A DNA stretch of 64,000 nt from Amoebophrya sp. A120 (Eukaryota > Protista > Dinoflagellata). This document shows positions 1 through 64,000 of the stretch, piece after piece. Positions within the stretch are counted from its first letter, which is position 1. Each line of letters begins with the position of its first letter. The notes under the pieces were generated by a model that was not told where the DNA came from, made no database searches, and saw nothing but the letters and a program-made list of their open reading frames with translations. The DNA lies in contig CAJINV010000005.1 in the NCBI GenBank assembly GCA_905178155.1, positions 5,458,690 through 5,522,689 on the forward strand, given 5' to 3'. Both the position numbers and the translations under genes were made by a program.

Positions 1-3000
1 TCCTCTTCGTTCGTCGAAACCACAAGACGGGAGAGTACGGAAAAAAACCACCAGGAGCACCAGACAACCTCAACCGCGCACGACACGAACGACGATTTCG
101 GCTGTGAGCACGGTGCCTGCGGTGATGAGGACTCTAGATACGCCAAGAGAAAACTGTTTGTTCACTGTAAAGTTTACAGTGAAAGAACCTGTAGTAATGC
201 AGAAAATGCATCGCTGAAGTGTTTGTCTTGCTGTGGACCCCCAGGATCAGGTAGACGAGGTCCCAGACCGAAGTGGTAGGCGCTTAGGGTGAACTATGTA
301 TGTAGGGCCCTTCCGTGCGGCCAATTTGTATGTCCCGCAACGGGGTTCGCCTATGTCGGTCATTTGTATGTGAGGCGATGGGTTACCCGGTCGGCAGAGC
401 CGATCCACAACGAACGAACGATACACATGCAAGACGAGTGATTTTTCGCGGCGTTTCCCCTTAAGATCCTCGCATGGCGAGTTTTCTTTGTAAAAATGTG
501 TAGCGAGCTTGTAATGCAAAACTTGCAATAAAATTCTATACAGTGAAACAGTTTTTTCTTACGATACTAGAGGCCCAGAGGCCACAGTCGACCTGCACTC
601 CGCCACGAAGCCCAGGATGCAGCCTGGAGGTCGGAAGAAAACTGCGGGGGGTCCTCCTATGGGAGTGTCAGGATCGAAATCGACAAAATCGAAAAACTTG
701 TAATGCATAAAATGCAGGGCACGCAAGGCCTGTGTTGGGGAGAAGGCAAATGAGACCGATAATTGCAAGCCTGTTTAGGGGAAGAAGACGCGTTGCCAGA
801 GAAGCATGACAGGAGCAGTGTTCTTTGCCCAAACAGCATGACAGACTGGATTTTGCAGCTCCCGAAATTTGTCATGCGCCACTTGGAAACTGAGGGCCCA
901 ACTGGTATCGATTTTATGCATCACAAATTTTTCGATGTTGTTGATTTCGATCCTGACACATCCATACCTCCCCGTGCAGATGAGGAGAATGGCGATGGAT
1001 GGTCGTGTACCATTTGTAAAAACGTCTCCACCTCTTCCCCAGAGTCAAGTAGACGGGAAATCTGCTAGACAAATCAGCATGCTTTGGCTGTTGCGCATGA
1101 CAAGTTCTTTGGGCGCGTAGTCGTGTGCTAGACGTCGCTTACGTTATTTCGCGCTAGTGCAGAAGCATCGCACATGCAGCATCTTACGCTGATTTGAGCA
1201 TCACAAATTCAGATTCCAAAAGAACGCGTACGAGTAGAATACTAAAACACTTCTACCACTACTCATGGGGCTTCGCATACGAAACATTTTGAGCATGCAG
1301 CTTTGCATGACAAGAACTCTGGGCACGACCACCTGGGGACATTTTTACACAGGATATCGTGTGACGACGACGACGACGACGATGGTGGAGAATCCGGACT
1401 GTGTATCCTGAGTAAAAGTGTCCCCATACCAGAGTCAAGATGGGAAATCTGCTAGACAATTCTCCAAGCTTTGGGAGTTTTGCATGACAAGTTTCCATCT
1501 GTAGTGTACTGCTGTTTAACAAGAGAAGCAGCATGAGAAAGCGAGCTTCTCATCCTGTTTACAGCATTACAAAGTCCAAAAAACGATTGGAAAGGCCTCT
1601 CATGGAGATGCGCATCACAAATCTTCCTCTCATTGCACATTTGCATGACAACTATGGGGTGGGGACGCTTTTACATACGATACTGTGCCCAGGCGGGTCC
1701 TCGTCCTCAACTCGCCCCGTCGAAGCGATGATGGCTCCGCCCGGTGGTCGTGAACAAGTTCTATCAAATGTAAAAATGTCTGGGTCTGGAACGATGCAAC
1801 TTGTGATGCGCATTTCACACCACACAAAAATCTGTCATGCATGCAAGCCAAAAGGTGCACATTTCCGGTCACCGAAAGAAGTGCTTTGTCATGCGGATGA
1901 CGCATTAGGAGACCTTCTCAAACAAAACCTGTCACGCTAGGGCGTGCATGGTAGACCTTCTGGGTCATGCCAAAGCTGCATCACATACCTCTGCATTTTT
2001 CCAGACCCAGACATTTTTACATTTGATAAGTTCAAGGAGGTGACGATCATGCTGGTGTTCTTACTCACCAGCGCGCGGCGCAGATGTCTTCCAACACGGG
2101 TCGTGGTCCTGCTGCGCGGGTGGTCACTGCGAATGCAAATGCGGGAGTAGGGGTGCAACAACTTGATTTCGACATTCCCGACCGAAATGGAGAGATCGTC
2201 GGCCACGCGACCATGGTCCCCGCTACCGGCGTCGTATCCGTGACGGCCACCCAGGGAAATACGGTGAGACAGTCTCCTATGGAACTGTCAAGATTGAAAT
2301 TGACAAAGTTGAAAAATTTGTGATGCATAAAACCGATCATACCAGTTGAGAGCCCCATTTCCAAGCGGTGCGTGACAAGTTTCTACGTCAGCGAAATCCA
2401 GTTTGTCTTGCTGTTTAGCGAAAGAAGGCATCCTTTGTCATGCTACTTTAGCAGCTCTATCTCAAACGACCCATTGCAGGCTCACAATCGGCCTCACTTG
2501 CAATCCCTGCAACGCAGTCACTTCGTGCCTTGCATTTTATGCATCTTCACAGATTATTTCAACTTTGTTAATTTCAATCCTGACACAACCATATCTCCGG
2601 GAGGACGGGCCGCAAACGGGCAGCAACTGCCCCCCGAAGTCTGGATCGAAACCAAGGATGGCGAATGGGTGTTTGTCAAAGCGCCGTACGTCTCTTACGA
2701 CCCGGTGACCGGGGAAGTACGAGTGCCCGACCCTACTGGTACAGCTGCAGCGACTGTGCCAACCTCTGCTCAGCAGCAGCTGTCCCGGGGAAGAAGAGGA
2801 CGACGAAATCTCGGGGGGAGACAAGATGAGCAAGAAGATCTATCCTGTGCAAAAGTATCGTACTAGTCGAAATTGCATTACAAATTTCCTCAGCATGAGA
2901 GATAAAATTTGTAATGCGGACTTACATTAAGGAAAAGAAAAAGATTTGTAATGCATGACTGCAATGCCTAGGACTACGAGTGCGATACTTTTGCACAGGA

Positions 3001-6000
3001 TGAGATCCCTTGGAAAACGATCCGCTGATGCAGCCCGATCCTGATTTGGATCTGCATGTTATCCTGAGTAAAAACGTACCCACACCAGAGTTGTAATGCA
3101 AATCTGCATGCTGAAAATGTTTCTCATGCGGAGCTCCATGAGAAGCATTTTCTAGTCGTGTTTTGCAATTTGTCATGCTCCAATCAGCATGGTATGCTAG
3201 ATCTGTGATGCTGCTGAGCTAGCTCAAACAGCACTACACTACGAATCCAAATTTGTCATACAAAACGGCCAAAGCTTGTGGATTTGTCTAGCCGATTCCC
3301 CATCTTGACTCTGGTGTGGGTACGTTTTTACTCAGGATACATGTTGGCGAGACGGGGAACTACAACAACTACCCCAATTATGGGCCGCCTCGTCCTCCCG
3401 CACCGCCCGCTTGGCAGCAGCAGCAGCAGCAGCAGCAGCGATACGGTTCTGTCGCTTATTCCAACCAGCACCTCGTGCTGGGCCAACCTGGCTTTCCCGC
3501 TGTTCTTGGTCCTGCTGTTGCAGGAGGAGCTCCGTGGGCGCCTGCTCCAGCTGCGCCGCAAGACCGAAACCGAGGGGGGTGGAACAACGACAAGAGCTGG
3601 TGGAAAGAGAACCACGGCAACCACGAGTGGAACGACGGCAACTGGGGGCGGAAAAACCACGGCGACGGGTGGAAGTACGACTACCGGGGGCGGAACAGCA
3701 AGTGGCGGCAGCCGCAGCAGCCACAGCAGCCGCCGCCGCAGCAGCAGCAGCAGCAGCTGTTGCGGCAGCAGCAGCAGGAGTTCCGGCGGGAGCAGCAGTT
3801 GTTGCAGCAGCAGCAGCAGCAGCAGCAGTTGTTGCGGCAGCCGCAGGAGTTGTGGCAGCAGCAGCAGCAGCAGCAGATGGAGCAGCAGCAGCAGGAGTTG
3901 TGGCAGCAGTTGCAGCAGTTGCAGGAGATGGTGCAGCATCAGCAGAAGGAGTTGTTGCAGCTGCGGCAGCAGCAGCCGCAGTGGCAGCAGCAGCAGCGGC
4001 AGCAGATGGAGCAGCAGTTGCAGCAGTTGCAGGAGATGTTGCAGCGGCAGCAGCAGGAGTTGTGGCAGCAGTGGCAGCAGCAGCCGCAGCAGCAGCCGCA
4101 GTGGCAGCAGCAGCAGCAGCAGATAGAGAAGCAGCAGCAGCAGTTGCAGCAGTTGCAGCAGTTGTTGCAGCGGCAGCAGCAGGAGTTGCGGCAGCAGTGG
4201 CAGCAGCGGGGTCCTCCTGCTCCTCAACAACGACCGCCAGATGACCTTCGTCCAGATGGCCATCCTCCTGCTCCTCGAACGCCGCCGGCCCCCGGCGTCC
4301 ACACGACCTACGAGTTGTCTTTCCCCCGTGAACTTCGCCCGGTCCACCCGGAAGAGGTTTTGGGTGAGGACTCTTTCCCCCCGCCGATATCCAGTGCAAA
4401 AGCATCTTCGCACTCCTGCTCGTCGTACTTCTAATCGCAGTTATGCATGACAGATCTATGACCACCTGAGGGAACAAGTAGTGGTCAGCATATAATAAAT
4501 TAACAAGCTCGACGTCCTGCGTTTCTTCCCTACGGAAAAATTTGTACTATTTTTGCGATTTCTACTATATACGATTACGATTATACTTTTGCAATGGATA
4601 GCCGATGTTGCCCGACAATGCAGACGACGCGGAGTTTATCCAGGAAAAAAACTGTGTAAGTGTAAGCTTCTTGGTGGAAGAGCATCGCAATTTTGCTCTG
4701 CACGACACAGAAAACCTCCTCCTGTCATGCGTAGCTAGTACGTGAAAACACGCACGAAAATTCAAATTGCCTCTGATGCATGTCCAGCATGACAAGTGTA
4801 ACAGTTTTGCATTTTCTGCAACGCAGAGTTACACTTACACAGTTTTTTTCTTCCATAGAGTTCGTCGGGGTGGTGTCCGTCGTGACGCAGGTGCTGGTTC
4901 TGACCCACGAGCTGCTGGAAAGCTACGAGGGGATTCGAAATTGGGATCCGCCACATCCTGGTATGTTGTCTCGAATTCAACAATTCATCGACGACAGTAC
5001 CTCCTCCACCTCCTGTCCGTATTTCAGCCAAGAGAATGCCCGGAAAGTGCGCAGCGGGCCCGCACAACCCAAACCGGAAGCCAAACCGGCCGCAAAACCG
5101 GGTGCAAAAGCCAGGAACCTGAGCAGCCTGTTGCTGTCTGGCCAGTTGATCTCGTCCCAGCTGTTTTTCATGAACGACTTGGACCAGGTCCGGGAGTGGC
5201 TGGTGGACTTCGACAAGTACATTCAGGAGGAAGTTTATCCTGAGAAAAAACTGTCTCAGTCTCAACTTGTAATGCGCAACTTCCTTGGGACAGTTTTTTG
5301 TCAACATGCTCGACATGCAAGAAAGAGAAAGTCGTCTTTGATCATATGTGTTTTCCGTTTTTGTGTTTGACGCATCACAGGTTTTCCGTGTCATGCTGAG
5401 CAAATTTGGGTTGCCGAGCCAGACAGTTTTTCTTGCGATAATGTTTTTATCGAGAAGATTGTTCTTGACGGACGAGAACAGCCAGCGAATGACCCTGGTG
5501 CCTTCTGGTCGCACAACGCGCTTCACAAGAGGATTTGCGAATATGCAGCTCACGATCCCCCTCATGGTGATGACTATTTCGAGGGGGGGGATATCACGTT
5601 GGGCCGCCCAGTTGTTGATGGAACGCCGCGAGCGCCGTGGTCGTGCTTTATCAAGCCTGAGGCCACGGCAGGGCCGAGCCGTGCGCCCGACGAGAAGCAA
5701 AAACGTGTAAAGCTGGAAAGGCACGCTGCGCTCTGCGGCGCGCAAAAACATTTGATCGAGCCGCTGCAGAAATTTCTCGGGTTGGGGCAAGCAGGTGTCA
5801 ATGGGGTGCCGTCGAGAGCACATGTGCCGTCGAGAGAAGAGCGAAGAGGAGACGACTTTGGGACGCAGTTCCACTTGCCCGAATGGGTTCTTCAACTACT
5901 GCAAGAAGGGAAGCAGAAGCTCGACGGAGCGAAACTGTGCAAAAGAGCTTACGTCAAGGACCCCCAGCATCCGACCAGCGACACCGCTGAGCCCATGTGC

Positions 6001-9000
6001 TCCGACGTTCTTCATACGCGGTCGTGCGAGATTTTGCGCGTAGACTTCTGTGAAAGAGTTGAGGATTCGGGTGGTGGCGGTGTTAGCGGACAATTGGGGG
6101 TGAATCCGAGGAAGTTTTCCGAACTGGGCTCGTCGCACCCAAACAACGGGAAACCTTGCTGCGAAAGGAGCGCAGCCGGCATCAACGTGTTCGAGCAGGG
6201 TTACTTCGAACAGATATCAAATGCAAATACGTCTGGGTCTGGAAGAATGCGACTTGTGATGCTGCATTTGGATTCCAAAAAAATCTGTATTGCATGAGCA
6301 GCAAAGGGAATGCGATCTCTGCTCCGTGGAGTGGGCATTTGTCATGCTGAGTAGGCATCTGCAAGATGCCCTAAAAAAATCTGTGATGCTACGGCATGCA
6401 TTACAGACATCATGGCCCATGCAAAATGTGCATGACAAGCTCCGACTCTTCCAGAGCCAGACTTTTTTGCGTTTGATAACAGAATCAAAAACCCTTACGC
6501 AAAATGCTTGGCGCGTCGAATGAGCACACGACGCGACTTCTCTCCGACTCGAACAAAGATTTTGGCGCAACGCACGAGTTATGGATTGCAAACGTGTCTT
6601 CATCTGCGTGGATCTCTGGAAACAACAAGGAAAACTACCTGTGAAGTAGTAGATCCTCTGTAAATAACCGGTTGGGGATGATTTTTGCAATGCTCGAAGG
6701 AGCCAACATGGCTGCTTTCTCGCATGACAAATTGAAAGGAACAAGCTAGAGCCCACCTATTGCTATTACAAGTTTGGCTTTATTTCTACTTCCAGATCCA
6801 GACATATTTGCAGTGCATACGAGTTGGCGCGGGAGTTGGTTCTCACGGAATTGCAGCTCGTCGAAACGTATGCATTGCAAAAGTATCGCACTCGTAGTAA
6901 TTGCAGTAGTTATGCTGCATTACAAATCTACATCCCAAGGTAAAACAGCATGACAAATTCCATTTGTCATGCTGAGGTAATTTGTAATGCAATCAAGTAC
7001 TGCTAGTACGACGTGCACGATGCTTTTGCAGTTCATAAAACTTATGCGTTGCAAAAGTTGTATCGCACAACTAAGACTAACATTTTAGCAGCACCAGAGA
7101 AGATCTGCGCATCACAAATTTGGTCAGCATGAACAATAGAATTTTCGTATGCTGGTTCTTAGCATACGAAGATTATAGGTCTGGTTTTTAGCGTACGAGA
7201 AAGAAAATCATACATGATTTTTACCATTACAGTTTGTTAGGAGTATGATACTTTTTTTGTACAGGATAAAGATCTGAACGCGGTGAGCGAGTTGGGACTT
7301 CGTGACGAAGCCGACCTCTTACGAGAATTCGGCCGAGAATTCGGCCTTCCGTATGGGAGTGTCAGGATTGAAATCGACAAATTTGAAACAATTTGCAATG
7401 CATAAAACGGATACCAGTTGGCCCCTAGTTTTCAAGTGGCGCATGACAAATTTGAGTAGAACCGAAATCCAGTCTGTCATGCTGTCTGGGTAAGGAAGGC
7501 GCCTTTTGTGATGCTACTTTAACAGCTCTATTTCTACAACCCCTCAACAGGCTTACAATCTGCCTGCCTTGCCTACTCTACAAGACAGGCATTTTGTGGG
7601 TTGCGTTTTATGCGTCGCCAACTATTTCAACTTTGACGAGTTCAATTATCCTGACGCTTCCATATTCCGGAACCAAGCCCGCGGCACACATACCAAAAGG
7701 TCCAGCAGATTTTGGCTCCGGAGCGGCAGCGGCTGCAGCACCTGCGGTGGCTGGTAGATTTGAATGACGTCGAGTTGTTGCGGAGGCAGAGCCCTATTCA
7801 ACCTCAACGGGGAGGTCCTCCGGTGCCTAATGCGGCAAGTAGATCACCTCCAACGCGAACGCCGCTCGACCAACTGAAGACTGCGATCATCGAGTTCCAG
7901 TTCAAACCAATCGTCGAGTTGCACACCTTATGAATCGCAAAAAGCAGATCGTCATCGTAAGTACTACTAATAGTATATTCATCATAGTGCGAAAATCATA
8001 TGCGCCGGCGCTGCAAATCTTTTTCCTAAGGTAAATCCGCACGGTTGCAGCAAAGTCCATTTCTCATGCTGATGAAGTTTGTAAGTAAATGCAATAGCAA
8101 TTGATGTTACTAGTAGTAGTACTAGTAGATACGATTACGATACTTTTGCAATGCATACACGTTTGCTCGCATCTACCTGGATCATGAACAACAGCCGGAC
8201 GCCGCCCAGCCGCCGGGTTCAACACCTTCGTCCCCTGGTGCTAGTGCAGCAACAGCAACAGCTGCATGGCAAATGTCTGAGGACATGAAAGTACAGGCGG
8301 AAAAAATAACCGAGGCCGTGAAAGGGGATCGCGCGTTTTGCCCCTTGTTGCCAGGGCGAAGGGAAGCTGACTACATGCCGAACCTGGTCCACTTCGAGAA
8401 GTGGAAGGTTTTCTACGCCGATTCTGTGCCTCGGGGTGTTTTGTCGCAGGTTCTTGAACGCATTCCCGAAGAGCAGAGGGAGACGCTTCGTAACCAGGTT
8501 AACGAGGCACGCAACAATCCCGATGAAAACCGTGATTTGATGTTCGGTCAACTTGACGCGTATGAGGGCCGCAGAAAAGCGCTGCGTGACGCGGAAACAA
8601 GTATCGTGACTGGTCCGCTTGAGTTTTTGCGAACCGCGATGTGCGAGTATTCCTATGGAGCGAAACGCGCCTTGCACCAGTACGACGCCAAACTTGTTGC
8701 TTTTGCGAACAAGCGTCATGGTCGGCATCCTGATTTGCCGCGGATCCAAAGCAGAACGGACCATTTTCTGGAGGCGAGTGGTACCCCCGTTTCCCGAGCT
8801 GGGGCTGCACCAGCAGGTGCAGCACCGCAAGCGGCTCCTGCAGGGGGATCTCGTGGAGGAGGAGGAGGAGGAAGTCGATCCCCCCAACAAGCACAATCGA
8901 GACCACAAGCGGCGCGTCGTTCCTCTTCTGCGCTGGAGCTCCCGCAGCAGAGCAATTCCCAAAACAGCATCTCGTCCGTATGGGAAGCTTCTCAAATGTT

Positions 9001-12000
9001 ACATTCTCAACTGTCACATGAGTTTGTGATGCAAAAATGACAAAAGTGAAAGGGGTGACCTTGCACGTCTCGCATGACCACAGATTTGCGTCAGAGATTC
9101 TCAGACTGTTTGGCTGTTCTAGAATTTGTCATGCGAAGCAGCTTGAAGATCGCGTCGATTCTGCTTGTAGTTTTGCATGACAAAAAATCATACAGCAGTT
9201 CAAGATGAAACATTTGAGAACCCCATAGTCCGCAGACGAGGACCACGGGTCTCCTACTACCTTCACTTCCATGCTGGAAACCATGACGAACAAAGAACTC
9301 TCGGACCTACTACAATGAAAAATGCCCCCACGACGACGACCCCGAAATTTGAAAAAGTGTCTCACGCATGAGATTTTCAAATGAACAAGAACTTTTTGTC
9401 TATGCATGAAAGGACTCCCGCGAGTCTTTCTGGTGCAGAACCGAGATGCCTGCGTAAGGTACCTTCTGGACCATAACAGACCCGGCTCCTGTTGTTGGGC
9501 TCCTTTGCAGCACAGATTTGCGCTATTCATCAACAGGGAGATGACTTTGTGACGCTGATACAAGCAAGGCGGGGAATTTTTCCATTGGAAAGGTTTGCAC
9601 ACACAAACGCTGCCAAGTTCTCGGGTGGGGGCATTTTTCATCGTAATACGCCGCTGATGTTGAGGCCGCCCGGGTGGTCTTTGATGAAGCTGAAGCTGGT
9701 GAAGTTGAGGCCGCCCACGTGGCCTCTGGTGAAGCTGAAGGTGCTGGTGAAGTTGAGGCCCGCGTGGCCTCTGGTGAAGCTGAAGGTGCTGAAGATATCC
9801 TGAGCAAAAACGTCGTCCCCACCTCAGACTCAAGATGAGAAATCTGCTGGAAGATGAGAATAAATTTTTGACCAGTTCGTGGTCAACAGGGTCGTGAAGA
9901 CGTTGTGTCGAAGATGACAGGTTCTTTGGCCTCGTAGTCGTCTAAATGCTAATGCTGTTTAGATAGTTCAGAAGCGTCTTCACAGATCTAGATCTACTAC
10001 GTAAAGCATATTGAAAAGTAATCCTTTTATGCTGATAATTCGAGCAAGACAAATGCAAATCCCCAAAGTACTAGAGCTGCATCAGACATAAATGCTCCTC
10101 ATAAAGCTCGTCCGCATGAGAAATCAATTTTCTGCATGACGAGAACTCTGGGCTCGACGTTTTTACTGAGGATAGTTCTTATCGGCGACGAGGGCGACGA
10201 CGACGAAGATATCAAAAAGAAAAAGCCCCCCTCCCCATATCGGAAACGAAATTTGTGATGCTGTATATGAGTACACAAGAAATCGACTTGTATTGCTAGA
10301 AGGCCAAGAGACGCAGTTGTGGCCTGAATTGCAGGCAATTTTTCATGCTGTTTCCCACTTCCAGTTGCCTCGTGTCATGCTGGAGATGCAATACTTCCCT
10401 ACGCTAGGTAGCACTACAGTCCGCATCTACTTTTGCCTTCTAGCATCACAAAGCTGATTTGCGACCACAAATCTGCATCACAAATGTCCATTTTGATATA
10501 ATGGGGGGGATTTTTGTTCTTGATAGACGACGAGAGAAGTTCTTTGGCCGTCACCATCGGAGAGGAGGGAAGCACCAGCACGGTCTATCAAATACAAATA
10601 TCGAAGATCTGGGCCTAGATGAAGATTTTTGCAGGGAGGTTTGTTGATGTCATGCGCAGACCGTCGCTTTCCATGCCGCCCATGACTGAAGTCTGAAATG
10701 CTGCAGGGCTTTGTTCTAGCGTGACAGATTAAGTACAACGTGAGTAGTTCTTTCTCTCATGCCTGTTCTGCTTCTGCATGACGTGCATGACCACGAGAAA
10801 AACCCTGCTTTATCACCTTGAGACCAAAATTTGGCAAGAACTCTTGGAGGCAACCATGCAACGTTAGATTTTTGTGTGACCACCACCGACCCCCATGATT
10901 AAGCACATCAATCAATCAAACCAGGAGCATTATGCATCATTTTAATATTTTAGACCCAGACACAATTCTTGCAATGCATACGGGCCTGCTGGAAACCGAA
11001 GATCCCGCGACGAACAAAATTGCTCCGGCTGAAGATGCAGCGGTAGTATCCTGTGCAAAAGTAATATGATCGTACTCGTAGTAATTGCAGTCATGCATTA
11101 CAAATCTCGTTCCCAAGGCAAATAAGCATGACAAATTCCAGTTGTCGCGCTGAGCAAATTTGTAATGCAATTATTATGACTAGTACGGTAGTACTTTTGC
11201 AATTCACATGCCGCGGCTGCAGCGCCCACGACAACTACGCGGAAGAGAAACCTTATGGAACTGTCAGGACTGAAATTGACAAAGTTGAAATAATTTGTAA
11301 TGCAGAAAATGCATGACGCGAGGTACGTGTGTTGCAGAGCAGGCAAGTGAGGCCGATTGTAAGCCTGTTTGGGGTTAGGGCTCGAGATGCTAAGGTAGCG
11401 TGAGAGAATCAGTCTTCTTTGCCTAAACAGCACGACAAACTGGATTTTAGGACCGCCAAAATTTGTCATGCGCTACTTGGAAACTGGGTTCCAACTGGCA
11501 TCCATTTTATGCATGACAAATTATTTCAACTTTGTCAATTTCAAACCTGACGCTTCCATAAACCTGAAATTCCTCGAGCGCGTGGCGCCGCAAGAAAAGA
11601 AGACGGCGGAGAAGGATATCCCAAGGAAAAACGTCCTCAACTACTTCAAGTTTATTGGGTTGTCGAGCATGACAAGTTCTAGTACGTGCTATTGACTTTC
11701 GGCTCGTAGTGGTCTAATAATCCTCTTGCTTCAGCTAGTAGTCGTGCAATCGCAGTAAAAAGTGACTACCTTAACCTTACTCTGATTGTTCTAGCATGAC
11801 AAAGAACTACTCCACCTCCCAGACTGGATTTTTAGAAATAAATGGCTTTCATGCAGCTGGGACTGCGCATCAGAAACGTTTTAATTATGCTTGCGGGTTT
11901 ACAACGTGACGAGAACCCTGGGGAGGTGGGGACATTTTTACTCAGGATTCCAGCGGAAGCGGAAGGACAAGAAAACGAGGGGAGCCAGAGCCAGGAGCAG

Positions 12001-12335
12001 CCCGCCAAGTATGGATTGCAAAAATGTCTGGGTCTGGAAGATTGCTAGGTTTGTCATGCACGTTTTGCGTGACGCGTGAGTGTCTGTGATGCATGACCTA
12101 GCATCACAGACAACTTTTAGAGGCTCTCCTAAATCAGGATGAGAAATGCTCTCTCCGTCTAACACAAAGAAATGGACTCGCTCTTCTTGTTGGTCATGCA
12201 ATACAGATTCTTTTGGAATTCAAAGACAGCATTACAAGTTGCAACCTTGTTCCCGACCCAGACACTTTTGCAATGCATACCAAGCCGGCGAAAACAACGG
12301 AGCGAAAGTTCCTGGCCCCCCGAGGTGAGGAATAG
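1..12335 (+). CDS. Large multi-exon hypothetical protein (5'-truncated; poly-Q, Pro/Gly-rich), interrupted by 26 introner-type elements
   Basis: Exon ORFs 3340-4387, 4858-5235, 5441-6214 and 8158-8978. The frame joins when element + one DR is removed (e.g. ...PPMLPDNADDAEFVGVVSV...). Last exon reads AKPAKTTERKFLAPRGEE-TAG (12333-12335). Not every junction was checked. Confidence 0.7.
139..566. mobile_element. Introner family A (enlarged copy)
   Basis: TIR CAAGAGAAAACTGTTT..CACTGTA / TACAGTGAAACAGTTTTTTCTTACGATA; DR degenerate. Confidence 0.75.
658..966. mobile_element. Introner family B
   Basis: TIR TATGGGAGTGTCAGGATCGAAATC / GATTTCGATCCTGACACATCCATA; DR CCTCC. Confidence 0.92.
1008..1356. 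mobile_element. Introner family D
   Basis: TIR ..TGTAAAAACGTC / GACATTTTTACACAGGATA; DR TCGTG. Confidence 0.85.
1404..1682. mobile_element. Introner family D
   Basis: TIR TATCCTGAGTAAAAGTGTCCCCA / TGGGGACGCTTTTACATACGATA; DR CTGTG. Confidence 0.9.
1762..2028. mobile_element. Introner family E
   Basis: Perfect TIR TATCAAATGTAAAAATGTCTGGGTCTGGAA; DR AGTTC. Confidence 0.93.
2278..2593. mobile_element. Introner family B (opposite orientation to 658 copy)
   Basis: TIR TATGGAACTGTCAAGATTGAAATT / AATTTCAATCCTGACACAACCATA; DR TCTCC. Confidence 0.9.
2841..3002. mobile_element. Introner family C
   Basis: TIR TATCCTGTGCAAAAGTATCG / CGATACTTTTGCACAGGATG; DR AGATC. Confidence 0.92.
3060..3339. mobile_element. 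Introner family D
   Basis: Perfect TIR TATCCTGAGTAAAAACGTACCCACACCAGAGT; DR CATGT. Confidence 0.93.
3708..4207 (+). repeat. Coding CAG-rich repeat (poly-Gln with ELWQQ/LQQLQEM units)
   Basis: Imperfect (CAG)n array inside exon 3340-4387. Confidence 0.9.
4388..4600. mobile_element. Introner family C
   Basis: TIR TATCCAGTGCAAAAG / CTTTTGCAATGGATA; DR GCCGA. Confidence 0.88.
4637..4857. mobile_element. Introner family F
   Basis: TIR GAAAAAAACTGTGTAAGTGTAA / TTACACTTACACAGTTTTTTTC; DR GAGTT. Confidence 0.9.
5236..5440. mobile_element. Introner, A-like
   Basis: TIR TATCCTGAGAAAAAACTGTCT / AGACAGTTTTTCTTGCGATA; DR AAGTT/ATGTT. Confidence 0.85.
6215..6478. mobile_element. Introner family E
   Basis: TIR TATCAAATGCAAA..GTCTGGGTCTGGAAGA; DR ACAGA. 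Confidence 0.9.
6580..6819. mobile_element. Introner family E (divergent)
   Basis: TIR TATGGATTGCAAAC / CCAGACATATTTGCAGTGCATA; DR CGAGT. Confidence 0.85.
6869..7037. mobile_element. Introner family C
   Basis: TIR TATGCATTGCAAAAGTATCG / CGATGCTTTTGCAGTTCATA; DR AAACG/AAACT. Confidence 0.85.
7043..7268. mobile_element. Introner family C (divergent, abuts previous copy)
   Basis: TIR TATGCGTTGCAAAAG / GATACTTTTTTTGTACAGGATA; DR degenerate. Confidence 0.75.
7352..7664. mobile_element. Introner family B
   Basis: TIR TATGGGAGTGTCAGGAT / ATCCTGACGCTTCCATA; DR TTCCG. Confidence 0.9.
7929..8157. mobile_element. Introner family C (divergent)
   Basis: TIR TATGAATCGCAAAAAG / GATACTTTTGCAATGCATA; DR CACCT/CACGT. 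Confidence 0.8.
8979..9227. mobile_element. Introner family G
   Basis: TIR TATGGG..TTCTCAAATGTT / AACATTTGAGAACCCCATA; DR GTCCG. Confidence 0.9.
9308..9648. mobile_element. Introner, H-like
   Basis: TIR TACTACAATGAAAAATGCCCCCAC / GTGGGGGCATTTTTCATCGTAATA; DR degenerate. Confidence 0.82.
9796..10174. mobile_element. Introner family D (divergent)
   Basis: TIR TATCCTGAGCAAAAACGTCG / CGACGTTTTTACTGAGGATA; DR not conserved. Confidence 0.78.
10210..10525. mobile_element. Introner family H
   Basis: TIR TATCAAAAAGAAAAAGCCCCCC / GGGGGGGATTTTTGTTCTTGATA; DR GAAGA/GACGA. Confidence 0.85.
10586..10980. mobile_element. Introner family E (divergent, long)
   Basis: TATCAAATACAAA..TCTGGGCCTAG / AGACCCAGACAC..TTGCAATGCATA; DR CGGTC/CGGGC. 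Confidence 0.8.
11047..11210. mobile_element. Introner family C
   Basis: TIR TATCCTGTGCAAAAGTA / TACTTTTGCAATTCACATG; right end approximate. Confidence 0.78.
11254..11560. mobile_element. Introner family B
   Basis: TIR TATGGAACTGTCAGG..TGAAATTGACAAAGTTGAAATAA; DR AACCT. Confidence 0.92.
11617..11949. mobile_element. Introner family D (divergent)
   Basis: TATCCCAAGGAAAAACGTCC / GGGACATTTTTACTCAGGATT; DR not conserved. Confidence 0.72.
12010..12279. mobile_element. Introner family E
   Basis: TIR TATGGATTGCAAAAATGTCTGGGTC / GACCCAGACACTTTTGCAATGCATA; DR CCAAG. Confidence 0.9.
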
Positions 12336-15190
12336 ACGTGGAAAGGGGGGGAAGATTTTTTTTCATGGCAGGTGGACACGCCTGCTCTTTTTTTTTTTCC
12401 ATTTTTTTTTTTTGCTTCGTGGCGCTTGCTAGGGTGTTCCTTCGGGGATCCTTCCGCCGTGATCCTGTAGTGGCTTTTCGGACGAGATCCACCGTGATGC
12501 GACGGCCTAGAAGCTCGCAGAACGAAGAACGACAGAAATGCGCGCAAGCGGCCTTGCGGGGGGCCATTTCTTACCATAGCGCGCGACCTATTTATTCTTT
12601 ATTCCTGGCGGAACGCGACCACAGCACCCGACGGATGGCGCCACGAAGCGTTTTTTTTTTTTTATTTTTTCACCACCGTTTTTGAAATATTTGCTTCCGC
12701 TTCTCGCGATTCCTATGTCTGAGGTATGTTTTAACATGTCAGCGAAAGTAGTTTTTTTTTCAATTTTGAATTGCAGAGACAGAGACACAGCTTCAATAGC
12801 ATCAGCATCTGTGCACTTCCTGTTACTTACATTTTTAACTTATCCTTCTCACAACTATTTTTTCAGGAGCTTGTTATGCAAAGTCACGCAACCACGAGCG
12901 TTTCTATTGGGTAGCGCTAGGACGACGTGAGCAGAACCAGAAGGCAAACCCTTCTTCCCCGGAGTAGGCCCACGCTCCCAATAGTGAAAATAAACAGGCT
13001 TCCGCTCCTCGTTTCTTGCTCGTGCTTTTATTCATTTTTTCAACTTTTTTTCTTTTTCTAAACTATTTACATTTTGAATTCGTTTCCCTTTCCTCGTTTC
13101 GTATTACTTTTTGACATCGATTATTTTGAACTAGACTCATCATCATCTTATCGTGGCACTTGATATCACATTACATTATCACATGACGTTTTCGTACTAT
13201 TATTTCACATTATCGCTACATCAACTAGTATCGCATTTGCATTCGAGTAGAAAAACGAGCCAGAGCCTAAATGTAAAGATGAAAGTACTACTTCTACAGA
13301 GGCCTCCGCCTCTTCATGAAGACGATAGCGCGTTCCATCCTTGCGATAGCTTGAGCTTAGGAACGCAAAGAAACCGATCTTCGACGAACGCAAAGGAACA
13401 ACGCCCAGCATCAAAAAAGAGGCGCTCACAACTCGAAGAACTACTCCTTGTTGTCCTATTGTCATCTAATATTTTCTTGTAGCAGATTTTCATCAATATT
13501 CAATATCAATTTTGATTTTATAGCTTTTTTTCTTCCAAACCACACATGTTTCTGATAACATAACGCACGTTTTTTCTACCTTATTTCCAGTTGAGATCCC
13601 AGCATTTCTTCGGCACCTCCAATGTACAGAGTCAAAGCTGATAAATTTTCCTCGCAAAAAATCAAAAACAGTACAACTAGCTGCACCAGACCTATGGCAC
13701 CTGATGTTGATTGTTTCCATCATCTTTTTCGGATGTATTTTGAGCCATTTTTTTTCTGCATGCTCACAAGTCAAGTTAGTAGAAGCCGGCCTTACATACT
13801 ACAACCACACGAGCACCGCATCTCTACGACGAGGAGCTAGGGACAGAAGTATGCATAAAAAAGGGCGTGCTGGGCGAATCTCAACATTCTTAAAAAGGTT
13901 GCAGATGGTGATGGGAAGATCACGATTACAAATATGTTGGGCGATGACAGGGACGTCGACCATGAGCATGTTACGAGTGCTTCTTGAAGACGTCGACCGC
14001 TACGTGATCATCTTCTGTTTGGAACAATAAAGATTTTCAGCACGACAATAATTGTATTTCGTTCATCTTCTTGTACTTCGACGTAGTCGTACAGCTACAG
14101 GCGTAAAAATGTTGACATTAACGAGTCAGCAGGTGATTTCTTCGGTTCATTATCTACGTTGTATACAAGATGTCGGTTCTTTGTCGTGCAGAAGTATCAA
14201 TGAGCAAGATTTTATAGGCTTCGTGAATTGATAAAAATATGTGAAGATGCAGTCGGTTCTTGTTTCTCATCTTGTTCTCTATAAAACATCGGTTTTTTCG
14301 CTTTCCTCGTTCATCGCATTTGATGATGCACTTAATATTGAAAACGTCCTCGGACCGGGACCATTCTCCTATAAGTGCTGTTGAGTCGTGACCCTGATCG
14401 ACTTCGTGCCACCGCGTTGTGCGGCAACTTGCAGCAAGAAGACCGTGTGGTCGTCGTGGTCGGTTTTTACATTTTCTTATCGATAATTTATCTTAATCTT
14501 TCAGTTACACTGTTAAAATCGGTTATTATTTACCGGCTCGACAAGAAATCGGAATAGCGTGCTGGTCCGCAGCTTCTCGTCCACTTCTACCGCTTCTCGT
14601 CCGACAACTTTATACTTTGCGTATATAATAGTTCCTGCGAACAAGGCGCAATCGTACCACCTCCACGTTCTCGCGAAAAAGAATTTTTCAGTACTCGTAC
14701 TACTAGTCGTATTATACGCACATACACTACCTGCTGTTGTAGATGAAGCAGCCTTGTTCGTTCATCCTCCTCTGTGCTGAGTAGATAGGTGGAGGACAAA
14801 GAGGAAGTTAGTACTTCCATGACCTGCAATGTCTCTCTGATAGAATTGATAGCCGGAGGAGAACTAACCCCCCCGAATGCTTTCGAGGGGTGGCACCAGC
14901 GCGAGAATTTCGCACTCGCGCCGCGCTTGGGCGCGTGCTGGAGGGTCACGACCACAAGGGGCCTGCTGCCCTATGTCTGTTAAAGCTTCTGAGAAACTAC
15001 GGACCTGCCTTCCGTCGAGAAATAAAGGGGTTAGAAGTCCGACGTGAAAAAGCTTTCACTTTGGAAAAGTGAGAAATCGTTGACAATTTCCCACTCCGTT
15101 CTTTCTCGAAGGTTTTCGAGAATTATCGGAGTGAAAAGTCATTACTTCGCTTCTTACTTCTGAAAAGTCTTCATTCATTCTGGAAAAGTG

Positions 15191-15317
15191 AGATCCCTGT
15201 TAGTGGCAGGGAGTTGGTGCTCCCTGTTAGTTGTGGAGATCCCTGTTAGTGGAGATCCCTGTTAGTCCCACGACCCTGGGGCCCGCGGGCGTGGTTCGAT
15301 CCCTGTTAGTGGCAGGA
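15191..15317 (+). repeat. Cluster of five (GA)TCCCTGTTAGT(GG) direct repeats
   Basis: Copies near 15191, 15221, 15238, 15255 and 15298; preceded by GAAAAGT(GAGA) repeats at ~15062-15192. Confidence 0.8.
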
Positions 15318-16450
15318 CTGTTTTGACGGATCCAGCGCGCCGGCTTTTGTCGCTGCATGCCAGCGGCGTGCTCTTGGGGGCGGCGCGTTGCGATGGCTCG
15401 GCCAAAGAGCCCCGCAGCGAGCCTCGTAGGCCGGCCACAGACATTGGCGCCCTGGGGTTTTTTCGCCAGGAATTGGCCTAGATGGCTGGGGTGTTCCGTG
15501 CTTTAGCATTGGAGCCGATCTGGGTGCTCGGCCGGCGCAGGTCTTTTCCCCCTTCGGTAGGCATCAACCGGCGTGGATGGGCCGGGCCCTTTTGTCGAGT
15601 GCCCCGCCGGACAGTTTTCTTTGTTAGTTCGCATTGCCGCGCACGCCGCTGAAGCGCTTTGCTTTATTCCCCGTTGGCCCAACTACAACAACAAGCGAAG
15701 CGGCGTGCCACTGTGTAACGCTCGTTACACGATGGCGCTGGCCTCTCGCCTGAGAAGGCTAAACAGGCAGGACAACTACACTCATGTAGTACAGCGTCAT
15801 GCTGCGGCGTGTAGGCGCCGGCGTGTACGACATCATTGTATGTCTTGAACAGGCGGGATCATGTAGTTGTACAACGTAAACATGCTACAAACGCACACTT
15901 CATCTTTCGTCCCTAACATCGCAACATGACCACTCCCCCCTGGTGCCTCCTGCTTCGCAACATAATTTTCAACACTTGTACTTGTACCCTAAATTTCAAC
16001 TTACTGCTTCTATCGATTCATTTGCGAGCAGTTTAGAATCTTTATCGAATGAAAATTCGAGAGGATTTTAAATCTCCAACAAAATTATAAATCGCGACAA
16101 TTTAAATTTTGTTAAAAGCATTTCTAACCACCACCATGAGTTTTGTTGACAACTACTAAGTATTCTTGTTCAACGACTTCATCAACATCTCTACCCTGAA
16201 AATAAAACGAGTACAAAAAAAACCGAAACCCAACAAACCGGAGTACTATTACTGCAATAAACGACCCCTACTTGTAGAAGTTTTCATCTTGTTTCTAAAA
16301 TAAGCATTGCTGTTGTTCCTCAAGAACATTGCAGCATTTGTAAGAATTTTTCACCCGGCGCCCGTGGAAACTAAAAGGAAAAGTAACTCGAGGACCTGCA
16401 GCAGCTCCGAAGTCATCTCGGCGAGAACAACTAGGACGACCAAGAACTAC

Positions 16451-16758
16451 TATCAAATGCAACTATGTCTATGTCTGGGTGGTCTGGAAGAACGTTGCAG
16501 ATTTTTGTCATGTTGTTTTTGCATGACACAGAAAGTCTGATGTCATGGAAGCCCCTAGTGGTGCATCACAGATTTCATCGAGAAGCTTCCGCATTGCAGC
16601 CTAATCCGCATGACAAATAATCCCCCATTTTGGTGACAGGGAGTGGGCGTCTTGTGCTGCCTCTGCGTGAGGGATTATTTGCGTGAGGTCTTGTGAAATG
16701 CGCATCTTCACAAGTTCGCATCCTTCCCGATATGATCCAGGAATATTTGCATTTGATA
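16451..16758. mobile_element. Introner family E (upstream of gene 2 ATG)
   Basis: TIR TATCAAATGCAA / TTGCATTTGATA; DR ACTAC. Confidence 0.88.
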
Positions 16759-16906
16759 ACTACTTCCAGTAGTTGAAACCTTGTTTCCACAACCTGCCAC
16801 AACCTGCAAAAGAACTTCTCGTTGGCGACACGCTCGCACATCCACTACTTCGCATTTTCGACCAAGACTTCTAGTCTAGTTGAAAGTGCACCACCCAAGA
16901 ACAAGC

Positions 16907-19900
16907 ATGCCCAAGCCGCCGGACACGGTGATGACTCGGGGGGTGCCACTGCCAGCACCCCTCTCTGCGGGCGGTACCACGGGCGGCCGCGGAGGTCCTC
17001 GTGGATCTCTGCCCACGTATCCACAGTAAATTTCCCGTACACGTACAAATGCATTCTCTGCATGACAAAACTTGCCTTCAATCCTAGTCCAGCATGACAA
17101 GTTGGACTCTGCAAGGTAGCGAAATTTGTCATGCATTTTGTACATGTACAGGAAATTTACATTGCATACCACGACCCTGAAGACTATGACGGCCTCAGGT
17201 CGGAAATCCTCTAAGTGGAAATAATTTGTAATGCAAAAACACGAAAAATCCAGCTGAGGCACCATTTCTAGTCGGCGCATGACAAATTTCCCGGGCTGCA
17301 CTCAAACCGTGTCTGTCATGCGTGTTAGGCACAGGGGCGCGGCCCTTCTCTCATGCTAATCAGCAGCCCAATTCTGTTGAACTCGTAGAAGCACCACACG
17401 AGTCGGCCTCCATTGCTTTCTCTGCAATATTACAGTCTTTTTGATGTCGCATTTCATGCATCACAAATTATTTCCACTTTGAGACTTTCCATTCTGAGGC
17501 CTTCATAAAGACGTTGCTCTACCTGACCGGGGGCGGAGCCACGCTCACCTCTGGGACCTACAACCACTTGGATATCACAAGGAAAAATCCCCCCTCCCCA
17601 TATCAACCGGAAGTTTCTGATGCTGGATTTGCGTACACAAATCAGGTTTGTCTTGCAGTTGTAGAGGACTGCAGGCTCCTGCCAAGCCTGCTGAGTGGAG
17701 AGGTTTAATATTTGGCGTAGGCGCTTAGCTGCATGAGAAACTTCTATGCTGTAGGCCCAACAGCATCACAAACCGCCTGCGTAATTATGCGGCCGAGCCT
17801 GCGGAGTTGTCTTCTTGCAAGACAGACGTGATCTACTGTGGGCTCAAATCAGAGCAAGACAAATTTTCGGAAACATATCATACCTGTTCGATACATATGG
17901 GGAGGGGGGATCTTTCATCTCAATATTGGACCGCACCGACCTCGCAGCGGACCTCCAGGACGGTGTGGGCAACATGCTGGACGAGGACCAATATCCTGTG
18001 CAAAAGTATCGTATAATTTTCGTATTGCAGTCATGCATTACAAGTTTTTTTCTTAAGGTAAATAAATCCGCATTTACAAATTTCATTTCTCATGCTGAAG
18101 AAATTTTTATTTGCAATGCATTTAGTATACGAGTACGATAGCGATACTTTTGCAGTGCATAATGAAGTCGGGACCACGGTGGAACAGCACCACGACCAGG
18201 ACGACGTGGTCAAGAACACCATGCTGGACGACCATATCAACTGTAAAAGTGTCTCCGTCTGGAAGAATTCATGTTTGTCATGCTTGTCTGGCATGACTCT
18301 TAAATCTGTCATGCACGTTACCCAGGAGCTCCGCTTTTCTGTGATGCAGAAGCGCAGTTTGTCATGCAGAATAGGCAACACCTAGGAGCTCAGAAACTGG
18401 TCGAGCTGAGCCAGCATTTGTAGTCTCATCATGAGACGCCAACCAGCATCACAAATTCCCAGACCCAGACATTTTTACTTTTGATAGACCACCAGGAGTC
18501 CACGCAACTCGGGACGTCGACCACGGATGAACATGAGCAGTTTCTCCAACAGCATATGAAAAGGAAAAATCCCCCCTCCCCATATCAAAACGGAAATCTG
18601 TGATGCTCGATTTGCGTACACAAATCAGATTTGTATTGCAGGAAGGCACTGCGACCAGATCCCCAGGCTAGCTGGGGGCGTATGGGTCTAGTTGTTCAGC
18701 ATTGCAAACGGCTGACCTTTAGGCCCAACAGCATGACAAATCGCTTCGATAATGGGGCGGAAGCTTCTGCCCTTGTCTTCTTGCAAGACAAATGCGATCT
18801 GTGACGTCAAATCAGCAACGCAAATTTTCGGCAAGATACCTTTTCGATATGGGGAGGGGGGATTTTTCCTCTCAATACAGCAGGAACTGGAGCTACAGCA
18901 GCATGCCGCGGAGATTTCTGCTGACCAATTGCAGCCCGGGCAAGAAGATGAAGCAGAAGATGTTGCTGGACCCGGCTCCGCTTTTGTCACCACGACGCAG
19001 GAGAACCGTTCTTGCGGCGGGGGTATGAAATGCAAAAGTATCGTACTTGTAGTACTTCTTGCAATCATGCATTACATATTTTTTACTCAAGGTAGACCCG
19101 CATTTTACAAATTTCATTTCTCATGCTGAGGAACAATTTGTCATGCATTTATACGAGTACAATACACTTTTGCAATGCATAGGAAGCAAAAACTCTTGCG
19201 GCGGCTCGTCCCGGCGGACGACGAGGGTGTAGCACAAGGAAAAATCATCGTCCCTCCCCATATCGACCCAGCACGTCTTCGAAATAAATTTGTGTTGCTG
19301 ATTTGTGACCACAAATCGCGTCTGTCATGCAAGAAGGCAAGAACCCCACGGACTCCGCCGCGTTTATTATGCAGGCGGTTTGTTATGCTGTTGCTGCTGC
19401 TTTTCAATCATGCTAAGTGGCTAGGCCAGAGCCGCTCTACAACTCCGGCGCGATATGTGTCCTCAGTCTTCTCCAACAACCACAACAAATCTGATTTGCA
19501 TACGCAAATCCAGCGTCAGAAACTTCGTTTCGATATGGGGAGGGAGGTTTTTTTCACTTTTATAAGGTGAACGCGAAAGCATCTGCCACGGTATCCCGTG
19601 TAAAAACGTCCTCACCTCGTCTTCCCCAGATTTGTCATGCAATAAACCCTGCAAACCCAGAAGTAGAATTCGAATTGCATGTTTCTCATGGGCAGCCGCA
19701 GTCACGTGAATCACTGTTGCAGTGTCGCCTCTAGTGCTAGGATCATAGGGACGAGTACTAGGTTGCCCAATTTTTCTTTATACAAACATCGATCTTTTAT
19801 TTATGCGATACATACGCTTCTGACACCACTAGCGAGGCGTAAACACCGGCTTACAACAAGACCGACCCGCCTTCGTCATCTACGAGCGCAGTTTCTAATT

Positions 19901-22585
19901 TGTCGCGCGCAAGAAGAACAGCCAATGCCAACAGTTCTTATGTGGATTGTGTAAGAAAGTTCCTATCGTGTCCGTGAGTTCGACCGATAGGTTACGGGCA
20001 GCTGTGGGGGGGCGTTGGGGGAAGTTTTCCACAGGATATAAGGCCGTGGTGGCAAAAGCGGCGGCGCCCAAGCCGAACAAGGCGCAGCCGAATCTTTCGC
20101 CGCGCCAGACGTCGGTTGTGAAGCTGCAGTTTCCACAGCCACCGCCTCGCGCGGGTACTGCTTCGAGGATCCCTGGCCCTGCCTTGTTATGAAATGCAAA
20201 TTATATAATGCCTGGGTCTGGAATAGACATAAAGTTGGAACTTGTGATGCTGCATTTGGATTCTAAGAAAAGTTGTATTGCATCCGCTGCAGCAAAAGAG
20301 GCCTAATTTTAATTTTTGCTACGCCAAAAGGGCATTTGTCATGCGGGATTTTTGGCATCAAGAAGCCCTCAAATAAAACTCTGTGATGCAGCTACGGCAT
20401 ACATGATCACAGACATCATGGCTCATGCAAAACGTGCATGACAAAGTTGCACCCAGTGCGGCCCAGACATATTTGCAGTTGATATGCTACGCCGATGCAG
20501 CTGCCGCCCGGTCAATCGCCTCCTCCGGGTGAGTATCCATCACCGGAGCTGCAGCTGCGGCCATGGGAAAGCGTATCCACCGGAATAAATATGTCGGGGT
20601 CTGGAAGATGAATGCAAGTTTGTTCAGATGCTTGTCTCGCAATATTAAAGTTAAACGATTCCTGATCGTCCTGAATCTGTGATGTGCGTGACTGAGCAGA
20701 GGACAAATGAAAGCCTCGCGCCTCTGGCATGCAAAAACCGATACAGAAAGCGAGACACATTCAACTTGTATGTAGCGCGTCGTGGCTGCTGAATATAACA
20801 ATATATAAACTAAAACTAGCATTACAGCATTACTACAAATTTCATCCAGACGTCCAGGGATATTTGCACTGGAGACCACTACGACGACCGGAGCACCGGC
20901 GTCGGTTCAGATTGGAGCTGGGAAGAAGAAGAGCCACTCGATCTGGATGACATTGACATGCCGAGGGCTAGGTTTCTGGACGAGGACAACACGCAGCTCG
21001 AATTTCACGCACCGACTGGGACTGGCACTACACCGGGACCGAAGGGTGAATGGTTGAACTTCCCCCCTGCAAGGTATGCATTGCAAATATAATGTCTGGG
21101 TCTGGAAAGAACGAAATAAACTGCAGCAGTTTATTGCAACGCAGCCTTTCTGTGCCCCTCGGCGGGCTCAATCTCGATCATGCCCGGTTCTGCAGTGTAG
21201 GACCTAGCAACACAGATGATGATTCTGCGAAATGATCTTATTTGCAATGGTGCTTATACCGCATGAGAAGCACCCGCTTAACTTGATCCAAAGAGGGCAA
21301 CCTTTGGTGCCAGGAGTCATGCAACACATCAACAAATTTTTGCATTTGTGCGACGGCCACGCACAGGCCGCGTCACAAATTTGCCTCGTCCTGCCAGACA
21401 GACACGTTCGCAATGCATACCTGCTCGTCGAAGGATCCCAAGGAGACGCATATTGTGAGGAAAACTCCCCACTCCCCCTCTTGAAAGCGCGTTGTTCTGA
21501 AAATTTGTGATGCAGATTTGTGGCCACAGATGCGGTCTGTCTTGCAAGAGAGCAACGGCAGGGAGCGCGCCGCGTTGCGCAGGCGGTTTGTAACGCTGCG
21601 AGGCTTACTTCTTGGCAGACGTCTGCCATGCTAAGGGCCCACGCCTGAGCGCCCCTATCCAGGCTTTGTATCTGCCTGGAGTCCTCTACTGCAAGACAAA
21701 TCAATCTGATTTGTGTAGGCAAATCCAGCATCGCAGGTTTTTGCTTCAAGATGGGGAGGGGGGATGTTTCCGTTTGATAAGGCATCGAAAGCTCCTCCGG
21801 GGCATTGATTTCTTATGCAGTGCAAATATTTCGGGTTCTTGGTCTGGAAAACTGTCATGGTAAGTAATACACCAGTAGCGCAAAGTGCGTGCGTTAGCAT
21901 TACGCAGCCAGGCCCGGCAATTTTTTGCGCGCGTCAACAGTGGTGCCTAAAACGTATGTATGAAAACCAAATGAAATCGCATTTCTGCCTGACAACTAAG
22001 CAGCGCTATTCCGCAACATGCCGCATAGAGCACAGCAGATGCAGAAGTATGCGACGGATTGCCGCATGACAACTACAGTCTGCCAGACCCAGACGCAGAC
22101 ACATTTGCAAAGCATATTTCTATTTGCAGTACAAGGAGGCGGAACTCTTGGGCACCAACTGGAACGACGAGAGCTGGTCGCTGTGGGACAGGAGCCAGAA
22201 TCTGCGCTGGTTTGAGCTTGGCGAGGCACCATCCGCGAACGGCCGCGGCCTGAAGAAGACGTGGTGCTTCCTTGACATTGTCAACGCCGAAACGCACGAC
22301 GAATCTGGAAACCAGATCACGCCTCCGGACCAAGCAGGACAAGTTGCGCCGAGGACCGAGCCCTACTACGTGGAGCAGACTAGCCGTGGCGGGCTACCGA
22401 TTCACCTTGTCGCGTACTGTGCCGCGGACGAAAGGGTGTCGAACTGGTCGGAGATCGCCAATGACAACCGAAAAGCCGCTGTGCGGTTCCGCCCTATCCG
22501 GTCTAAAAACGTCGCCACCTCCTCACGGAGTTCTTTTGCAGGAGCTCACACAGATCTACTTACACGTGGTGGATGGGGACTCTAG
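16907..22585 (+). CDS. Multi-exon hypothetical protein interrupted by 14 introners
   Basis: Spliced frame MPKPPDTVMTRGVPLPAPLSAGGTTGGRGGPRGSLPT|TLKT|LLYLTGGGATLTSGTYNHLD|RTDLAADLQDG... is continuous over six junctions. Final exon = ORF 22124-22585 (Trp-rich, globular-looking). Confidence 0.75.
17018..17168. mobile_element. Introner family J
   Basis: TIR GTAAATTTCCCGTACACGTACA / TGTACATGTACAGGAAATTTAC; DR CCACG. Confidence 0.92.
17185..17507. mobile_element. Introner family K
   Basis: TIR TATGACGGCCTCAG..AAGTGGAAATAATTTGT / ACAAATTATTTCCACTT..CTGAGGCCTTCATA; DR AAGAC. Confidence 0.92.
17573..17925. mobile_element. Introner family H
   Basis: TIR AATCCCCCCTCCCCATAT / ATATGGGGAGGGGGGAT; DR TTGGA. 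Confidence 0.92.
17992..18161. mobile_element. Introner family C
   Basis: TIR TATCCTGTGCAAAAGTATCG / CGATACTTTTGCAGTGCATA; DR ACCAA/ATGAA. Confidence 0.85.
18235..18486. mobile_element. Introner family E
   Basis: TIR TATCAACTGTAAAAGTGTCT / AGACATTTTTACTTTTGATA; DR GACCA. Confidence 0.9.
18555..18877. mobile_element. Introner family H
   Basis: TIR AGGAAAAATCCCCCCTCCCCATATC; DR CAGCA. Confidence 0.93.
19024..19181. mobile_element. Introner family C
   Basis: TIR TATGAAATGCAAAAGT / ACTTTTGCAATGCATA; DR degenerate. Confidence 0.82.
19230..19564. mobile_element. Introner family H
   Basis: TIR TCCCTCCCCATATCG / CGATATGGGGAGGGA; DR GGGTG/AGGTG. Confidence 0.82.
19592..20038. mobile_element. Introner family D (divergent, long)
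   Basis: TATCCCGTGTAAAAACGTCC / GGAAGTTTTCCACAGGATA; DR degenerate. Confidence 0.7.
20188..20484. mobile_element. Introner family E
   Basis: TATGAAATGCAAA..CTGGGTCTGG / CCCAGACATATTTGCAGTTGATA. Confidence 0.8.
20574..20875. mobile_element. Introner family E (divergent)
   Basis: TATCCACC..AAATATGTCGGGGTCTGG / CCAGACGTCCAGGGATATTTGCACTGGAGA; ends approximate. Confidence 0.7.
21075..21419. mobile_element. Introner family E (divergent)
   Basis: TIR TATGCATTGCAAA..TGTCTGGGTCTGG / CCAGACAGACACGTTCGCAATGCATA. Confidence 0.78.
21451..21779. mobile_element. Introner family H
   Basis: TIR CTCCCCCTCTTGAA / TTCAAGATGGGGAG; DR ACGCA/AGGCA. Confidence 0.82.
21814..22116. mobile_element. Introner family E (divergent)
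   Basis: TIR TATGCAGTGCAAAT / ATTTGCAAAGCATA; DR TTTCT. Confidence 0.85.
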
Positions 22586-23109
22586 AAACACAACTAGTAC
22601 TTACTCATACAAGTATCATGTAGTAAAACAAACTAAAAGGCGTTTTCAGGCGCATTTAGGAACAACTTGTCATGCTCGAGTAACTTTATGTATCCTTCGA
22701 GAACAACGAGAAGTAAAAAAGCTCGTGCCGCAAAAACAAAAAGTGTGCTGCGACGACACGTGCTAACAAATGGTCCTTGGTCTACCTGCAATAAACCAAG
22801 CAACTTTCGGCTGTGTTCGTTGTGCAGAACTTCTCACGAACACCATGACTACATCACAGCGCTTGAAAGATTCGTCGCTTCGCGGACCACGCAAGTAGAA
22901 AAGCTGTTTGTAAAAAATCAATAGCATCACCCTATCGCGACAAGAACGCCGGGCTGGGGTGGACGTTCTTTTTATGCAGGATACGGCCCGTCCTGCAGTT
23001 TTGGCAGCCAGCAGCTCAAACCTCCGACACCGGCACGTGGAAGGAGGAAGACCGTGCAGATCAGGCCGCTGCGATCCGCGCTCTTGACACGGGCGCTCGG
23101 CTGTCCGAA

Positions 23110-23505
23110 GTGGAGCTGAATGCTGCGTCGACGGCATTGGGGGCGGTTTGTTTTGCTAACTTGGAGAAAATGGAGGTTTTTGCGAGTGATCGGGAGAACA
23201 TTTTTTTTTCGCTCCGGTGGAAGCCTCCATTTGTCTTCGGCAAGGTGGGACTCACTATCGAACAAGCAGAAAAACTCGCAGCGGACAAGCAAGCAACAAT
23301 CCACGCACTCCGCCTGGCAAACATCGAGCAGGAAAAAAAAGTGCAGGAAGCGAAGAAAAGCCAGGAGGCGGCTGAAGCAGCGGGCATCACTGGCAGCACT
23401 GCGGCTCAGCGCGCGAGGGAACAAGCGCGCCAAGCAATCAGCGCAAAAGAGGCCGCGGGGCGTCGCGTTCAAGCTACCCCCTTGGAAACATCTCTGGCGC
23501 TCTAA
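23110..23505 (+). CDS. Hypothetical coiled-coil protein (intronless ORF; first ATG at 23170)
   Basis: 131-aa ORF with an E/Q/A/K-rich helical stretch (EQAEKLAADKQ...EQEKKVQEAKK). Confidence 0.4.
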   Translation: MELNAASTALGAVCFANLEKMEVFASDRENIFFSLRWKPPFVFGKVGLTIEQAEKLAADKQATIHALRLANIEQEKKVQEAKKSQEAAEAAGITGSTAAQRAREQARQAISAKEAAGRRVQATPLETSLAL

Positions 23506-23876
23506 TTCCCGTCCTCTGTCCTAGAACAGTGATATAAGTAATTACTTGAGTGGTAGAGGTAGTCGTAGTACTGTGCCGCCCGGACAGGAGGAGTGTGGGC
23601 TACACACTTTGTACTTTTAAGATGAATGAGAAGGGGTATGATTTTTCTGTATTTGTTTCCACCATCTTGCTGGACTAGCACTAGTACTAGGAACCGTTTT
23701 TCATTGCGAATGGGCGTTCTGGTTCTTGCTTCGAACTGCAGTTTTTGTAAACACAGAAAAGGCAAACATGATCCGAGGTCTTATTTACTTAATATTTATA
23801 GTTGCTCTTAATGTACTAGCACGATGCCTTTTTGGTCTCCAGGAATACATTCATCTTCATCAACAAATGAAAATAA

Positions 23877-24245
23877 ATGAGGACTTGCATTGTCATCATG
23901 CAAATTCTGAAGTACTTATTGCAACTCATCATAGCAGAGAGGACCACGACCGCGAATGAAACTGCGATGAAGAGCAATTGGCTCTTTATATTTAGCCTGG
24001 GACAGAGAAGCCTAAGCGCGGAGACTCGTTTCCTCTGGATGGAAGCGCTCGAAAGGAAAGTGGACGCGGGACAAGACAAAATCCAGCAATTGCAGACCGT
24101 TGTGGAGAGAGCACGATACGAGCAAGCGGCAGCAGAAGAAGCCGCAAGAGCCGCGCGCACAGCAGCTGCGGGCCCTCGTCCTCCACCAGGAGCTGGAGCA
24201 GGTACGAATCGCTTTGTCTGTGTTTCCAAATGCCGAGCTAGCTAG
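23877..24245 (+). CDS. Small hypothetical protein; C-terminus shared with 29604-30012
   Basis: Ends PPGAGAGTNRFVCVSKCRAS*, nearly identical to the second copy; true start uncertain. Confidence 0.4.
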   Translation: MRTCIVIMQILKYLLQLIIAERTTTANETAMKSNWLFIFSLGQRSLSAETRFLWMEALERKVDAGQDKIQQLQTVVERARYEQAAAEEAARAARTAAAGPRPPPGAGAGTNRFVCVSKCRAS

Positions 24246-24350
24246 AACAGTTAGCAACTTCGGCGGTAAGCATTATTTACGTATCTCTACTAAGTAACAA
24301 TTGTCAATCTTTGCGGCGTGTGCCGGTTAGGGTTTATGATTATGCTCTTG
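24185..24350 (+). repeat. Dispersed duplication (other copy ~29953-30118)
   Basis: Shared CCAGGAGCTGGAGCAGGTAC...GGGTTTATGATTATGCTCTTGT. Confidence 0.9.
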
Positions 24351-25383
24351 TACTACTATCAGTCTATTTATTAGCCATCATTCTCGGCGGTTGTAAATCG
24401 ACGACGAGTTTTAGTTAATGCCTGAGACTACACTTACTCCTACGACGTCCGCGCTTCAGTCCATGTTTTCTATTTTCATCTCATCATCTCGAGGTCGAGG
24501 ATGAGGAAATGAGAAGTTTAATAAACTCTTGTAGCTGCGCTCGGGCGCTGCAAGTCTGATGATCGCGGCCCTGGTGCTGTTGGTCTACTTACTACTTCAT
24601 CGTGGCAACACCAACACAAGTGAATGTGAAATTCAAATTTCAAACGCACTTCCACTTCCAGGACAACCTCTTGCTGGTGCTCGTGGCCAACGTTCACCGC
24701 CTGTTGGCGACCCAAGAACTTCATTTTCTCCTCCTCCTCGTCCTCGCGCACAAGAACCTTCGTGGACGGCAGGTCGTCGACCACCACCTCGCACTTCTCT
24801 TGGTCTTGCTGCAATCACAGCTTCCCCTCCCCCTGTGCCTCGTCTTGGTGGAGGTGGCCGAGGCGCTGCTCCTTTTGCGGCGGGTCCTTCTGGTGGAGCA
24901 AGAAGTACTTACAAAATTTTTACACGATCACGACCGACCAGCAGCTAGCACTATTCTTCTCTGATCGGCTACGTTCTTCGTTGGCGAGGGCAGGGCTTCT
25001 CGTCCTTTGGATTTCTTTCTACTACCGCCCCGGCCATGCCGGAGGTTTCGATTGTATGAATTACCGGGCTTGTAGAATTGAAATTGTATTTCTCGGGAAC
25101 AGGTGTTAATTTTGCGAGGGTCAACGACTAGTCTCTCCCCCTAACGGTTTTGATGGGTCGTGTTCGGGTCCCCGATTCCCCCCAGAGGTCCTATTCCTCT
25201 CTCTGATACTTGGGGTCTTCGCTTATTTCATCGACGTCAGGATGGCCAAGTAGTCGGCGTTTTTGGAACAGGCTGTGGCTTCTCCGATTGGTAGCTAGAA
25301 GCGCGGCCCGTCCGGAAATTATCCACATGCCGGCGAGGGCTCGCGAGCTGGGGTTTCCCAGACAAGCCGCGGCTAGGTGGCGT

Positions 25384-25666
25384 TATCCTGAGTAAAAACG
25401 TCCCCACACCAGAGTTGTCATGCAGATTTGCAATGACAGGAGCATTTGTAATGCGCATCGCCAGGAGAGGCATTTTTAGTCGTGTTTTGGAATTTGTAAT
25501 TCTGTAAACAGGATGAGCAGATGGGTTTCTGATGCAGCTGGCGTTGCGAAGAACCTGCACTACGCTACGGACTGCAACTTGTGATGCGTGACCCCCAAAA
25601 GTTCTAGGCTTGTGTTGCAAAATCCCCTTTCTCGACTCTGGTGCGGGGATGTTTTTACTCAGGATA
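25384..25666. mobile_element. Introner family D
   Basis: TIR TATCCTGAGTAAAAAC.TCCCC.CACCAGAGT; DR GGCGT. Confidence 0.92.
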
Positions 25667-26411
25667 GGCGTCGGCGCTTTTTCAGTTGGGCGTAGCTTTC
25701 GGTCGGATTTCCCGTAGGCGGGGTCCGTCTCTTTCTTGGCGGATATACTTAGCGTGGCAGCGGGGTCGTGGTCTACAGGCCGATTCCCGCCGGATATCAG
25801 GGCGCCGCGGTCGTGTTGTTTCGTAAGGGTACGAGCACACCGCGCAGGTCCCGATGATGCGCTCGAGTTTGATGGCCGCGGGTTTGGGGTTTGAAGTGGA
25901 GGCTTTCCGCCCGTATGTCAAGGTCAGAGGGCGAGTGCTACTCCTACTCTGGGAGCCGTTGTAACAGGTGGGTAGTATGGTCGAAACGGTATTCCTTCTG
26001 GTAGATGGGTATAAGAGTCCTTCCGGTGGAATAATTTACACCGCTTTGGCTTTTCTAGGCATCAGAACTGAAAAATAATAAAATAACGCGTCGCCCTTGG
26101 TGTCCTTCTCCTTGTTCATTCTGGGCAGCTCGGATGAGCTGGTGGAATCGGTCGTGTCTTCGCTTCTTGGTGAAGCGAAGCAGGAGCACCGTCGACGTAC
26201 TTATTAGTGAGGCTTTTACGTACAACACCACCTGGCACTGCTTCTAGCTTCTTAGGCAAGCAAAAACTGCCATGCTCGCTGAAACTGATGGCGGTGGCCC
26301 TTCGACGACGTCTCCAAGAATAGCGAGCAACTTTATTCTGCGACATGAGTTTCCTAGAAGGCTGCAACAACAAAAAAATCATCGCGCAAGAACTCGTCGC
26401 GCACGAGTTAG

Positions 26412-27320
26412 ATGCACAAAATTTTCTATGAAAATGAATATGAAACTTTCAATCACCAAACTCCAGCGGTGGCTCGGTCACCAGTGCTGCAGGCCCTTTA
26501 TGACCAAGCAAAGGCGTTTGCTGCAGGGGCGTACGATGAGGCGCTGGAGGAGATGGTGAAGATGTTTCGTACTGCACAAGGGGTTTATTTGCCTAACCTG
26601 CTCAATTTTCTCCGCGAGCCGGACACCAGGGAAGTCTTTGGAATTTTTCAAATGCTGAACTGGATGAACGGGGTCCATGTGCGGTCGGACGCGCCGACGT
26701 GGAAGATGGCATGGGCTTTTGACATGACGCAACACAGCAAGTTGCAAGGGGCTTTCGTGTTTATGGGTCAGGAAATTCTGAAGGCTCTGAACAATGACCC
26801 CTCCGCGGGGCTGTACCTCTCCCGCGCACTTTTTGCGAGTAGTGGCACCGGAGCGGACAACGGGAACTTCAAAAACACGATCCTCGACGGGGACGGCTTC
26901 CTCGGAGCAGAAGAGTACACCCAAAACGACCGGCAGAGCGATGGATTGACGGAGGGAACAAAAAACCTGATCGCGATCGCGCAAGGAGACACGCCCCGAA
27001 CATCAACAACAGCGCTAACACTCCGACAGCCGTACCCGCGGGTCTTTGGGTTGTTTCGTTCAGTGCACGAGGGGGCAAGCATGTTGTTCGGCGATGACGT
27101 GGCGAAAGGCAATGCCTTTAAAGATGCCGATTTCGAACGCACTTGGAATTTTTTTGTGCGTGATTTTGATACGAAATTTCGCACCAAAATGGGTGAAGGT
27201 CGGAAGCCGAACGAGATTGAACGTCTCGAGGTCCTCTGCGAGGGGGACCTTACCAAGTTCCTTTACAATGCAGGGCGAAGAAGTGCAACAATGGCGCATC
27301 GTGGCGGTATTTGCAGCTAA
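26412..27320 (+). CDS. Intronless 302-aa hypothetical protein
   Basis: ATG-to-TAA ORF with balanced, globular-type composition; no family recognised. Confidence 0.6.
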   Translation: MHKIFYENEYETFNHQTPAVARSPVLQALYDQAKAFAAGAYDEALEEMVKMFRTAQGVYLPNLLNFLREPDTREVFGIFQMLNWMNGVHVRSDAPTWKMAWAFDMTQHSKLQGAFVFMGQEILKALNNDPSAGLYLSRALFASSGTGADNGNFKNTILDGDGFLGAEEYTQNDRQSDGLTEGTKNLIAIAQGDTPRTSTTALTLRQPYPRVFGLFRSVHEGASMLFGDDVAKGNAFKDADFERTWNFFVRDFDTKFRTKMGEGRKPNEIERLEVLCEGDLTKFLYNAGRRSATMAHRGGICS

Positions 27321-27886
27321 TGCTTCCTGGCGTATAATTCCTTACGGTTCATCTACCAATGCGCTTTTGTGTTGCGGACTTCCAAGTATTGGCGCCTTTA
27401 GTATCAAAAAAACGGAGCACAAATAAATAAAAAGTGCTCAACTCGTCCCAGAAAGGCGAACTCCTTGTCGTGCAAAGAAGATGATGATCCCCCCAATCAA
27501 TGCTACGACGGAAATCTCGTGTTGCATCGCATCAAGCGACGAGTGCTTTTTTACTGAGTTTGCTTCAAACTCTAGTGCGCTCTGCAGCTCTACTACGTGG
27601 GCGATCACCCGTGCAGTGCCACTGCGCAGCGCAGATCGAAGCAAACTTGTGTTGCTGCTACATAAAACCACATTTCTCACCGTCAGAAGGCTTGGGGACT
27701 AAGGCTTTCTGGGGGTCATATCAATAGTTGAAGGGCAAGGGATCATTGTGGGGAGGCGGCATGTGTCTTAAGTTGTTCAGATTGGATCGCTTGCCTCTTC
27801 TCTCGGACAGGAACTGCAGCAGGAAGGGGCTGCTTGTTCCCCCGCGCGAGCACCACGACGGTGAAGGTTTGCCAGGCTTCAACCAC

Positions 27887-28061
27887 TATGCACTGCAAAA
27901 GTAGCGTGCTCGTAGTCATACTAAAAATTGCAGTTACGCATCACAAATTTCTTTTCCAAGCTAAATCTAATCAGCATGACAAATTCCATTTGTCACGCTG
28001 AGCTAATTTGTATTGCTATTGCAATACTACGAGAAGTGCGGAGATACTTTCGCAGTGCATA
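27887..28061. mobile_element. Introner family C
   Basis: TIR TATGCACTGCAAAAGTA / TACTTTCGCAGTGCATA; DR ACCAC. Confidence 0.9.
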
Positions 28062-28362
28062 ACCACGACGGTGAAGATTTGTCCCTCGCGCGTGTTGTCG
28101 CACACGCGCTGCGTGACAGGGCGAGGCGGTGGAACGGGCCGTTGCATGTCGACACGCGCTGCGTGACACGGCGAGGCGGTCGCTGGCCGGGGATGGGGGC
28201 GACGTTCCGTCGCATATACTTTGGATTCCAGATTGATATATAAAGCAATCTACTATAATCCCGAGGGGTAGGTTGTTTTTATGTGTGGAGAGATTTAGAA
28301 TCATGGCTACAGTGCAAGATCCTGAATTTCGTCGCACATAAAAGCGACGTATGCCCCGGCAC

Positions 28363-28590
28363 CATAGGTTGATCTTTTGCAAATCTAGAATCCAGGGTAT
28401 GCGATCCAACGTCGGGCGATCAGAGGTCGATTTTATTTATGGCCGCGAAATTTTCGCGACAACCGACTCAACCTTTTGCAAGCAGAGGTTGATTTTATCG
28501 TCGCGAAATTTCCGGAGCCATCGAACCGACCTCCTGGAACAAGCAGAGGTCGATTTATTTTATGGCCGGGAAGTTTTATTTTCTGCAGCC
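28363..28590. repeat. Degenerate ~61-bp tandem array with palindromic cores
   Basis: CAGAGGTYGATTT at 28421, 28483 and 28544; CGCGAAATTTTCGCG palindrome at ~28444. Confidence 0.7.
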
Positions 28591-28951
28591 ATTGATGGCT
28601 GGAGGTGGACGGAGAAGACGCGGCCGAAAATGAGCCTGTAGCTTTGCCCATTTTATTAGGTCAGGGCCTATGCCAGATAAAGGTGGGAGGGGCAATGGAC
28701 GGCGTGCGGATTTCCGCAAGGAAAGCAGGACTGCCGCTTATTTCTGTAAAGAGAGTACTTGTAGTTCCGTCGCGCGAGCACCACGACGGTGAAGGTTTGC
28801 CAGGCTTGAACCTGATCGCGTGATAGATATGGATGACATACATGTCGAAGAGATACTAGAAACTGGCGAAGCAATCAAGATCGTGTTGAAGTTTTTGATG
28901 TTGTACAAGCCCACTTCTACATCTACTGCCGTTGTACCTGTAAAACTCGCA

Positions 28952-29592
28952 CTACTTCTTCTACTACATTCTCCAGTTGCACGAGTATTAAGTACGCTCA
29001 TGATGTGCGACCATGAGGTACTTATTTATTAGCAAGACGAGGCTAAGAACGCGAGACGAAGTAGTTCTTGTAGGCTACAAATGATGCGAGACGAGGACTT
29101 TGCGGAGAAGCAGAAGTCGAATCAATACCGCAAACGCAAATAGTACGTGATAAGACATCAAAAAGAAAAACTCATATTTATCAGGCCCACCCGCAGCAGC
29201 AACAGCTGCAGCAGGACCTGTCTCTGCAACAGGAGCTGAACAGTCCGGAATCACCGCGCAGCAGCCGCAACAAGATTATATGCACAAAAAAATCCCCCAA
29301 GCCAACAGCAAGATCGTAACGGATCTTGCAAGTACTGCTTCTTCAGCATCAAACCTGGTGGCATCTTCAATTGTGCTTCATTAGTAAAAAGCGCCACACA
29401 TTATCCATGCGAAACGAAATGAGTCGCCTTCGAAGTGCCGCTTGCTAGCGGCGTAGTGCTTCGTATCGCGGCCGTGCTTCCTTTTTCTGACTAAGGCGGG
29501 CTCAGCAACCAAGAGAGCTTTTTTTTTCGTAGATGTGATCCGTGATTGCTTTCGCTGGCTGAGGATGAGGGCTTTTGTGTGCATAGCGTTTG
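28952..29592 (+). repeat. Segmental duplication, copy 1 (copy 2 ~30157-30967)
   Basis: Colinear blocks from CTACTTCTTCTACTACATTCTCCAG to TTTGTGTGCATAGCGTTT, with indels. Confidence 0.88.
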
Positions 29593-29603
29593 TTCGCTCG
29601 CTG

Positions 29604-30012
29604 ATGGAGAAGCGTGAAGCTCTGATGGGCCTGGTGGATGGACCAGCTGTACGTGGATCATTCGATTTATCAAAGGAGGAAAAGGCGAAGCTTGAGGAGC
29701 AAGTCAAGCAGATCGATGCGAATATGCATTGCAAAAGTACCGTACTCGCAGAAATGCATTACAAATTTCCTCACCATGAGAAATAAAATTTGTAGTGCGA
29801 GTTTACCTTAAGAAAAAGATTTGCAATGCATGATTTTTGCAATTACTACGAATGCGATACTTTTGCACAGGATAGCGAAGCTGTATGAGCAATTGGGCGA
29901 TGGTTGGTACGAAAAGCTCAAAGCATTCCGGCGCGCGTCATCTTTTCGTCCGCCAGGAGCTGGAGCAGGTACCAGTCGCTTTGTCTGTGTTTCCAAATGC
30001 CGAGCTAGCTAG
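29604..30012 (+). CDS. Small two-exon hypothetical protein
   Basis: MEKREALMG...VKQIDAK|LYEQLGDGWYEKLKAFRR...SKCRAS*; frame restored by removing 29723-29874 plus one DR. Confidence 0.5.
29723..29874. mobile_element. Introner family C
   Basis: TIR TATGCATTGCAAAAGTA / TACTTTTGCACAGGATA; DR GCGAA. Confidence 0.92.
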
Positions 30013-30156
30013 AACAATTAGCAACTTCGGCGGTAAGCATTATTTACGTATCTCTACTAATAATTGTCAATCTTTGCGGCGTGTGCCGGGTAGGGAGGGT
30101 TTATGATTATGCTCTTGTTGTATCAGTCTACTCACGCGACAGATTCTGCGAAAACG

Positions 30157-30967
30157 CTACTTCTTCTACTACATTCTCCAGCTGCGCGAGTATTAAGTAC
30201 GCTCATGATGTGCGACCATGAGGTACTTATTAGCAAGACGAGGCTAAGAACGCGAGACGAAGCAGTTCTTGTAGGCTAAAGATTATGCGAGACGAGGACT
30301 TTGCGAAGAAGCAGAAGTGGAATCAATACCGCAAACGCAAATAGAACGTGATAAGACAAAAAAAAAACTCATCTTTATTTATCAGGCACATCGACATCCC
30401 CAGTAACAACAGCTGCCAGTCGTGCTGCAGCAACAGCTGCCGCTTCTCTTGCAGCAACAGCTGACGCTCGTCTTGCAGCAGGAACTGCTCGAGCTACACC
30501 TACACTCCCCGGGCCGACCACCGCGCAACTACCGCAATGGCGAGATATGCACACAAAAATCCCGCCCCAAGCCAACATCAAGGTCGTGGCGGATCTTGTA
30601 AGTAGAAGGTCAGCTTCTACTTCTTCAGCATCAAACCTGGTGGCATCTTCAATTGTGCTTAATTAGTAAAAACAAAAAGCGCCAAACGCGATCCATGCGA
30701 AACGAAATGAGTCGCCTTCGAAGTGCTGCTTGTTACTAGAGGTGTAGAGCTTCGTATCGCGGCCGTGCTTCGTTTTTCTGACTAAGGCGCGCTCAGCAAC
30801 CAACAAGAGGTTTTTTTTTTTTTCGTATATGTGACGATCCGTTGTACATAAACTTCTATTTTGGTTTCGCATATGTACATAAATTTCTATTTTGATTTTA
30901 CATGTCAATATATGTGATCCGTGATTGCTTTCGCTGGCTCAGGAGGGCCTTTGTGTGCATAGCGTTT
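30157..30967 (+). repeat. Segmental duplication, copy 2
   Basis: Colinear with 28952-29592. Confidence 0.88.
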
Positions 30968-32165
30968 CCTCAACAACATGCCCGCGCCGAAGCCGAAGCC
31001 AGAGCCAGAGCCGGTAAGTTTTGATTATAAGCTATTGTAGCTAATATTATATATAAGTTTGAGTATCTCTCTCTCGAAATTAAGCTAAAGACGCTCCTTC
31101 AGCAGTGGAGTTCCGTGACGGCGGAGAAGTAAAATGTATACGAAGGAAGCTGTTCTTTTAGCTCTTGACGACGAGGATCAGATGTTGGCGCGCCCCTCCC
31201 TTGTTGTGCAAGTGCGCCTCGTCCTCGGCACATACAGATACAAATCTCGAAGTGCTGTGCCCCCCCGACAAGAAAACCGCGGGTCAATCACGTGGCTGTT
31301 GCCGGGCATAAAGAAAAGTTTAGATTTTTCTTTTCGGCATGGCTTGCGCCGCCAGTGCTAACTTACAACGAACAGCAGCGGGACCTCCCCGTCCAAGGGA
31401 GGCGTGAAATTTAAATTGCTGCACTTATTGCCTTCTTGCCCAAGATGAAAGCTCCTGCCCTTCTGCGATGGTAAAGAAAAGGACGACCGCGGCCTTTGCG
31501 ACACAATGTGGGCTCAGCGGTCACAATTTCGCACTAGATGACCCGAGCGGCAGCTCAGGACAGGCATTTTTAGATTCTATTTTTGTAAAGTCCACTCGCC
31601 CCCCCTTCGCCCCCCCTCGGGTTCTGTGCCTGTAGTGCGCGGCGCTGCCTAGGCAGTGCGTTTCGTCAGTGTGATGCTTTTTTAAGTGGAAGCTCGCCTA
31701 GGAAAAGTGCGGGCCCCGTTGTATGTGGGGTCCGTGTAGTTACTTATGTCAGGCTTTGCTTACGTATTTTTCAAAAAAGTGAGCCGCAGGAGCATCGCGC
31801 CGGGCAGGAAGGTTGGAAATGCGGAAGCCTGCTGCCCACCATACTGAAGCGAGCGCTTTTTTTAATTGAGCCTTCGGCGCCACCTGTCGCGCGACGGGCA
31901 TCGCTGTACACGAGACAAGATTTCTGGCAGAAGATTCCCGCAGGCCCGGACTTCTCTGTTTTGTCCATTCAGAGGGGTCGAAAGAATGAGTAAAAGCATA
32001 TACGGCCCTCCCATCGCCCCAGAAATGTCGGCCCCCTTTTCGTTCGCTCCAAGGTGTCGCTGTCCCCGGTCTAGTTGTTTGTGCCCCGTTCGCTTTAGGC
32101 TCGGTGCCTTCTGGGACCGCTAGCGCGGCAAAAGATAACTTCTGAACAAGCTATGCTCCCCCCCA

Positions 32166-32792
32166 GTGCGGTGCATAGCATTACGCATGGGCTGGACGCC
32201 AGCACCCGTTTACACTTGCTCCCATCGACTGAAATCCGCAGGGTATCGGGCTGCAGTGGAAAAGGCGGGGCTGGCATTTGAGAGGAGTGTGATCCGCAAC
32301 CGTTTGATGAGTGGGGACATGTGCGGGTTCGTGGGCATGTCTAATATTGCCTTCAGGAGGAAAGCCTGCGACGTCGCGGTAAGGCAACTCGACAAAGAGA
32401 TACGAGAAGCCAACGAAGCTGCCCAGAGCCCTGAAACTGCCATCAGCAAAGCCAATATCGTCGCGTGGAGCGCAATGGGCCTGGATGTTGATGGGCCGGT
32501 GGTAAAATTTATGCCTGGGACAAAAATTCTAGACGGGACCATTCTTGGCGGGGAATCTCTTGCAGTTACGATCCCTGAGACGCGGGCGCCGCAGAGTCTC
32601 AAGCAGTGCAGCGAGCATTATTTTGGAACGGGACGAGCTGCGGAGCTCGTCGGATACCGTACTTATACTTATAGCGTAGCTAGCTACGACGCCGGCCTTC
32701 GAGCATTGATTTTTGGCGACACTGGTCGCCAACTACAACTACTTACACTCAGCAACGTAGATGGTACGGCAAACAGTTACTCGCCCGCCTGA
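32166..32792 (+). CDS. Intronless ~200-aa hypothetical protein
   Basis: Protein-like composition (RKACDVAVRQLDKEIREANE...); no family recognised. Confidence 0.5.
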   Translation: MRCIALRMGWTPAPVYTCSHRLKSAGYRAAVEKAGLAFERSVIRNRLMSGDMCGFVGMSNIAFRRKACDVAVRQLDKEIREANEAAQSPETAISKANIVAWSAMGLDVDGPVVKFMPGTKILDGTILGGESLAVTIPETRAPQSLKQCSEHYFGTGRAAELVGYRTYTYSVASYDAGLRALIFGDTGRQLQLLTLSNVDGTANSYSPA

Positions 32793-33838
32793 AGAGGCGA
32801 GCACGCAATTGATTTTTGATCCGCGCTGCACAGTTACTTGCCCGCCCGAACAAGTCGGGGGCGCCCGACTGATTTTTGAGCCGCTCTGGGGGGCTTTCCC
32901 TGTGCAGGGGTGGCTGCGTATTTTAGTGCGCCGCGCGCACCTGGCCCTCTTCACGCGCAAGCGCGCTCTTACATGTGGGCCGCCCCCCTTCCGGTCTTTG
33001 TGGGCGCTTGGGGCGCGTGGACCTTCCTCGTGGCCGTTTGGTCCGCGGGGCCGCCTCTTCATTCACAGGCGCGCGCCCGATCTGGGCGGGGGAGGGTGGG
33101 CGCCAACGGAGACGGGAAAAGCAAGTAAGTCTGTCGCCTTTTTGCTGTGTCTGTTCTGGTCGCAGGCCCCATTCTTGGTTCTTGGCCAGCCTCGGTGGGG
33201 GGCAGGCATCGCTATGAATGACACATATGCCGATCACTGCCCGGCGCGCATTGCCGGGCGGCAGCGACGAGTAAGCTTTCTTGCCCGCGCCGACCGCTCG
33301 TTCGTATGTTTTTTCGCTCTGAGGGACTGAGAGATCGCGTATGGGCGAGGCCTTTGAAGGAGGGCCCCCTCGGCGGAACGGTGTCCGGGCCGGCCGGGCT
33401 CCTCGGCGCGGCAGCTTGTTGGCCTGGTGGCTCTTACCCCCTCGCGACTCGAAGAGCCCCACTAGCGGTCGCGCCGCGAGCGGCCGGCACACAGGCAGTG
33501 TGTGGCCTTGGGGGGGGGCGCGTTAGTTTGGGCGCCGTTTTGTGTCGTTGGCCGGCGCGGGGAACTTGGCCTGTTTAGCTGAGTAGGTCGGAGTTTGACG
33601 CATGCAGGCGGCGGCCGCCGTGCGTGGGCCCCTACTTGATTTTGGCTGCGGACCTCTGCTCGCACACCAGAGCGAAGGGGGCCTGGCGTTTCCGCTTTGA
33701 TATGATTGCTTCCAAGCCATGGAAGCCGGCCCCCGCCCGCCTTCGCGCGTGGCTTTTCGTGTTTGTGGTCCTTCGCCCGTCGCAAGGTAGCCCAGGCCGT
33801 TTGCATTTTGTTAGCCCGGCCCCGTGGGCCCTTGATAA

Positions 33839-34798
33839 GTGCCCCCCTCGGCCCGTGATAAGTGCCGCACATATGTCATCCCACCCACTGCAAATAAAAC
33901 AGGCGAAATTGTGCTGTTGCGGCAGAAGTACCTGCACCGGCTCCGCACCGAGCCCCCCCCCAACGCACCCCACTCGGACGTTGAACAATTCGGAGAGCAT
34001 ATCAAATGGGCGCAGGACGCCCAGGAGTTGCGGACAAACTGGAAGAGGGCGGGCCTCAGAGGCCTGATAAGTCGTGGCGACGGAACCTACCAATGGATGT
34101 TGGACCCTCGCGAACAAGCGGCCAGCTCCGCCGCAGCAGTTGCGCCGCAGCCTCCAATGGCCGCGCAACAACAGCCGCAGCAACCTCTACAGCCGCAGCA
34201 ACAACACCCGCAGCAACAACAGCCGCAGCAACCTCTACAGCCGCAGCAACGACACCCGCAGCAACAACAGCCGCAGCAACCTCTACAGCCGCAGCAACGA
34301 CACCCGCAGCAACAACAGCCGCCGCAACCTCTACAGCCGCAGCAACGACACCAGCCGCAGCAAAATGGACTTGCTCCTCCGCCTGGACTTGTTCGCCCGC
34401 GTCTCCTGCCGCTTGCGGCTCTCACGCCTGCGCCACAGCCACAGCCGCAGCTACAGCTGCCGCAACCTCCGCAAGGACCGCAAGCCCCTTTCCAGTTCCC
34501 GCTACCGCAGGGTAATCCCGCTTTCCAAAGAGGCAACAATGCGTGGCCTCAAGGGCTGCCGCTGGACTTCACTCAACAACAACAACAACAGCCGCCTGCC
34601 GGTGCTGGCCAGAGTGTCTGGCGGCACGAGGCTCTTTCGGCGAGCAGCTTCCTGGTGGAGGAAGAGACTTCGAATTATCCAACAGAACAAAGGCGCACCC
34701 ACATCAGAAAAAGAAAAGCGAGTTTGCGTTTTTGCATTCGTATGAAGACGGAAAACGTTGTGACGCAGAGCGCACTTTGGCGTGACGCGTTTTGGTGA
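33839..34798 (+). CDS. Gln/Pro-rich hypothetical protein (start uncertain)
   Basis: 319-aa ORF containing an in-frame 48-bp repeat. Confidence 0.5.
   Translation: MPPSARDKCRTYVIPPTANKTGEIVLLRQKYLHRLRTEPPPNAPHSDVEQFGEHIKWAQDAQELRTNWKRAGLRGLISRGDGTYQWMLDPREQAASSAAAVAPQPPMAAQQQPQQPLQPQQQHPQQQQPQQPLQPQQRHPQQQQPQQPLQPQQRHPQQQQPPQPLQPQQRHQPQQNGLAPPPGLVRPRLLPLAALTPAPQPQPQLQLPQPPQGPQAPFQFPLPQGNPAFQRGNNAWPQGLPLDFTQQQQQQPPAGAGQSVWRHEALSASSFLVEEETSNYPTEQRRTHIRKRKASLRFCIRMKTENVVTQSALWRDAFW
34171..34362 (+). repeat. 48-bp coding tandem repeat (~4 units of QPQQPLQPQQ[QR]HPQQQ)
   Basis: CAGCCGCAGCAACCTCTACAGCCGCAGCAAC[AG]ACACCCGCAGCAACAA repeated. Confidence 0.88.
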
Positions 34799-35327
34799 AT
34801 GTGAGGGGCATCTCCAGGCACCCTCGACAAAGCGCGCCACCCTGGTGAATAGTCAAAAAGAACAGCAGCGCATTTTTGTTTTTTTTTTTTGCTGGTAAAA
34901 ATATGGTTATGGGCGCCCTTTTACTTTTCTGCAGAATAAGGAGCCGGGCGAACAAGGGGGCGCCGCGCAGCTGCAGGACGGGCGGGGAAAAACGGTATTA
35001 GGGTGCACACCCCCCCCTCTTCTTTCATGCAAAATGCCTATTATTAATTTAAAATTAAAATTTACGCCACCTTGCCTGTGCGCTGGGTGCGGGTGTCCAC
35101 TACATGGCGATACACGATGATGACCTTGCCCTTTGGCACTGTGGCGCTGGGTGTAGGTGTCAACTACATGATGATGACGGTGATGATGGCACTGTTTGCG
35201 TGACATGTTCTGGCAGTCCAATTAACACGACACTCCTGTCCAGATTTGTCATTGCAAAACCTGTAGTCTTTTTCTTGACCACCATCCCGAGCCCGACGTT
35301 TGTGTTGTTGCTCATGCACTACAACAA

Positions 35328-38153
35328 ATGAGGGGGAGCGGGAGTTGTGCACTTTCATACGTGGGGGACCCGCAACGGGAAGAAGTTGCAGGGACGGCCA
35401 GCAACTTCCACGATTATCAAATGCAAAAATGTAGCCTGGGTCTGGGGGGGTCAAACTTGTGATGCTGCTTCTCCAAAAAAATCATGATATTGCCTGAGCA
35501 GCAAGAGAAGACGTCGAGTTTTTGCTACACGGGAGGCGCGGCAGTTCTCATACGGGCGTGTAAGGAGGCATCAAGAAGCACTCAGAAAATCTGTGAGGCT
35601 ACTTTTAGGGAATATATACATTCCGGACGTCAACAACAGCAAAATCTGCATGACAAGTTGCAACCTCCCAGACCCAGACGCAAACATGGTTGCAATGCAT
35701 ATTAACGATGTTGCTCCGGACGCGGCGCCCGCGGCCGCGGTTATTTCGTCTTTCGTCGAAACCATCGCTGAACCTGAAACCAACCACCTTGACGAGTATC
35801 AAATGCAAAATTGTCTGGGTCTGGAAAGGTGTGACTTGTGATGCTGCTTTAGGATTCCGAAAGAAATTGTATTTTGCGTGAGTAGCAAGTGGAGACGTCT
35901 AGTTTTTGTTACGCGGGAACGGCATTTCTCATTACGTGGGTAGTCATCAAAAAGAAGAAGAACTCAAAAAATCTGTGATGCTGGTCAGTACATCACGGAC
36001 GTCACGGGCATATATGTAAAATCTGCATGACAGGTAGAAGTTGCAACTACCTTCCAGATCAGCCGGAAATATTTGCAATGCATAGCGAAGCTGTTGCTCC
36101 GGGTCCGGACGCGACGCCCGCTGGCGCAGTTTCGTCCTTCGTTGAAACCATCGCTGGCGCAGACGGAAATCCCGCGGCAGAAAAGTTGCCCTCGTCATTG
36201 CAGACGATATGAAGTGCAAATATCCCTGGATGTCTGGAGGAATGCAGCTTGTGATGCTGCATTTGGATTTCAAAAAAATCTGTATTGCATGAGCAGCAAA
36301 GGGAGCGCATTTTTTGCTACTTACGCGGTAGTAGGGGTATTTGTCATGCGGAATAGGCATCAAGAAGCCGTCAAAAAATGTGTGATGCTATCGCATGCAT
36401 CACAGATCGATCATGGCTCATGCAACACGTGCGTGACAAGTCTCAGAATCTTCCAGTGACCCAGAGGACATTTTTACAGTTGATAGACGACCGAAGAAAG
36501 CAAGTTCCTGGCGCCGCGCAAGGAGGCCGTGGCGAGTCATCTGTGGTCCTTCTTCTTGGACGACTCGGCGAAAGCGGGCGCAGACCACGCGCTATCCTGT
36601 GCAAAAGTGTCTGGGTCTGGAAGATTGGAACTTGTGATGCGAACTTTGGACTCTAGAAAAATCTGTATTGCATGACCAGCAAGAGGAGGCTAGTTTGTGC
36701 TACGCGGGGAGGGCGTTTGTTATGCGGAGTAGGCATCAGGAAGCCCTCTCAAAATCGGAGATGCGCGGTCGTGCATTACAGACATCCTGGGTCATGCAAA
36801 ACATGCATGACAAATCTCAGAATCTTCCAGACCCAGACACTTTTACATTTGATATTACGTGCCTTCAGCGGACGACGAAAACGACGAACCGCACGACAGT
36901 ACGGCGTGAGGAAGATGGAACTGGACGTATGAATTGCAAGACAAAGCATCGTATTAGTATAACCAGCCATGCTCCGGCTACCGCCGGAGCGCAAGGCTGT
37001 TTGGCCGGGTCTGAACTGCTTGCGGACCGGACCACAGCGACATACATACTCATGCCCCCACAGAACTCTCTGCGCGCTTCTCGCGCCTAAGGGCGCTCTG
37101 CGCAGGGAGGAGCTACCGCGAGCACTGGGGCAGAACAGGACGCACCTAGGTGCCACACCAATCCGCTACGCATGCCTTTCGTTAATCAAGATGAACCACG
37201 AACCCCGCCCCATTCCCCGGCTTCGCTACTTTTTCAATGNNNNNNNNNNNNNNNNNNNNNNNNNNNNNNNNNNNNNNNNNNNNNNNNNNNNNNNNNNNNN
37301 NNNNNNNNNNNNNNNNNNNNNNNNNNNNNNNNNNNNNNNNNNNNNNNNNNNNNNNNNNNNNNNNNNNNNNNNNNNNNNNNNNNGGTGCGCGAGAGGGTGG
37401 CAGGGACAAACGCCGCACCAAACAAGTCCGCGAAGAGCCTGCAATGCTGAATATGGGGACTGCCATGCGGATTCGCGCCCGCCACTTTGTGTCTTTACCC
37501 TCTCACAGACCTCTCGCAGACCCTCTTTTTTACCTCTTTTGGGGGTCCCCGCTAATAGTCCGGCTATACTCGCGGGCAGAGGTCGACAGAGGTGGCCCAG
37601 AGGTTGCCGAGAGGGTGCGCGAGAGGTTGGCCCTTATTCGCGCCACCTCTCTCGACCTCTGTCGACCTCTCGCGCCCCCTTTTTTTGACCTCTCTGCACC
37701 CTCTGAGGCACTTAGGCGCCGCCTTAAGGTGGGGCCTTCAGCTGGCTATACTCGCGCACCCTCTCGCCGACCCTCTCGAAAGGGGTCCCGCGCCACCTCT
37801 CCACCTCTGTCGACCTCTTTTTTACCTCTTTTGGCCTCTTTTTGACCTCTCGGCCACCTCTTGTTTACCCTCTGTCTACCTCTTTTTTCGCATGAATATA
37901 ATATATAAGTAAATCGCATGACAAATCTCCTCAGCATGAGAAATAGAATTTGTAATGCGGATTCAACTTGAGAAAGGAACTTGTAATGCATGAATGCGAT
38001 TAGTACCACTACGATACTTTTGCACAGGATAGGAGGACAACTACAACCGTTTGCCTTTGTTTTGATGTTCAATCATGTGTTTTTATTTTTTGTTCGTATT
38101 GTTTTCCAAGGTCCAGAAGCTCGACAAAATAAAAAGTTTTCGAAAAAAAAGTA
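35328..38153 (+). CDS. Multi-exon hypothetical protein with five introners (boundaries uncertain)
   Basis: Spliced frame ...SNFHD|DVAPDAAPAAAVISSFVETIA..DE|AVAPGPDATPAGAVSSFVETIA..LQT|TEESKFLAPRKEAVASHLWSFFLDD. Confidence 0.5.
35415..35701. mobile_element. Introner family E
   Basis: TATCAAATGCAAAAATG..CTGGGTCTGG / CCAGACCCAGAC..TTGCAATGCATA. Confidence 0.82.
35797..36084. mobile_element. Introner family E
   Basis: TIR TATCAAATGCAAAA / TATTTGCAATGCATA; DR ACGAG/GCGAA. Confidence 0.82.
36208..36485. mobile_element. Introner family E
   Basis: TIR TATGAAGTGCAAAT / ATTTTTACAGTTGATA; DR GACGA. Confidence 0.88.
36593..36854. mobile_element. Introner family E with C-type terminal cap
   Basis: TATCCTGTGCAAAAGTGTCTGGGTCTGGAAGATT / AATCTTCCAGACCCAGACACTTTTACATTTGATA. 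Confidence 0.85.
36928..38031 (-). mobile_element. Composite family C introner with ~0.9 kb cargo (inverted copy of 55881-56951; contains an N gap)
   Basis: C-type TIRs, DR GGACG/GGAGG; interior is the reverse complement of the 55881 copy's cargo. Confidence 0.85.
37240..37383. other. Assembly gap
   Basis: Run of N, at the position of the CCCTCTCGCGC(C)A repeat seen in the sister copy. Confidence 0.99.
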
Positions 38154-38425
38154 AAGAACTTACCAAAAAGCTCCTATTAAATTAAAAGCGCTTCTGTTCG
38201 GAAGAAGCAAGGCACGTAAAACTAAAAGCTGCAAAAGCGCCGTTTATTCATCATATACACCGCTAAAACGTACTATTTTTGTCGGCCATCAAGTAAAAAA
38301 AGTAGGCCGTTCTTGATTCCAGCTGCCGCCGGACGAGATGTATTTGAATTTGAAAATATTGCTTTTTACAGGATGCATGAAATTGAAATTATACAAGTTA
38401 GTATGAGGAGGCCTCACAACATTCG

Positions 38426-38748
38426 TATGAAAGGTTCAGGCGGGAAATCCTCAAAGTGGAAATAGTTTTTAATTGCAAAAAATGAACCTTCAGTTGAACT
38501 TGAAGCGCCCACTTCTAGGCAGAGCATGACAAACTTCCCGGGCACTCGAGGCATCTCTGTCATTCTGGATTATAATGTAAAGGGGCCTGCTGACCCTTCT
38601 CACTCTCGTGCTAATCAGCACTCCAATTCTTAACCCGGCGTAGAAAGACAAATACAAAAATATTCGGCCTTCGTTGCGTCCTCTGCAGTCATCATGCGTC
38701 GCAAATTGATATTTCCACTTTGGAGATTTCCATTCTGAGGCTTTCATA
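38426..38748. mobile_element. Introner family K
   Basis: TIR TATGAAAG..CAAAGTGGAAATA / TATTTCCACTTTG..CTTTCATA. Confidence 0.85.
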
Positions 38749-38782
38749 CATCGCGGCATCTGCATCGTCCCGGTTCCGCGGC

Positions 38783-39034
38783 TATCAAATGTAAAAATGT
38801 CTGGGTCTAGAAGAATGCAAGTTTGTCATGCTTGTCTGGCATGACTCTTAAATCTGTCATGCACATTACCAAAGAGCCCCACTTTTCTGTCATGCAGAAA
38901 CGTAGTTGGTCATGCAGAATAGGCAACACCTAGAAGCTCAGAAACTTGTCATGCTGAGCCAGCAATTGTGGCCTCCTCATGATATGCCACACAGCGTCAC
39001 AAGTTTCCAGACCCAGACACTTTTACACTTGATA
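38783..39034. mobile_element. Introner family E
   Basis: TIR TATCAAATGTAAAAATGTCTGGGTCT; DR GCGGC. Confidence 0.92.
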
Positions 39035-39066
39035 GCGGCCATCGCAGAAAGAGGGACGCAGGGTTC

Positions 39067-39365
39067 TATCCTGAGTAAGAACTACGTCCCCACATGCACA
39101 TTTGCATCTGAAGAAAAATCTGTATCGCAAAAGAGGAATTCGGAGTGGTGTTCTGGGAAGATTTGTAATGCTGTATAACAGGAAGATGAGCAGCCGTGTT
39201 TGTGATGCTGCTGTCCTTGCTAGTAAAGGTAAACTGCACTACACTACACCTACACCTACAGAAGATAGAAACTTGTCATGCATAAGAACTCGGAAATAAA
39301 CTTGGAGATTTGTGTTGCAGATTTACCAGCTTGGCTATAGGGCGGGGACGTTTTTACTCAGGATA
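39067..39365. mobile_element. Introner family D
   Basis: TIR TATCCTGAGTAA..ACGTCCCC / GGGGACGTTTTTACTCAGGATA. Confidence 0.85.
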
Positions 39366-39622
39366 GGGCTTGGTTAAGGTTTTAAATACAAGAGCTTGCT
39401 TTTTTTACGAAGTAGAACAAGATGAAATACCAAATACAAGTACAACTACGAGAAGCACTTCTACCATCCAAGCGAGGTGGGCCGCGCTTGCTTCGCTTTC
39501 GATTTGTTTCGGGTTTATTTTTACAAAAGTATGTAGGTTCATCTATTTGTTTCTAATTTACTTCCCAACTCGACCAGAATTTTCCACGATGAACCAGTAC
39601 AAGTGTGGAGGTTTACTATTTA

Positions 39623-39689
39623 TTTTCAGAGTTTGGGTTTGGAGGTGTTTTCAGGGTTTGGGTTTGGAGGTGTTTTCAGGGTTTGGGTC
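39623..39689 (+). repeat. Short tandem repeat (~26-bp unit, ~2.5 copies)
   Basis: TTTTCAG[AG]GTTTGGGTTTGGAGGTG repeated. Confidence 0.75.
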
Positions 39690-40392
39690 AGTGGCCTCGT
39701 CGGGGGTCTTGGTTGCCTCGTCAGGTTTATTTTTATCCTCGTCAGGCAATTTTTATCCTCGGCGGGCTTTTTTCCAAGAACAGGTAGGAGCTTACTTCTA
39801 CTTGTTTCTTACCATGCGTTTAGGTCCATGCACTCCTGTCGGTCTGAAATATTGAGGCCCGTCGCGGAAAAGTAGCAGTAAAAACACAACCAGACGGACG
39901 CGGACCGCGGCAGCTGGGGTAGTTTTTTCCTTTTGATGTGTAAGTATTTTTACTCTCTGTGGTCTTCACGGCTACTGCAAGGTGGTCGAGGTGGTCTATG
40001 GCCGAGGAGTAGAGCAGCCCGTGACGGTTTATTTCACGCTTTTTTTACATAAGTCGTTAGGAAGAAACTACGTCTGTACTTTATTTCTACGAATGCGAAC
40101 GTGACTCATGCTGCCAAGGGAGTTGTAGAAGGGTCTACACGTAGTAGAAGTGGCGCTAATGATATCTTTTGTGTAAGAGCACCAATCTTCGGGGAGAACG
40201 CTATCATTGATATTGAAAACGGCTCTAAAAATTGAACCGTACAGCACTAGTATTGTAGGAGCTCGCCCCGATGGGCTCCTCCTGCCGCAACAACACACAA
40301 TCACAAGAGCTCGAGCGCTGCTTTGATCAAATTTCTTGTTTTCTGCGACAGTTTACAACTACGCCGATGAACACGAAGTAGCCACAGCAAAA

Positions 40393-40634
40393 TATGGGAC
40401 TCTCAAACGTTAACATTCTCAACTGTTACATGATTTGCCATGCGAAATTGCCTTCACCAGAATCGACACCATCAAGCTGCCTCGCATGACAAATTCTCAG
40501 AGGGCCAAACAGGCTGATAGAAGTCGGTGCCAGATCTGTCATGCAAGACGCGCAAGATCCCCCCTATCACTTTTGCCATTCTTGCATCACAAATCTATGT
40601 AACAGTTGAGAACGTAACAGCTGAGAACGCCATA
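40393..40634. mobile_element. Introner family G
   Basis: TIR TATGGGACTCTCA..ACATTCTCAACTGTTACAT / ATGTAACAGTTGAGAA..TGAGAACGCCATA; DR CAAAA. Confidence 0.9.
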
Positions 40635-40704
40635 CAAAAAATGGATGTCGCAGAACTTCTACTTAAAGACAACATCGATTATAAGGCTTCTTACGTTCTT
40701 TCTA

Positions 40705-40966
40705 TATGGATTGTAAAAATGTCTGGGTCTGGAAGGACGCGAACTTGTCATGCTAAGTCTGGATAGTACATAAATTTGTGCTGCATGATTGCCAAAAGGT
40801 GTCCACTTTTGAACAAGTGTGGAGGCAGTTTGTCATGCAGGATAGACATGATAGGGACTTCGAAGAACCTGTCATGCTAGGTCCTGCATTGCAGACCTCA
40901 TGGGGCACGGAAAATATGCATGACAAGTTTGCAATCTTCCAGACCCAGACATTTTTGCATTTGATA
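40705..40966. mobile_element. Introner family E
   Basis: TIR AAAAATGTCTGGGTCTGGAAG; DR TTCTA. Confidence 0.92.
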
Positions 40967-41234
40967 TTCTATGAAGTATTTTTATTTCAACACTTTTGAC
41001 AAGTTTACACATTCTTTCACATAATTAATTAATAACTACAACTTTTACTTCCTTCGGGGAGCACTTTTGTACATTATGAGCATTAACTTTGTTTTTTGCA
41101 TAACATATTACAATTACATCACCACTTTTCCGAGTTTTACACATACTCCTGAAAATCAGCTGTACAATCAAAACCACTTATGTCTGTGCATTTTTACTAA
41201 CGAACCCTCCAGAATGTCATAATTTTCAAGAAGT

Positions 41235-41395
41235 TATCACAAGAAAAAGTGTTAACGTTAACGGAATTTGTGATGCAGAAATGCATCACAAGACGTGTCA
41301 GAATTTGTCATGCATAGCATGCATATTGGGCTACATTTGTGATGCATGACTGCAATCTGTGAAAACCGTTAACGTTAACACTTTTTCCTGTGATA
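41235..41395. mobile_element. Introner family L
   Basis: TIR TATCACA.GAAAAAGTGTTAACGTTAACGG; DR GAAGT. Confidence 0.93.
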
Positions 41396-42148
41396 GAAGT
41401 CGAAAGAATATTACGAACATAAAGCGACCCCGATCGAAAACAACAAGAACTCGAAAATTTTGTTTATCCCCCGGAAGCAGCAGGAGAGGTAGTAATAAGT
41501 AGTAGTTGTCAATAAAGCAGGAGGAATTATAGACAGCTGCAAACTACTAGCAGTAGACTTCGTAGCGACCTGTTACAAAAAACGTCTTGCTTTATTCCCC
41601 GCTCCGTTTTTTCTTTTCTCTCCCTGGCGCCGTCGTGTTTTTTTGTAAAATACCGGTACTGGTGGCACCGTGGGACGGAAATGAAATCCGGAGCGCTGGA
41701 GGAGCTGGTGGTCGTTTGCAGGCAAGAATGTAGTGATGTTGAACAAGAATTGATTTTTAGTGCGAGAATGTAGTGGCTGGTGCTAGTACTTTAACATTAA
41801 CTTCTTGTATCATGATGATGGGGATGAAATAATAAAAGTCCAATCCTTCTTGTTTCTTTGTTGATTTCTCGTCTTTGTTGTCCTCACACCACGACGTTGT
41901 AGGACCACCAGGAACAGATGAAGCTCCAATCGGCCGCGCCGGAGTGAAGAACCTCCTCCAACCGGCGCCCGCCGGAGTGAACAACGCGATGAAATGAAGA
42001 AGAAGAGAAAGAAGAAGAACAAGAAGTCAATCTAATTATCAGAGCTGCAGTATGGCTACTTATCATTCCCATCCACGATATATAAGGGAGCGCCGGCACC
42101 AGGACGGATAGAAATAGATACTTACATCACTACAAACATATTGAAATA

Positions 42149-42482
42149 TATGGGAGTGTCAGGATTGAAATCGACAGAGGTGAAATAGCTTGCAATTAAA
42201 ATCGATACCACTTGGGCCCACAGTTCTTTTTAGTCGGTCCATGACAAATCTTGTCCGTAATATCGGAGGCCAGTTTGTCATTCTGTTTAGGGCAACAAAG
42301 GGCAGCTTCCCTCTGTGATGCTAATCAGCAGCCCAATAATTGCTCTCGACTCTTATCAGCACTACAATCTGCCTCCCTTGTGTCCTCAGCAATAGAGGCA
42401 ATTTCTGCGTTGTTGTATTTTATGCATGACAAACTAGAACTACTATTTCAACTTTGACGACTTCGATCCTGACACATCCATG
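42149..42482. mobile_element. Introner family B (degenerate DR)
   Basis: TIR TATGGGAGTGTCAGGAT / ATCCTGACACATCCATG. Confidence 0.82.
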
Positions 42483-42721
42483 AAGATGAAAAAGCTACGA
42501 AACAGTATTACAACAGCAACAAGATGAAGGACCGGGACAAGTTAAGTAGAACAAGCTGCGACAAGAACAACCGGTTCTCGAGAACACCACAACTGCTCTG
42601 CCTTTGCTGCAAAATTAATCTCGATCATTTACGAAAACGAAAAATTAAGAATAGACTTGCCGAAAAAATAAAGCACTACCCCACGACAAAAGAAAAAAAA
42701 CCAGTACTACTAGCACAGCCG

Positions 42722-42787
42722 TCCACAACTACAGCTGCGAGCTTCTGACTATACTCCACAACTACAGCTGCGAACTTCTGACTATAC
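42722..42787 (+). repeat. 33-bp tandem duplication
   Basis: TCCACAACTACAGCTGCGA[GA]CTTCTGACTATAC x2. Confidence 0.8.
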
Positions 42788-45414
42788 GTGCCAATGGATG
42801 GTGGAAAATAAATTCTAGAACTTCTAAAGAGCGCAAAAACTACAAAGTGCGAAAGGAGGATGGAAGAACCAACTGTAGTTGAAAATAGAAGTTGATGTCC
42901 TCAAGAAGAACAATGGTTTCAGTTTCAGATTATAATGGCCCGCCAGGTCCGTGAGGAACTTACTACAACTAGAGAGGGCAAGAACTTCTACGTACTTACT
43001 TACAGTTACAGCGAGTAGTTCTACTAGTTGGAGGATATCTTTATCTTCAGAATTTCATGCTGCTTTCTTCTTCTCCAGGACCAGGACCATTAAGATTGAC
43101 CAAGTTTGGTTATCAGTCCTGGTCCAGCAGAGACGAAGAGGAAGCAGGACTGAATCATGGCACTTCGCTGCGCCAAAAAAAAGCTTGTTTTTCTACTGAA
43201 GAGAAGATCAACATCAACCAGCAAGAACTTCTTGAAGAAAACTTTGATTGCGCGTGCTTTTTTAGAAGGGATGGAATAAGCGGAAAGGTAGTAAACTGGT
43301 GAAAAAAAAGATAAAAAGAAGCAGAGCAGGGCCGCGGTCCATCTAGTGGTGGAACGACCGCTAGTCTTGTTTCCGGCCAAGAACAAGCCTCTAGTTCTGC
43401 TGAGCAGGCAAAGGTTCGGGGTCGCGTGGTAAATAATAACAAGGTGTTCAACTACATCTTGATCTTCGTGGCGCTCCCAGACGTCGCAGAACGACATCTG
43501 TCTTGTGGTCGTTGTGTAGGTTTACTTTCGGTCCGTCCTCGTGTTGAACTTCTAAAAGTCGTGGTCGTGATTGAATGAGTAATACTTATTTCCGAGACGC
43601 AGCGGCAGCTGCTCCTGGCGATTAATATATGAATGGGCAAAATAGAAATACAAAAAGGCCTCAATAAAGATTTTTCTAAAATCAGAAAAACGCACAACCT
43701 GCCACGAATACGAGACAACTACCCAGCACGAATCAGGGCACGCCCTCAGACGAACTGCAGCCCCCTGCTGCCCATGAAAAAAGGACGAGAACCGTCTTCG
43801 CCCCCTCTGTCGGCCACAAATAAAGGCCTGGGCGCGGCGGGCGAAGATGGTGGTCGCCGCAGAGTAGGAGCGCGAAAGCAATTTATTACCGCACACAGCA
43901 CTGCGCCGCAAAGAAAGAAAAAAGTTTTTCCGCAATAAATAAAGCATGAAGAACATCAAGGCAGCGCGAGCTTCGTTGAGAAAGCCGAAAGATAGATTTC
44001 TCTCCCGACGGCCCACTCTCTTCGAACGCAATTTCTCTCCACCAGGGCCAGCTGGGCTTGTTGGGGAAGGAGTTGCCGCGTCTGGTGGCGCGGCTCAATA
44101 CAGTTTGGAACATCTTCTTCTGGGGGCGCTCAATACTGTATACCTATACTGTTTCTCGTCGTCCCACATCTATTATCACAAGGAATGCCCAAAGGATATT
44201 GCGAGATCAGTTTATATTAGGAGGAAAAACTTCTCCTGACTGAAGATCTCAGAATTATCAACATGGAGGACCCATTTTTCTATTGGTAGCTACTTAAGTA
44301 CCCTTGTGCGCCGACGTAGCATTAGTATGAAAGAAAAGCAAGAGGAAGGAAGATCTCACCTAGTTTCAACTTTCGTGCGATCTCCTCGTCGTATTTATTC
44401 TTGGCCTTTTTTTAGACTAGAGCGTGCCTGTCGTGTTTGGTCATCTGCAGGTAGGTACTACGTGTACGACAGCGATACGTCCGATCTATTAGACAACCCT
44501 CCTTGTTACACCAGCTACTAGCAGCAACGAGCCCGAAGTTGTTGTTTTTGTGTTTCATCTCTCGATCAACATACCAGGAAAGGAGCCATATTAACGCGGC
44601 CAACCAGCAGAGATCAAAAATTCGGAAGATGATCTACATGTGCAGCTTCTGTAGTTGGTTTCAGCACGACGCGGGTGGTTCAATAGGTTGTGAAGCTGGC
44701 TTTTTTTTTATTTCTTCATCCTGTTACGCATGTTGTGGAATTCGAATTTCAGGGCGACGCGCCGTTTGAAATATTGTTTCAAATTTTCTAATTCTAACTT
44801 GCTATCTTGCATGTATAAAATCTTAATTCTTGTTGTTTTTTTTTCTGGCACACGACATATTTGGCCAACTTCTGCATAAGCATGATGTAGATGTTGACCA
44901 AAAGAGCCGTAAATAAAATATCAAGTTTCACCCGCCTTCTCGCTTCCTGTAGCTCTTTTAGTGTGTCTATTAGTCCTAATGAGATGATCTTTTTGTTCGT
45001 CAGACCGACTCGGACGACGACCATGAGTTGCAAGTAGATCCTTTCCCTGTGAACGTTGGTTTTTGGCGTAGTAATTGTATTCAAGAGCTGTTTATAGTTT
45101 TTCGAATACCACATTTTGCGAACACGATAAAAGTTGCACACACCGAAGGTCAATGTTTCGAACTTATTTTTTCACTTCGGAATAATGTTTGTCGTGATTC
45201 AAGAACATATTCGTCATCGTATTTCCCCGTTTGAAGATGATGTCTCGACTGCATAATTAAGCTCTACAACTTCTATTTGGTGTTGGTCGGAACAAAGGGG
45301 AGATTTTTTGTTGCTTGTTTACGCACAACAGTTCAGCAACTACTACAGCCCCCGCTTTTATAATTTCATCGATCCTAGATGCGTTTGTAGCACCGCTACC
45401 GCAAGAGGAAGAAG

Positions 45415-48400
45415 ATGCTGAAAAGCTGCAAGAGGAACTCATCACGAGGACCTCTTCTTCGCGACGGGCAGCTCCGACGCGGCCGAGTGGGTTCTTGTGG
45501 TCGAAGGAAGATGCAGGAAAATTGTAGGCTTACAAAAGAAGAAGTCGACGACCACGTGGCGGAGGCGGACAACTACAACATGGACATCGAAAAAGCTGCA
45601 AGGGCGCCGACGAGCTGCACCAGCTGGGAAATAAGCGACCAGCTTCTGCAGCTGAAGATGCTCCTGTCAAGAAAAAAGAAAAGAGCACGACGTATTCTTT
45701 CACGACCTGCTCATGCTGGTCTTGCTCAGATGAAGACCGTCCGTCGACCACAAGTACTACAGCTTCGTCCAGGATCAATGTCCTTATGGTCCCCGCGACT
45801 TGGAAAGAGGATGCGGCAGCAGGTGTTGAGGACAAATCGTCGTGTGAGGGGACCACAAAATCTTCCCAACAAAATTGTATTACACACTCACTACTGCACG
45901 AGCCGCAGGGGCGGGGCGTCGAATGATAGAGCAAAGTCAAAGAGAGGGAGAGCTGTCCGCATCAAAACATCGGCGGAGGTGGAGCTTCGTGGTGGATCTG
46001 CGTTGACCTCGAGAAATGAAATTGCGCACGCCCCAGCAGCGAGAGGGGCGGCCCAGCAACACCAACAGCAATGGCATGTAGATGAATCTTCAAGAACAGA
46101 CAGAGACGGAGACCATACTGTTACTGGCCGCGGCCCATCAAGAAGATCAGCATCTGATCTGGATCTTCGCGCAAGTAGAAGCGCAGAAAGAGCGACTTCC
46201 AGGCGAGAGCAGGACGACGATCTGGCGTGCTTGCAACGGCCGACGTCAAGGCGCTCATCTTCAACATCATCGTTAAAGCCCTCTGCCGAAGAAGTTCTTT
46301 TATCGGACGAACGAAAAATGGACAAAAACTTCAGAACCTTCTACACAGACAGCGCTTGTTTCAACGAACGAGTTTTTCGCATTCCATGTCTACCACAACG
46401 TGGTCTGCTTCACGAAGAACCATGTACTAGAAGAAGTTCGGTTCTCTCAAGAACTTCTCGACAGCCGCGAAGAGGAAGCAGGACAAGGAATAGAAAAATA
46501 AATGCAGGCTCTACTACTACTCAATTCTCAACTCCTACCCGCTCTCTCCTCTCGTACGTGCTGGCACTAGCCGCTGGATCGGCTTCGGTGTTCACGCCCG
46601 GAAGTGGACTAGTGACCGCCTTCCGCCCTTCGTTGCGGACAGCAGGAGGGGGCCGTAGGGCGACGAACACTACCTCTGCCGGCGAGGACAACAGCACCGC
46701 AGGGGTCGTGGCCGCAGAGCACCAGGATCATGATGATGCGGAAGGGCGCCGCCCGCCTCCTGCAGGTGACGTTCCGATGCCCGCCGCTGGTGGTGCAGCT
46801 GCATCAGGGGAAGCTGGTGCAGCAGCAGAAGCAGCTGCTGCGACGCCTCCGGAGGCGGTCGCGTGTTCCGGAGAAGCTGCAGGAGCCCAGGGGACGGGTA
46901 GGACTTTTGGGATTCGAGCTGGTAGTGCAACTACTACCTCCGAGATCAGTAGAATTCCGTACGCCCAACGGCTGTATTACCACCACGCGAAAGCTATGGA
47001 GCGAAGAGTTGACGACTTGCTGACTGCCTTCTCCGAGAAGGATCATCCGTTGCCGGGGTTTGTCGCATCGTTGGGACTGATATCCAGGAAAAAACACCCA
47101 TCTCCATCCAATTTGTCACGCAAGACATGCATAAGGTCCACTATTTGCCATGCAAAAAATGGATGGGGATGGGTGTTTTTTCCTGGATAACTGATTGCAG
47201 CCGGAACTACGGCCGATCGTGGTTCCACGGCAGGGTCAACATCTGCTACTGCAGGAGCTACTTGTACTAGTTCTTCGCAACGAGGAGCAGGCGCTTGTGT
47301 TACTGCTAGTTCTACGGTCGGCCCTGCTTCTCTCAACGGGAAGAACGGCGGCGCGAGCAGCGTCCACGAACAGCAGAAGCAAGCACCTGGTGGAGAACCA
47401 GGAAGTATGGCCGCAGGTTCTCCCGCCACCACGGTCACCACTTGGACGCAGGCCATTGCGGACGAGCGAGCGCGCAAACACGCGGAGAGCAAGGATTCGG
47501 TGTCCTACAAGTCACGATTCGAACTGGCGAAGAGACAATACGTATCAAAGTGAAAAATCCTCCCTCCCCATATCAAGACGAAATTTCTGGTGCTGGATCT
47601 GCGTGCACAAATGACGTCTGTCTTGCAGTATAGGACTGCAGCCAGATGCTTAGCCTGTTTAGGAGTGTAGGTGTCTAGCTGTTTAGCATCAGAAACGCCT
47701 GCCCTGTAGGCCCACCAGCATGAGAAACCGCATCCACAATGCAGCGCACACAACGGCGCTTGCCTTCTTGCAAGACAGAGCTGATGTGTGACCACAAATC
47801 TGTATTACAAATTTTCAGAGAGTGATGGCATTCGCATTTTAATATGGGGAGGGGGCATTTTTCCTCACGATAATACGAGGAAACGCTTTTCAAGGGCTTC
47901 AAAAATGTCTTATCAGTGCATGAGGAGGCGGCGAGAACTTCTCCGGGACAAGAAGCCGGCTCTTGTGACGATGGTGCAGACAACATAACACGAACTACAT
48001 CAGGAGGAAAATATTCTCCAGCAGCAGCGGAAGGAGGTGCAACTGACAGGCTTAGTGAAGAAGATGCCGTGAAGATGTCGTGTGCCGGCGCAAGTAGTGC
48101 TTCGGCGTCCTATCAACCGACGTCTCTTGCTGATTTTGTCATCAAAGACATCACTATGGAGGCCCGGCGACAGGCAAAGAACCTGAAGGGCGGCGGCGAC
48201 GAGGATGAAAAAAAATCTTCTATTCCGGTCGTAGTTCAACCTCTTGCGCGGACCACTCTTGACCACACAGACGCAATTGCCGACCGTCTTGGGTCGATGT
48301 TCTTCCTCACGTTGCAAATGCAGAAGGTTCTGGTCGGGCAGATCTCGTACGAAATCCACAACATTGTCGACAGGCCCGCTTTATCAAATGCACACGTGTC

Positions 48401-51400
48401 TGGGTCTGGGAGATAATTGCGAGACTTGTCATGCTAGTCTGGCATGACCCTGAGCTCTGTATTGCGTGGCCGCGATGAGCTCCTGTTGCCTGTCATGCAA
48501 AAACACAGTTTCTCATGCGGAGTACGCAACTTAGAACCATGGCAAAACTTGTCATGCTGGGCAGCGCGTCACAGTGGTTTTGCTATTTCCTTCCTTGCAT
48601 CACAACTTTCGAGACCCAGACATATTTGCAATGCATACGCCCAGTATTGGCAGCCGGACTACGCGCACAACCAGATGCTGGCTATATCACAAGGAAAAGT
48701 GTTAACGTTAACGGAATTTGTGATGCAGTATATGCATCAGAAAAGTTTCCCAGATTTGTACTGCGTAGCATGCATGGAAGGCAAAACTTGTAATGCGTGA
48801 CTGCCATCTGCGGAAACCGTTATTAACGTTAACATTTTTTTGTTTGATAGGCCACCGCAGGAGTGCAGAAAAGTCGCCTTCCCGAACCGAAAGCCGCAGC
48901 TGCGATGAAGAAGATGAAGCGAGGTAGAGATACAACGTTACATCAAGGAGGAGCTGCACCAGCTGCAGCTTCGGCTACGCTTGCTGGACCTGGCAAGGTC
49001 AAGAAGTCTTCACAGGAGGTGTCTGAATTAGAGGACGAGCAAGATGAGAACAGTTACGAGACACTGGCGCTGCTGGATTACAACGCGGATATCAACTGCA
49101 AAAGTATCGTAGTAGTAGTAATTGCACTAGCTGTTATCCGTGTGACCGCAGTATTTGTACTTGAGCGCAGCCGTGCCGCTTGCTGTAGCAAGGGCCACAG
49201 ACTCTAGAGCAGGGGAAGGGGGTGAGGGGCAAAGGAGGGAAAGGGGAAGGGAGCGAGCGGGGAAGGGGAACACGGAGGGGAGGGTGGAAGCCGGAAGGGG
49301 GGGATGCAGCCGGGGAGGAGGTGCCAAATAGAAGGAGAGAAAGCAGCAAGAACGGGCGAAAAGGAAAGGGCGAAGAGGGGCAAGGAGATGGAGACAGGGA
49401 AAAAGGCTGGAAAAGCAGGGGGAACAGCAGGCGAAAACGGGGGGAAATGCGATAAAAGGCGGCCCTACCGGGGAGGGAACAGGAATCAGGCGGCGGTGCT
49501 TGGATTCCGTGGGGTTTGTGCCTAAAGGGCACGGGAGAGTCCCGGGAGAAAGGTGGCTCCTGACCTGGAGTTTCCAGGCGTTTTCCGGTAAAATAAAAAG
49601 GCTAAGTGCGGCGTGCTGCTTCACAGGCGGCGGCTGCCGATGGAAAATCCGTGCTCAACAGGAGGAGATGGTGTTTTGGATCCCCGACCCGGGCTCGGGT
49701 CCCCCTTCCTCGCGAAGGGGCCGCGGGGTCTTGCCTTCGGGAGGTGAGGTCCCCCCCGCGCCCCCCCCCTCCCCGGACCCCGGGGATCCCCCCCCCCTCC
49801 CCNCCTCGAGGGGGGGTCCCCTCCCCCGGACCCCGGGGGTCCCCCCCCCTCCCCCTCCCCTGATAATTCACGCTGCTCTTTTCGTATAGTATAGGAATTA
49901 CGAATTCGCGTAGCATATACAAATAATATTTGTATATGCTGTTTCACCTTACGAAAGTCATGCATAAATGCGATTAGTACGAGTGCGATACTTTTGTACT
50001 GCATAGCGGAGCTGCGGCTGCAATTTCAGAAAGACCTGAACGACGTGCGGAAGATGAAACTACAAGCAGGAAGTATGATAAACATCGGAGAAGAAACTTC
50101 TCTTGCTGGTGAAGGAAATGCAAATACTGGAAGTAGTCCAACAACTTCTGGCACAACTCCGCCAGCAACGAGACGGCGCAAATCCAAAAAATCCGCTCCA
50201 CCTTCCGGGGCGGACCACCACGAACTGGCAACTCGGCCCGCTGGCTCCGGCACTGGAAGTTCTGGGGCGAAACTGATTGAAGATAAGGATGCGGAAATCA
50301 AGCGTCTGCTTGAAGTTGAACCTGGTGAAGTTGCGCGGGAATACGGTCTATGCATTGCAAATATCGATCTGGGTCTGGAAGAGTGCAACTTGTGATGCTG
50401 TTTTTGGATTGTAAAACGCTCTGTATTTTTGCATGACTAGCCAGGAGGAGTCCAGTAGTTTGTGTTACGCGGAGAGGGTATTTCTCATGCGGAAATGGCA
50501 TGAGAAAGCCCTCCAAACATCTGTGATGCTAGATCATGCATTACAGGCATCACTGGTCATGCAAATTATGCATGACAAACCTGGTAATTTTCCAGACCCA
50601 GACCTAATTGCATTTGATACGGCCTCGAGTTCGTCAACCCGCTGTTTGAATTATCCTGTGCAAAAGCATCGTACTCGTATTGCAGTCATGCATTACAAAT
50701 TTTCTTGTCAAGTCAAATCCGCATTACAAATTTTATTTCCCATGCTAAGGAGATTTGTAATGCATTTATACGAGTACGATACTTTTGCAATGCATATGAA
50801 TCGGACCGACTTCTTTTATGCAGACTGCAAAAGTAACATCGTACTCGTACTAGTAATTGCTGTTATGCATGACAAATTCATCCTTACTAGGGTAAAACAG
50901 CATTACAGATTTGATTTGTAATGCTATTAAGGAAATTTGTAATGCAATTATTACTAGGACTAGTACTAGTCCGATGGCACTTTTGCAATGCATATCTTTT
51001 CCTTCGTGGCGACTTTGCGGATTTCAAACTCCAAGAGGAGACGCAACTCCTGGTAGAGGCCGCGCAGCACAGGGTCCTTTATCAAAATGAAAAATCCCCC
51101 CACCCCACACTCAAACTAGAAATTTGTGATGCAGATTTGTGCCCACAAATCAGCTTTGGCATGCTAGAAGGGAAAAGATGCGCCCTGTAGTACTTGTTGG
51201 CGTGGGAATAAACCTTTGCGTCTTCAACATAACAGAAAACAACTAAAAGTGGGAAACAGCATGACAAATTGCCTGCAAACGCGGCCACAGCTGCGTCTCT
51301 TGGCGTTCTAGCATTACAAGTCGACTTGTGTACTCAGATACAGCATTACAAATTTCGTTTTCGATATGGGGAGGGGGGATTTTCCCTTTTGATATCCTTC

Positions 51401-54400
51401 CAAAGAAGCCGACGAGGAACCAGCTAGAGAGCGAAATTTATGGCGTTCTCAACTGTAACATTCTCAACCGTTACATGAATTTGTCATGCACAATGGCCAC
51501 AAGCCTCCACTTGATCAAGGTGCTCCTTGGCATGACAAATTTTCGAAGGGCTAAGCAGCATGATAATCTGTGGCAAAAAAAAATCTGTGATGCGAAAGCT
51601 GCAATGTTACCGCTTTCGGTTTTGCTGTTCTTGCATTACAAGTTTATGTAACAGTTGAGAATGTAACGTTTGCGAACGCCATAAAATTTTGAAGGGAAAT
51701 TTAACAGTCGGTCAGCTCCGGGAACTCGTGGCGAAAGAGCGCGTATCAAATGCAAATATGTCTGGGTGGTCTGGAAGATTGCAACTTGTCATGCTAAATC
51801 TGAATCAGGCAAAAAACTGTGTTGCGTGATTGCCAAAAGCTGTGCACTTTTGACCTAATCGAGAGGCAGTTTCTCACGCAGAATAGGCATTAGAAAGGTC
51901 TCGCAGAATCTGTCATGCTATGTCCTACATACCAGACCTCATGGGTCACGGAAAACCTGCATGACAAGTCTTGCAATCTTCCAGAGGACCCAGACATATT
52001 TGCAATCAATAGCGCGCGCAAAAGCAACAGGACGACGAAATCCAAGCTCTGCAGGGGGAGCTGTGTCTTCGCTACAAGAGCCTTGCTAACGGCCCGATTG
52101 AAGCTGGCTATGAGGAGATGTTCACCGAGGAAGAGATCCAAGCTGTGCCTTTCGATATGGCGCTCTCAACTGTTACATTCTCAACTGTTCCATGAATTTG
52201 CTATGCAAGAATGGCAAAAGTGAAAGGAGGGGGCTTGCGCGTCTTGCATGACAGGTTTGGCACAGATGGAGACGCTGTTTAGCCCTTCGAGAACTTGTCA
52301 TGCGAAGCAGCTTGATCTTCGTCTGGTGGCTCATGGTCATTTTGCATCACAAATCATGCAACAGTTGAGAGTGTAACTTTTGAAAGCGCCATATTCGAGC
52401 AGATCGACTTACGGCGCAAAAACGGCAAGCTTTCCTCCGCATTGTCGCAGGCACGAGGACCTGTTGGTGGGGAAAAAAGAACTTCTTGCCCCGGCAAGAA
52501 AACGACGACCACAGGAGGTGGTCATGATCTTCATGCGCAAGTAGAGCAGCATCTTCAAGAGCAGGGCCGCGCCGCAGATGTTGCTGCTCGTCCGGAGGGC
52601 CACGACGAGGACTTAGGCTTTGCTGACAGCAACTCAGACGATTCATTCGACTTCTCCGCCTGGGAAACGCACGAGGTTCGAAGTCGGTTGAAACACTTGC
52701 TGGCAAAACGAGAGCCTGACGAGGCCTATATTTTTACGGATGAAGAGGTAGAAGTAGAACATCAACAAGCACAAGCACGAAACCCCGCCCAGGGGACTCG
52801 AACACAAGAAGGCCCCCCAGAACAACCTCAAGCTGCTGCATCTGCTCGGGTGGTTTCTACCACGACGAAAACGGCTAACCACGAGGAAATTGCGGAAGTC
52901 CTGCGCACGACGCGGAAACTCACTCCCTGGGACTTTGTCAACGAAGCCGTTCAGGCTTTTCTCGCTGAGGATGTGGTACAGGACTTTTTGCAGGCCGCCG
53001 CAGAGTGGAAACCCCTGCTGGCTGGCATGCGGACTACAACGGGCCATGGTGGAGGCGGTTTTTCATTCAAGCGTGAAGAGCGTGAGCACAACAAGAGGAA
53101 GGGGACGAGCATCAACATGAAAATAAATTTAAATTCATCAGGACAAAAGGAAAAGCCAACGCCAACTGATTACCAAGCGGAGATAGACTTCCTGCAGGAG
53201 ACATTTGACACGGAAAAGGCCAGTATTGCGGACAGTAACTTTGACTACGCGCTGCTTGCCATGCAGGAAGAGGAGCAGGTGATTCTTTCCCAACTGAAGC
53301 GCATCCGGCAGCGGAGCGGGGGTTTGCTGAACGATATGCAGTGCAAAAGTAATATCGTACTCCTCGTACTACAAATGCATTACAAATTTTCTCAGCATGA
53401 GAGAAAAAAATTGTAATGCGGATTCAGCATCAGCTTCAGAAAAAAAATTGTAATGTATGATTGCAATTACTGCGAGTACGATACTTTAACTTTTGCACAG
53501 GATAAACGAAAAGAAGTACGGACTGATGATCAACGAAGTGCAGGGTTTATTGCACTTTCGGAACAAACAGGCACTTGCACAAGAAGAAGCGCGATATGTT
53601 GATGACGAGCTGCGCATTGACAATGATACGAACGAACTGGAGGAAGCGTTACTGAGGGAACTGTCTGCGAAACTGCCCTCGTCTATGAACATATGAAATG
53701 CAAAAGCATCGTACTAGTAGAAATCGCATGACAAATTCCCTCAGCATGAAAAATGAAATTTGTAATGCGGATGGAGGTTACGAAAGAGATTTGTAATGCA
53801 TGACTTGGATTACTACGAGTGCGATTCTTTTGCACAGGATAGAGCAAGATCTTTAACGACTTGCTTTTTGAGGAGGTTGTGATGTCTGGCGCCACGCAAG
53901 CATATGCATTGCAAATATGTCTGGGTCTGGAATAAATTTCTCATGCAAGGAAGGGAATATTAGTGACCACACCGCAATGCGCTCCCCAGCATGACAAGTT
54001 TTTCCGTGCTGGCTCAGAGCTGCGTGCTCCGCATGAGAAGCCGCGTCTTTGCATGACAGACAAGAGGACCTATTGGCGGGCACGCAATAGTACAGAGTTC
54101 AGAGTCATGCCAGACTAGCATGACATCCCCCAGACCCAGACATATTTGCAGTTCATAAAGCTCATCTGTCTGCAAATGCTGGGATCGGCACGACGACGAA
54201 CAACACGACGGGCGGCAAGGATCATAGTACCGTGGGAAGTGGAAATGGCCCGGTAGCTGCAGGAGGAGGAGGTTATGGCACCACGGCGACGGATCCTATT
54301 GGCCAGGAATTACCCCCGAAAATTGTCGGTTATATTAGCGACCTGGATCATGCTATCGCAAGAAAAAACTGTGTCACTGTGAACTTGTGATGCAGAAAAT

Positions 54401-57400
54401 GGAACGCAGAACTATTTGTCTTGCTACACCTGCAAGACATTGGATTTTCAAGCGTGTTTTCCCTTGGGAAACGTGCATGGCAAATTTTCTGTGCCATGTG
54501 TATACAAACTTGTCACGCGGTTCTTGCAAAATCATCACAGTGAAACAGTTTTTTCGTGGGATACATGCGAAAGCCGTCGAGAAGATGCAGCAGAGTGGAC
54601 ATCAAAGCGGGGCTTCCTCGCATGGGAACGGTCCTGCTTTGTTCCAGGTCAAAACTGCAACTACTGCGTCCTCGCAAGGATCAGCATCTTCCCCCTCGTC
54701 GGCCCCGTCCCAGCATCAGATGAACAGCAACGCGCCGTATAGCACGACGCCACTGGTGCACCCAGGGTTCCACCTCCGCAATATCCTGCGCACCAACCCG
54801 CGAGACACGGTCCGGTACGAGGCCTGGTTGTATTGGCGCATGTGCAAGGGGAAGCTACAGGCCCCGCTGAGCAGCAAGAAGTTTCAGGACCTTGATCTGG
54901 ACAAATTGCTGGCGGGGCACGAAGGAGCTCCTGGTGGTGCAGCAAGAAGTACTATCACGGGGGGCGGGAAGGGCCTGGGCCGCACGGTCGCGGGGAAAAA
55001 TGCCAGATCTTCATGCAGCCCAGAGGCGCTGACGAAAAACCTTCTCTACCGCGCCCAGCGTGAGGAATGGGAGGAAGCTGTGGCATTGGCGGACATTCAG
55101 GATGACATCGTTCCACCCCCAATTGTTTGGAGGCGGAGCGATACTAGAAAAAATTCGGCTCCGGCAGCTGACATCAAGCAAGGCAAAACTAGTCCAGAGG
55201 ATCAACAACACCAACAGACGAAGAAAAAAGAAGGAGATCATCGGGCCGCTGGTGCACAACAAGCAGGTACTGCTGGATCATCATCTAAGCGAGGAGGTTC
55301 TTTTGCTGTTACCGACACGATCACGAACCAGGGAAATGGAGCTGCACCTAACACGACGACCAATGCAGCAGCAGCAACTCCAGCATCTTCTACTACTTCC
55401 AATACTAGCGCTTTCCAGAGTTTCTTTGAGGGCATCCGCAATTATTCCGTGAAAATTAACCATCCCCATCCACTTTGTGCATGACAAACAGAGGACTTTA
55501 TGCATGTTTTGCATGACAAACTGGATGGGGATGGTTGATTTTCAGGGGATAGCAATGCGTTTAGCTCGGGCGCAGGATTGTCTGGAAGTACGAAGGCGCA
55601 GCGGGGCGGGCGAGAAAAAGCCACGAGCACGACGGCAGATCGAGACGATCAAGATAAAAAGATGCAGGTGGACGATGCTCATGATGCTGCTAGCACAGAA
55701 GCAGCGGCAGGGTCGTCGCATTTCGAGGACCATGGTGAGGGCGGAGAGGTGAACGAGGACGATGAAGACGGCGAAATTATGAACGATGCCCATGCACCAG
55801 CTGATCTCGCAAAAGTTCTAGACAAGCCTCTCACTTACGGCGAGATCCTGGCTTCTTGGATGTCAGCGATGGGCCTGAAATATCCTGTGCAAAAGTATCG
55901 TACTCGTAGTAATCGCAGTCATGCAATACAAATCTCCTTCTTGACCTGAATCCGCATTACAAATTGCATTTTCCATGCTGACGGAATTTGTCATGCGATT
56001 ACTATACATTATATTCATGCGAAAAAAGAGGTAGACAGAGGGTCCCAGAGAGGTGGCCGAGAGGTAAAAAAGAGGTCGACAGAGGTAGAAAAGAGGTCGA
56101 CAGAGGTGGAGAGGTGGCGCGGGACCCCGTTCGAGAGGGTCCGCGAGAGGGTGCGCGAATAAGGCCCGCAGTAAGCGCCCACCCTTAGGCGCCGCCTAAG
56201 TGGCGCAGAGGGTGCAGAGAGGTCAAAAAGAGGGTGCGCGAGAGGTCGACAGAGGTGGAGAGAGGTGTTGCGAATAAGGGGCGACCTCTCGCGGACCCTC
56301 TTGGCCACCTCTCGGCCACCTCTCGGCCACCTCTGTCGACCTCTGCCCGCGAGTATAGCCGGATTATTAGCGGGGACCCCCAAAAGAGGCCAAAAAGAGG
56401 GTCTGCGAGAGGTCTGCGAGAGGGTAAAAGCACAAAGAAGCGGGCGCGAATCCGCATGGTAGTGCCCATATTTGGCATTGCAGGCCATTCGCGGACTTGT
56501 TTTGTTCGGCGCCTTTCCGTGCCGCCCTCTCGCGCACCCTCTCGCGCACCCTCTCGCGTCACCCTCTCGCGCCACCCTCTCGCGCACCCTCTCGCGCCAC
56601 CCTCTCGCGCCACCCTCTCGCGCACCCTCTCGCGCCACCCTCTCGCGCCACCCTCTCGCGCCACCCTCCCGCGCCACCCTCTTCCACCATGCAACTTCTG
56701 TTCGCCCCCGGTGTTCTTTGCAGCTGCTCCCTGCGCAGAGCGCCCACAGGCGCGGGAAGCGCGCAAGTGGTCCTGCGGCTTGGCGCGGCGCAAATCGGCG
56801 GCAGGGATCCAGTGTGTTTCGTTGTGCCTACTAGGCCCGTGGGGTTGTGGTCCGAGCGGCAAACAGCCTTGCCCCGGCCCAACAGCCTTGCGCTCCGGCG
56901 GCAGCCGGAGCATGGCTGGTTTCTACTAGTGCGATACTTTTGCAATTGATATGAAAAACGCAGTCCGGGACTCTCTCCGGGGTCCGAACGCGAAGACGGT
57001 CGCGGTCCACAACTCCGATGTAGGCGTGCCTGGCACGCCCACGCAGGTCGCGGTTTTGAATCAGAACAAAGTGCTCGAGTCGGTGCAGCAGTCGGTGGAT
57101 ACCAAAGACCGGAAAGTGCTGCACGCATTTTTGGAATTCCATGAGGCAAGCCGCGAAATTCAGTCCGACGAAGTAGTGGAGTTCGGCGACAAGGATGTTC
57201 TTGTGTCGGCGAACGCGGAAGAAATGCGTGCGTTTTTCACCAGGGTGAAAAAGTCGATGAAAAGCAAAGGCTATGTCTTACAAAAAAAAGTGTGACAGTC
57301 ACGACGCCTTTTATTTTGTCGGAGCTTTAGCTAGCAGCAGCAGCACAGATTATAATATAGTTCGAATTTCAAAAATGTGCTCTACCTGTTGACAAGGAAT

Positions 57401-58391
57401 AAAACAGTACCCAGGTGATCATAAGGCAGCACACGCACTCGCACGAAAAGAGGCTGACAAGCATAATTTGCCTCGACCTGGCTACAAGCATTTTCTTTTC
57501 TTTTTCGACAGTGTGACCGTTAGGCATGACAAAATGTTTCTGTCCTACCTGGCCTCCTACAAGAATACAGTGTGATGTCGCTGTGGCTTTTTTTTTCTGT
57601 GCATAAACTCCCGACGGTGAAAAACCGCAGGCTGTATTACGAGCATCTCATCTATGGGGTTCTCAAACGTTACACTCTCAGTTGTTGCATGAATTTGTGA
57701 TGCTAAAGCAGCAAAAGCGAAATCGGGAAGGTTGCGCGTGTTGCATTACAAATCTGGACCGGATCGTGAATCACGCTTTTTACGTTCACCCCTTCGTGAA
57801 TTTGTCATGCGAAAGCACCCTGATCGTGTGGCCGCTTATTGCAGTTTTGCATGGCAAATCATTATCATGTAACGGCTGAGGGTGTAACGCTTGAGAACCC
57901 CATCTCATCTACGAAAAGGTCGCGACGGAGCGAGTTGCGCAGCTGCAACGGGTATGACTTGCAAAAGCATCGTACTAGTAGTAATCGCATCACAAATTTG
58001 CTCAGTATGACAAATGGAATTTCTCATGCTGATTTACCTTGAAAAAGAGATTTGTCATGCATACATGCGATTACTACGAGTGCGATACTTTTGCACAGCA
58101 TAACGGGGCCGCGCGGACCTCATGTGGGACCTGTTTTTGCACAAGTTCAAGAAGCTGCAGACCGCGAGTCTGCGGCTTGCAGAGAGATTCGAGGACTTGG
58201 CAGAGAATTATGGAAGATACCTGGAACACGACCTAATCGACCCTTATCACCGCGAGGAGGTGAAGTTGCTCCAGAAATTTATCGCTGTAGAAGAAAAAAA
58301 GCACCGGAATGAGCCGGGGTGGCAAACGCTCGCGCAAGAAGTGCAGGATATGACCGAAAAAAGCCCCTGGCGATTTGTCGTGCTGTATTGA
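45415..58391 (+). CDS. Very large multi-exon hypothetical protein interrupted by 21 introners (start uncertain; may continue into 58706+)
   Basis: Frame continuity checked at 47081, 47543, 49090, 50349-52393 (7 junctions) and 55881. Hydrophobic stretch SLLSYVLALAAGSASV at ~46540-46590. Confidence 0.75.
47081..47189. mobile_element. Introner family M (109 bp)
   Basis: TIR TATCCAGGAAAAAACACCCATC.CCATCCA; DR ACTGA. Confidence 0.94.
47543..47872. mobile_element. Introner family H
   Basis: TIR GAAAAAT...CCCTCCCCATAT; DR ATACG. Confidence 0.9.
48382..48637. mobile_element. Introner family E
   Basis: TIR TATCAAATGCA..TGTCTGGGTCT / AGACCCAGACATATTTGCAATGCATA; DR CGCTT/CGCCC. Confidence 0.85.
48685..48849. 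mobile_element. Introner family L
   Basis: TIR TATCACAAGGAAAAGTGTTAACGTTAA; DR GGCTA/GGCCA. Confidence 0.88.
49090..50005. mobile_element. Family C introner with a nested ~770-bp insertion
   Basis: TIR TATCAACTGCAAAAGTATCG / CGATACTTTTGTACTGCATA; DR GCGGA; host frame YNAE|LRLQF restored. Confidence 0.9.
49127..49896 (-). mobile_element. Putative non-autonomous Helitron-like insertion inside an introner
   Basis: Minus strand starts TCCTATACTATACGAAAAG and ends ACAGCTAG; no TSD; splits the host TTGCA|TTAC motif. Confidence 0.5.
50349..50619. mobile_element. Introner family E
   Basis: TIR TATGCATTGCAA..TCTGGGTCTGGAA; DR CGGTC/CGGCC. Confidence 0.88.
50652..50796. mobile_element. Introner family C
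   Basis: TIR TGCAAAAG.ATCGTACTCGTAT; DR TGAAT. Confidence 0.93.
50817..50994. mobile_element. Introner family C
   Basis: TIR TATGCA..TGCAAAAGT / ACTTTTGCAATGCATA; DR TCTTT. Confidence 0.9.
51080..51394. mobile_element. Introner family H
   Basis: TIR TATCAAAA..AAAATCCCCC; DR TCCTT. Confidence 0.9.
51439..51683. mobile_element. Introner family G
   Basis: TIR TATGGCGTTC / GAACGCCATA; DR AAATT. Confidence 0.92.
51744..52011. mobile_element. Introner family E
   Basis: TIR TGCAAATATGTCTGGGT..TCTGGAAGATTGCAA; DR GCGCG. Confidence 0.92.
52156..52393. mobile_element. Introner family G
   Basis: TIR TATGGCGCT..GTTACA.TCTCAACTGTT; DR TTCGA. Confidence 0.92.
53335..53504. mobile_element. Introner family C (opposite orientation to 50652 copy)
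   Basis: TIR TATGCAGTGCAAAAGT / ACTTTTGCACAGGATA; DR AACGA. Confidence 0.92.
53692..53841. mobile_element. Introner family C
   Basis: TIR TATGAAATGCAAAAG / CTTTTGCACAGGATA; DR GAACA/GAGCA. Confidence 0.88.
53903..54157. mobile_element. Introner family E
   Basis: TIR TGCAAATATGTCTGGGTCTGG; DR AAGCA/AAGCT. Confidence 0.88.
54354..54563. mobile_element. Introner family A
   Basis: TIR GAAAAAACTGT.TCACTGTGA; DR CATGC. Confidence 0.92.
55443..55551. mobile_element. Introner family M (109 bp)
   Basis: TIR TGAAAAT.AACCATCCCCATCCA; DR GCAAT. Confidence 0.92.
55881..56951 (+). mobile_element. Composite family C introner with ~0.9 kb GC-rich cargo
   Basis: C-type TIRs, DR TGAAA; host frame MGLK|NAVRD restored; sister copy at 36928-38031. 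Confidence 0.9.
56525..56682 (+). repeat. 12-13-bp tandem repeat CCCTCTCGCGC(C)A (~12 units)
   Basis: Directly visible inside the cargo of the composite element. Confidence 0.9.
57272..57605. mobile_element. Introner, A-like (divergent)
   Basis: TATG..AAAAAAAAGTGTGACAGTCAC / GTGA..CTTTTTTTTTCTGTGCATA; internal GCATGACAA. Confidence 0.6.
57653..57904. mobile_element. Introner family G
   Basis: TIR ATGGGGTTCTCAA.CGTTACAC.CTCAG; DR TCATC. Confidence 0.9.
57953..58102. mobile_element. Introner family C
   Basis: TIR TATG..TGCAAAAG.ATCG / CGATACTTTTGCACAGCATA; DR ACGGG. Confidence 0.9.
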
Positions 58392-58705
58392 TAACATTGA
58401 CATTGACATACTTTTTCAAGTAATTTTCATCTACTTAGACTGGCGTCTATTTTGGAATAGAAACTTGTGGTCCTCCTGTTGATGTACTTGATGTTTTGAG
58501 ACGGCAAAATCCATAGTGCCAAGTTTCTGTCATGTTTCGTTTGATTTGGAAAAATATAGCAATCGATGAAATATGCGCGTTAATAGCGTTTCTTGAAAAC
58601 AACAAATGATACCGACCACGGCGCATATTTTGTATTTTCAAGAAGAATTTCAATTCACACACAAAACAATAAAACAGCACCACGCGCAACAAGGGAGAGC
58701 AGAAG

Positions 58706-61700
58706 ATGTCAGTGGGTGTGAAGAATCCAGTTGAACTGTTTGGACTGCAAGAAACAGCAGCACCTCCAGACGAGCAGAGCCAGAATGCATCAGCAGATCA
58801 TGATCATGTAGATGGAGCTCTTGGTGCAGCAGCAGCAGCTGCGCAGCGACACGGACAGCAGCAAGGTGAGCCGCCTTCTCAACGCCTGAACGACGTGAGC
58901 AAAAAGCTCTTCCTCAACAGTGACCAGCAGGGCTCCAAAATGAATTTCGAAACCACACCGGACGAGCTGCAAAAGCTGCAGGAGGGCCGGAAATCTTTCC
59001 TCATGCATTCTTACGCGCGGGTCATGCGCGCGTTTTGGGACGATTTGGGACTGAATGCCGCGGACAGAGTACCGTCGTGAGAAAAAAATGTTTCACTGTC
59101 AGGAGTTTGCAAGTTTTGCATTCTTTTTACAAGTTTGCTACACGAGGGCATGTTGACTTTGAGAAAGAAAACTTGCCACGCGTAAGTACTTTGTCACGGA
59201 ATACTTAAAACACGTTGATAAACCCAATGCCTTGCATGTGTAGCAAGAAGACAAATGTGTCTGTGTAGTTGCATAATTCTTTGCTGCGTCACAGGTTTAT
59301 TACAGTGAAACAGTTTTTTCTTGCGATACCGAGCGCCTATGGTTCATGCGGAGATGTGGTTCAGGGAGCTGAATTTGCTCAGAACTGACGTTTTGAAATA
59401 TCTAGGACTGAGCGCAGGCATCGGTCTCAAAGCGGCCGCGTCTCCAACTACAAATCAAGGAGGCAACGCTGGTACCGGAAGCACCACTATCCCGAATGCG
59501 GGCTCTAGCGGTTCATCTGGAACTGATCCAACTAGAAGCGGAGCTTCAGCGTCCGTGCCGCCGCAGCCTACAAGTGTTGTACAAACGCCGTCTGCCCCGT
59601 CTGTGGTAAATGCGAAGCCGAAGCCGCCGCCAGCGGGGTTCGAAGGAGCAATGGAGCAGCCTCCTGGTTCGTTCGCGGCACAGCTAACTGCAACGACCAG
59701 CAAGGCCAAGGCGAAAGCGGGTGGGAAAAATGCCGCGAGGACTGGTGCTCCTGTAGAGGACAAAAAACAAGCAGGTACTAAGCATCCGCCCCTGATGAAA
59801 GCAACGCCAAAGCTAATCCCTCCGAGGGTAAAAAACAGCCAGCAAAAACAAGATTCGGAGCAGGCAGCCCCTGCTGGCAGCAGCACGCCGGCGAAAGGCA
59901 CTAGTACCCCAAAGGCGGGCGGGGCTCCTACAGGAGCTGCAGCAGCACCAACTTCTACACCAGCTCCGCAACTTCAACTGCCGCGGGAAGCGGCGAAGTT
60001 GCTCACCTCGATGATTTCGAAAGAGCAGTTTGAGAAAATCGGCATGGCGGATCTGATATCAAATGCAAAAATGTCTGGGTCTGGAGACTTGTGGTGCTGG
60101 GTGACGTATCATGGGAAGGCCACAAGTGCTGGCTCAGCATGACAAGTTTCTGAGCTTCTAGGTGTTGCCTACTCTGCATGACAGACTGCGTCTCTGCATG
60201 ACAGAAAGTTGGGCTCTTGGGTAACGTGCATGACAGATTTAAGAGTCATGCCAGACAAGCACGACAAACATGCACTCTTCTAGACCCAGACACTTTTGCA
60301 TTTCATATCGGAAAAAAGAGTTTGTGATACAAAGGTTGAAGTTTTTGAAGCAAGTGGATGAGTACAGAGGTCAGCTGACGATTATGCAAGGAAAAAACTG
60401 TGTAAGTGTATCTTTGTCTTGCAGACGTTGCAATTATACAGTTACACTTGTCATGCTGGATATGCATCAGAGGCTATTTATTTCCTGCTACGTGTTTTCG
60501 TGTACTAGCTACGCATGGCAGGTTTTCTCTGTCATGCAAAACAAATCTGTGATGCTGTTCCTGCAAAAAAGTTACACGTACACACTTTTTTCTTGGATAA
60601 CGATGCGGAAGGAAGAGAAAAAAATTATAACCAGTGCAGATACAACTGCAAAGGCGAAAGGAAAGGCAACAGCTGGCGTGATTCCAAGTCCAACCAGCAC
60701 GGCCGGCAATACTACAAGTGGAGCGCCGTCCACTTCAACATCTGCAAGAAATACCCGTCCCTTCCTGACCGCGTTTCAGTATCCTGAGTAAAAACGTACC
60801 CACACCAGAGTCAGGATGGGGATTTTGCAACACAAGCCTAGGAGTTTTGTGAGTCACGCATGACAAGTTGCACTCTGCAGTGTAGTGCAGATTAGCAAGT
60901 GCAGCCGCGTCACAGATTCATCTGCTCATCCTGTTCACAGCATCACAAATTCCAAAACACGATTGGAAATGGCTCTCATGCGGATGCGCATTACAAGTCT
61001 TCCTGTCTTTGCAAATCTGCATTACAACTCTGGCGTGCTGGGTACGTTTCTACTCAGGATATTCAGCTGCCGGACCTCACGCGGGAAGAACAGGTTCTTG
61101 ACGAGAAGCGAAGCCAGGAGGTGCTGGAGCATTTTTTCTTTGGATATCCACAGTAAATTTCCCGTACACGTACAGATGCGGTCTCTGCATGACAAAACTT
61201 GGCTTCGATCCTAGTTTAGCATGACAAGTTATTTTACGCTCCAAATTGGTGAAATTTGTGATGCATTTTGTACATGTTGTGCGGGAAATTTGTGTTGCAT
61301 ATTGGAAAAATGGACAACGGGGTCTACGTGTGGTACGATAATGACGGCGGGAACAACATTTTCAAACCGGTGCTGAAAAAACTCATTCGGGGCGGGAAGG
61401 TGGATGAACAGGCGAGCAGTAGTGCTCCGCCTGCTCCTGTTGTTCCTGCAGTGTCTTCACATGGTAGTGCAAGAACTGGTGACGTAGAGATGGTGCAAAC
61501 GGCAACGTCGACCTCCGCGGCCTCTAGTGCGGCCACCGGAGCAGGTGGCGCAGCAGCAGCGCCGCTGCCTGCTATGCCAGCAAGTAGAACATCAGCTGCG
61601 CTTCGAGGTGGTGGTGGAGCAGGAGACGATGGAGCTCCTTTTTTTGTCCCGAACAACACAAAACTCATCGACTCGCTCGGCCTAGAACAGCCCCGGAAGC

Positions 61701-62904
61701 AGCTTTCTCATCTGGACCACACTAACAGCGGAAATACCCTCGTCGCGCCCTTGGCGGCCGTGGCGGCGCAACAGGAACAACAACGGCAGCGGTTATTAGA
61801 ACGAGGAGAGCACCTACAAGGGCACTTTCAGTTTGCTCAGGCTTCTCCTGAGCAGCGGCCGCCAATGGCGACCACAGGAGATGCAGCAAGTGCAGGTGGC
61901 GGGGCGCCACCAGGAACATCCGCAGCTTCACCCACTTCTAGCGGGCCACCTACATCGTCGTCCGCAAGAATTACCAGCATTGGTGGTAACTTTTCGTTTC
62001 TGTCGTCTTCCCGCGCCGGAAAAAATAGTACTGGAAACATCTTATCAGAGGAAAAAAGTGTTACAGTTACGCATTTGTTAGAGTGTCTGCATCACAAGTC
62101 TTGTCTGTGTGGCAGAGAAAACTTGTAATGCAAAGTTCATAAGGCTAAGGGAAAATACGAGGCGCGCAAGCATTTCCTGCATGACAAAGGTTGTCTGTCT
62201 TGCTCTTGCGGTTCCTGCAACACAATGTGTGTGACACGACTTTTTTCTTGCGATACAGTTCTAACATTTCCTACTCCGAGCACCAGCAGCCTGGAGTGAC
62301 GAAAACAGTGTTTCAGTTTGGCGGGAACACTTCTCGCAACCCGACCCAAGCAGCGGTTTCATCTGATGAACAAGGTGTTTCGATTTCTGATACGGAAACA
62401 AGGGACATACAAGGCAAGGGGAAAGGTGGCGGAGCGTATGCTCCGGCCGCCGCCGCCACTGCGGCTTCTAGTGGAGCTTCCTCAGATAAAAAGATGATGC
62501 CAACACTGGTTCTACCGCCGCCTGTGGTAGTCGATATTGAAGATGCGGAGAGAACAACTACTCCTGTCCTTCGTCATCAAGACCACGCCGCTCCTGGTGC
62601 TACAAGTAGAACACCAGCACATGATGTTGACCATGCCGAAATCGCGGTTCCCGAAGATGAAGGTGACGATAATACTTCCGCAGCTTCAACGCAAGACGCA
62701 GATGGGGTCGCTGGAGGACAAGAAAGTCATGTTGAAACTCGTCCTCTAGAGCAAGAAAATGTTGAAGACAAAGAACAGGTGGACATTTATGATGTCTACC
62801 GCCACCGCCTACTATTCCTGCGAGACATTGCGACGCAGCGGGGCGATATGACCCGGGAAACACCCGGATCTGAAAATTGGCAGCGGAAAGTGGCACATGT
62901 ATGA
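58706..62904 (+). CDS. Multi-exon Ala/Pro/Thr-rich hypothetical protein with six introners (possibly the 3' part of the previous gene)
   Basis: Exon ORFs 58706-59069, 59329-60056, 60600-60779, 61302-62042 and 62256-62904, bounded by introners. Confidence 0.65.
59070..59328. mobile_element. Introner family A
   Basis: TIR AGAAAAAA.TGTTTCACTGT / ACAGTGAAACAGTTTTTTCTTGCGATA; DR CAGAG/CCGAG. Confidence 0.82.
60057..60307. mobile_element. Introner family E (inverted close relative of 38783 and 18235)
   Basis: TIR AAATGCAAAA.TGTCTGGGTCT; DR TCTGA/TCGGA. Confidence 0.9.
60383..60599. mobile_element. Introner family F
   Basis: TIR AAAAAA.TGTGTA.GTGTA; DR ACGAT. Confidence 0.9.
60780..61061. mobile_element. 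Introner family D (inverted close relative of 25384)
   Basis: TIR TATCCTGAGTA.AAACGTACCCA; DR TTCAG. Confidence 0.92.
61145..61301. mobile_element. Introner family J
   Basis: TIR AAATTTCCCG / CGGGAAATTT; DR TTGGA. Confidence 0.9.
62043..62255. mobile_element. Introner, A-like
   Basis: TATCAGAGGAAAAAAGT / ACTTTTTTCTTGCGATA; DR CATCT/CAGTT. Confidence 0.75.
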
Positions 62905-63191
62905 TTTTTTTCTAGTAAAGTTCTTCAAGTTGGTTCTTGATACTGAAGTGGTGACGCGGCAACTGATGGGAGAAGTAGACATGCAGCTGTAGAAGTAGAA
63001 GTACCTTAAACTGAGCATCATATTAAGCACCTTCGGCATATTCCGCTCCTGTTTCTGCGCAATGTTCTATCGTTGATCTTCTTCAACTTCATCTAAAAAG
63101 TTAAAGTTCATAAACCAAACAGGCCGTTTTCAACGGAAACAGTGAAGAGCTAGCTGGCACGCGACAACCCGGCTGGCTTCTCTCAGCACAC

Positions 63192-63455
63192 TATCAACTG
63201 CAAATACGTCTGGGTCTGGAAGAGTGTAACTTTGTCATGCTTGTCTCGCATGCCCCTTAAATCTGTATTGCAGGAGCAGGAAAGGAGCCTATTGCCGGTC
63301 ATGCAAGATACATGCAGCTTGCCATGCGGAAAGGGAAACACACAGAAGCGCAAAAACTTGTCATGCGTAGCTGCATATAGCAGTGCGCCCACCTCCAGTC
63401 ACAAGGTAGCATCACACGTTTATTCCAGACGACCCAGACATATTTGCATTGGATA
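63192..63455. mobile_element. Introner family E
   Basis: TIR TGCAAATA.GTCTGGGTC; DR CACAC/CACAA. Confidence 0.88.
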
Positions 63456-63488
63456 CACAACCGGAGGACGCGAATCGGTATCGAGGAG

Positions 63489-63633
63489 TATCCTGTGCAA
63501 AAGTATCGTACTCGTATTGCAGTCATGCATTACAAATGTTTTTCTCAAGGTAAATCCGCATTACAAATTTCATTTCTCATGCTGAGGAAATTTGTCATGC
63601 ATTTATACGAGTACGATACTTGTGCAGTTCATA
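63489..63633. mobile_element. Introner family C
   Basis: TIR AAGTATCGTACTCGTAT; DR AGGAG. Confidence 0.92.
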
Positions 63634-63689
63634 AGGAGCCAGGTTCTACTACTCCCAGACAGAGCGAGCGGACGCGGTTCCAGGTGGAA

Positions 63690-64000
63690 TATGAACTGCA
63701 AAAGTATCGTACTCGTATAAATGCATGACGTGGCCTAGGTACGCACATACGACTCGGTACGCCAAATCGTATGTGGGGCGTTACAATTTTCGCGCTTTTT
63801 TCATCGAGAAAACCCGCCAAAAAGCAGCACCGAGCCCGGTGCGGTTTGTAACGTATGGCAGCACCGAGCCCGCCAAAGTATGTCTTTTTGCCCACCTACA
63901 AAATTCGTATGGTAGCGGCGCGCCTTCACAATACATTTTGGCGCACCGAGGCGGCGCGCAAAAACTTCGCTGGGAAGCGCCCGCCTTTGAAACATTATGC
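63690..64000. mobile_element. Family C introner left end followed by unrelated sequence (runs off the window)
   Basis: TATGAACTGCAAAAGTATCGTACTCGTATAAATGCATGAC, then sequence unlike the C body. Confidence 0.65.

Follow-up and report, generated by a model that had tools for sequence, protein, structure and literature searches.

Wherever the borders can be read, the inverted-repeat elements that interrupt genes in the window (the whole 64-kb stretch of DNA analysed here) are removed as introns of the form N-TAT…ATA-NNNN, with one base cut before the element and four after it, and a matching direct repeat (DR) is dispensable for this removal. The elements themselves have already been published as introners of Amoebophrya sp. 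A120; what is new, in the literature searched, is the register, which was earlier published as variable or unknown. Below, x is the number of bases cut left of TAT and y the number cut right of ATA.

We counted 88 TAT…ATA inverted-repeat elements, together covering 25,690 bp, and a further fragment with a single end, close to the roughly 86 proposed in a first-pass annotation of the sequence. A strict scan of the window, requiring a perfect 5-bp DR as well as a terminal inverted repeat (TIR), finds 38 TAT..ATA pairs, and a relaxed scan finds 54 candidates, 50 of them non-overlapping, compared to 0–3 in five block shuffles; curation gave 85 elements, to which three degenerate ones exposed by the annotated protein P0137 were added. 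The TAT and ATA ends described in the annotation are present in 82/88 and 81/88 elements, respectively, while the rest deviate (e.g. TAC, ATG), with TAC accounting for five of the six deviant 5′ ends. Its 5-bp DR is indeed the sole length enriched, though it is perfect in only 50 elements, with one mismatch in 17, two in 8 and at least three in 13. Its TIR lengths of 15–35 bp were too narrow, as the observed repeats span about 13 to 60 bp. Clustering at a strict threshold gives 10 multi-copy families and 22 singletons, and since many of the singletons align best to the multi-copy families, the earlier figure of about 12 is fair. The families have little in common beyond their end motifs, the shortest elements are 109 bp long, and either orientation of one family serves as an intron. 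One internal motif, GCATNACAA, has 161 exact matches inside elements and 2 outside; because it is equally conserved at the two ends (26 vs 27 of 65), it is probably a transposase-binding site, not a branch signal.

We compared the window to 173 related loci, among which none of its exons recurs and in which 386 unique elements were called. At 341 end pairs called blind to the flanks, a perfect 5-mer repeat is present in 271, while 3-, 4- and 6- to 9-mers match in at most six; a 6-bp flank match occurs in 0/85 window elements and 0/341 of these pairs. The DR behaves in sequence as a 5-bp target-site duplication, as had been suggested, though no empty site was encountered. Two of the loci (L046 and L049) carry bacterial-type genes, GerA and DctP, and look like chance pattern matches; they were kept in the input. 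The metagenome scan covered 10 of 64 parts, and no viral contig matched the window.

Taking out each element with 5 bp leaves stop-free reading frames of 1660 (26 elements), 2137 (18), 940 (6) and 657 (15) residues, in agreement with the earlier claim that removal of the element and one DR restores the host frames. Taking out each element with 2 or 8 bp instead likewise keeps most frames open, so the value of 5 rests on the transcript data below. One host gene corresponds to P0137, which matches the window exons at about 100% and contains 19 element-type and 6 canonical GT-AG introns side by side; a frame at 26412, without a near-length homologue, turned out to be one of its exons. Judged by this match and by the published end motif, the elements are introner elements of A120, a class the annotation had already suspected, and the host is either A120 itself or a strain very near to it. 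No Pfam family was found in two scanned exon frames of gene A. The features are:

1..12335, plus strand: host gene A, 5′ end beyond the window, 1660-aa frame without its 26 elements
3414-4207, plus: polyQ exon of gene A
139-566 (starts TAC), 658-966, 1008-1356 (TAC), 1404-1682, plus: gene A elements with no RNA joint and a perfect 5-bp DR
1762-2028, 2278-2593, 2841-3002 (ends ATG), plus: the same
3060-3339, 4388-4600, 4637-4857, plus: the same
5236..5440, plus: element, DR AAGTT/ATGTT, 210 nt absent from transcript, x<=3
6215..6478, plus: element, perfect DR, 269 nt absent from transcript
6580..6819, plus: element, perfect DR, 245 nt absent from transcript
6869-7037 and 7043-7268, plus: abutting pair with the middle 5-mer in common, 405 nt skipped as one, exactly x=1, y=4
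7352..7664, plus: element, perfect DR, 318 nt absent from transcript
7929..8157, plus: element, DR CACCT/CACGT, skipped in transcript, x<=1
8979..9227, plus: element, perfect DR, 254 nt absent from transcript
9308..9648, plus: element starting TAC, DR GGACC/CGCCG, skipped in transcript, x=1-2
9796..10174, plus: element, DR GAAGA/GTTCT (4/5 mismatched), no slide, exactly x=1, y=4, intron 9795-10178
10210..10525, plus: element, DR GAAGA/GACGA, skipped in transcript, x=0-2
10586..10980, plus: element, DR CGGTC/CGGGC, skipped in transcript, x=0-1
11047..11208, plus: element ending ACA, DR GGTAG/TGCCG, skipped in transcript, x=0-1
11254..11560, plus: element, perfect DR, 312 nt absent from transcript
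11617..11949, plus: element ending ATT, DR AAGGA/CCAGC, skipped in transcript, x=1-2
12010..12279, plus: element, perfect DR, 275 nt absent from transcript
16451..16758: element, perfect DR, upstream of gene B
16907..34178, plus: host gene B, the annotated A120 protein P0137 (1458 aa)
24202-24661, 24905-26466, 27307-29185, plus: canonical GT-AG introns of gene B
29969-30386, 31014-32242, 32659-33902, plus: canonical GT-AG introns of gene B
17018-17168, 17185-17507, 17573-17925, 17992-18161, 18235-18486, plus: gene B elements
18555-18877, 19024-19181, 19230-19564 (TAG), 19592-20038 (GT-AG at x=1), plus: gene B elements
20188-20484 (DR 5/5 mismatched, x=1 only), 20574-20875 (ends AGA), plus: gene B elements
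21075-21419, 21451-21779, 21814-22116, 22495-22983, plus: gene B elements
23475-24041 (TAC..ATG), 29279-29585 (x=1-2), 29723-29874, plus: gene B elements
30546-30961, plus: gene B element, DR 5/5 mismatched, x=1, y=4 only
25384-25666, 27887-28061, plus: elements within canonical introns of gene B
35415-35701, 35797-36084, 36208-36485, 36593-36854: elements in one short plus-strand frame
36928-38031: long element over an N gap
38426-38748, 38783-39034, 39067-39365, 40393-40634, 40705-40966, 41235-41395, 42149-42482: elements
45391..57295, plus: host gene C, 2137-aa stop-free frame without its 18 elements, no spliced transcript detected
47081-47189, 47543-47872, 48382-48637, 48685-48849, 49090-50005, 50349-50619, plus: gene C elements
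50652-50796, 50817-50994, 51080-51394, 51439-51683, 51744-52011, 52156-52393, plus: gene C elements
53335-53504, 53692-53841, 53903-54157, 54354-54563, 55443-55551, 55881-56951, plus: gene C elements
57653-57904 (ends ATC), 57953-58102, plus: elements in a short frame
58673..62904, plus: host gene D, 940-aa frame without its 6 elements
59070-59328 (TAC), 60057-60307, 60383-60599, 60780-61061, 61145-61301, 62043-62255, plus: gene D elements
63192-63455, 63489-63633: elements
63690-63729: single-ended fragment

Transcript-like contigs skip the elements at all 15 joints of the region 5150–12420, each by the element length plus 5, and none of the 15 gives GT-AG at x=1, which bears out the proposal that the borders of removal are not GT-AG and follow the TIR ends. 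These contigs number one per run, from three runs of one sample, and cover one gene; their RNA origin is presumed. The register x=1 is the sole one common to all 15 joints and is exact at two, one of them with a DR mismatched at 4/5 positions. The skipped form has a depth of 30–58, compared to 3–5 for unspliced pieces. P0137, an annotation whose underlying data may overlap with the transcript runs, accommodates x=1 at each of the 19 element joints in gene B, 10 of which are informative, and permits only x=1 at 20188 and 30546, where both DRs are mismatched at 5/5 positions. With another A120 protein, P0145, one joint in the related loci is narrowed to x=0–2. Copies with diverged DRs permit one register only, and the intron borders stand at 1/4 wherever they can be read. 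A codon score in related loci places x=1 above x=4 in 6/11 and 8/17 cases and does not discriminate between the registers, and a search of annotated proteins for further minus-strand joints gave 0/6 and then 1/10 useful, with none via a representative search. Between 49850 and 64000 no splice joints were obtained, because run X3 has no coverage of exons there and repeats dominate the joint tables; raw RNA runs over the window genes gave element reads from other loci only (X8), none (X9) and one read (X10).

The ends of these introns carry a polar signal. We pooled 174 related-locus copies of assigned orientation (78 from plus-strand and 96 from minus-strand genes, with 212 copies left out of the polarity counts) with 61 of 83 window elements that could be oriented, leaving out the abutting pair. 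The U at intron position +2 varies in 0/235 copies, compared to 12/235 for its 3′ mirror base; in the related loci alone the figures are 0/174 and 11/174 (5 plus, 6 minus; p=0.001). No such asymmetry is seen at element position 2 (2 vs 3 of 235). The canonical donors of gene B are GTACGA, GTACTT, GTATTT, GTACCA, GTAAGT and GTACTT, and host-like bases stand at +2, +3 and +4 in 235, 233 and 229 of the 235 copies, so that from +2 to +4 the intron resembles the GTAY donors of the host. Near the other end, the A at −7 is invariant (asymmetry 0 vs 6, p=0.03), and the bases preceding it do not fit the U2 branch consensus.

The other border positions, +1 and the last two bases, are free. Position +1 is about at background (A68 G67 T54 C46), as is AG, and the 3′ terminal dinucleotide is unconstrained. 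Introns with mismatched DRs show no drift to canonical ends (G at +1 in 6 vs 7 of 21; AG in 3 vs 6 of 41), and the first exon base shows no preference (A19 T19 G15 C12). GT/GC..AG ends occur in 1/65 window ORF elements and 7/174 in related loci; the earlier statement that no sliding of the junction yields GT..AG is correct for most elements, though 3/65 can be slid to GT/GC-AG and 1/65 has GT-AG at the true register. Target composition would by itself produce part of the phase-0 excess (90/174 related-locus copies and 26/61 window copies). Background levels of G at +1 and of AG are hard to reconcile with a standard spliceosome.

The explanation we lean towards, by a modest margin over even odds, is that the elements are non-autonomous inverted-repeat transposons removed by a divergent, U1-less host spliceosome that uses their ends as a ruler. 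With TAT at both ends, either orientation would offer N-U-A-U, mimicking the host donors at +2 to +4; the repeat would bring the two ends together and place the 3′ cut four nucleotides beyond ATA, with no need for an AG. The message would be restored to the base and any exonic site tolerated, which would explain the density of elements. The branch nucleotide might, speculatively, be the invariant A at −7. Farhat 2021 (PMC7789003) lists U2, U4, U5, U6 and 83/89 spliceosomal proteins as found in A120, with U1 not among them. Put more generally, we give an even chance to a second splicing code, N|N-UAU…A-UA-NNNN|N, set wholly by the transposon ends and read by a spliceosome that lacks U1 or by a novel enzyme; it would need only U(+2), with the branch perhaps at the A of ATA and the 3′ cut measured without AG. 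If so, insertion at any site and in either orientation would make a ready-made scarless intron.

A possible but less probable explanation is a spliceosome-independent RNA endonuclease and ligase, as proposed for Euglena, that reads the terminal hairpin or the TAT/AAA boxes with spacers of 1 and 4 nt and would release a full-length circle. The pairing of the ends next to unequal spacers of fixed length has a counterpart in the Euglena code N3CDG..CHG N5-6|R (PMC12501133), the terminal dinucleotides are free apart from U(+2), and the U1 missing from the A120 inventory is consistent with such an enzyme. At least 10 of the first 20 nucleotides are predicted to pair with the far end in 60/63 elements, and the predicted fold of 9796 has z=−3.5 with TAT and ATA paired. 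However, three of the 16 transcript-confirmed elements (5236, 7043 and 10586) are exactly skipped despite 0–3 predicted terminal pairs, and 20188 folded with 20-nt flanks gives no terminal stem. Nor is selection on stem pairing detectable: G-U is not clearly preferred to A-C (35:33, 88:85, 81:64), and element positions 4–7 are non-Watson-Crick in 23–40 of 65 copies. With these observations and the polar, invariant U(+2), the earlier suggestion that removal is guided by the terminal stem rather than by consensus signals is not supported as it stands, and the match of U(+2) and the TAC variants to host spliceosomal donors argues against the enzyme.

Excision from DNA in some life stage, with the element-less contigs representing DNA, is very improbable. 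TA ends and inverted repeats do resemble the internal eliminated sequences (IESs) of ciliates, the RNA nature of runs X3–X5 is presumed, and joints in run X1, where summed depth over the elements is very high, are dominated by repeats, so that rare element-less alleles could be present. However, the exon bins of genes C and D have no coverage in X3, whereas in X1 every bin is covered, a pattern that RNA would give and DNA would not; low-depth unspliced exon–element pieces are also found in X4 and X5; the asymmetry of the ends tracks transcript direction on both strands; and X1 contigs, possibly the window's own source, pass from exon to element without differences. Self-splicing ribozymes with a bulged A at −7, as in group II, are no more credible: U(+2) together with the invariant A at −7 resembles group IIA geometry, but the small size of the elements and the dissimilarity of their families beyond the ends speak against this, as does the lack of any Rfam match in the window. 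Least probable of all is reverse-transcriptase template switching or skipping guided by homology between the DRs, for although hairpins between short direct repeats are its classic substrate, 9796 is skipped exactly with diverged repeats, one register holds throughout, and the skipped form is dominant and gives kilobase reading frames.

The elements are likely mobilised by a Ginger-like system, in which an integrase-type DDE transposase would insert them and produce the 5-bp duplication. The first-pass annotation considered the mobiliser unresolved, which is partly outdated: a table entry in Gozashti 2025 (PMC12130899) lists A120 family 38 as ‘Ginger’, with ‘5-bp TSD, TA/TA Termini’ and LTR-integrase-like ORFs, though its main text describes the same family as lacking Ginger homology and the expected Ginger termini. 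Among the dataset rows listed, automated calls give A120 families target-site duplications (TSDs) of between 2 and 6 bp (PMC12130899). Ginger2 duplicates 4–5 bp, and IS3EU/GingerRoot elements end in TA..TA with a usually 6-bp TSD (PMC10045372). The window elements share the TA..TA termini of Ginger-like and IS3EU/GingerRoot elements and the 5-bp TSD of family 38 and Ginger2, and neither they nor those of the related loci show the strict 6-bp TSD of IS3EU/GingerRoot. The search for a transposase was negative in 20 window frames, where Pfam gave no family at all, and in 140 of 297 long frames of the related loci.

The question matters as a removal route for tens of thousands of non-GT-AG introns without a detectable U1, for which the register and U(+2) yield point predictions. 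The 1/4 register can guide a branch search, base changes in reporters and the re-annotation of A120 junctions, and it would explain how a transposon can saturate exons at little cost.

The closest known system is that of the A120 introners, described as many families of RNA-supported non-canonical introns (Farhat 2021, PMC7789003) with an inverted-repeat motif of TAT, 7 variable positions and AAA, and a DR of 3–5 nt, shown as 5 bp in Fig. S19 (PMC7789003). End matrices show the same motif in the window elements, which also have the DR, the repeated families, the absence from transcripts and the non-GT-AG ends. The legend of Fig. S23 gives a border range of 1–5 nt only (PMC7789003), whereas the window elements show a single 1/4 register, no need for a matching DR, and a polar signal. 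A similar picture emerges for the nonconventional introns of Euglena, which have a CAG/CTG motif, spacers of 3 and 5–6 nt and a purine at the exon start (PMC12501133), and for which excised circles are reported (PMC11282704). They are like the window introns in non-GT-AG ends, paired ends, fixed asymmetric spacers and TSD-like repeats, and the fixed register is suggestive of convergence with the spacer rules recently worked out for them. However, the lineage is unrelated, and the window has TAT/ATA with spacers of 1 and 4 nt in place of the CDG/CHG motif and no preference at the exon start. The MITE-derived introns of Fritillaria borealis, which prefer AG-AC/AG-AT ends, retain a conserved U1 and are ascribed to a modified U2 spliceosome (PMC11282704, PMC13326754), are likewise transposon introns with TIRs, TSDs and non-GT-AG borders, but those of the window have free ends in a host without detected U1. 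Compared to U2-type introns, the elements as a class do without GT/GC..AG ends, but share with them U(+2) and the host-like bases at +3 and +4.

When the window is searched for inverted-end pairs of the form TAT..ATA that are flanked by a 5-mer, 38 strict and 54 relaxed candidates emerge, compared with 0–3 in shuffled sequence. The curated set of 85, with three more exposed by an annotated protein, comes to 88 elements (25,690 bp) plus one fragment, in line with the roughly 86 copies proposed in the first-pass annotation; they form 10 multi-copy clusters and singletons, and both orientations of a family can be found inside a single gene. The 5-bp flanking repeat and the restoration of host frames, both claimed there, hold equally: 5 bp is the only repeat length found (perfect in 50/88, at least three mismatches in 13/88), and deleting each element with 5 bp gives ORFs of 1660, 2137, 940 and 657 aa across 26, 18, 6 and 15 elements, respectively.

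1..12335, forward strand: gene A
16907..34178, forward strand: gene B
45391..57295, forward strand: gene C
58673..62904, forward strand: gene D
36928-38031: long element with a ~1-kb cargo
55881-56951, in the opposite orientation to 36928-38031: long element sharing that cargo (86% identical)

The shared cargo is GC-rich, contains short tandem repeats and may be a nested mobile unit; L024:505-1608, on one of the metagenome contigs bearing the same kind of elements (related loci), carries it too, in an element with TIRs of another family. A 916-bp element (49090-50005), purine-rich and then G/C-run inside, is unrelated to the other long ones and gave no Pfam match. Insertion is not confined to exons: in gene B, two elements with perfect repeats (25384-25666, 27887-28061) sit within canonical GT-AG introns. 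Some copies multiplied by segmental duplication rather than transposition, as exon-plus-intron blocks are duplicated (28952-29591 and 30157-30967; 24179-24366 and 29946-30130; also 35404-36156). Long glutamine-rich repeats occur at 3414-4207 in gene A and 34161-34363 at the end of gene B.

The system itself is already known, as the first-pass annotation had supposed. One exon of the window matches an Amoebophrya sp. A120 protein of 1458 aa, which maps over 16907-34178 at ~100%, and the portions of Farhat et al. 2021 (PMC7789003) drawn on here describe A120 introner elements with direct repeats of 3–5 nt and an inverted-repeat motif in which seven variable bases separate TAT from AAA. Those portions leave the splice position “variable” or “unknown”, and report U1 snRNA, minor-spliceosome snRNAs and a transposase as not found in A120. 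A fixed register, a dispensable repeat and a polar U(+2) are absent from the literature passages searched, though the figures and further supplementary data of Gozashti 2025 and Farhat 2021 could bear on novelty. For this known oddity, the mechanism of removal can now be put to exact tests.

In three sequencing runs of one sample, whose RNA nature is presumed from a software guess, a single contig per run (3557, 4769 and 4833 nt; depth 30–58) skips all 15 joints in 5150-12420, corresponding to 16 elements, and every skip equals element length plus 5. Two of the three runs additionally contain unspliced exon–element pieces (depth 3–5). In one run the exon bins of genes C and D have zero depth, whereas another run, X1, covers everything there; X1 contigs, which may be the window's own source, pass from exon into element without differences. 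Taken together, the contigs behave like spliced RNA rather than DNA that lacks the elements. The expected removal from transcripts is seen at TIR-tied sites for one gene in presumed RNA. About 200 raw RNA reads of run X8 at 51768-51829 carry part of a related element, indicating that one copy from another locus is retained in an abundant transcript.

A joint whose two 5-mers differ cannot slide, and for nine such joints the sole common solution is a cut one base left of TAT and four right of ATA (register 1/4). No other register fits at 6869/7043, nor at 9796, where the 5-mers differ at 4/5 bases. For the 10 informative joints of gene B, the annotated A120 protein, which may share data with the presumed-RNA runs, yields the same register, and at 20188 and 30546, where all five bases differ, it admits no other. 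In one related locus, a joint of a minus-strand gene admits 0–2 bases on the left. The duplication is thus an insertion scar, as first proposed, rather than a removal guide, and template switching as the source of the skips is hard to reconcile with exact skipping despite differing 5-mers. At this register introns end NT..NN, with GT-AG in 1/65 window and 7/174 related copies, bearing out the non-GT-AG ends claimed earlier. At 6869-7268 two elements abut over one common 5-mer (three copies in all); register 1/4 leaves a zero-length exon between them, so removal there is recursive or one-step. With register 1/4, phase 0 is in excess (90/174 related, 26/61 window), partly as expected from target composition.

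A pattern scan covering 10/64 parts of the metagenome contigs found at least 173 related loci, 171 from one assembly whose glyoxalase is 93–100% identical to the A120 protein; 271/341 flank-blind end pairs have a perfect 5-mer. Flanking codon usage oriented 174/386 of their elements. Intron +2, the first T of the element, is the same in all 174, while its 3′-end mirror varies in 11 (both strands; p=0.001). When 61 window copies are added to the pool, U(+2) is kept in 235/235 (mirror 223/235) and A(-7) in 235/235 (mirror 229/235; p=0.03); the pool has no end asymmetry at position 2. Such polarity goes beyond what a symmetric transposase site alone predicts. Canonical donors of gene B (n=6) read GTAC, GTAT or GTAA and deviant 5′ element ends in the window read TAC in 5/6, so the element appears to supply positions +2 to +4 of a host-like donor, leaving +1 free. 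N-TATCCT, a common end variant, resembles the U12-type donor consensus.

On balance we lean towards removal by a divergent spliceosome that would read N-UAY as donor and use the element end as the reference point for measuring the 3′ cut; branching at A(-7) would be speculation. The main rival, by analogy a Euglena-like nuclease–ligase working with fixed spacers, seems less likely, and minor rivals and mixed routes take what confidence remains. There is no drift towards G(+1) or AG, which speaks against an ordinary spliceosome.

The first-pass view that the terminal stem, rather than a consensus, guides removal is not supported in that form, given the invariant U(+2). End pairing is predicted in 60/63 elements, equally for sense and antisense strands, with no clear preference for G-U over A-C (35:33, 88:85, 81:64) and frequent mismatches at stem positions 4–7; three transcript-confirmed elements have only 0–3 predicted terminal pairs, and the predicted fold is good for 9796, not for 20188. 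The stem may still help removal. The motif GCATNACAA has 161 exact matches inside elements and 2 outside; many copies carry it in mirrored positions, ~31–45 nt from each end. It is kept equally at both ends, suggesting a putative transposase-binding site.

The mobiliser had been called unresolved, and no transposase was found in 20 window frames or in 140 of 297 long frames of related loci; however, the part of Gozashti 2025 (PMC12130899) used here already lists A120 family 38 as a Ginger with 5-bp TSD, TA/TA termini and LTR-integrase-like ORFs, with no homology to known Gingers. Insertion would therefore likely be by an integrase-type DDE transposase. The window elements share TA..TA ends with IS3EU/GingerRoot, whose TSD, in the portion of PMC10045372 used, is usually 6 bp compared with 5 bp here.

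Follow-up and report, generated by a model that had tools for sequence, protein, structure and literature searches.

A motif shared at a preferred spacing by introner families in a 64-kb stretch of Amoebophrya sp. A120

Introners and host genes of the window

The window, that is, the whole 64,000-bp stretch of DNA analysed here, holds 86 hand-curated elements that together occupy 24,730 bp, and these inserts are the published introners of Amoebophrya sp. A120. The sections of Farhat et al. (2021, PMC7789003) drawn on here describe approximately 29,850 repeated non-canonical introns in A120, making up 17% of the assembly, with introners in 1,954 families, and name neither a mobilising enzyme nor a removal mechanism. 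The span of the elements and the host reading frames that they interrupt are as follows:

139..63633, no strand: introner span, 86 TAT...ATA elements with 5-bp target duplications, containing 162 of the 163 exact copies of GCATNACAA
1..12333, plus strand: host reading frame of 1660 codons, crossing 26 elements, each element plus 5 nt removed
16880..23503, plus strand: host reading frame of 657 codons, crossing 15 elements
45391..48381, plus strand: host reading frame of 847 codons, crossing M 47081 and H 47543
48645..58389, plus strand: host reading frame of 1404 codons, crossing 18 elements
58673..62902, plus strand: host reading frame of 941 codons, crossing 6 elements

These frames are open after deletion of each element plus 5 nt, whereas deletion of the element plus 6 nt does not open them. 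The exon at 5443-6207 shows 100% identity to the A120 protein P0122, of which residues 1-454 of 484 match the frame emptied of elements. Transcript-like contigs of run X1, which was taken as RNA by guess, cover 2028-8973 without 12 elements; all 12 of the covered copies are missing (exact joins for 3, gap lengths of 219, 31 and 52 nt for 9), and the published introner trait of removal without GT-AG ends was found in each of them.

Exact TAT...ATA ends were found in 75 of the 86 elements, and the 5-bp duplication, which falls within the 3-5 nt direct repeats published for A120 introners, is perfect in 50 and has at most two mismatches in 74. The end logo gives A at 0.81-0.92 at positions 11-13, in agreement with the pattern of TAT, seven variable bases and AAA, from which families A, B, G, N3 and N4 depart in the AAA. 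No base preference was found at 163 target sites. The elements are 109-490 bp long and non-coding, sit in both orientations within sense genes, and have the traits of MITEs, namely terminal inverted repeats (TIRs), a duplication of fixed length, many copies and no coding capacity. In run X4 the summed depth reached 2e5 on elements, compared with about 30 on exons. Neither an autonomous element nor a mobilising protein was found, the longest motif-blind element calls being 622 and 631 bp, and no transposase family appeared among 41 ORFs scanned with Pfam. The elements were grouped into families as follows (letters are labels coined in this analysis; no strand is assigned):

658..966; 2278-2593, 7352-7664, 11254-11560, 42149-42482: family A, ~307 bp, sites 41-, 73-, 144+, 176+, 209-, 257+
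17185-17507, 38426-38748: family B, related to family A
2841..3002; 4388-4600, 6869-7037, 7043-7268, 7929-8157, 11047-11208, 17992-18161, 19024-19181, 27887-28061, 29723-29874, 36928-38031, 49090-50005, 50652-50796, 50817-50994, 53335-53504, 53692-53841, 55881-56951, 57953-58102, 63489-63633: family C, ~150 bp, sites 34+, 52+, 68-, 99-
3060..3339; 1008-1356, 1404-1682, 9796-10174, 11617-11949, 19592-20038, 22495-22983, 25384-25666, 39067-39365, 60780-61061: family D, ~280 bp, six same-strand sites 31, 62, 111, 144, 193, 224
1762..2028; 6215-6478, 6580-6819, 10586-10980, 12010-12279, 16451-16758, 20188-20484, 20574-20875, 21075-21419, 21814-22116, 35415-35701, 35797-36084, 36208-36485, 36593-36854, 40705-40966, 50349-50619, 51744-52011: family E, ~262 bp, sites 39-, 70-, 124-, 163-, 180+, 212+
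18235..18486; 38783-39034, 48382-48637, 53903-54157, 60057-60307, 63192-63455: family E2, related to E, ~253 bp
54354..54563; 139-566, 5236-5440, 59073-59328: family F, ~209 bp, sites 31-, 62-, 121+, 155-
4637-4857, 57272-57605, 60383-60599, 62043-62255: family K, weakly related to family F
8979..9227; 40393-40634, 51439-51683, 52156-52393, 57653-57904: family G, ~240 bp, alternating sites 42-, 90+, 139-, 185+, without a 31-33 bp pair
10210..10525; 9308-9648, 17573-17925, 18555-18877, 19230-19564, 21451-21779, 47543-47872, 51080-51394: family H, ~320 bp, three 32-bp pairs
17018..17168; 61145-61301: family J, sites 42+, 74+, 108-
41235..41395; 48685-48849: family L, sites 33-, 48+, 70-, 102-
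47081..47189; 55443-55551: family M, 109 bp, two arms and one 32-bp pair

The motif and its spacing

The exact 9-base motif GCATNACAA occurs 163 times in the window (80 on the plus and 83 on the minus strand), compared with 2.97 ± 1.68 times in 100 dinucleotide shuffles, and the lone copy outside the elements lies at position 12871. A degenerate form, approximately (T)GCAT[GCT]A[CG]A[AG][AG]T, reaches 20.2 sites per kb inside elements versus 0.86 outside. Only one of the 86 elements has no site at all. Curation by hand was done with the motif list already seen, and the cleaner test is therefore a motif-blind set of 139 elements called only from their ends and target duplications, 136 of which have at least two sites. 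An earlier note on this DNA had observed that nearly every element carries several such motifs and that they look rare in exons, and the enrichment check upheld it.

Within families, motif cores are 0.90-0.96 identical to the consensus, compared with 0.63-0.81 for the other interior; the termini are conserved better still. From young to old copies, core identity drops by 0.04 and that of the other interior by 0.08, and the two identities are correlated (rho 0.40). Eroded elements in L043 still hold exact motif copies. With sites within 14 bp of the end excluded, the nearest site lies 30-52 bp from the end at 368 of 434 ends (modes 31-34 and 40-45) and nearer than 30 bp at 6. A motif-like word at offset 3 was found at 55 of 438 ends, mostly in families C, E and J. 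Sites are spread along the whole element, not only close to its ends.

The earlier note had also pointed to same-strand pairs of sites, which were located as follows:

1801..1840, minus strand: pair at 31 bp, E copy 1762-2028, second site (1832) with 1 mismatch
6254..6293, minus strand: pair at 31 bp, E copy 6215-6478, second site (6285) with 2 mismatches
17060..17100, plus strand: pair at 32 bp, J copy 17018-17168, exact at 17060 and 17092
25415..25454, minus strand: pair at 31 bp, D copy 25384-25666, exact at 25415 and 25446
41305..41345, minus strand: pair at 32 bp, L copy 41235-41395, exact at 41305 and 41337
47113..47153, minus strand: pair at 32 bp, M copy 47081-47189, sites 47113 and 47145 with 1 mismatch each
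50690..50729, plus strand: pair at 31 bp, C copy 50652-50796, exact at 50690 and 50721
55479..55519, plus strand: pair at 32 bp, M copy 55443-55551, in the orientation opposite to 47081, exact at 55479 and 55511

All eight pairs are indeed spaced at 31 or 32 bp, five being exact at both sites and three having mismatches; the minus-strand starts lie one base lower than cited. For family E, the proposed spacing of 54 bp is the family mode; that of 42-43 bp does occur in the copies at 1762 and 6215, although 39 bp is the modal value for the family. Family M is, as had been said, little beyond TIRs and one pair (109 bp, two arms of 34-36 bp, one 32-bp pair). Across 83 of the 86 elements, three with nested inserts being left out, we counted 68 same-strand pairs at 31-33 bp, compared with 9.4 ± 3.0 expected and a maximum of 20 in 500 shuffles; exact matches alone gave 14 versus 1.6 expected, and a second assembly gave 96 versus 14 expected. 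Such a pair was found in 9 of the 10 unrelated groups of the window and, counting all lineages, in 12 of 14; family G and N4, the latter represented by one copy, lack it.

One explanation for this sharing sees motif and spacing as relics without a present function, inherited from a remote common ancestor or passed between families by module swapping. Termini and duplication length are common to all families, so that a common ancestor is plausible; some families are visibly related, and the motif-like words at offset 3 also fit this idea. However, the paired units are only 30.5% identical outside the motif, so the pairs are not relics of tandem duplication. When motifs and termini are masked, alignment scores of interiors between groups are close to those of shuffles (exceptions: A with B, E with E2 and, weakly, F with K), so that the spacers have diverged to shuffle level, yet motif and distance persist. 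Cores are far better conserved than the adjoining interior, and site number, order and orientation vary among families. Descent could account for the origin of the motif but not its retention, and we regard the relic explanation as quite improbable. The motif is confined to elements, its spacing is sharply peaked and the masked interiors, apart from the exceptions named, do not align, so that none of the three outcomes that would have undone the earlier proposal was seen.

That proposal read the spacing as three helical turns. The peak at 31-33 bp is firm, but a lattice is not established. In a scan of 7-22 bp over all pairs the best-fitting period was 10.3-10.4 bp (p=0.012); p rises to 0.25 without the 31-33 bp pairs and is 0.07-0.14 when single lineages are left out, a 16.5-bp lattice scores 0.33 versus 0.37 for the best period, and several fixed spacings (18, 39, 49) are off the 10.4-bp lattice. 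A general 10.5-bp periodicity of the sites is therefore only suggestive. The best period is close to that of protein-wrapped DNA, as it would be if the array positioned chromatin (nucleosomes or dinoflagellate nucleoprotein) or bound a transcription factor, its carriers being tolerated or spread thereby. Introners of other species have been placed in predicted linker DNA in the part of PMC9860276 used here. However, the motif is nearly absent outside elements, intergenic DNA included (1 of 163), its first copy is positioned relative to the element end, and periodicity beyond the main peak is not significant. We therefore consider a chromatin role very improbable.

What may read the motif

Core mismatches number 85 of 946 where the transcript reads GCAUNACAA and 94 of 1012 for the complement (p=0.88). 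Of 82 folded elements, 13 have every site on the same strand, plus in 8 and minus in 5. Decay of the termini is asymmetric in transcript sense (2/258 versus 10/258, p=0.036), at positions chosen after looking. C copies 2841 and 6869, which lie in opposite orientation, are both removed, and the single-site copies C 4388 and C 7929 are still removed. Equal decay on both transcript strands and removal of one-site copies favour recognition of double-stranded DNA during copying over a splicing signal. The strand symmetry of the sequence also favours, as the earlier note had supposed, a single DNA-binding factor for all families, which would be a reader of double-stranded DNA.

The motif might instead work in RNA: GCAUNACAA and UUGUNAUGC could pair into complementary helices and so fold the intron, or a guide RNA or RNA-binding protein could attach to the motif. 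Element removal does occur at the RNA level, and in predicted folds motif bases are paired at 0.72 versus 0.58 for the other interior, with motif-motif pairing of 0.84 in family G. However, such pairing is 0.09-0.10 in F and D, consensus sites of families D and M are on a single strand only, and removal extends to D 3060, which has five sites on the minus strand. A single-strand reader must also accept both word and complement, which decay equally. An RNA role thus appears rather improbable.

Ciliate internal eliminated sequences undergo programmed excision from the DNA of the expressed genome, and the motif could guide a comparable excision complex here. These are TA-bounded inserts in an alveolate, their removal restores the reading frame exactly, and X1 is only presumed to be RNA. 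Unlike ciliate-type sequences, however, the elements are kept in X4 contigs, which run unbroken through whole elements and junctions at a depth of 21-35, although contigs drop rare variants and could hide a minor excised fraction. Exons in 46500-55900 are uncovered in X1-X3, as expected of RNA, and the published evidence consists of RNA-seq junctions in the sections used (PMC7789003). Programmed excision is therefore extremely unlikely, and the excision factor that the earlier note offered beside a transposase is disfavoured.

Another idea is that a host or domesticated factor binds the motif on DNA and marks the element for co-transcriptional removal, one site being sufficient and the array serving both splicing and copying. 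This would likewise predict strand symmetry. At least one site is kept in 85 of 86 window elements and in all 12 RNA-covered removed copies, exact motifs persist in the eroded L043 elements, and A120, in which U1 snRNA was not detected in the part of the report used, needs another way of finding introns (PMC7789003). However, the 5-9% mismatch seen at the best motif positions agrees with what target-duplication decay would lead one to expect (8.9-18% per pair; termini 12/516), core identity tracks that of the other interior, and the rigid 31-33 bp pair is dispensable for removal (C 4388, C 7929). We think this idea doubtful.

We propose, with a probability of about 0.58, that a single protein acting in trans copies all A120 introner families and that the shared, spaced motif set is where it binds double-stranded DNA; its predicted identity is an integrase-type DDE transposase or a host cofactor of one. 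Family 38 of A120 and IS3EU/GingerRoot, compared below, are published leads in this direction. Binding to the array would be cooperative and involve several copies of the protein, its dimers preferring a spacing of 31-33 bp, and would bring both element ends together; a 5-bp staggered cut would then give the 5-bp duplication. Master copies would retain motif and spacing because copying is under selection, whereas the remainder would drift. RNA removal would be a separate step that probably depends on the hairpin and a few bases at the termini, not on the array. Neutrality after insertion is unproven, because 85 of 86 elements keep a site, eroded L043 elements keep exact copies and cores fall less than the other interior (0.04 versus 0.08).

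Several observations were counted against a copying protein: the higher pairing of motif bases in predicted RNA folds, the occurrence of sites throughout elements, the lack of a 31-33 bp pair in family G and N4, and the off-lattice spacings of 18, 39 and 49. The lack of any protein or autonomous element, noted above, and the negative transposase result of Farhat et al. also count against it; the sections used report that no transposase was found in A120 and hold general transposase-mediated mobilisation to be ruled out (PMC7789003).

The earlier note went further in proposing that the array rather than the TIR would define the system. This was not supported, since termini and the 5-bp duplication are also common to all families and the termini are better conserved; likewise, the TIRs called unrelated differ in their interiors but share TAT termini and the duplication.

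In an unlikely extension, one protein would read a strand-symmetric code in all A120 introner families and have two tasks: assembling the complex that copies an undescribed group of integrase-type transposons (TAT ends, 5-bp duplication), and staying on inserts to flag them for removal by a U1-less spliceosome. If this were true, intron recognition would be written in DNA, not RNA, and any sequence gaining TAT ends and the array would become mobile and spliceable.

Comparison with known systems

Introners themselves are already published. Subterminal transposase sites are known elsewhere, so that the concept is not new; our literature search found no published description of motif sharing across lineages inside introns. 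That unrelated families have one motif in common, at a set distance within pairs, suggests that a single machine serves all of them, in contrast to the many families and several transposon classes into which they have been divided in print. The array could serve as a signature for seeking autonomous copies and annotating introns whose inverted repeats have been lost, and family M offers a 109-bp minimal bait for finding the protein, with clear mutants (scrambled motif, spacer of +5 or +10 bp).

The elements resemble the A120 introners of Farhat et al. in their inverted repeats of TAT, 7 nt and AAA, short direct repeats, repeated families and non-GT-AG removal. That account, in the sections used, gives end motifs only and holds no mention of an internal motif or spacing rule, whereas here an internal motif and the 5-bp duplication rule join families (PMC7789003). 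A120 introner family 38, described as '5-bp TSD, TA/TA Termini' with Copia/Gypsy-like ORFs and likened to Ginger (Gozashti et al. 2025, PMC12130899, in part), shares the duplication, the termini and the genome; it is ~810 bp long with ORFs versus 109-490 bp and non-coding here, a comparison by description and not by sequence, and no binding-site array is mentioned for it in that part. In the portions used of PMC10045372, PMC6839031 and PMC2836005, IS3EU and GingerRoot likewise have TA..TA termini, and GingerRoot also lacks a target base preference, but their duplication is usually 6 bp; Ginger2/TDD match the 5 bp found here with 4-5 bp (5 bp in TDD-4/5) but have TGTNR termini (Ginger2 ends in TGT) instead of TAT. 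Those portions mention neither intron behaviour nor subterminal arrays for these groups.

The MITEs of the Emigrant/Lemi1 system, in the part of PMC1636448 used, are likewise TIR elements that are non-autonomous and repeat a motif internally, and how these repeats are arranged affects cooperative binding. Unlike theirs, the present motif is common to 14 lineages whose TIRs differ in their interiors, agrees with the TIR at just 55 of 438 ends and is found along the whole element. Tn7-like ends, with their arrays of TnsB sites, similarly carry one site in several copies, whose distances to one another and to the end are constrained; in the part of PMC10201428 used, they are bacterial, have TG termini and show helical phasing by mutagenesis, whereas in the introners the 31-33 bp peak alone is firm and the sites face both ways.

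Introners in the window and their removal from transcripts

We assembled 86 elements in the window by hand curation after searching for inverted repeats and for TAT/ATA ends flanked by duplications. Exact TAT...ATA ends are found in 75 of them, and the 5-bp target duplication is perfect in 50, carries one or two mismatches in 24 and at least three in 12. These elements are the introners described by Farhat et al. 2021 (PMC7789003). The host exon at 5443-6207 matches a protein of Amoebophrya sp. A120 at 100% identity. Deletion of each element together with 5 nt opened + strand frames of 1660, 1404, 941, 847 and 657 codons, versus a raw maximum of 599, and the frames stayed closed when the element plus 0, 3, 4, 6 or 7 nt was deleted. 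The emptied frame reproduces residues 1-454 of an annotated A120 protein if the upstream copy of the duplication is kept, and gives no match if the downstream copy is kept.

All 12 elements spanned by two contigs of sequencing run X1, which we presume by guess to be RNA, are missing from those contigs; three are absent by exact joins, and nine were deduced by arithmetic from gaps that measure 219, 31 and 52 nt. Template switching by reverse transcriptase is not needed as the origin of these joins, because the frames open only on removal of the element plus 5 (or 8) nt. Contigs of run X4 continue across the element junctions, so that excision of the elements from DNA is scarcely credible as an explanation. 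Runs X1-X3 leave the exons in 46500-55900 uncovered, so that this stretch, which holds family M in both orientations, serves as a silent control only; the removal of family M is supported by reading frames. Runs X7 and X8 gave no match to window exons. Several local features were also recorded:

6869-7268: two tandem family-C elements with one 5-bp spacer between them, both missing from the transcript-like contig
35415-35701 and 36593-36854: second duplication copy apparently displaced 2-3 bases from the terminal ATA (by eye)
3407-4200 and 34150-34350: CAG-type glutamine-rich repeats in coding frames
about 24200-24330 versus 29960-30110, and about 28950-29550 versus 30150-30800: local duplications unrelated to introners (by eye)

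A shared internal motif and its spacing

The 9-base word GCATNACAA, read on either strand, occurs 163 times in the window against 2.97 expected, and 162 of these sites lie within elements. A matrix trained on element interiors, (T)GCAT[GCT]A[CG]A[AG][AG]T, finds 20.2 sites per kb inside elements versus 0.86 outside, which agrees with the earlier note's observation that nearly every element carries several copies of the motif and that it looks rare in exons. Same-strand pairs 31-33 bp apart number 68 in 83 elements against 9.4 expected, so the distribution of spacings is not flat; all eight pairs cited in that note lie 31-32 bp apart, five exactly matched and three only with mismatches. In draws of one element per family, the median number of families showing the pair was 8 of 13, compared with 1.4 expected. 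Other distances also recur, namely 18, 39, 49 and 54 bp on the same strand, 16 and 33-34 bp in convergent pairs, and 15-17 and 46-51 bp in divergent pairs. At 368 of 434 element ends the nearest site is 30-52 bp away (modes 31-34 and 40-45). We also considered whether the terminal inverted repeat (TIR) is itself a motif copy, and this is true of only 55 of 438 ends.

The earlier note had allowed that the spacing might be mere common descent if family interiors aligned end to end. Local alignments between groups, with termini stripped and motifs masked, scored the same as shuffled sequences, except for A+B, E+E2 and, weakly, F+K. This leaves 10 groups in the window, nine of which have the 31-33 bp pair; family G does not. 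Identity to the family consensus is 0.90-0.96 in motif cores and 0.95-1.00 at the termini, and 0.63-0.81 in the rest of the interior. The members of a pair share only 30.5% identity beyond the motif, and therefore pairs are not relics of duplication; a tandem-duplication origin is rejected. We also consider it very unlikely that motif and spacing as such are a relic. We give still less credence to a chromatin role for the array.

The same note read the distance as three helical turns serving one DNA-binding factor for all families, and expected a general periodicity of about 10.5 bp. In our phase test, which allowed an offset for opposite-strand pairs and used one randomised element per lineage as the null, the best period was 10.3-10.4 bp with a coherence of 0.37 (p=0.0025 for periods 8-14, weakening to p=0.012 for periods 7-22); outward sites gave p of about 0.02 in a separate narrow scan. 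A rival 16.5-bp lattice scored 0.33 versus this 0.37, and leaving out one lineage at a time raised p to 0.07 and 0.14. Pairs up to 300 bp apart showed no significant period, and no significant phasing from the terminus was seen across all sites (p=0.39). Once the 31-33 bp pairs were removed, p rose to 0.25. The 31-33 bp peak itself is fairly read as three turns; a general periodicity is suggested but not demonstrated.

Taken together, the shared internal motif and its spacing are real. The elements themselves (PMC7789003) and subterminal binding sites in MITEs (PMC1636448) are already known. Neither the shared internal motif nor its spacing was found in the text and searchable supplements of the two A120 papers, and a wider search of open-access literature returned no description of the motif among the papers listed.

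Metagenome loci and other collections

A scan for the pair in 8 of the 64 parts of a metagenome collection yielded 129 distinct loci, 62 of them from one Amoebophrya assembly; 61 of these were used, L053 being dropped as a duplicate of L054. This second assembly carries the same families as the window (best identity 76-94%), and one of its proteins clusters with an A120 protein; it is additional sequence from the window's species or from one nearly identical to it, not from a second species. A motif-blind finder called 139 elements in its loci and none on shuffles, and 136 of the 139 hold at least two motif sites. After removal of 43 elements with the seed pair and two longer than 520 bp, the remaining 94 contain 96 pairs at 31-33 bp, where 14.0 would be expected. 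These pairs are spread over 14 of 16 family labels, among them three of the four families absent from the window. Over both sources, the pair is present in 12 of 14 lineages. Of the 463 unique exact motifs in these loci, 297 fall inside called elements and 127 inside other pieces that match a family. The remaining 39 fall in neither class, and those of them that were inspected lie within eroded or additional element-like inserts.

Further window-absent families are represented by L129:250-372, L017:196-399, L045:1178-1348, L080:1172-1377, L019:5344-5570 and L083:2648-2912, and include an element of about 120 bp with one 32-bp pair, as in family M. Family-C introners also host nested inserts:

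36961-37905 and 56006-56922: repeat of about 0.9 kb without visible inverted repeats, in opposite orientations, 87% identical over about 530 bp
L027:3-790 (second assembly): third copy of this repeat
49131-49900 and 63729-64000: two additional inserts that match nothing else in the window or the loci; the insert at 63729 splits the first motif of its host

The 0.9-kb repeat occupies an identical position in its hosts, past the TIR and ahead of the first motif, and may target introners.

Introner architecture around the motif was absent from the viral, prokaryote and other metagenome loci examined (for the metagenome, 8 of 64 parts). Eight viral loci with the pair have just two seed motifs each, and the E-family pattern gave no match among viral sequences. 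None of 121 prokaryote loci has a TAT...ATA element around the seed or similarity to introners. Among 75 loci outside the Amoebophrya assembly, none matches the families, and three AT-rich loci gave weak finder calls. L089 and L111 share an identical four-copy tandem repeat of 31-32 bp that contains the motif and has no similarity to introners.

Proposed recognition of the motif and candidate machinery

Each of ten counted families occurs in both orientations within sense genes, as does B by its site pattern; the two J copies share one orientation, as do the two L copies. In predicted RNA folds, motif bases are paired more often than the other interior, and in G the motifs pair together, as recognition at the RNA level would have it. 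However, core mismatches are equal on the two transcribed strands (9.0% versus 9.3%), and the arrays of D and M are one-stranded, so that their motifs lack a consensus partner for an RNA helix; we consider such recognition quite unlikely. At the termini, decay is asymmetric in the transcript sense, with 2/258 changes at the first two 5' bases and the third base from the 3' end versus 10/258 at the mirror positions (chosen after looking). This is the behaviour expected of a splicing signal, and these near-invariant bases are possibly splice-signal bases; the motif has no such asymmetry.

Alternatively, the motif could be a DNA-bound mark that flags elements for removal. Only one window element (49090-50005) has no remaining site, and decay of the duplications (8.9-18%) brackets that of the motif at its best positions (5-9%), which leaves room for a partial role that the motif may have after insertion. 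Nevertheless, the family-C elements at 4388 and 7929 have one site each and are still removed from transcript-like contigs, and we regard this mark as rather unlikely. We favor, with a probability of a little under 0.6, the explanation that a single protein would bind the motif on double-stranded DNA while elements are copied, and that selection acting on master copies would preserve the word and the pair distance.

Farhat et al. (PMC7789003) detected no transposase in A120. We found none among 41 ORFs tested against Pfam: the 16 ORFs from the window matched no family, and five of 25 from the second assembly matched one, in no case a transposase. A homologue search with 8225-9010 gave no matches, nor did Rfam. 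The annotation of A120 family 38 (PMC12130899) lists LTR-element-like ORFs along with a 5-bp duplication and TA/TA termini.

By analogy, the TA ends of the introners and their 5-bp duplication suggest a putative copying enzyme of the integrase type. The proposed motif-binding protein could equally be a host cofactor, a role that IHF plays for one Tn7-like element. IS3EU/GingerRoot elements resemble introners in their TA..TA ends but have a 6-bp rather than a 5-bp duplication, whereas TDD-4/5 share the 5-bp duplication and have TGT ends in place of TAT.

What the first reader, a model, noticed from the sequence alone, without database searches (positions are those of the whole stretch)
658..2593. 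Removal appears independent of element orientation
Seen: the same family occurs in both orientations inside one + strand gene: B at 658 vs 2278 and C at 50652 vs 53335. It also occurs in both orientations elsewhere (E 38783 vs 60057, D 25384 vs 60780). Established: spliceosomal introns need strand-specific donor, branch and acceptor signals. Inference: recognition is symmetric, either by an RNA hairpin from the TIRs or at the DNA level.
Basis: partly seen in the sequence, partly recalled or inferred. Interest (0 to 1): 0.7.

Follow-up and report, generated by a model that had tools for sequence, protein, structure and literature searches.

The report
Transposon introns spliced either way round
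In the marine parasite Amoebophrya A120, already published mini-transposon introns are missing from likely-RNA contigs whichever way round they lie, and every informative junction fits one cut one base before and four bases after their mirror-image ends, so they are likely removed from the RNA by a loosened splicing machine that reads those ends instead of GT-AG.

Summary
Observation confirmed: all four named pairs are opposite-orientation copies. All 8 families in the window occur both ways. The DNA is Amoebophrya A120; the elements are its published TAT...ATA introners (PMC7789003). One likely-RNA contig lacks family B copies of both orientations (7352, 11254), each with exactly 5 extra nt. 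In 10 of 10 copies with diverged flanking repeats the junction fits one register, 1 nt before TAT and 4 nt after ATA, polar to the transcript. Likely-DNA contigs keep the elements. So removal is orientation-independent and likely at RNA level; DNA-level excision is unlikely. Need for a hairpin is not shown: 5 of 21 removed copies lack a predicted terminal stem. Removal of copy 658 and of the C pair is inferred, not seen. The fixed register was not in the papers I searched, but this scan found it before on other DNA of this genome.

The parts
658..966 (.). Family B introner, orientation F; TAT...ATA ends, perfect 5-nt TSD. Removal inferred, junction not displayed
   Evidence: 3 stops and a frameshift if retained; in-frame cryptic GT..AG alternatives exist nearby
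2278..2593 (.). Family B introner, orientation R; skipped with one TSD copy
   Evidence: X1 pieces 2028-2272 and 2594-2835 are adjacent in the record, 1396/1397; no in-frame G[TC]..AG alternative nearby
7352..7664 (.). Family B introner, orientation R; skipped
   Evidence: joint 7346>7665
11254..11560 (.). Family B introner, orientation F (as 658); skipped in the same contig as 7352
   Evidence: joint 11247>11560; orientation
1..12335 (+). Host gene 1: one ORF of at least 1660 aa after removing 26 elements plus 5 nt each; runs off the window start; no Pfam family at cut-off in the exons scanned
   Evidence: residues 1-454 of public A120 protein CAD7951267.1 match 4605-7321 of this model
6869..7268 (.). 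Two back-to-back elements (6869-7037 family 0 R; 7043-7268 family-0-like F, weak assignment) sharing one target site; skipped together
   Evidence: joint 6867>7273, no ambiguity; compatible registers; orientation
9796..10174 (.). Family D (3) introner whose TSD has decayed at 4 of 5 positions; fixes the cut exactly at 9794/9795 and 10178/10179
   Evidence: joint 9794>10179, both=0; only k=4 fits
6215..6478 (.). Family E (1) introner, orientation F; absent from the same contig as 12010 by record arithmetic
   Evidence: also spanned by P0001
12010..12279 (.). Family E (1) introner, orientation R; skipped
   Evidence: joint 12004>12280
50652..50796 (.). Family C (0) introner, orientation R, in host gene 2; no RNA laid here; retention would be in frame with no stop
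53335..53504 (.). Family C (0) introner, orientation F, in host gene 2; no RNA laid here
45391..57295 (+). Host gene 2: ORF of 2137 aa (stop to stop) after removing 18 elements plus 5 nt each

Best explanation
These are MITE-type introners of Amoebophrya A120 that are missing from likely-RNA contigs in either orientation at one fixed, transcript-polar register (N|TAT ... ATA-NNNN|), and they are likely removed from pre-mRNA by the cell's relaxed U2-type spliceosome reading signals in the terminal inverted repeats. Shown: both orientations occur; element plus exactly 5 nt is skipped; the register is -1/+4; the first and last two intron bases are free; likely-DNA contigs keep the elements. Inferred: a transposase inserts the element either way with a 5-bp duplication. 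Because the two ends are mirror images, the transcript always meets U at +2 and A at +3 (a donor without the G), and an A at -7 followed by 6 nt (a candidate branch point with a fixed distance to the 3' cut). The long terminal stem probably helps bring the ends together but is not predicted to be essential. Orientation independence follows from the inverted repeats and needs no strand-blind machine.
For:: 12 of 13 listed joints belong to one 3557-nt contig and cover 13 elements; all 13 single-element joints (11, 2) skip element +5 nt; k=4 is the only register common to 10 of 10 copies with diverged TSDs, and the mirror register k=1 is excluded in 9 of 10. Family 0 copies of both orientations give k>=4 (7929 and 11047 R; 7043 F, weakly assigned). 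X4 contigs span whole elements (4198-4659, 7584-8159, 9123-10255, 10436-11098, 11525-12032); end variants are polar. In 287 gene-oriented copies, the first T varies 1 time at the 5' end against 8 at its 3' mirror, and the third position 11 against 2 (Fisher p=0.0015; p=0.04 in the 222 outside copies alone, after first noticing it in the window); 5 of 21 copies with RNA support have predicted terminal-triplet pairing under 0.1. PMC7789003 section 10: 83 of 89 spliceosomal proteins and U2, U4, U5, U6 found in A120.
Against: No lariat, branch point or spliceosome dependence was observed. The 3' end has no general YUNAY-like consensus, so the -7 A is only a candidate. U1 snRNA was not detected in A120 (PMC7789003 section 10). 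Most copies are predicted to form a terminal stem (z -8.9 and -7.4 for 658 and 2278; 16 of 21), and the geometry resembles Euglena introns, for which a separate machinery is proposed. The end asymmetry rests on 25 variant ends among 287 copies, and includes one 5' AAT, three changes at +3 and two at -7. X1 is only guessed to be RNA, is one sample, and as contigs shows neither strand nor splicing efficiency. A mutational-drift test of the register on genomic TSDs was null (34 vs 37).
Confidence: 0.55

Rival explanations
1. RNA-level removal that needs the inverted-repeat hairpin: a non-spliceosomal or much-altered machine measures 1 nt and 4 nt from the paired TAT/ATA stem base, as proposed for Euglena nonconventional introns.
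For: Long predicted stems in both orientations. Fixed spacers around a complementary triplet parallel Euglena N3-CDG...CH'G-N5-6 (PMC12501133 abstract, sections 7 and 12). Free terminal dinucleotides. U1 not detected (PMC7789003).
Against: 5 of 21 removed copies lack a predicted terminal stem (prediction only). No excess of G.U over A.C in arms (103 vs 109 at positions 4-10; 6 vs 11 at 1-3). No compensatory triplet change in 222 copies, but no copy had both triplets altered, so this is uninformative. No sense-over-antisense folding advantage in 90 copies. Mirror positions are constrained unequally.
Confidence: 0.33
2. Programmed DNA-level excision, as for ciliate IESs; X1 would then be DNA of an excised genome.
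For: X1 is labelled 'RNA? (a guess: may be DNA)'. Elements look like DNA transposons.
Against: X4 contigs and the window keep the elements. The cut is polar to the gene whatever the element's orientation, which a symmetric transposase-type cut would not give. PMC7789003 defines these introns from RNA-seq against the genome.
Confidence: 0.04
3. One orientation is retained or uses cryptic canonical GT-AG sites.
For: 658 and 53335 have in-frame G[TC]..AG alternatives nearby and their junctions were not seen; 50652 could be retained in frame without a stop. Families 1 and 4 are skewed in the outside loci (61/35, 4/14).
Against: All 15 elements with a displayed joint, of both orientations, fit the same non-canonical rule. 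11254, oriented like 658, is skipped cleanly. All 8 families occur both ways inside long ORFs.
Confidence: 0.04
4. The skips are reverse-transcriptase template switches across hairpins flanked by direct repeats.
For: Hairpin plus direct repeat is the classic setting for this artefact (own knowledge).
Against: Joints with 0-1 nt of shared sequence are skipped at the same register (9794>10179 both=0; four more with both=1). 26 of 26 elements in gene 1 carry in-frame stops if retained.
Confidence: 0.02

Closest known systems
Introner elements (IEs) / non-canonical introns of Amoebophrya sp. A120 (Farhat et al. 2021, PMC7789003; read: abstract, passages, sections 10, 11, 12, 16, text of the supplement; figures not visible)
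   Same: Same organism. IR starts TAT, seven looser bases, then at least three A; 3-5 nt direct repeats at the borders; repeated families; removed from RNA without GT-AG.
   Different: The paper calls splice sites variable relative to the hairpin and the border unknown; here one -1/+4 register fits all informative junctions. 'strand' and 'antisense' do not occur in the text searched, and 'orientation' only for genes.
Either-orientation introners of Polarella glacialis and Aureococcus anophagefferens (Roy et al. preprint 10.1101/2020.10.14.339549; read: passages; the Aureococcus paper was not held and is cited only through this one)
   Same: [quoted passage not shown]
   Different: They carry or recruit GT/GC/GA and AG from the element or a biased TSD. 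Here the TSD shows no base preference and both borders are free.
Euglena nonconventional introns (Nomura et al. 2025, PMC12501133; read: abstract, passages, sections 7 and 12)
   Same: MITE-like inverted ends, free border dinucleotides, a complementary triplet at fixed spacers from the cuts, longer spacer on the 3' side.
   Different: Motif CDG/CH'G with spacers 3 and 5-6 and a purine at the exon start; here TAT/ATA with spacers 1 and 4 and no purine rule.
Fritillaria borealis non-canonical introns (as reviewed in PMC11282704, section 6 read)
   Same: MITE-derived TIR/TSD introns removed by an adapted U2 spliceosome.
   Different: Preferred AG-AC/AG-AT borders and a TAC target; none here.

Membership tests
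Amoebophrya A120 introner elements | Genome is A120 | tested here: met
   Exon 5446-6213 is 100% identical to CAD7951267.1, Amoebophrya sp. A120
Amoebophrya A120 introner elements | IR begins TAT, then seven bases, then at least three A | tested here: met
   A at positions 11-13 in 248, 254 and 280 of 287 oriented 5' ends
Amoebophrya A120 introner elements | 3-5 nt direct repeat overlapping the exon/intron border | tested here: met
   5-nt TSD, perfect in 50 of 82 window elements (32 listed as mismatched); cut lies inside it
Amoebophrya A120 introner elements | Repeated, absent from transcripts, non GT-AG | tested here: met
   X1 is likely RNA, not on record as RNA
Canonical U2 spliceosomal intron | GT/GC donor and AG acceptor | tested here: not met
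   0 of 26 in gene 1, 7 of 222 in outside loci are GT-AG at the mapped cut
Canonical U2 spliceosomal intron | Conserved U at intron +2 | tested here: met
   T in 286 of 287 oriented copies; detection favoured TAT ends
Canonical U2 spliceosomal intron | Lariat branched at an adenosine; dependence on U2/U6/Prp8 | not testable with these tools
   no raw reads covered the gene (X6, X7)
Euglena nonconventional intron | CDG...CH'G motif and purine at exon start | tested here: not met
   motif is TAT/ATA; first exon base A24 C17 G19 T22 of 82
Euglena nonconventional intron | End pairing required; excised as a circle | tested here: inconclusive
   stems predicted for 16 of 21 removed copies; circles not testable
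Ciliate-type IES (DNA elimination) | Element removed from DNA | tested here: not met
   X4 contigs span whole elements; other life stages not examined
MITE | Cognate autonomous transposase | not tested
   no genome held; PMC7789003 section 16 reports none found in A120

The most novel reading that the evidence does not exclude
A120 has a second, non-spliceosomal mRNA splicing route, convergent with Euglena's, that treats any TAT...ATA inverted-repeat element as an intron by measuring 1 and 4 nt from the stem base. Tens of thousands of transposons could then insert at any coding site, either way round, at no cost.
Probability: 0.3. Interest if true: 0.85.

Novelty: already known. Interest (0 to 1): 0.45.

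Why it matters
The elements are published, but how A120 splices them is an open question. A fixed, transcript-polar register that holds in both orientations turns 'variable splice sites' into one code with predictions: a branch at -7 if spliceosomal, a need for end pairing if Euglena-like. It makes DNA-level removal unlikely. It explains why the invasion is unconstrained by target sequence or direction. It also fixes gene models: the public protein for this locus leaves the frame near the 7352 element.

Tried and rejected
No whole genome is held. No listed holder is on record as RNA. A word-index protein search with exon 2033-2275 found nothing. Pfam on 15 exon pieces gave one hit below cut-off, so host gene function is unknown. 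The frame test alone cannot tell +5 from +2 or +8 nt; +5 comes from the contigs. Depth bins do not decide 658 (13.3 observed, 4.2 expected from exons, with repeat cross-mapping). Indirectly, no long X1 piece over 658 was listed among the longest pieces, but that table is cut. G.U versus A.C test: null. AT-drift test of TSD copies: null. Sense versus antisense folding: null. Stop-codon test over 45 mismatched TSDs in outside loci broke the ORF at k=0 (2), k=1 (1), k=5 (1) and never at k=2-4: consistent but weak. One joint (7595>11278, depth 514) links two B copies and was set aside as a repeat contig. One joint (11247>11560) can also be read as CT..AC, the minus-strand canonical pattern; taken as chance because the ORF and the annotated protein are on +. 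The Aureococcus paper (PMC5684705) was not held. Supplementary figures S19-S25 of PMC7789003 are pictures I could not see and may show border positions.

Full report
Observation. The window is dense with short elements that begin TAT, end ATA, have inverted ends of about 25-50 nt and sit between 5-nt direct repeats. My final list has 84, built by scans and some pairing by eye. Clustering 80 elements under 700 nt gave 8 families with 68 members, every family in both orientations, with 0 of 236 links in conflict; 12 were singletons.

Host genes and organism. Removing each element plus 5 nt joins 26 elements' flanks into one + ORF of 1660 aa (1-12332), and 18 into one of 2137 aa (45391-57292). 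All 26 elements of gene 1 carry in-frame stops if retained. Five families occur in both orientations inside gene 1. An exon of gene 1 is 100% identical to a public protein of Amoebophrya sp. A120. That protein matches my spliced model over residues 1-454, across elements 4637 (F) and 5236 (R) of one family. The elements fit the A120 introners of Farhat et al. 2021 (PMC7789003, sections 10, 11, 16).

Is removal orientation-independent? Run X1 (contigs, guessed to be RNA) holds exons with no other letters in the listed pieces and skips elements. In one search two X1 records place 2272 next to 2594 and 5232 next to 5443. Record coordinates match the element+5 model at 5 of 5 checkpoints in one record, and at 9 of 9 in the other up to one constant offset from where my index started. 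In one search, 12 of 13 listed joints belong to one 3557-nt contig and skip 13 elements; five bins inside elements have depth 0. B copies 7352 (R) and 11254 (F) are both skipped in that contig; 11254 lies like 658, and 7352 like 2278. Family E copies 6215 (F, by arithmetic) and 12010 (R, by joint) are absent from the same contig. In all, 15 elements have a displayed joint, 4 more follow by arithmetic, 2 by a piece edge; 658 and four others in gene 1 were not displayed. No RNA was laid on gene 2. Likely-DNA contigs of run X4 run through whole elements.

Where is the cut? Perfect repeats leave the cut ambiguous, but 10 copies with RNA support have diverged repeats. Writing k for the number of repeat bases kept from the upstream copy, the ranges are 2-6, <=4, >=4, 4-6, 3-4, 4, 3-5, 4-5, 4-5 and 3-4. 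Only k=4 is common: the intron starts 1 nt before TAT and ends 4 nt after ATA. The mirror register (k=1) is excluded in 9 of 10. In gene 2, k=5 at 48382 gives a stop. So the borders are N-T at the 5' end and any dinucleotide at the 3' end: 0 of 26 in gene 1 are GT-AG, and the repeat has no base preference. Clean skips with 0-1 nt of shared sequence argue against template-switch artefacts.

More copies. They hold 404 distinct elements; 222 could be oriented by a codon model plus ORF length, and no locus had mixed calls; 182 were dropped as uncalled. Of the 222, 203 were assigned to families, and all 8 families occur in both orientations relative to the gene (20/17, 61/35, 6/4, 11/12, 4/14, 4/1, 7/3, 3/1). 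Two are skewed at uncorrected p 0.01 and 0.03, and the loci were picked with a family 1 motif.

Mechanism. But inverted ends present the same terminal sequence in either orientation, so orientation cannot separate linear signals from a hairpin. Polarity can. The cut follows the transcript, not the element, and likely-DNA contigs keep the elements, so removal is likely on RNA. End variants are also polar: the first T (intron +2) varies in 1 of 287 5' ends against 8 at its mirror, and the third base in 11 against 2 (p=0.0015 pooled; 0.04 in outside loci alone). This suggests U at +2 and A at -7 matter as linear signals, as a G-less donor and a candidate branch point would. Both named copies fold into long stems, but 5 of 21 removed copies have no predicted terminal stem. 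Tests for selection on pairing were null, as was a drift test of the register. I put a relaxed U2 spliceosome at 0.55, a hairpin-measuring Euglena-like route at 0.33, and DNA excision, orientation-specific cryptic sites and artefact at 0.10 together. No branch point or machine was observed.

What is known. The elements, their hairpin model and the missing U1 are published (PMC7789003). Either-orientation introners are published for Polarella and Aureococcus (10.1101/2020.10.14.339549, passages), and an introner survey allowed for opposite-orientation copies in its method (PMC9860276, passages). PMC12130899 (passages) describes diverse A120 introners, and those passages do not treat splice register. 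Euglena has a fixed-spacer code around a complementary triplet (PMC12501133). Seven searches and a text search of the Farhat supplement showed no statement of orientation independence or of a fixed register for A120; subscription papers and figure images were not visible. This scan's own unreviewed notes report the same -1/+4 register, one of them in either orientation, on other pieces of this genome; I had reached it before that call.

Verdict. A real and correctly seen property of a known system. The inference is half right: removal ignores orientation, but recognition is polar and likely at RNA level, and a spliceosome is not excluded. Novelty: already known. Interest 0.45, for the testable splice code.

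Noticed in passing
window 6864-7273: Two related elements in opposite orientation share one target site, leaving three copies of the 5-mer. At the common register the exon between them is 0 nt, and all three mismatches among the copies fall in intron positions. Recursive splicing or removal as one unit cannot be told apart.
   Followed up: partly
window 7321-7665: The public protein CAD7951267.1 leaves the frame here and ends at 484 aa, while the X1 contig joins 7346>7665 and stays in the 1660-aa frame; the annotation likely misplaces this intron near a short tandem repeat.
   Followed up: partly
window 49090-50005 and 55881-56951: Introner shells of about 0.9 and 1.1 kb with family-0-like ends and long unrelated interiors; 56003-56538 is an 88-90% inverted copy of 37384-37907. 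Possibly a second mobile element nested in introners.
   Followed up: no
window 1762-2028 (run X6): Raw RNA reads of X6 match these element ends but continue into sequence from another locus, so one family E copy is present in RNA there (retained or untranslated).
   Followed up: no
window 50624-50650 and 50801-50815: Predicted micro-exons of 27 and 15 nt between consecutive introners in gene 2.
   Followed up: no
window 16880-23502 and 58673-62901: Two more + ORFs (657 and 940 aa) appear after removing elements plus 5 nt; all four introner-rich genes are co-oriented.
   Followed up: partly
window 3700-4200 and 34117-34404: Glutamine-rich CAG-type repeats; the two X1 contigs of gene 1 appear to break at the first one.
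   Followed up: no
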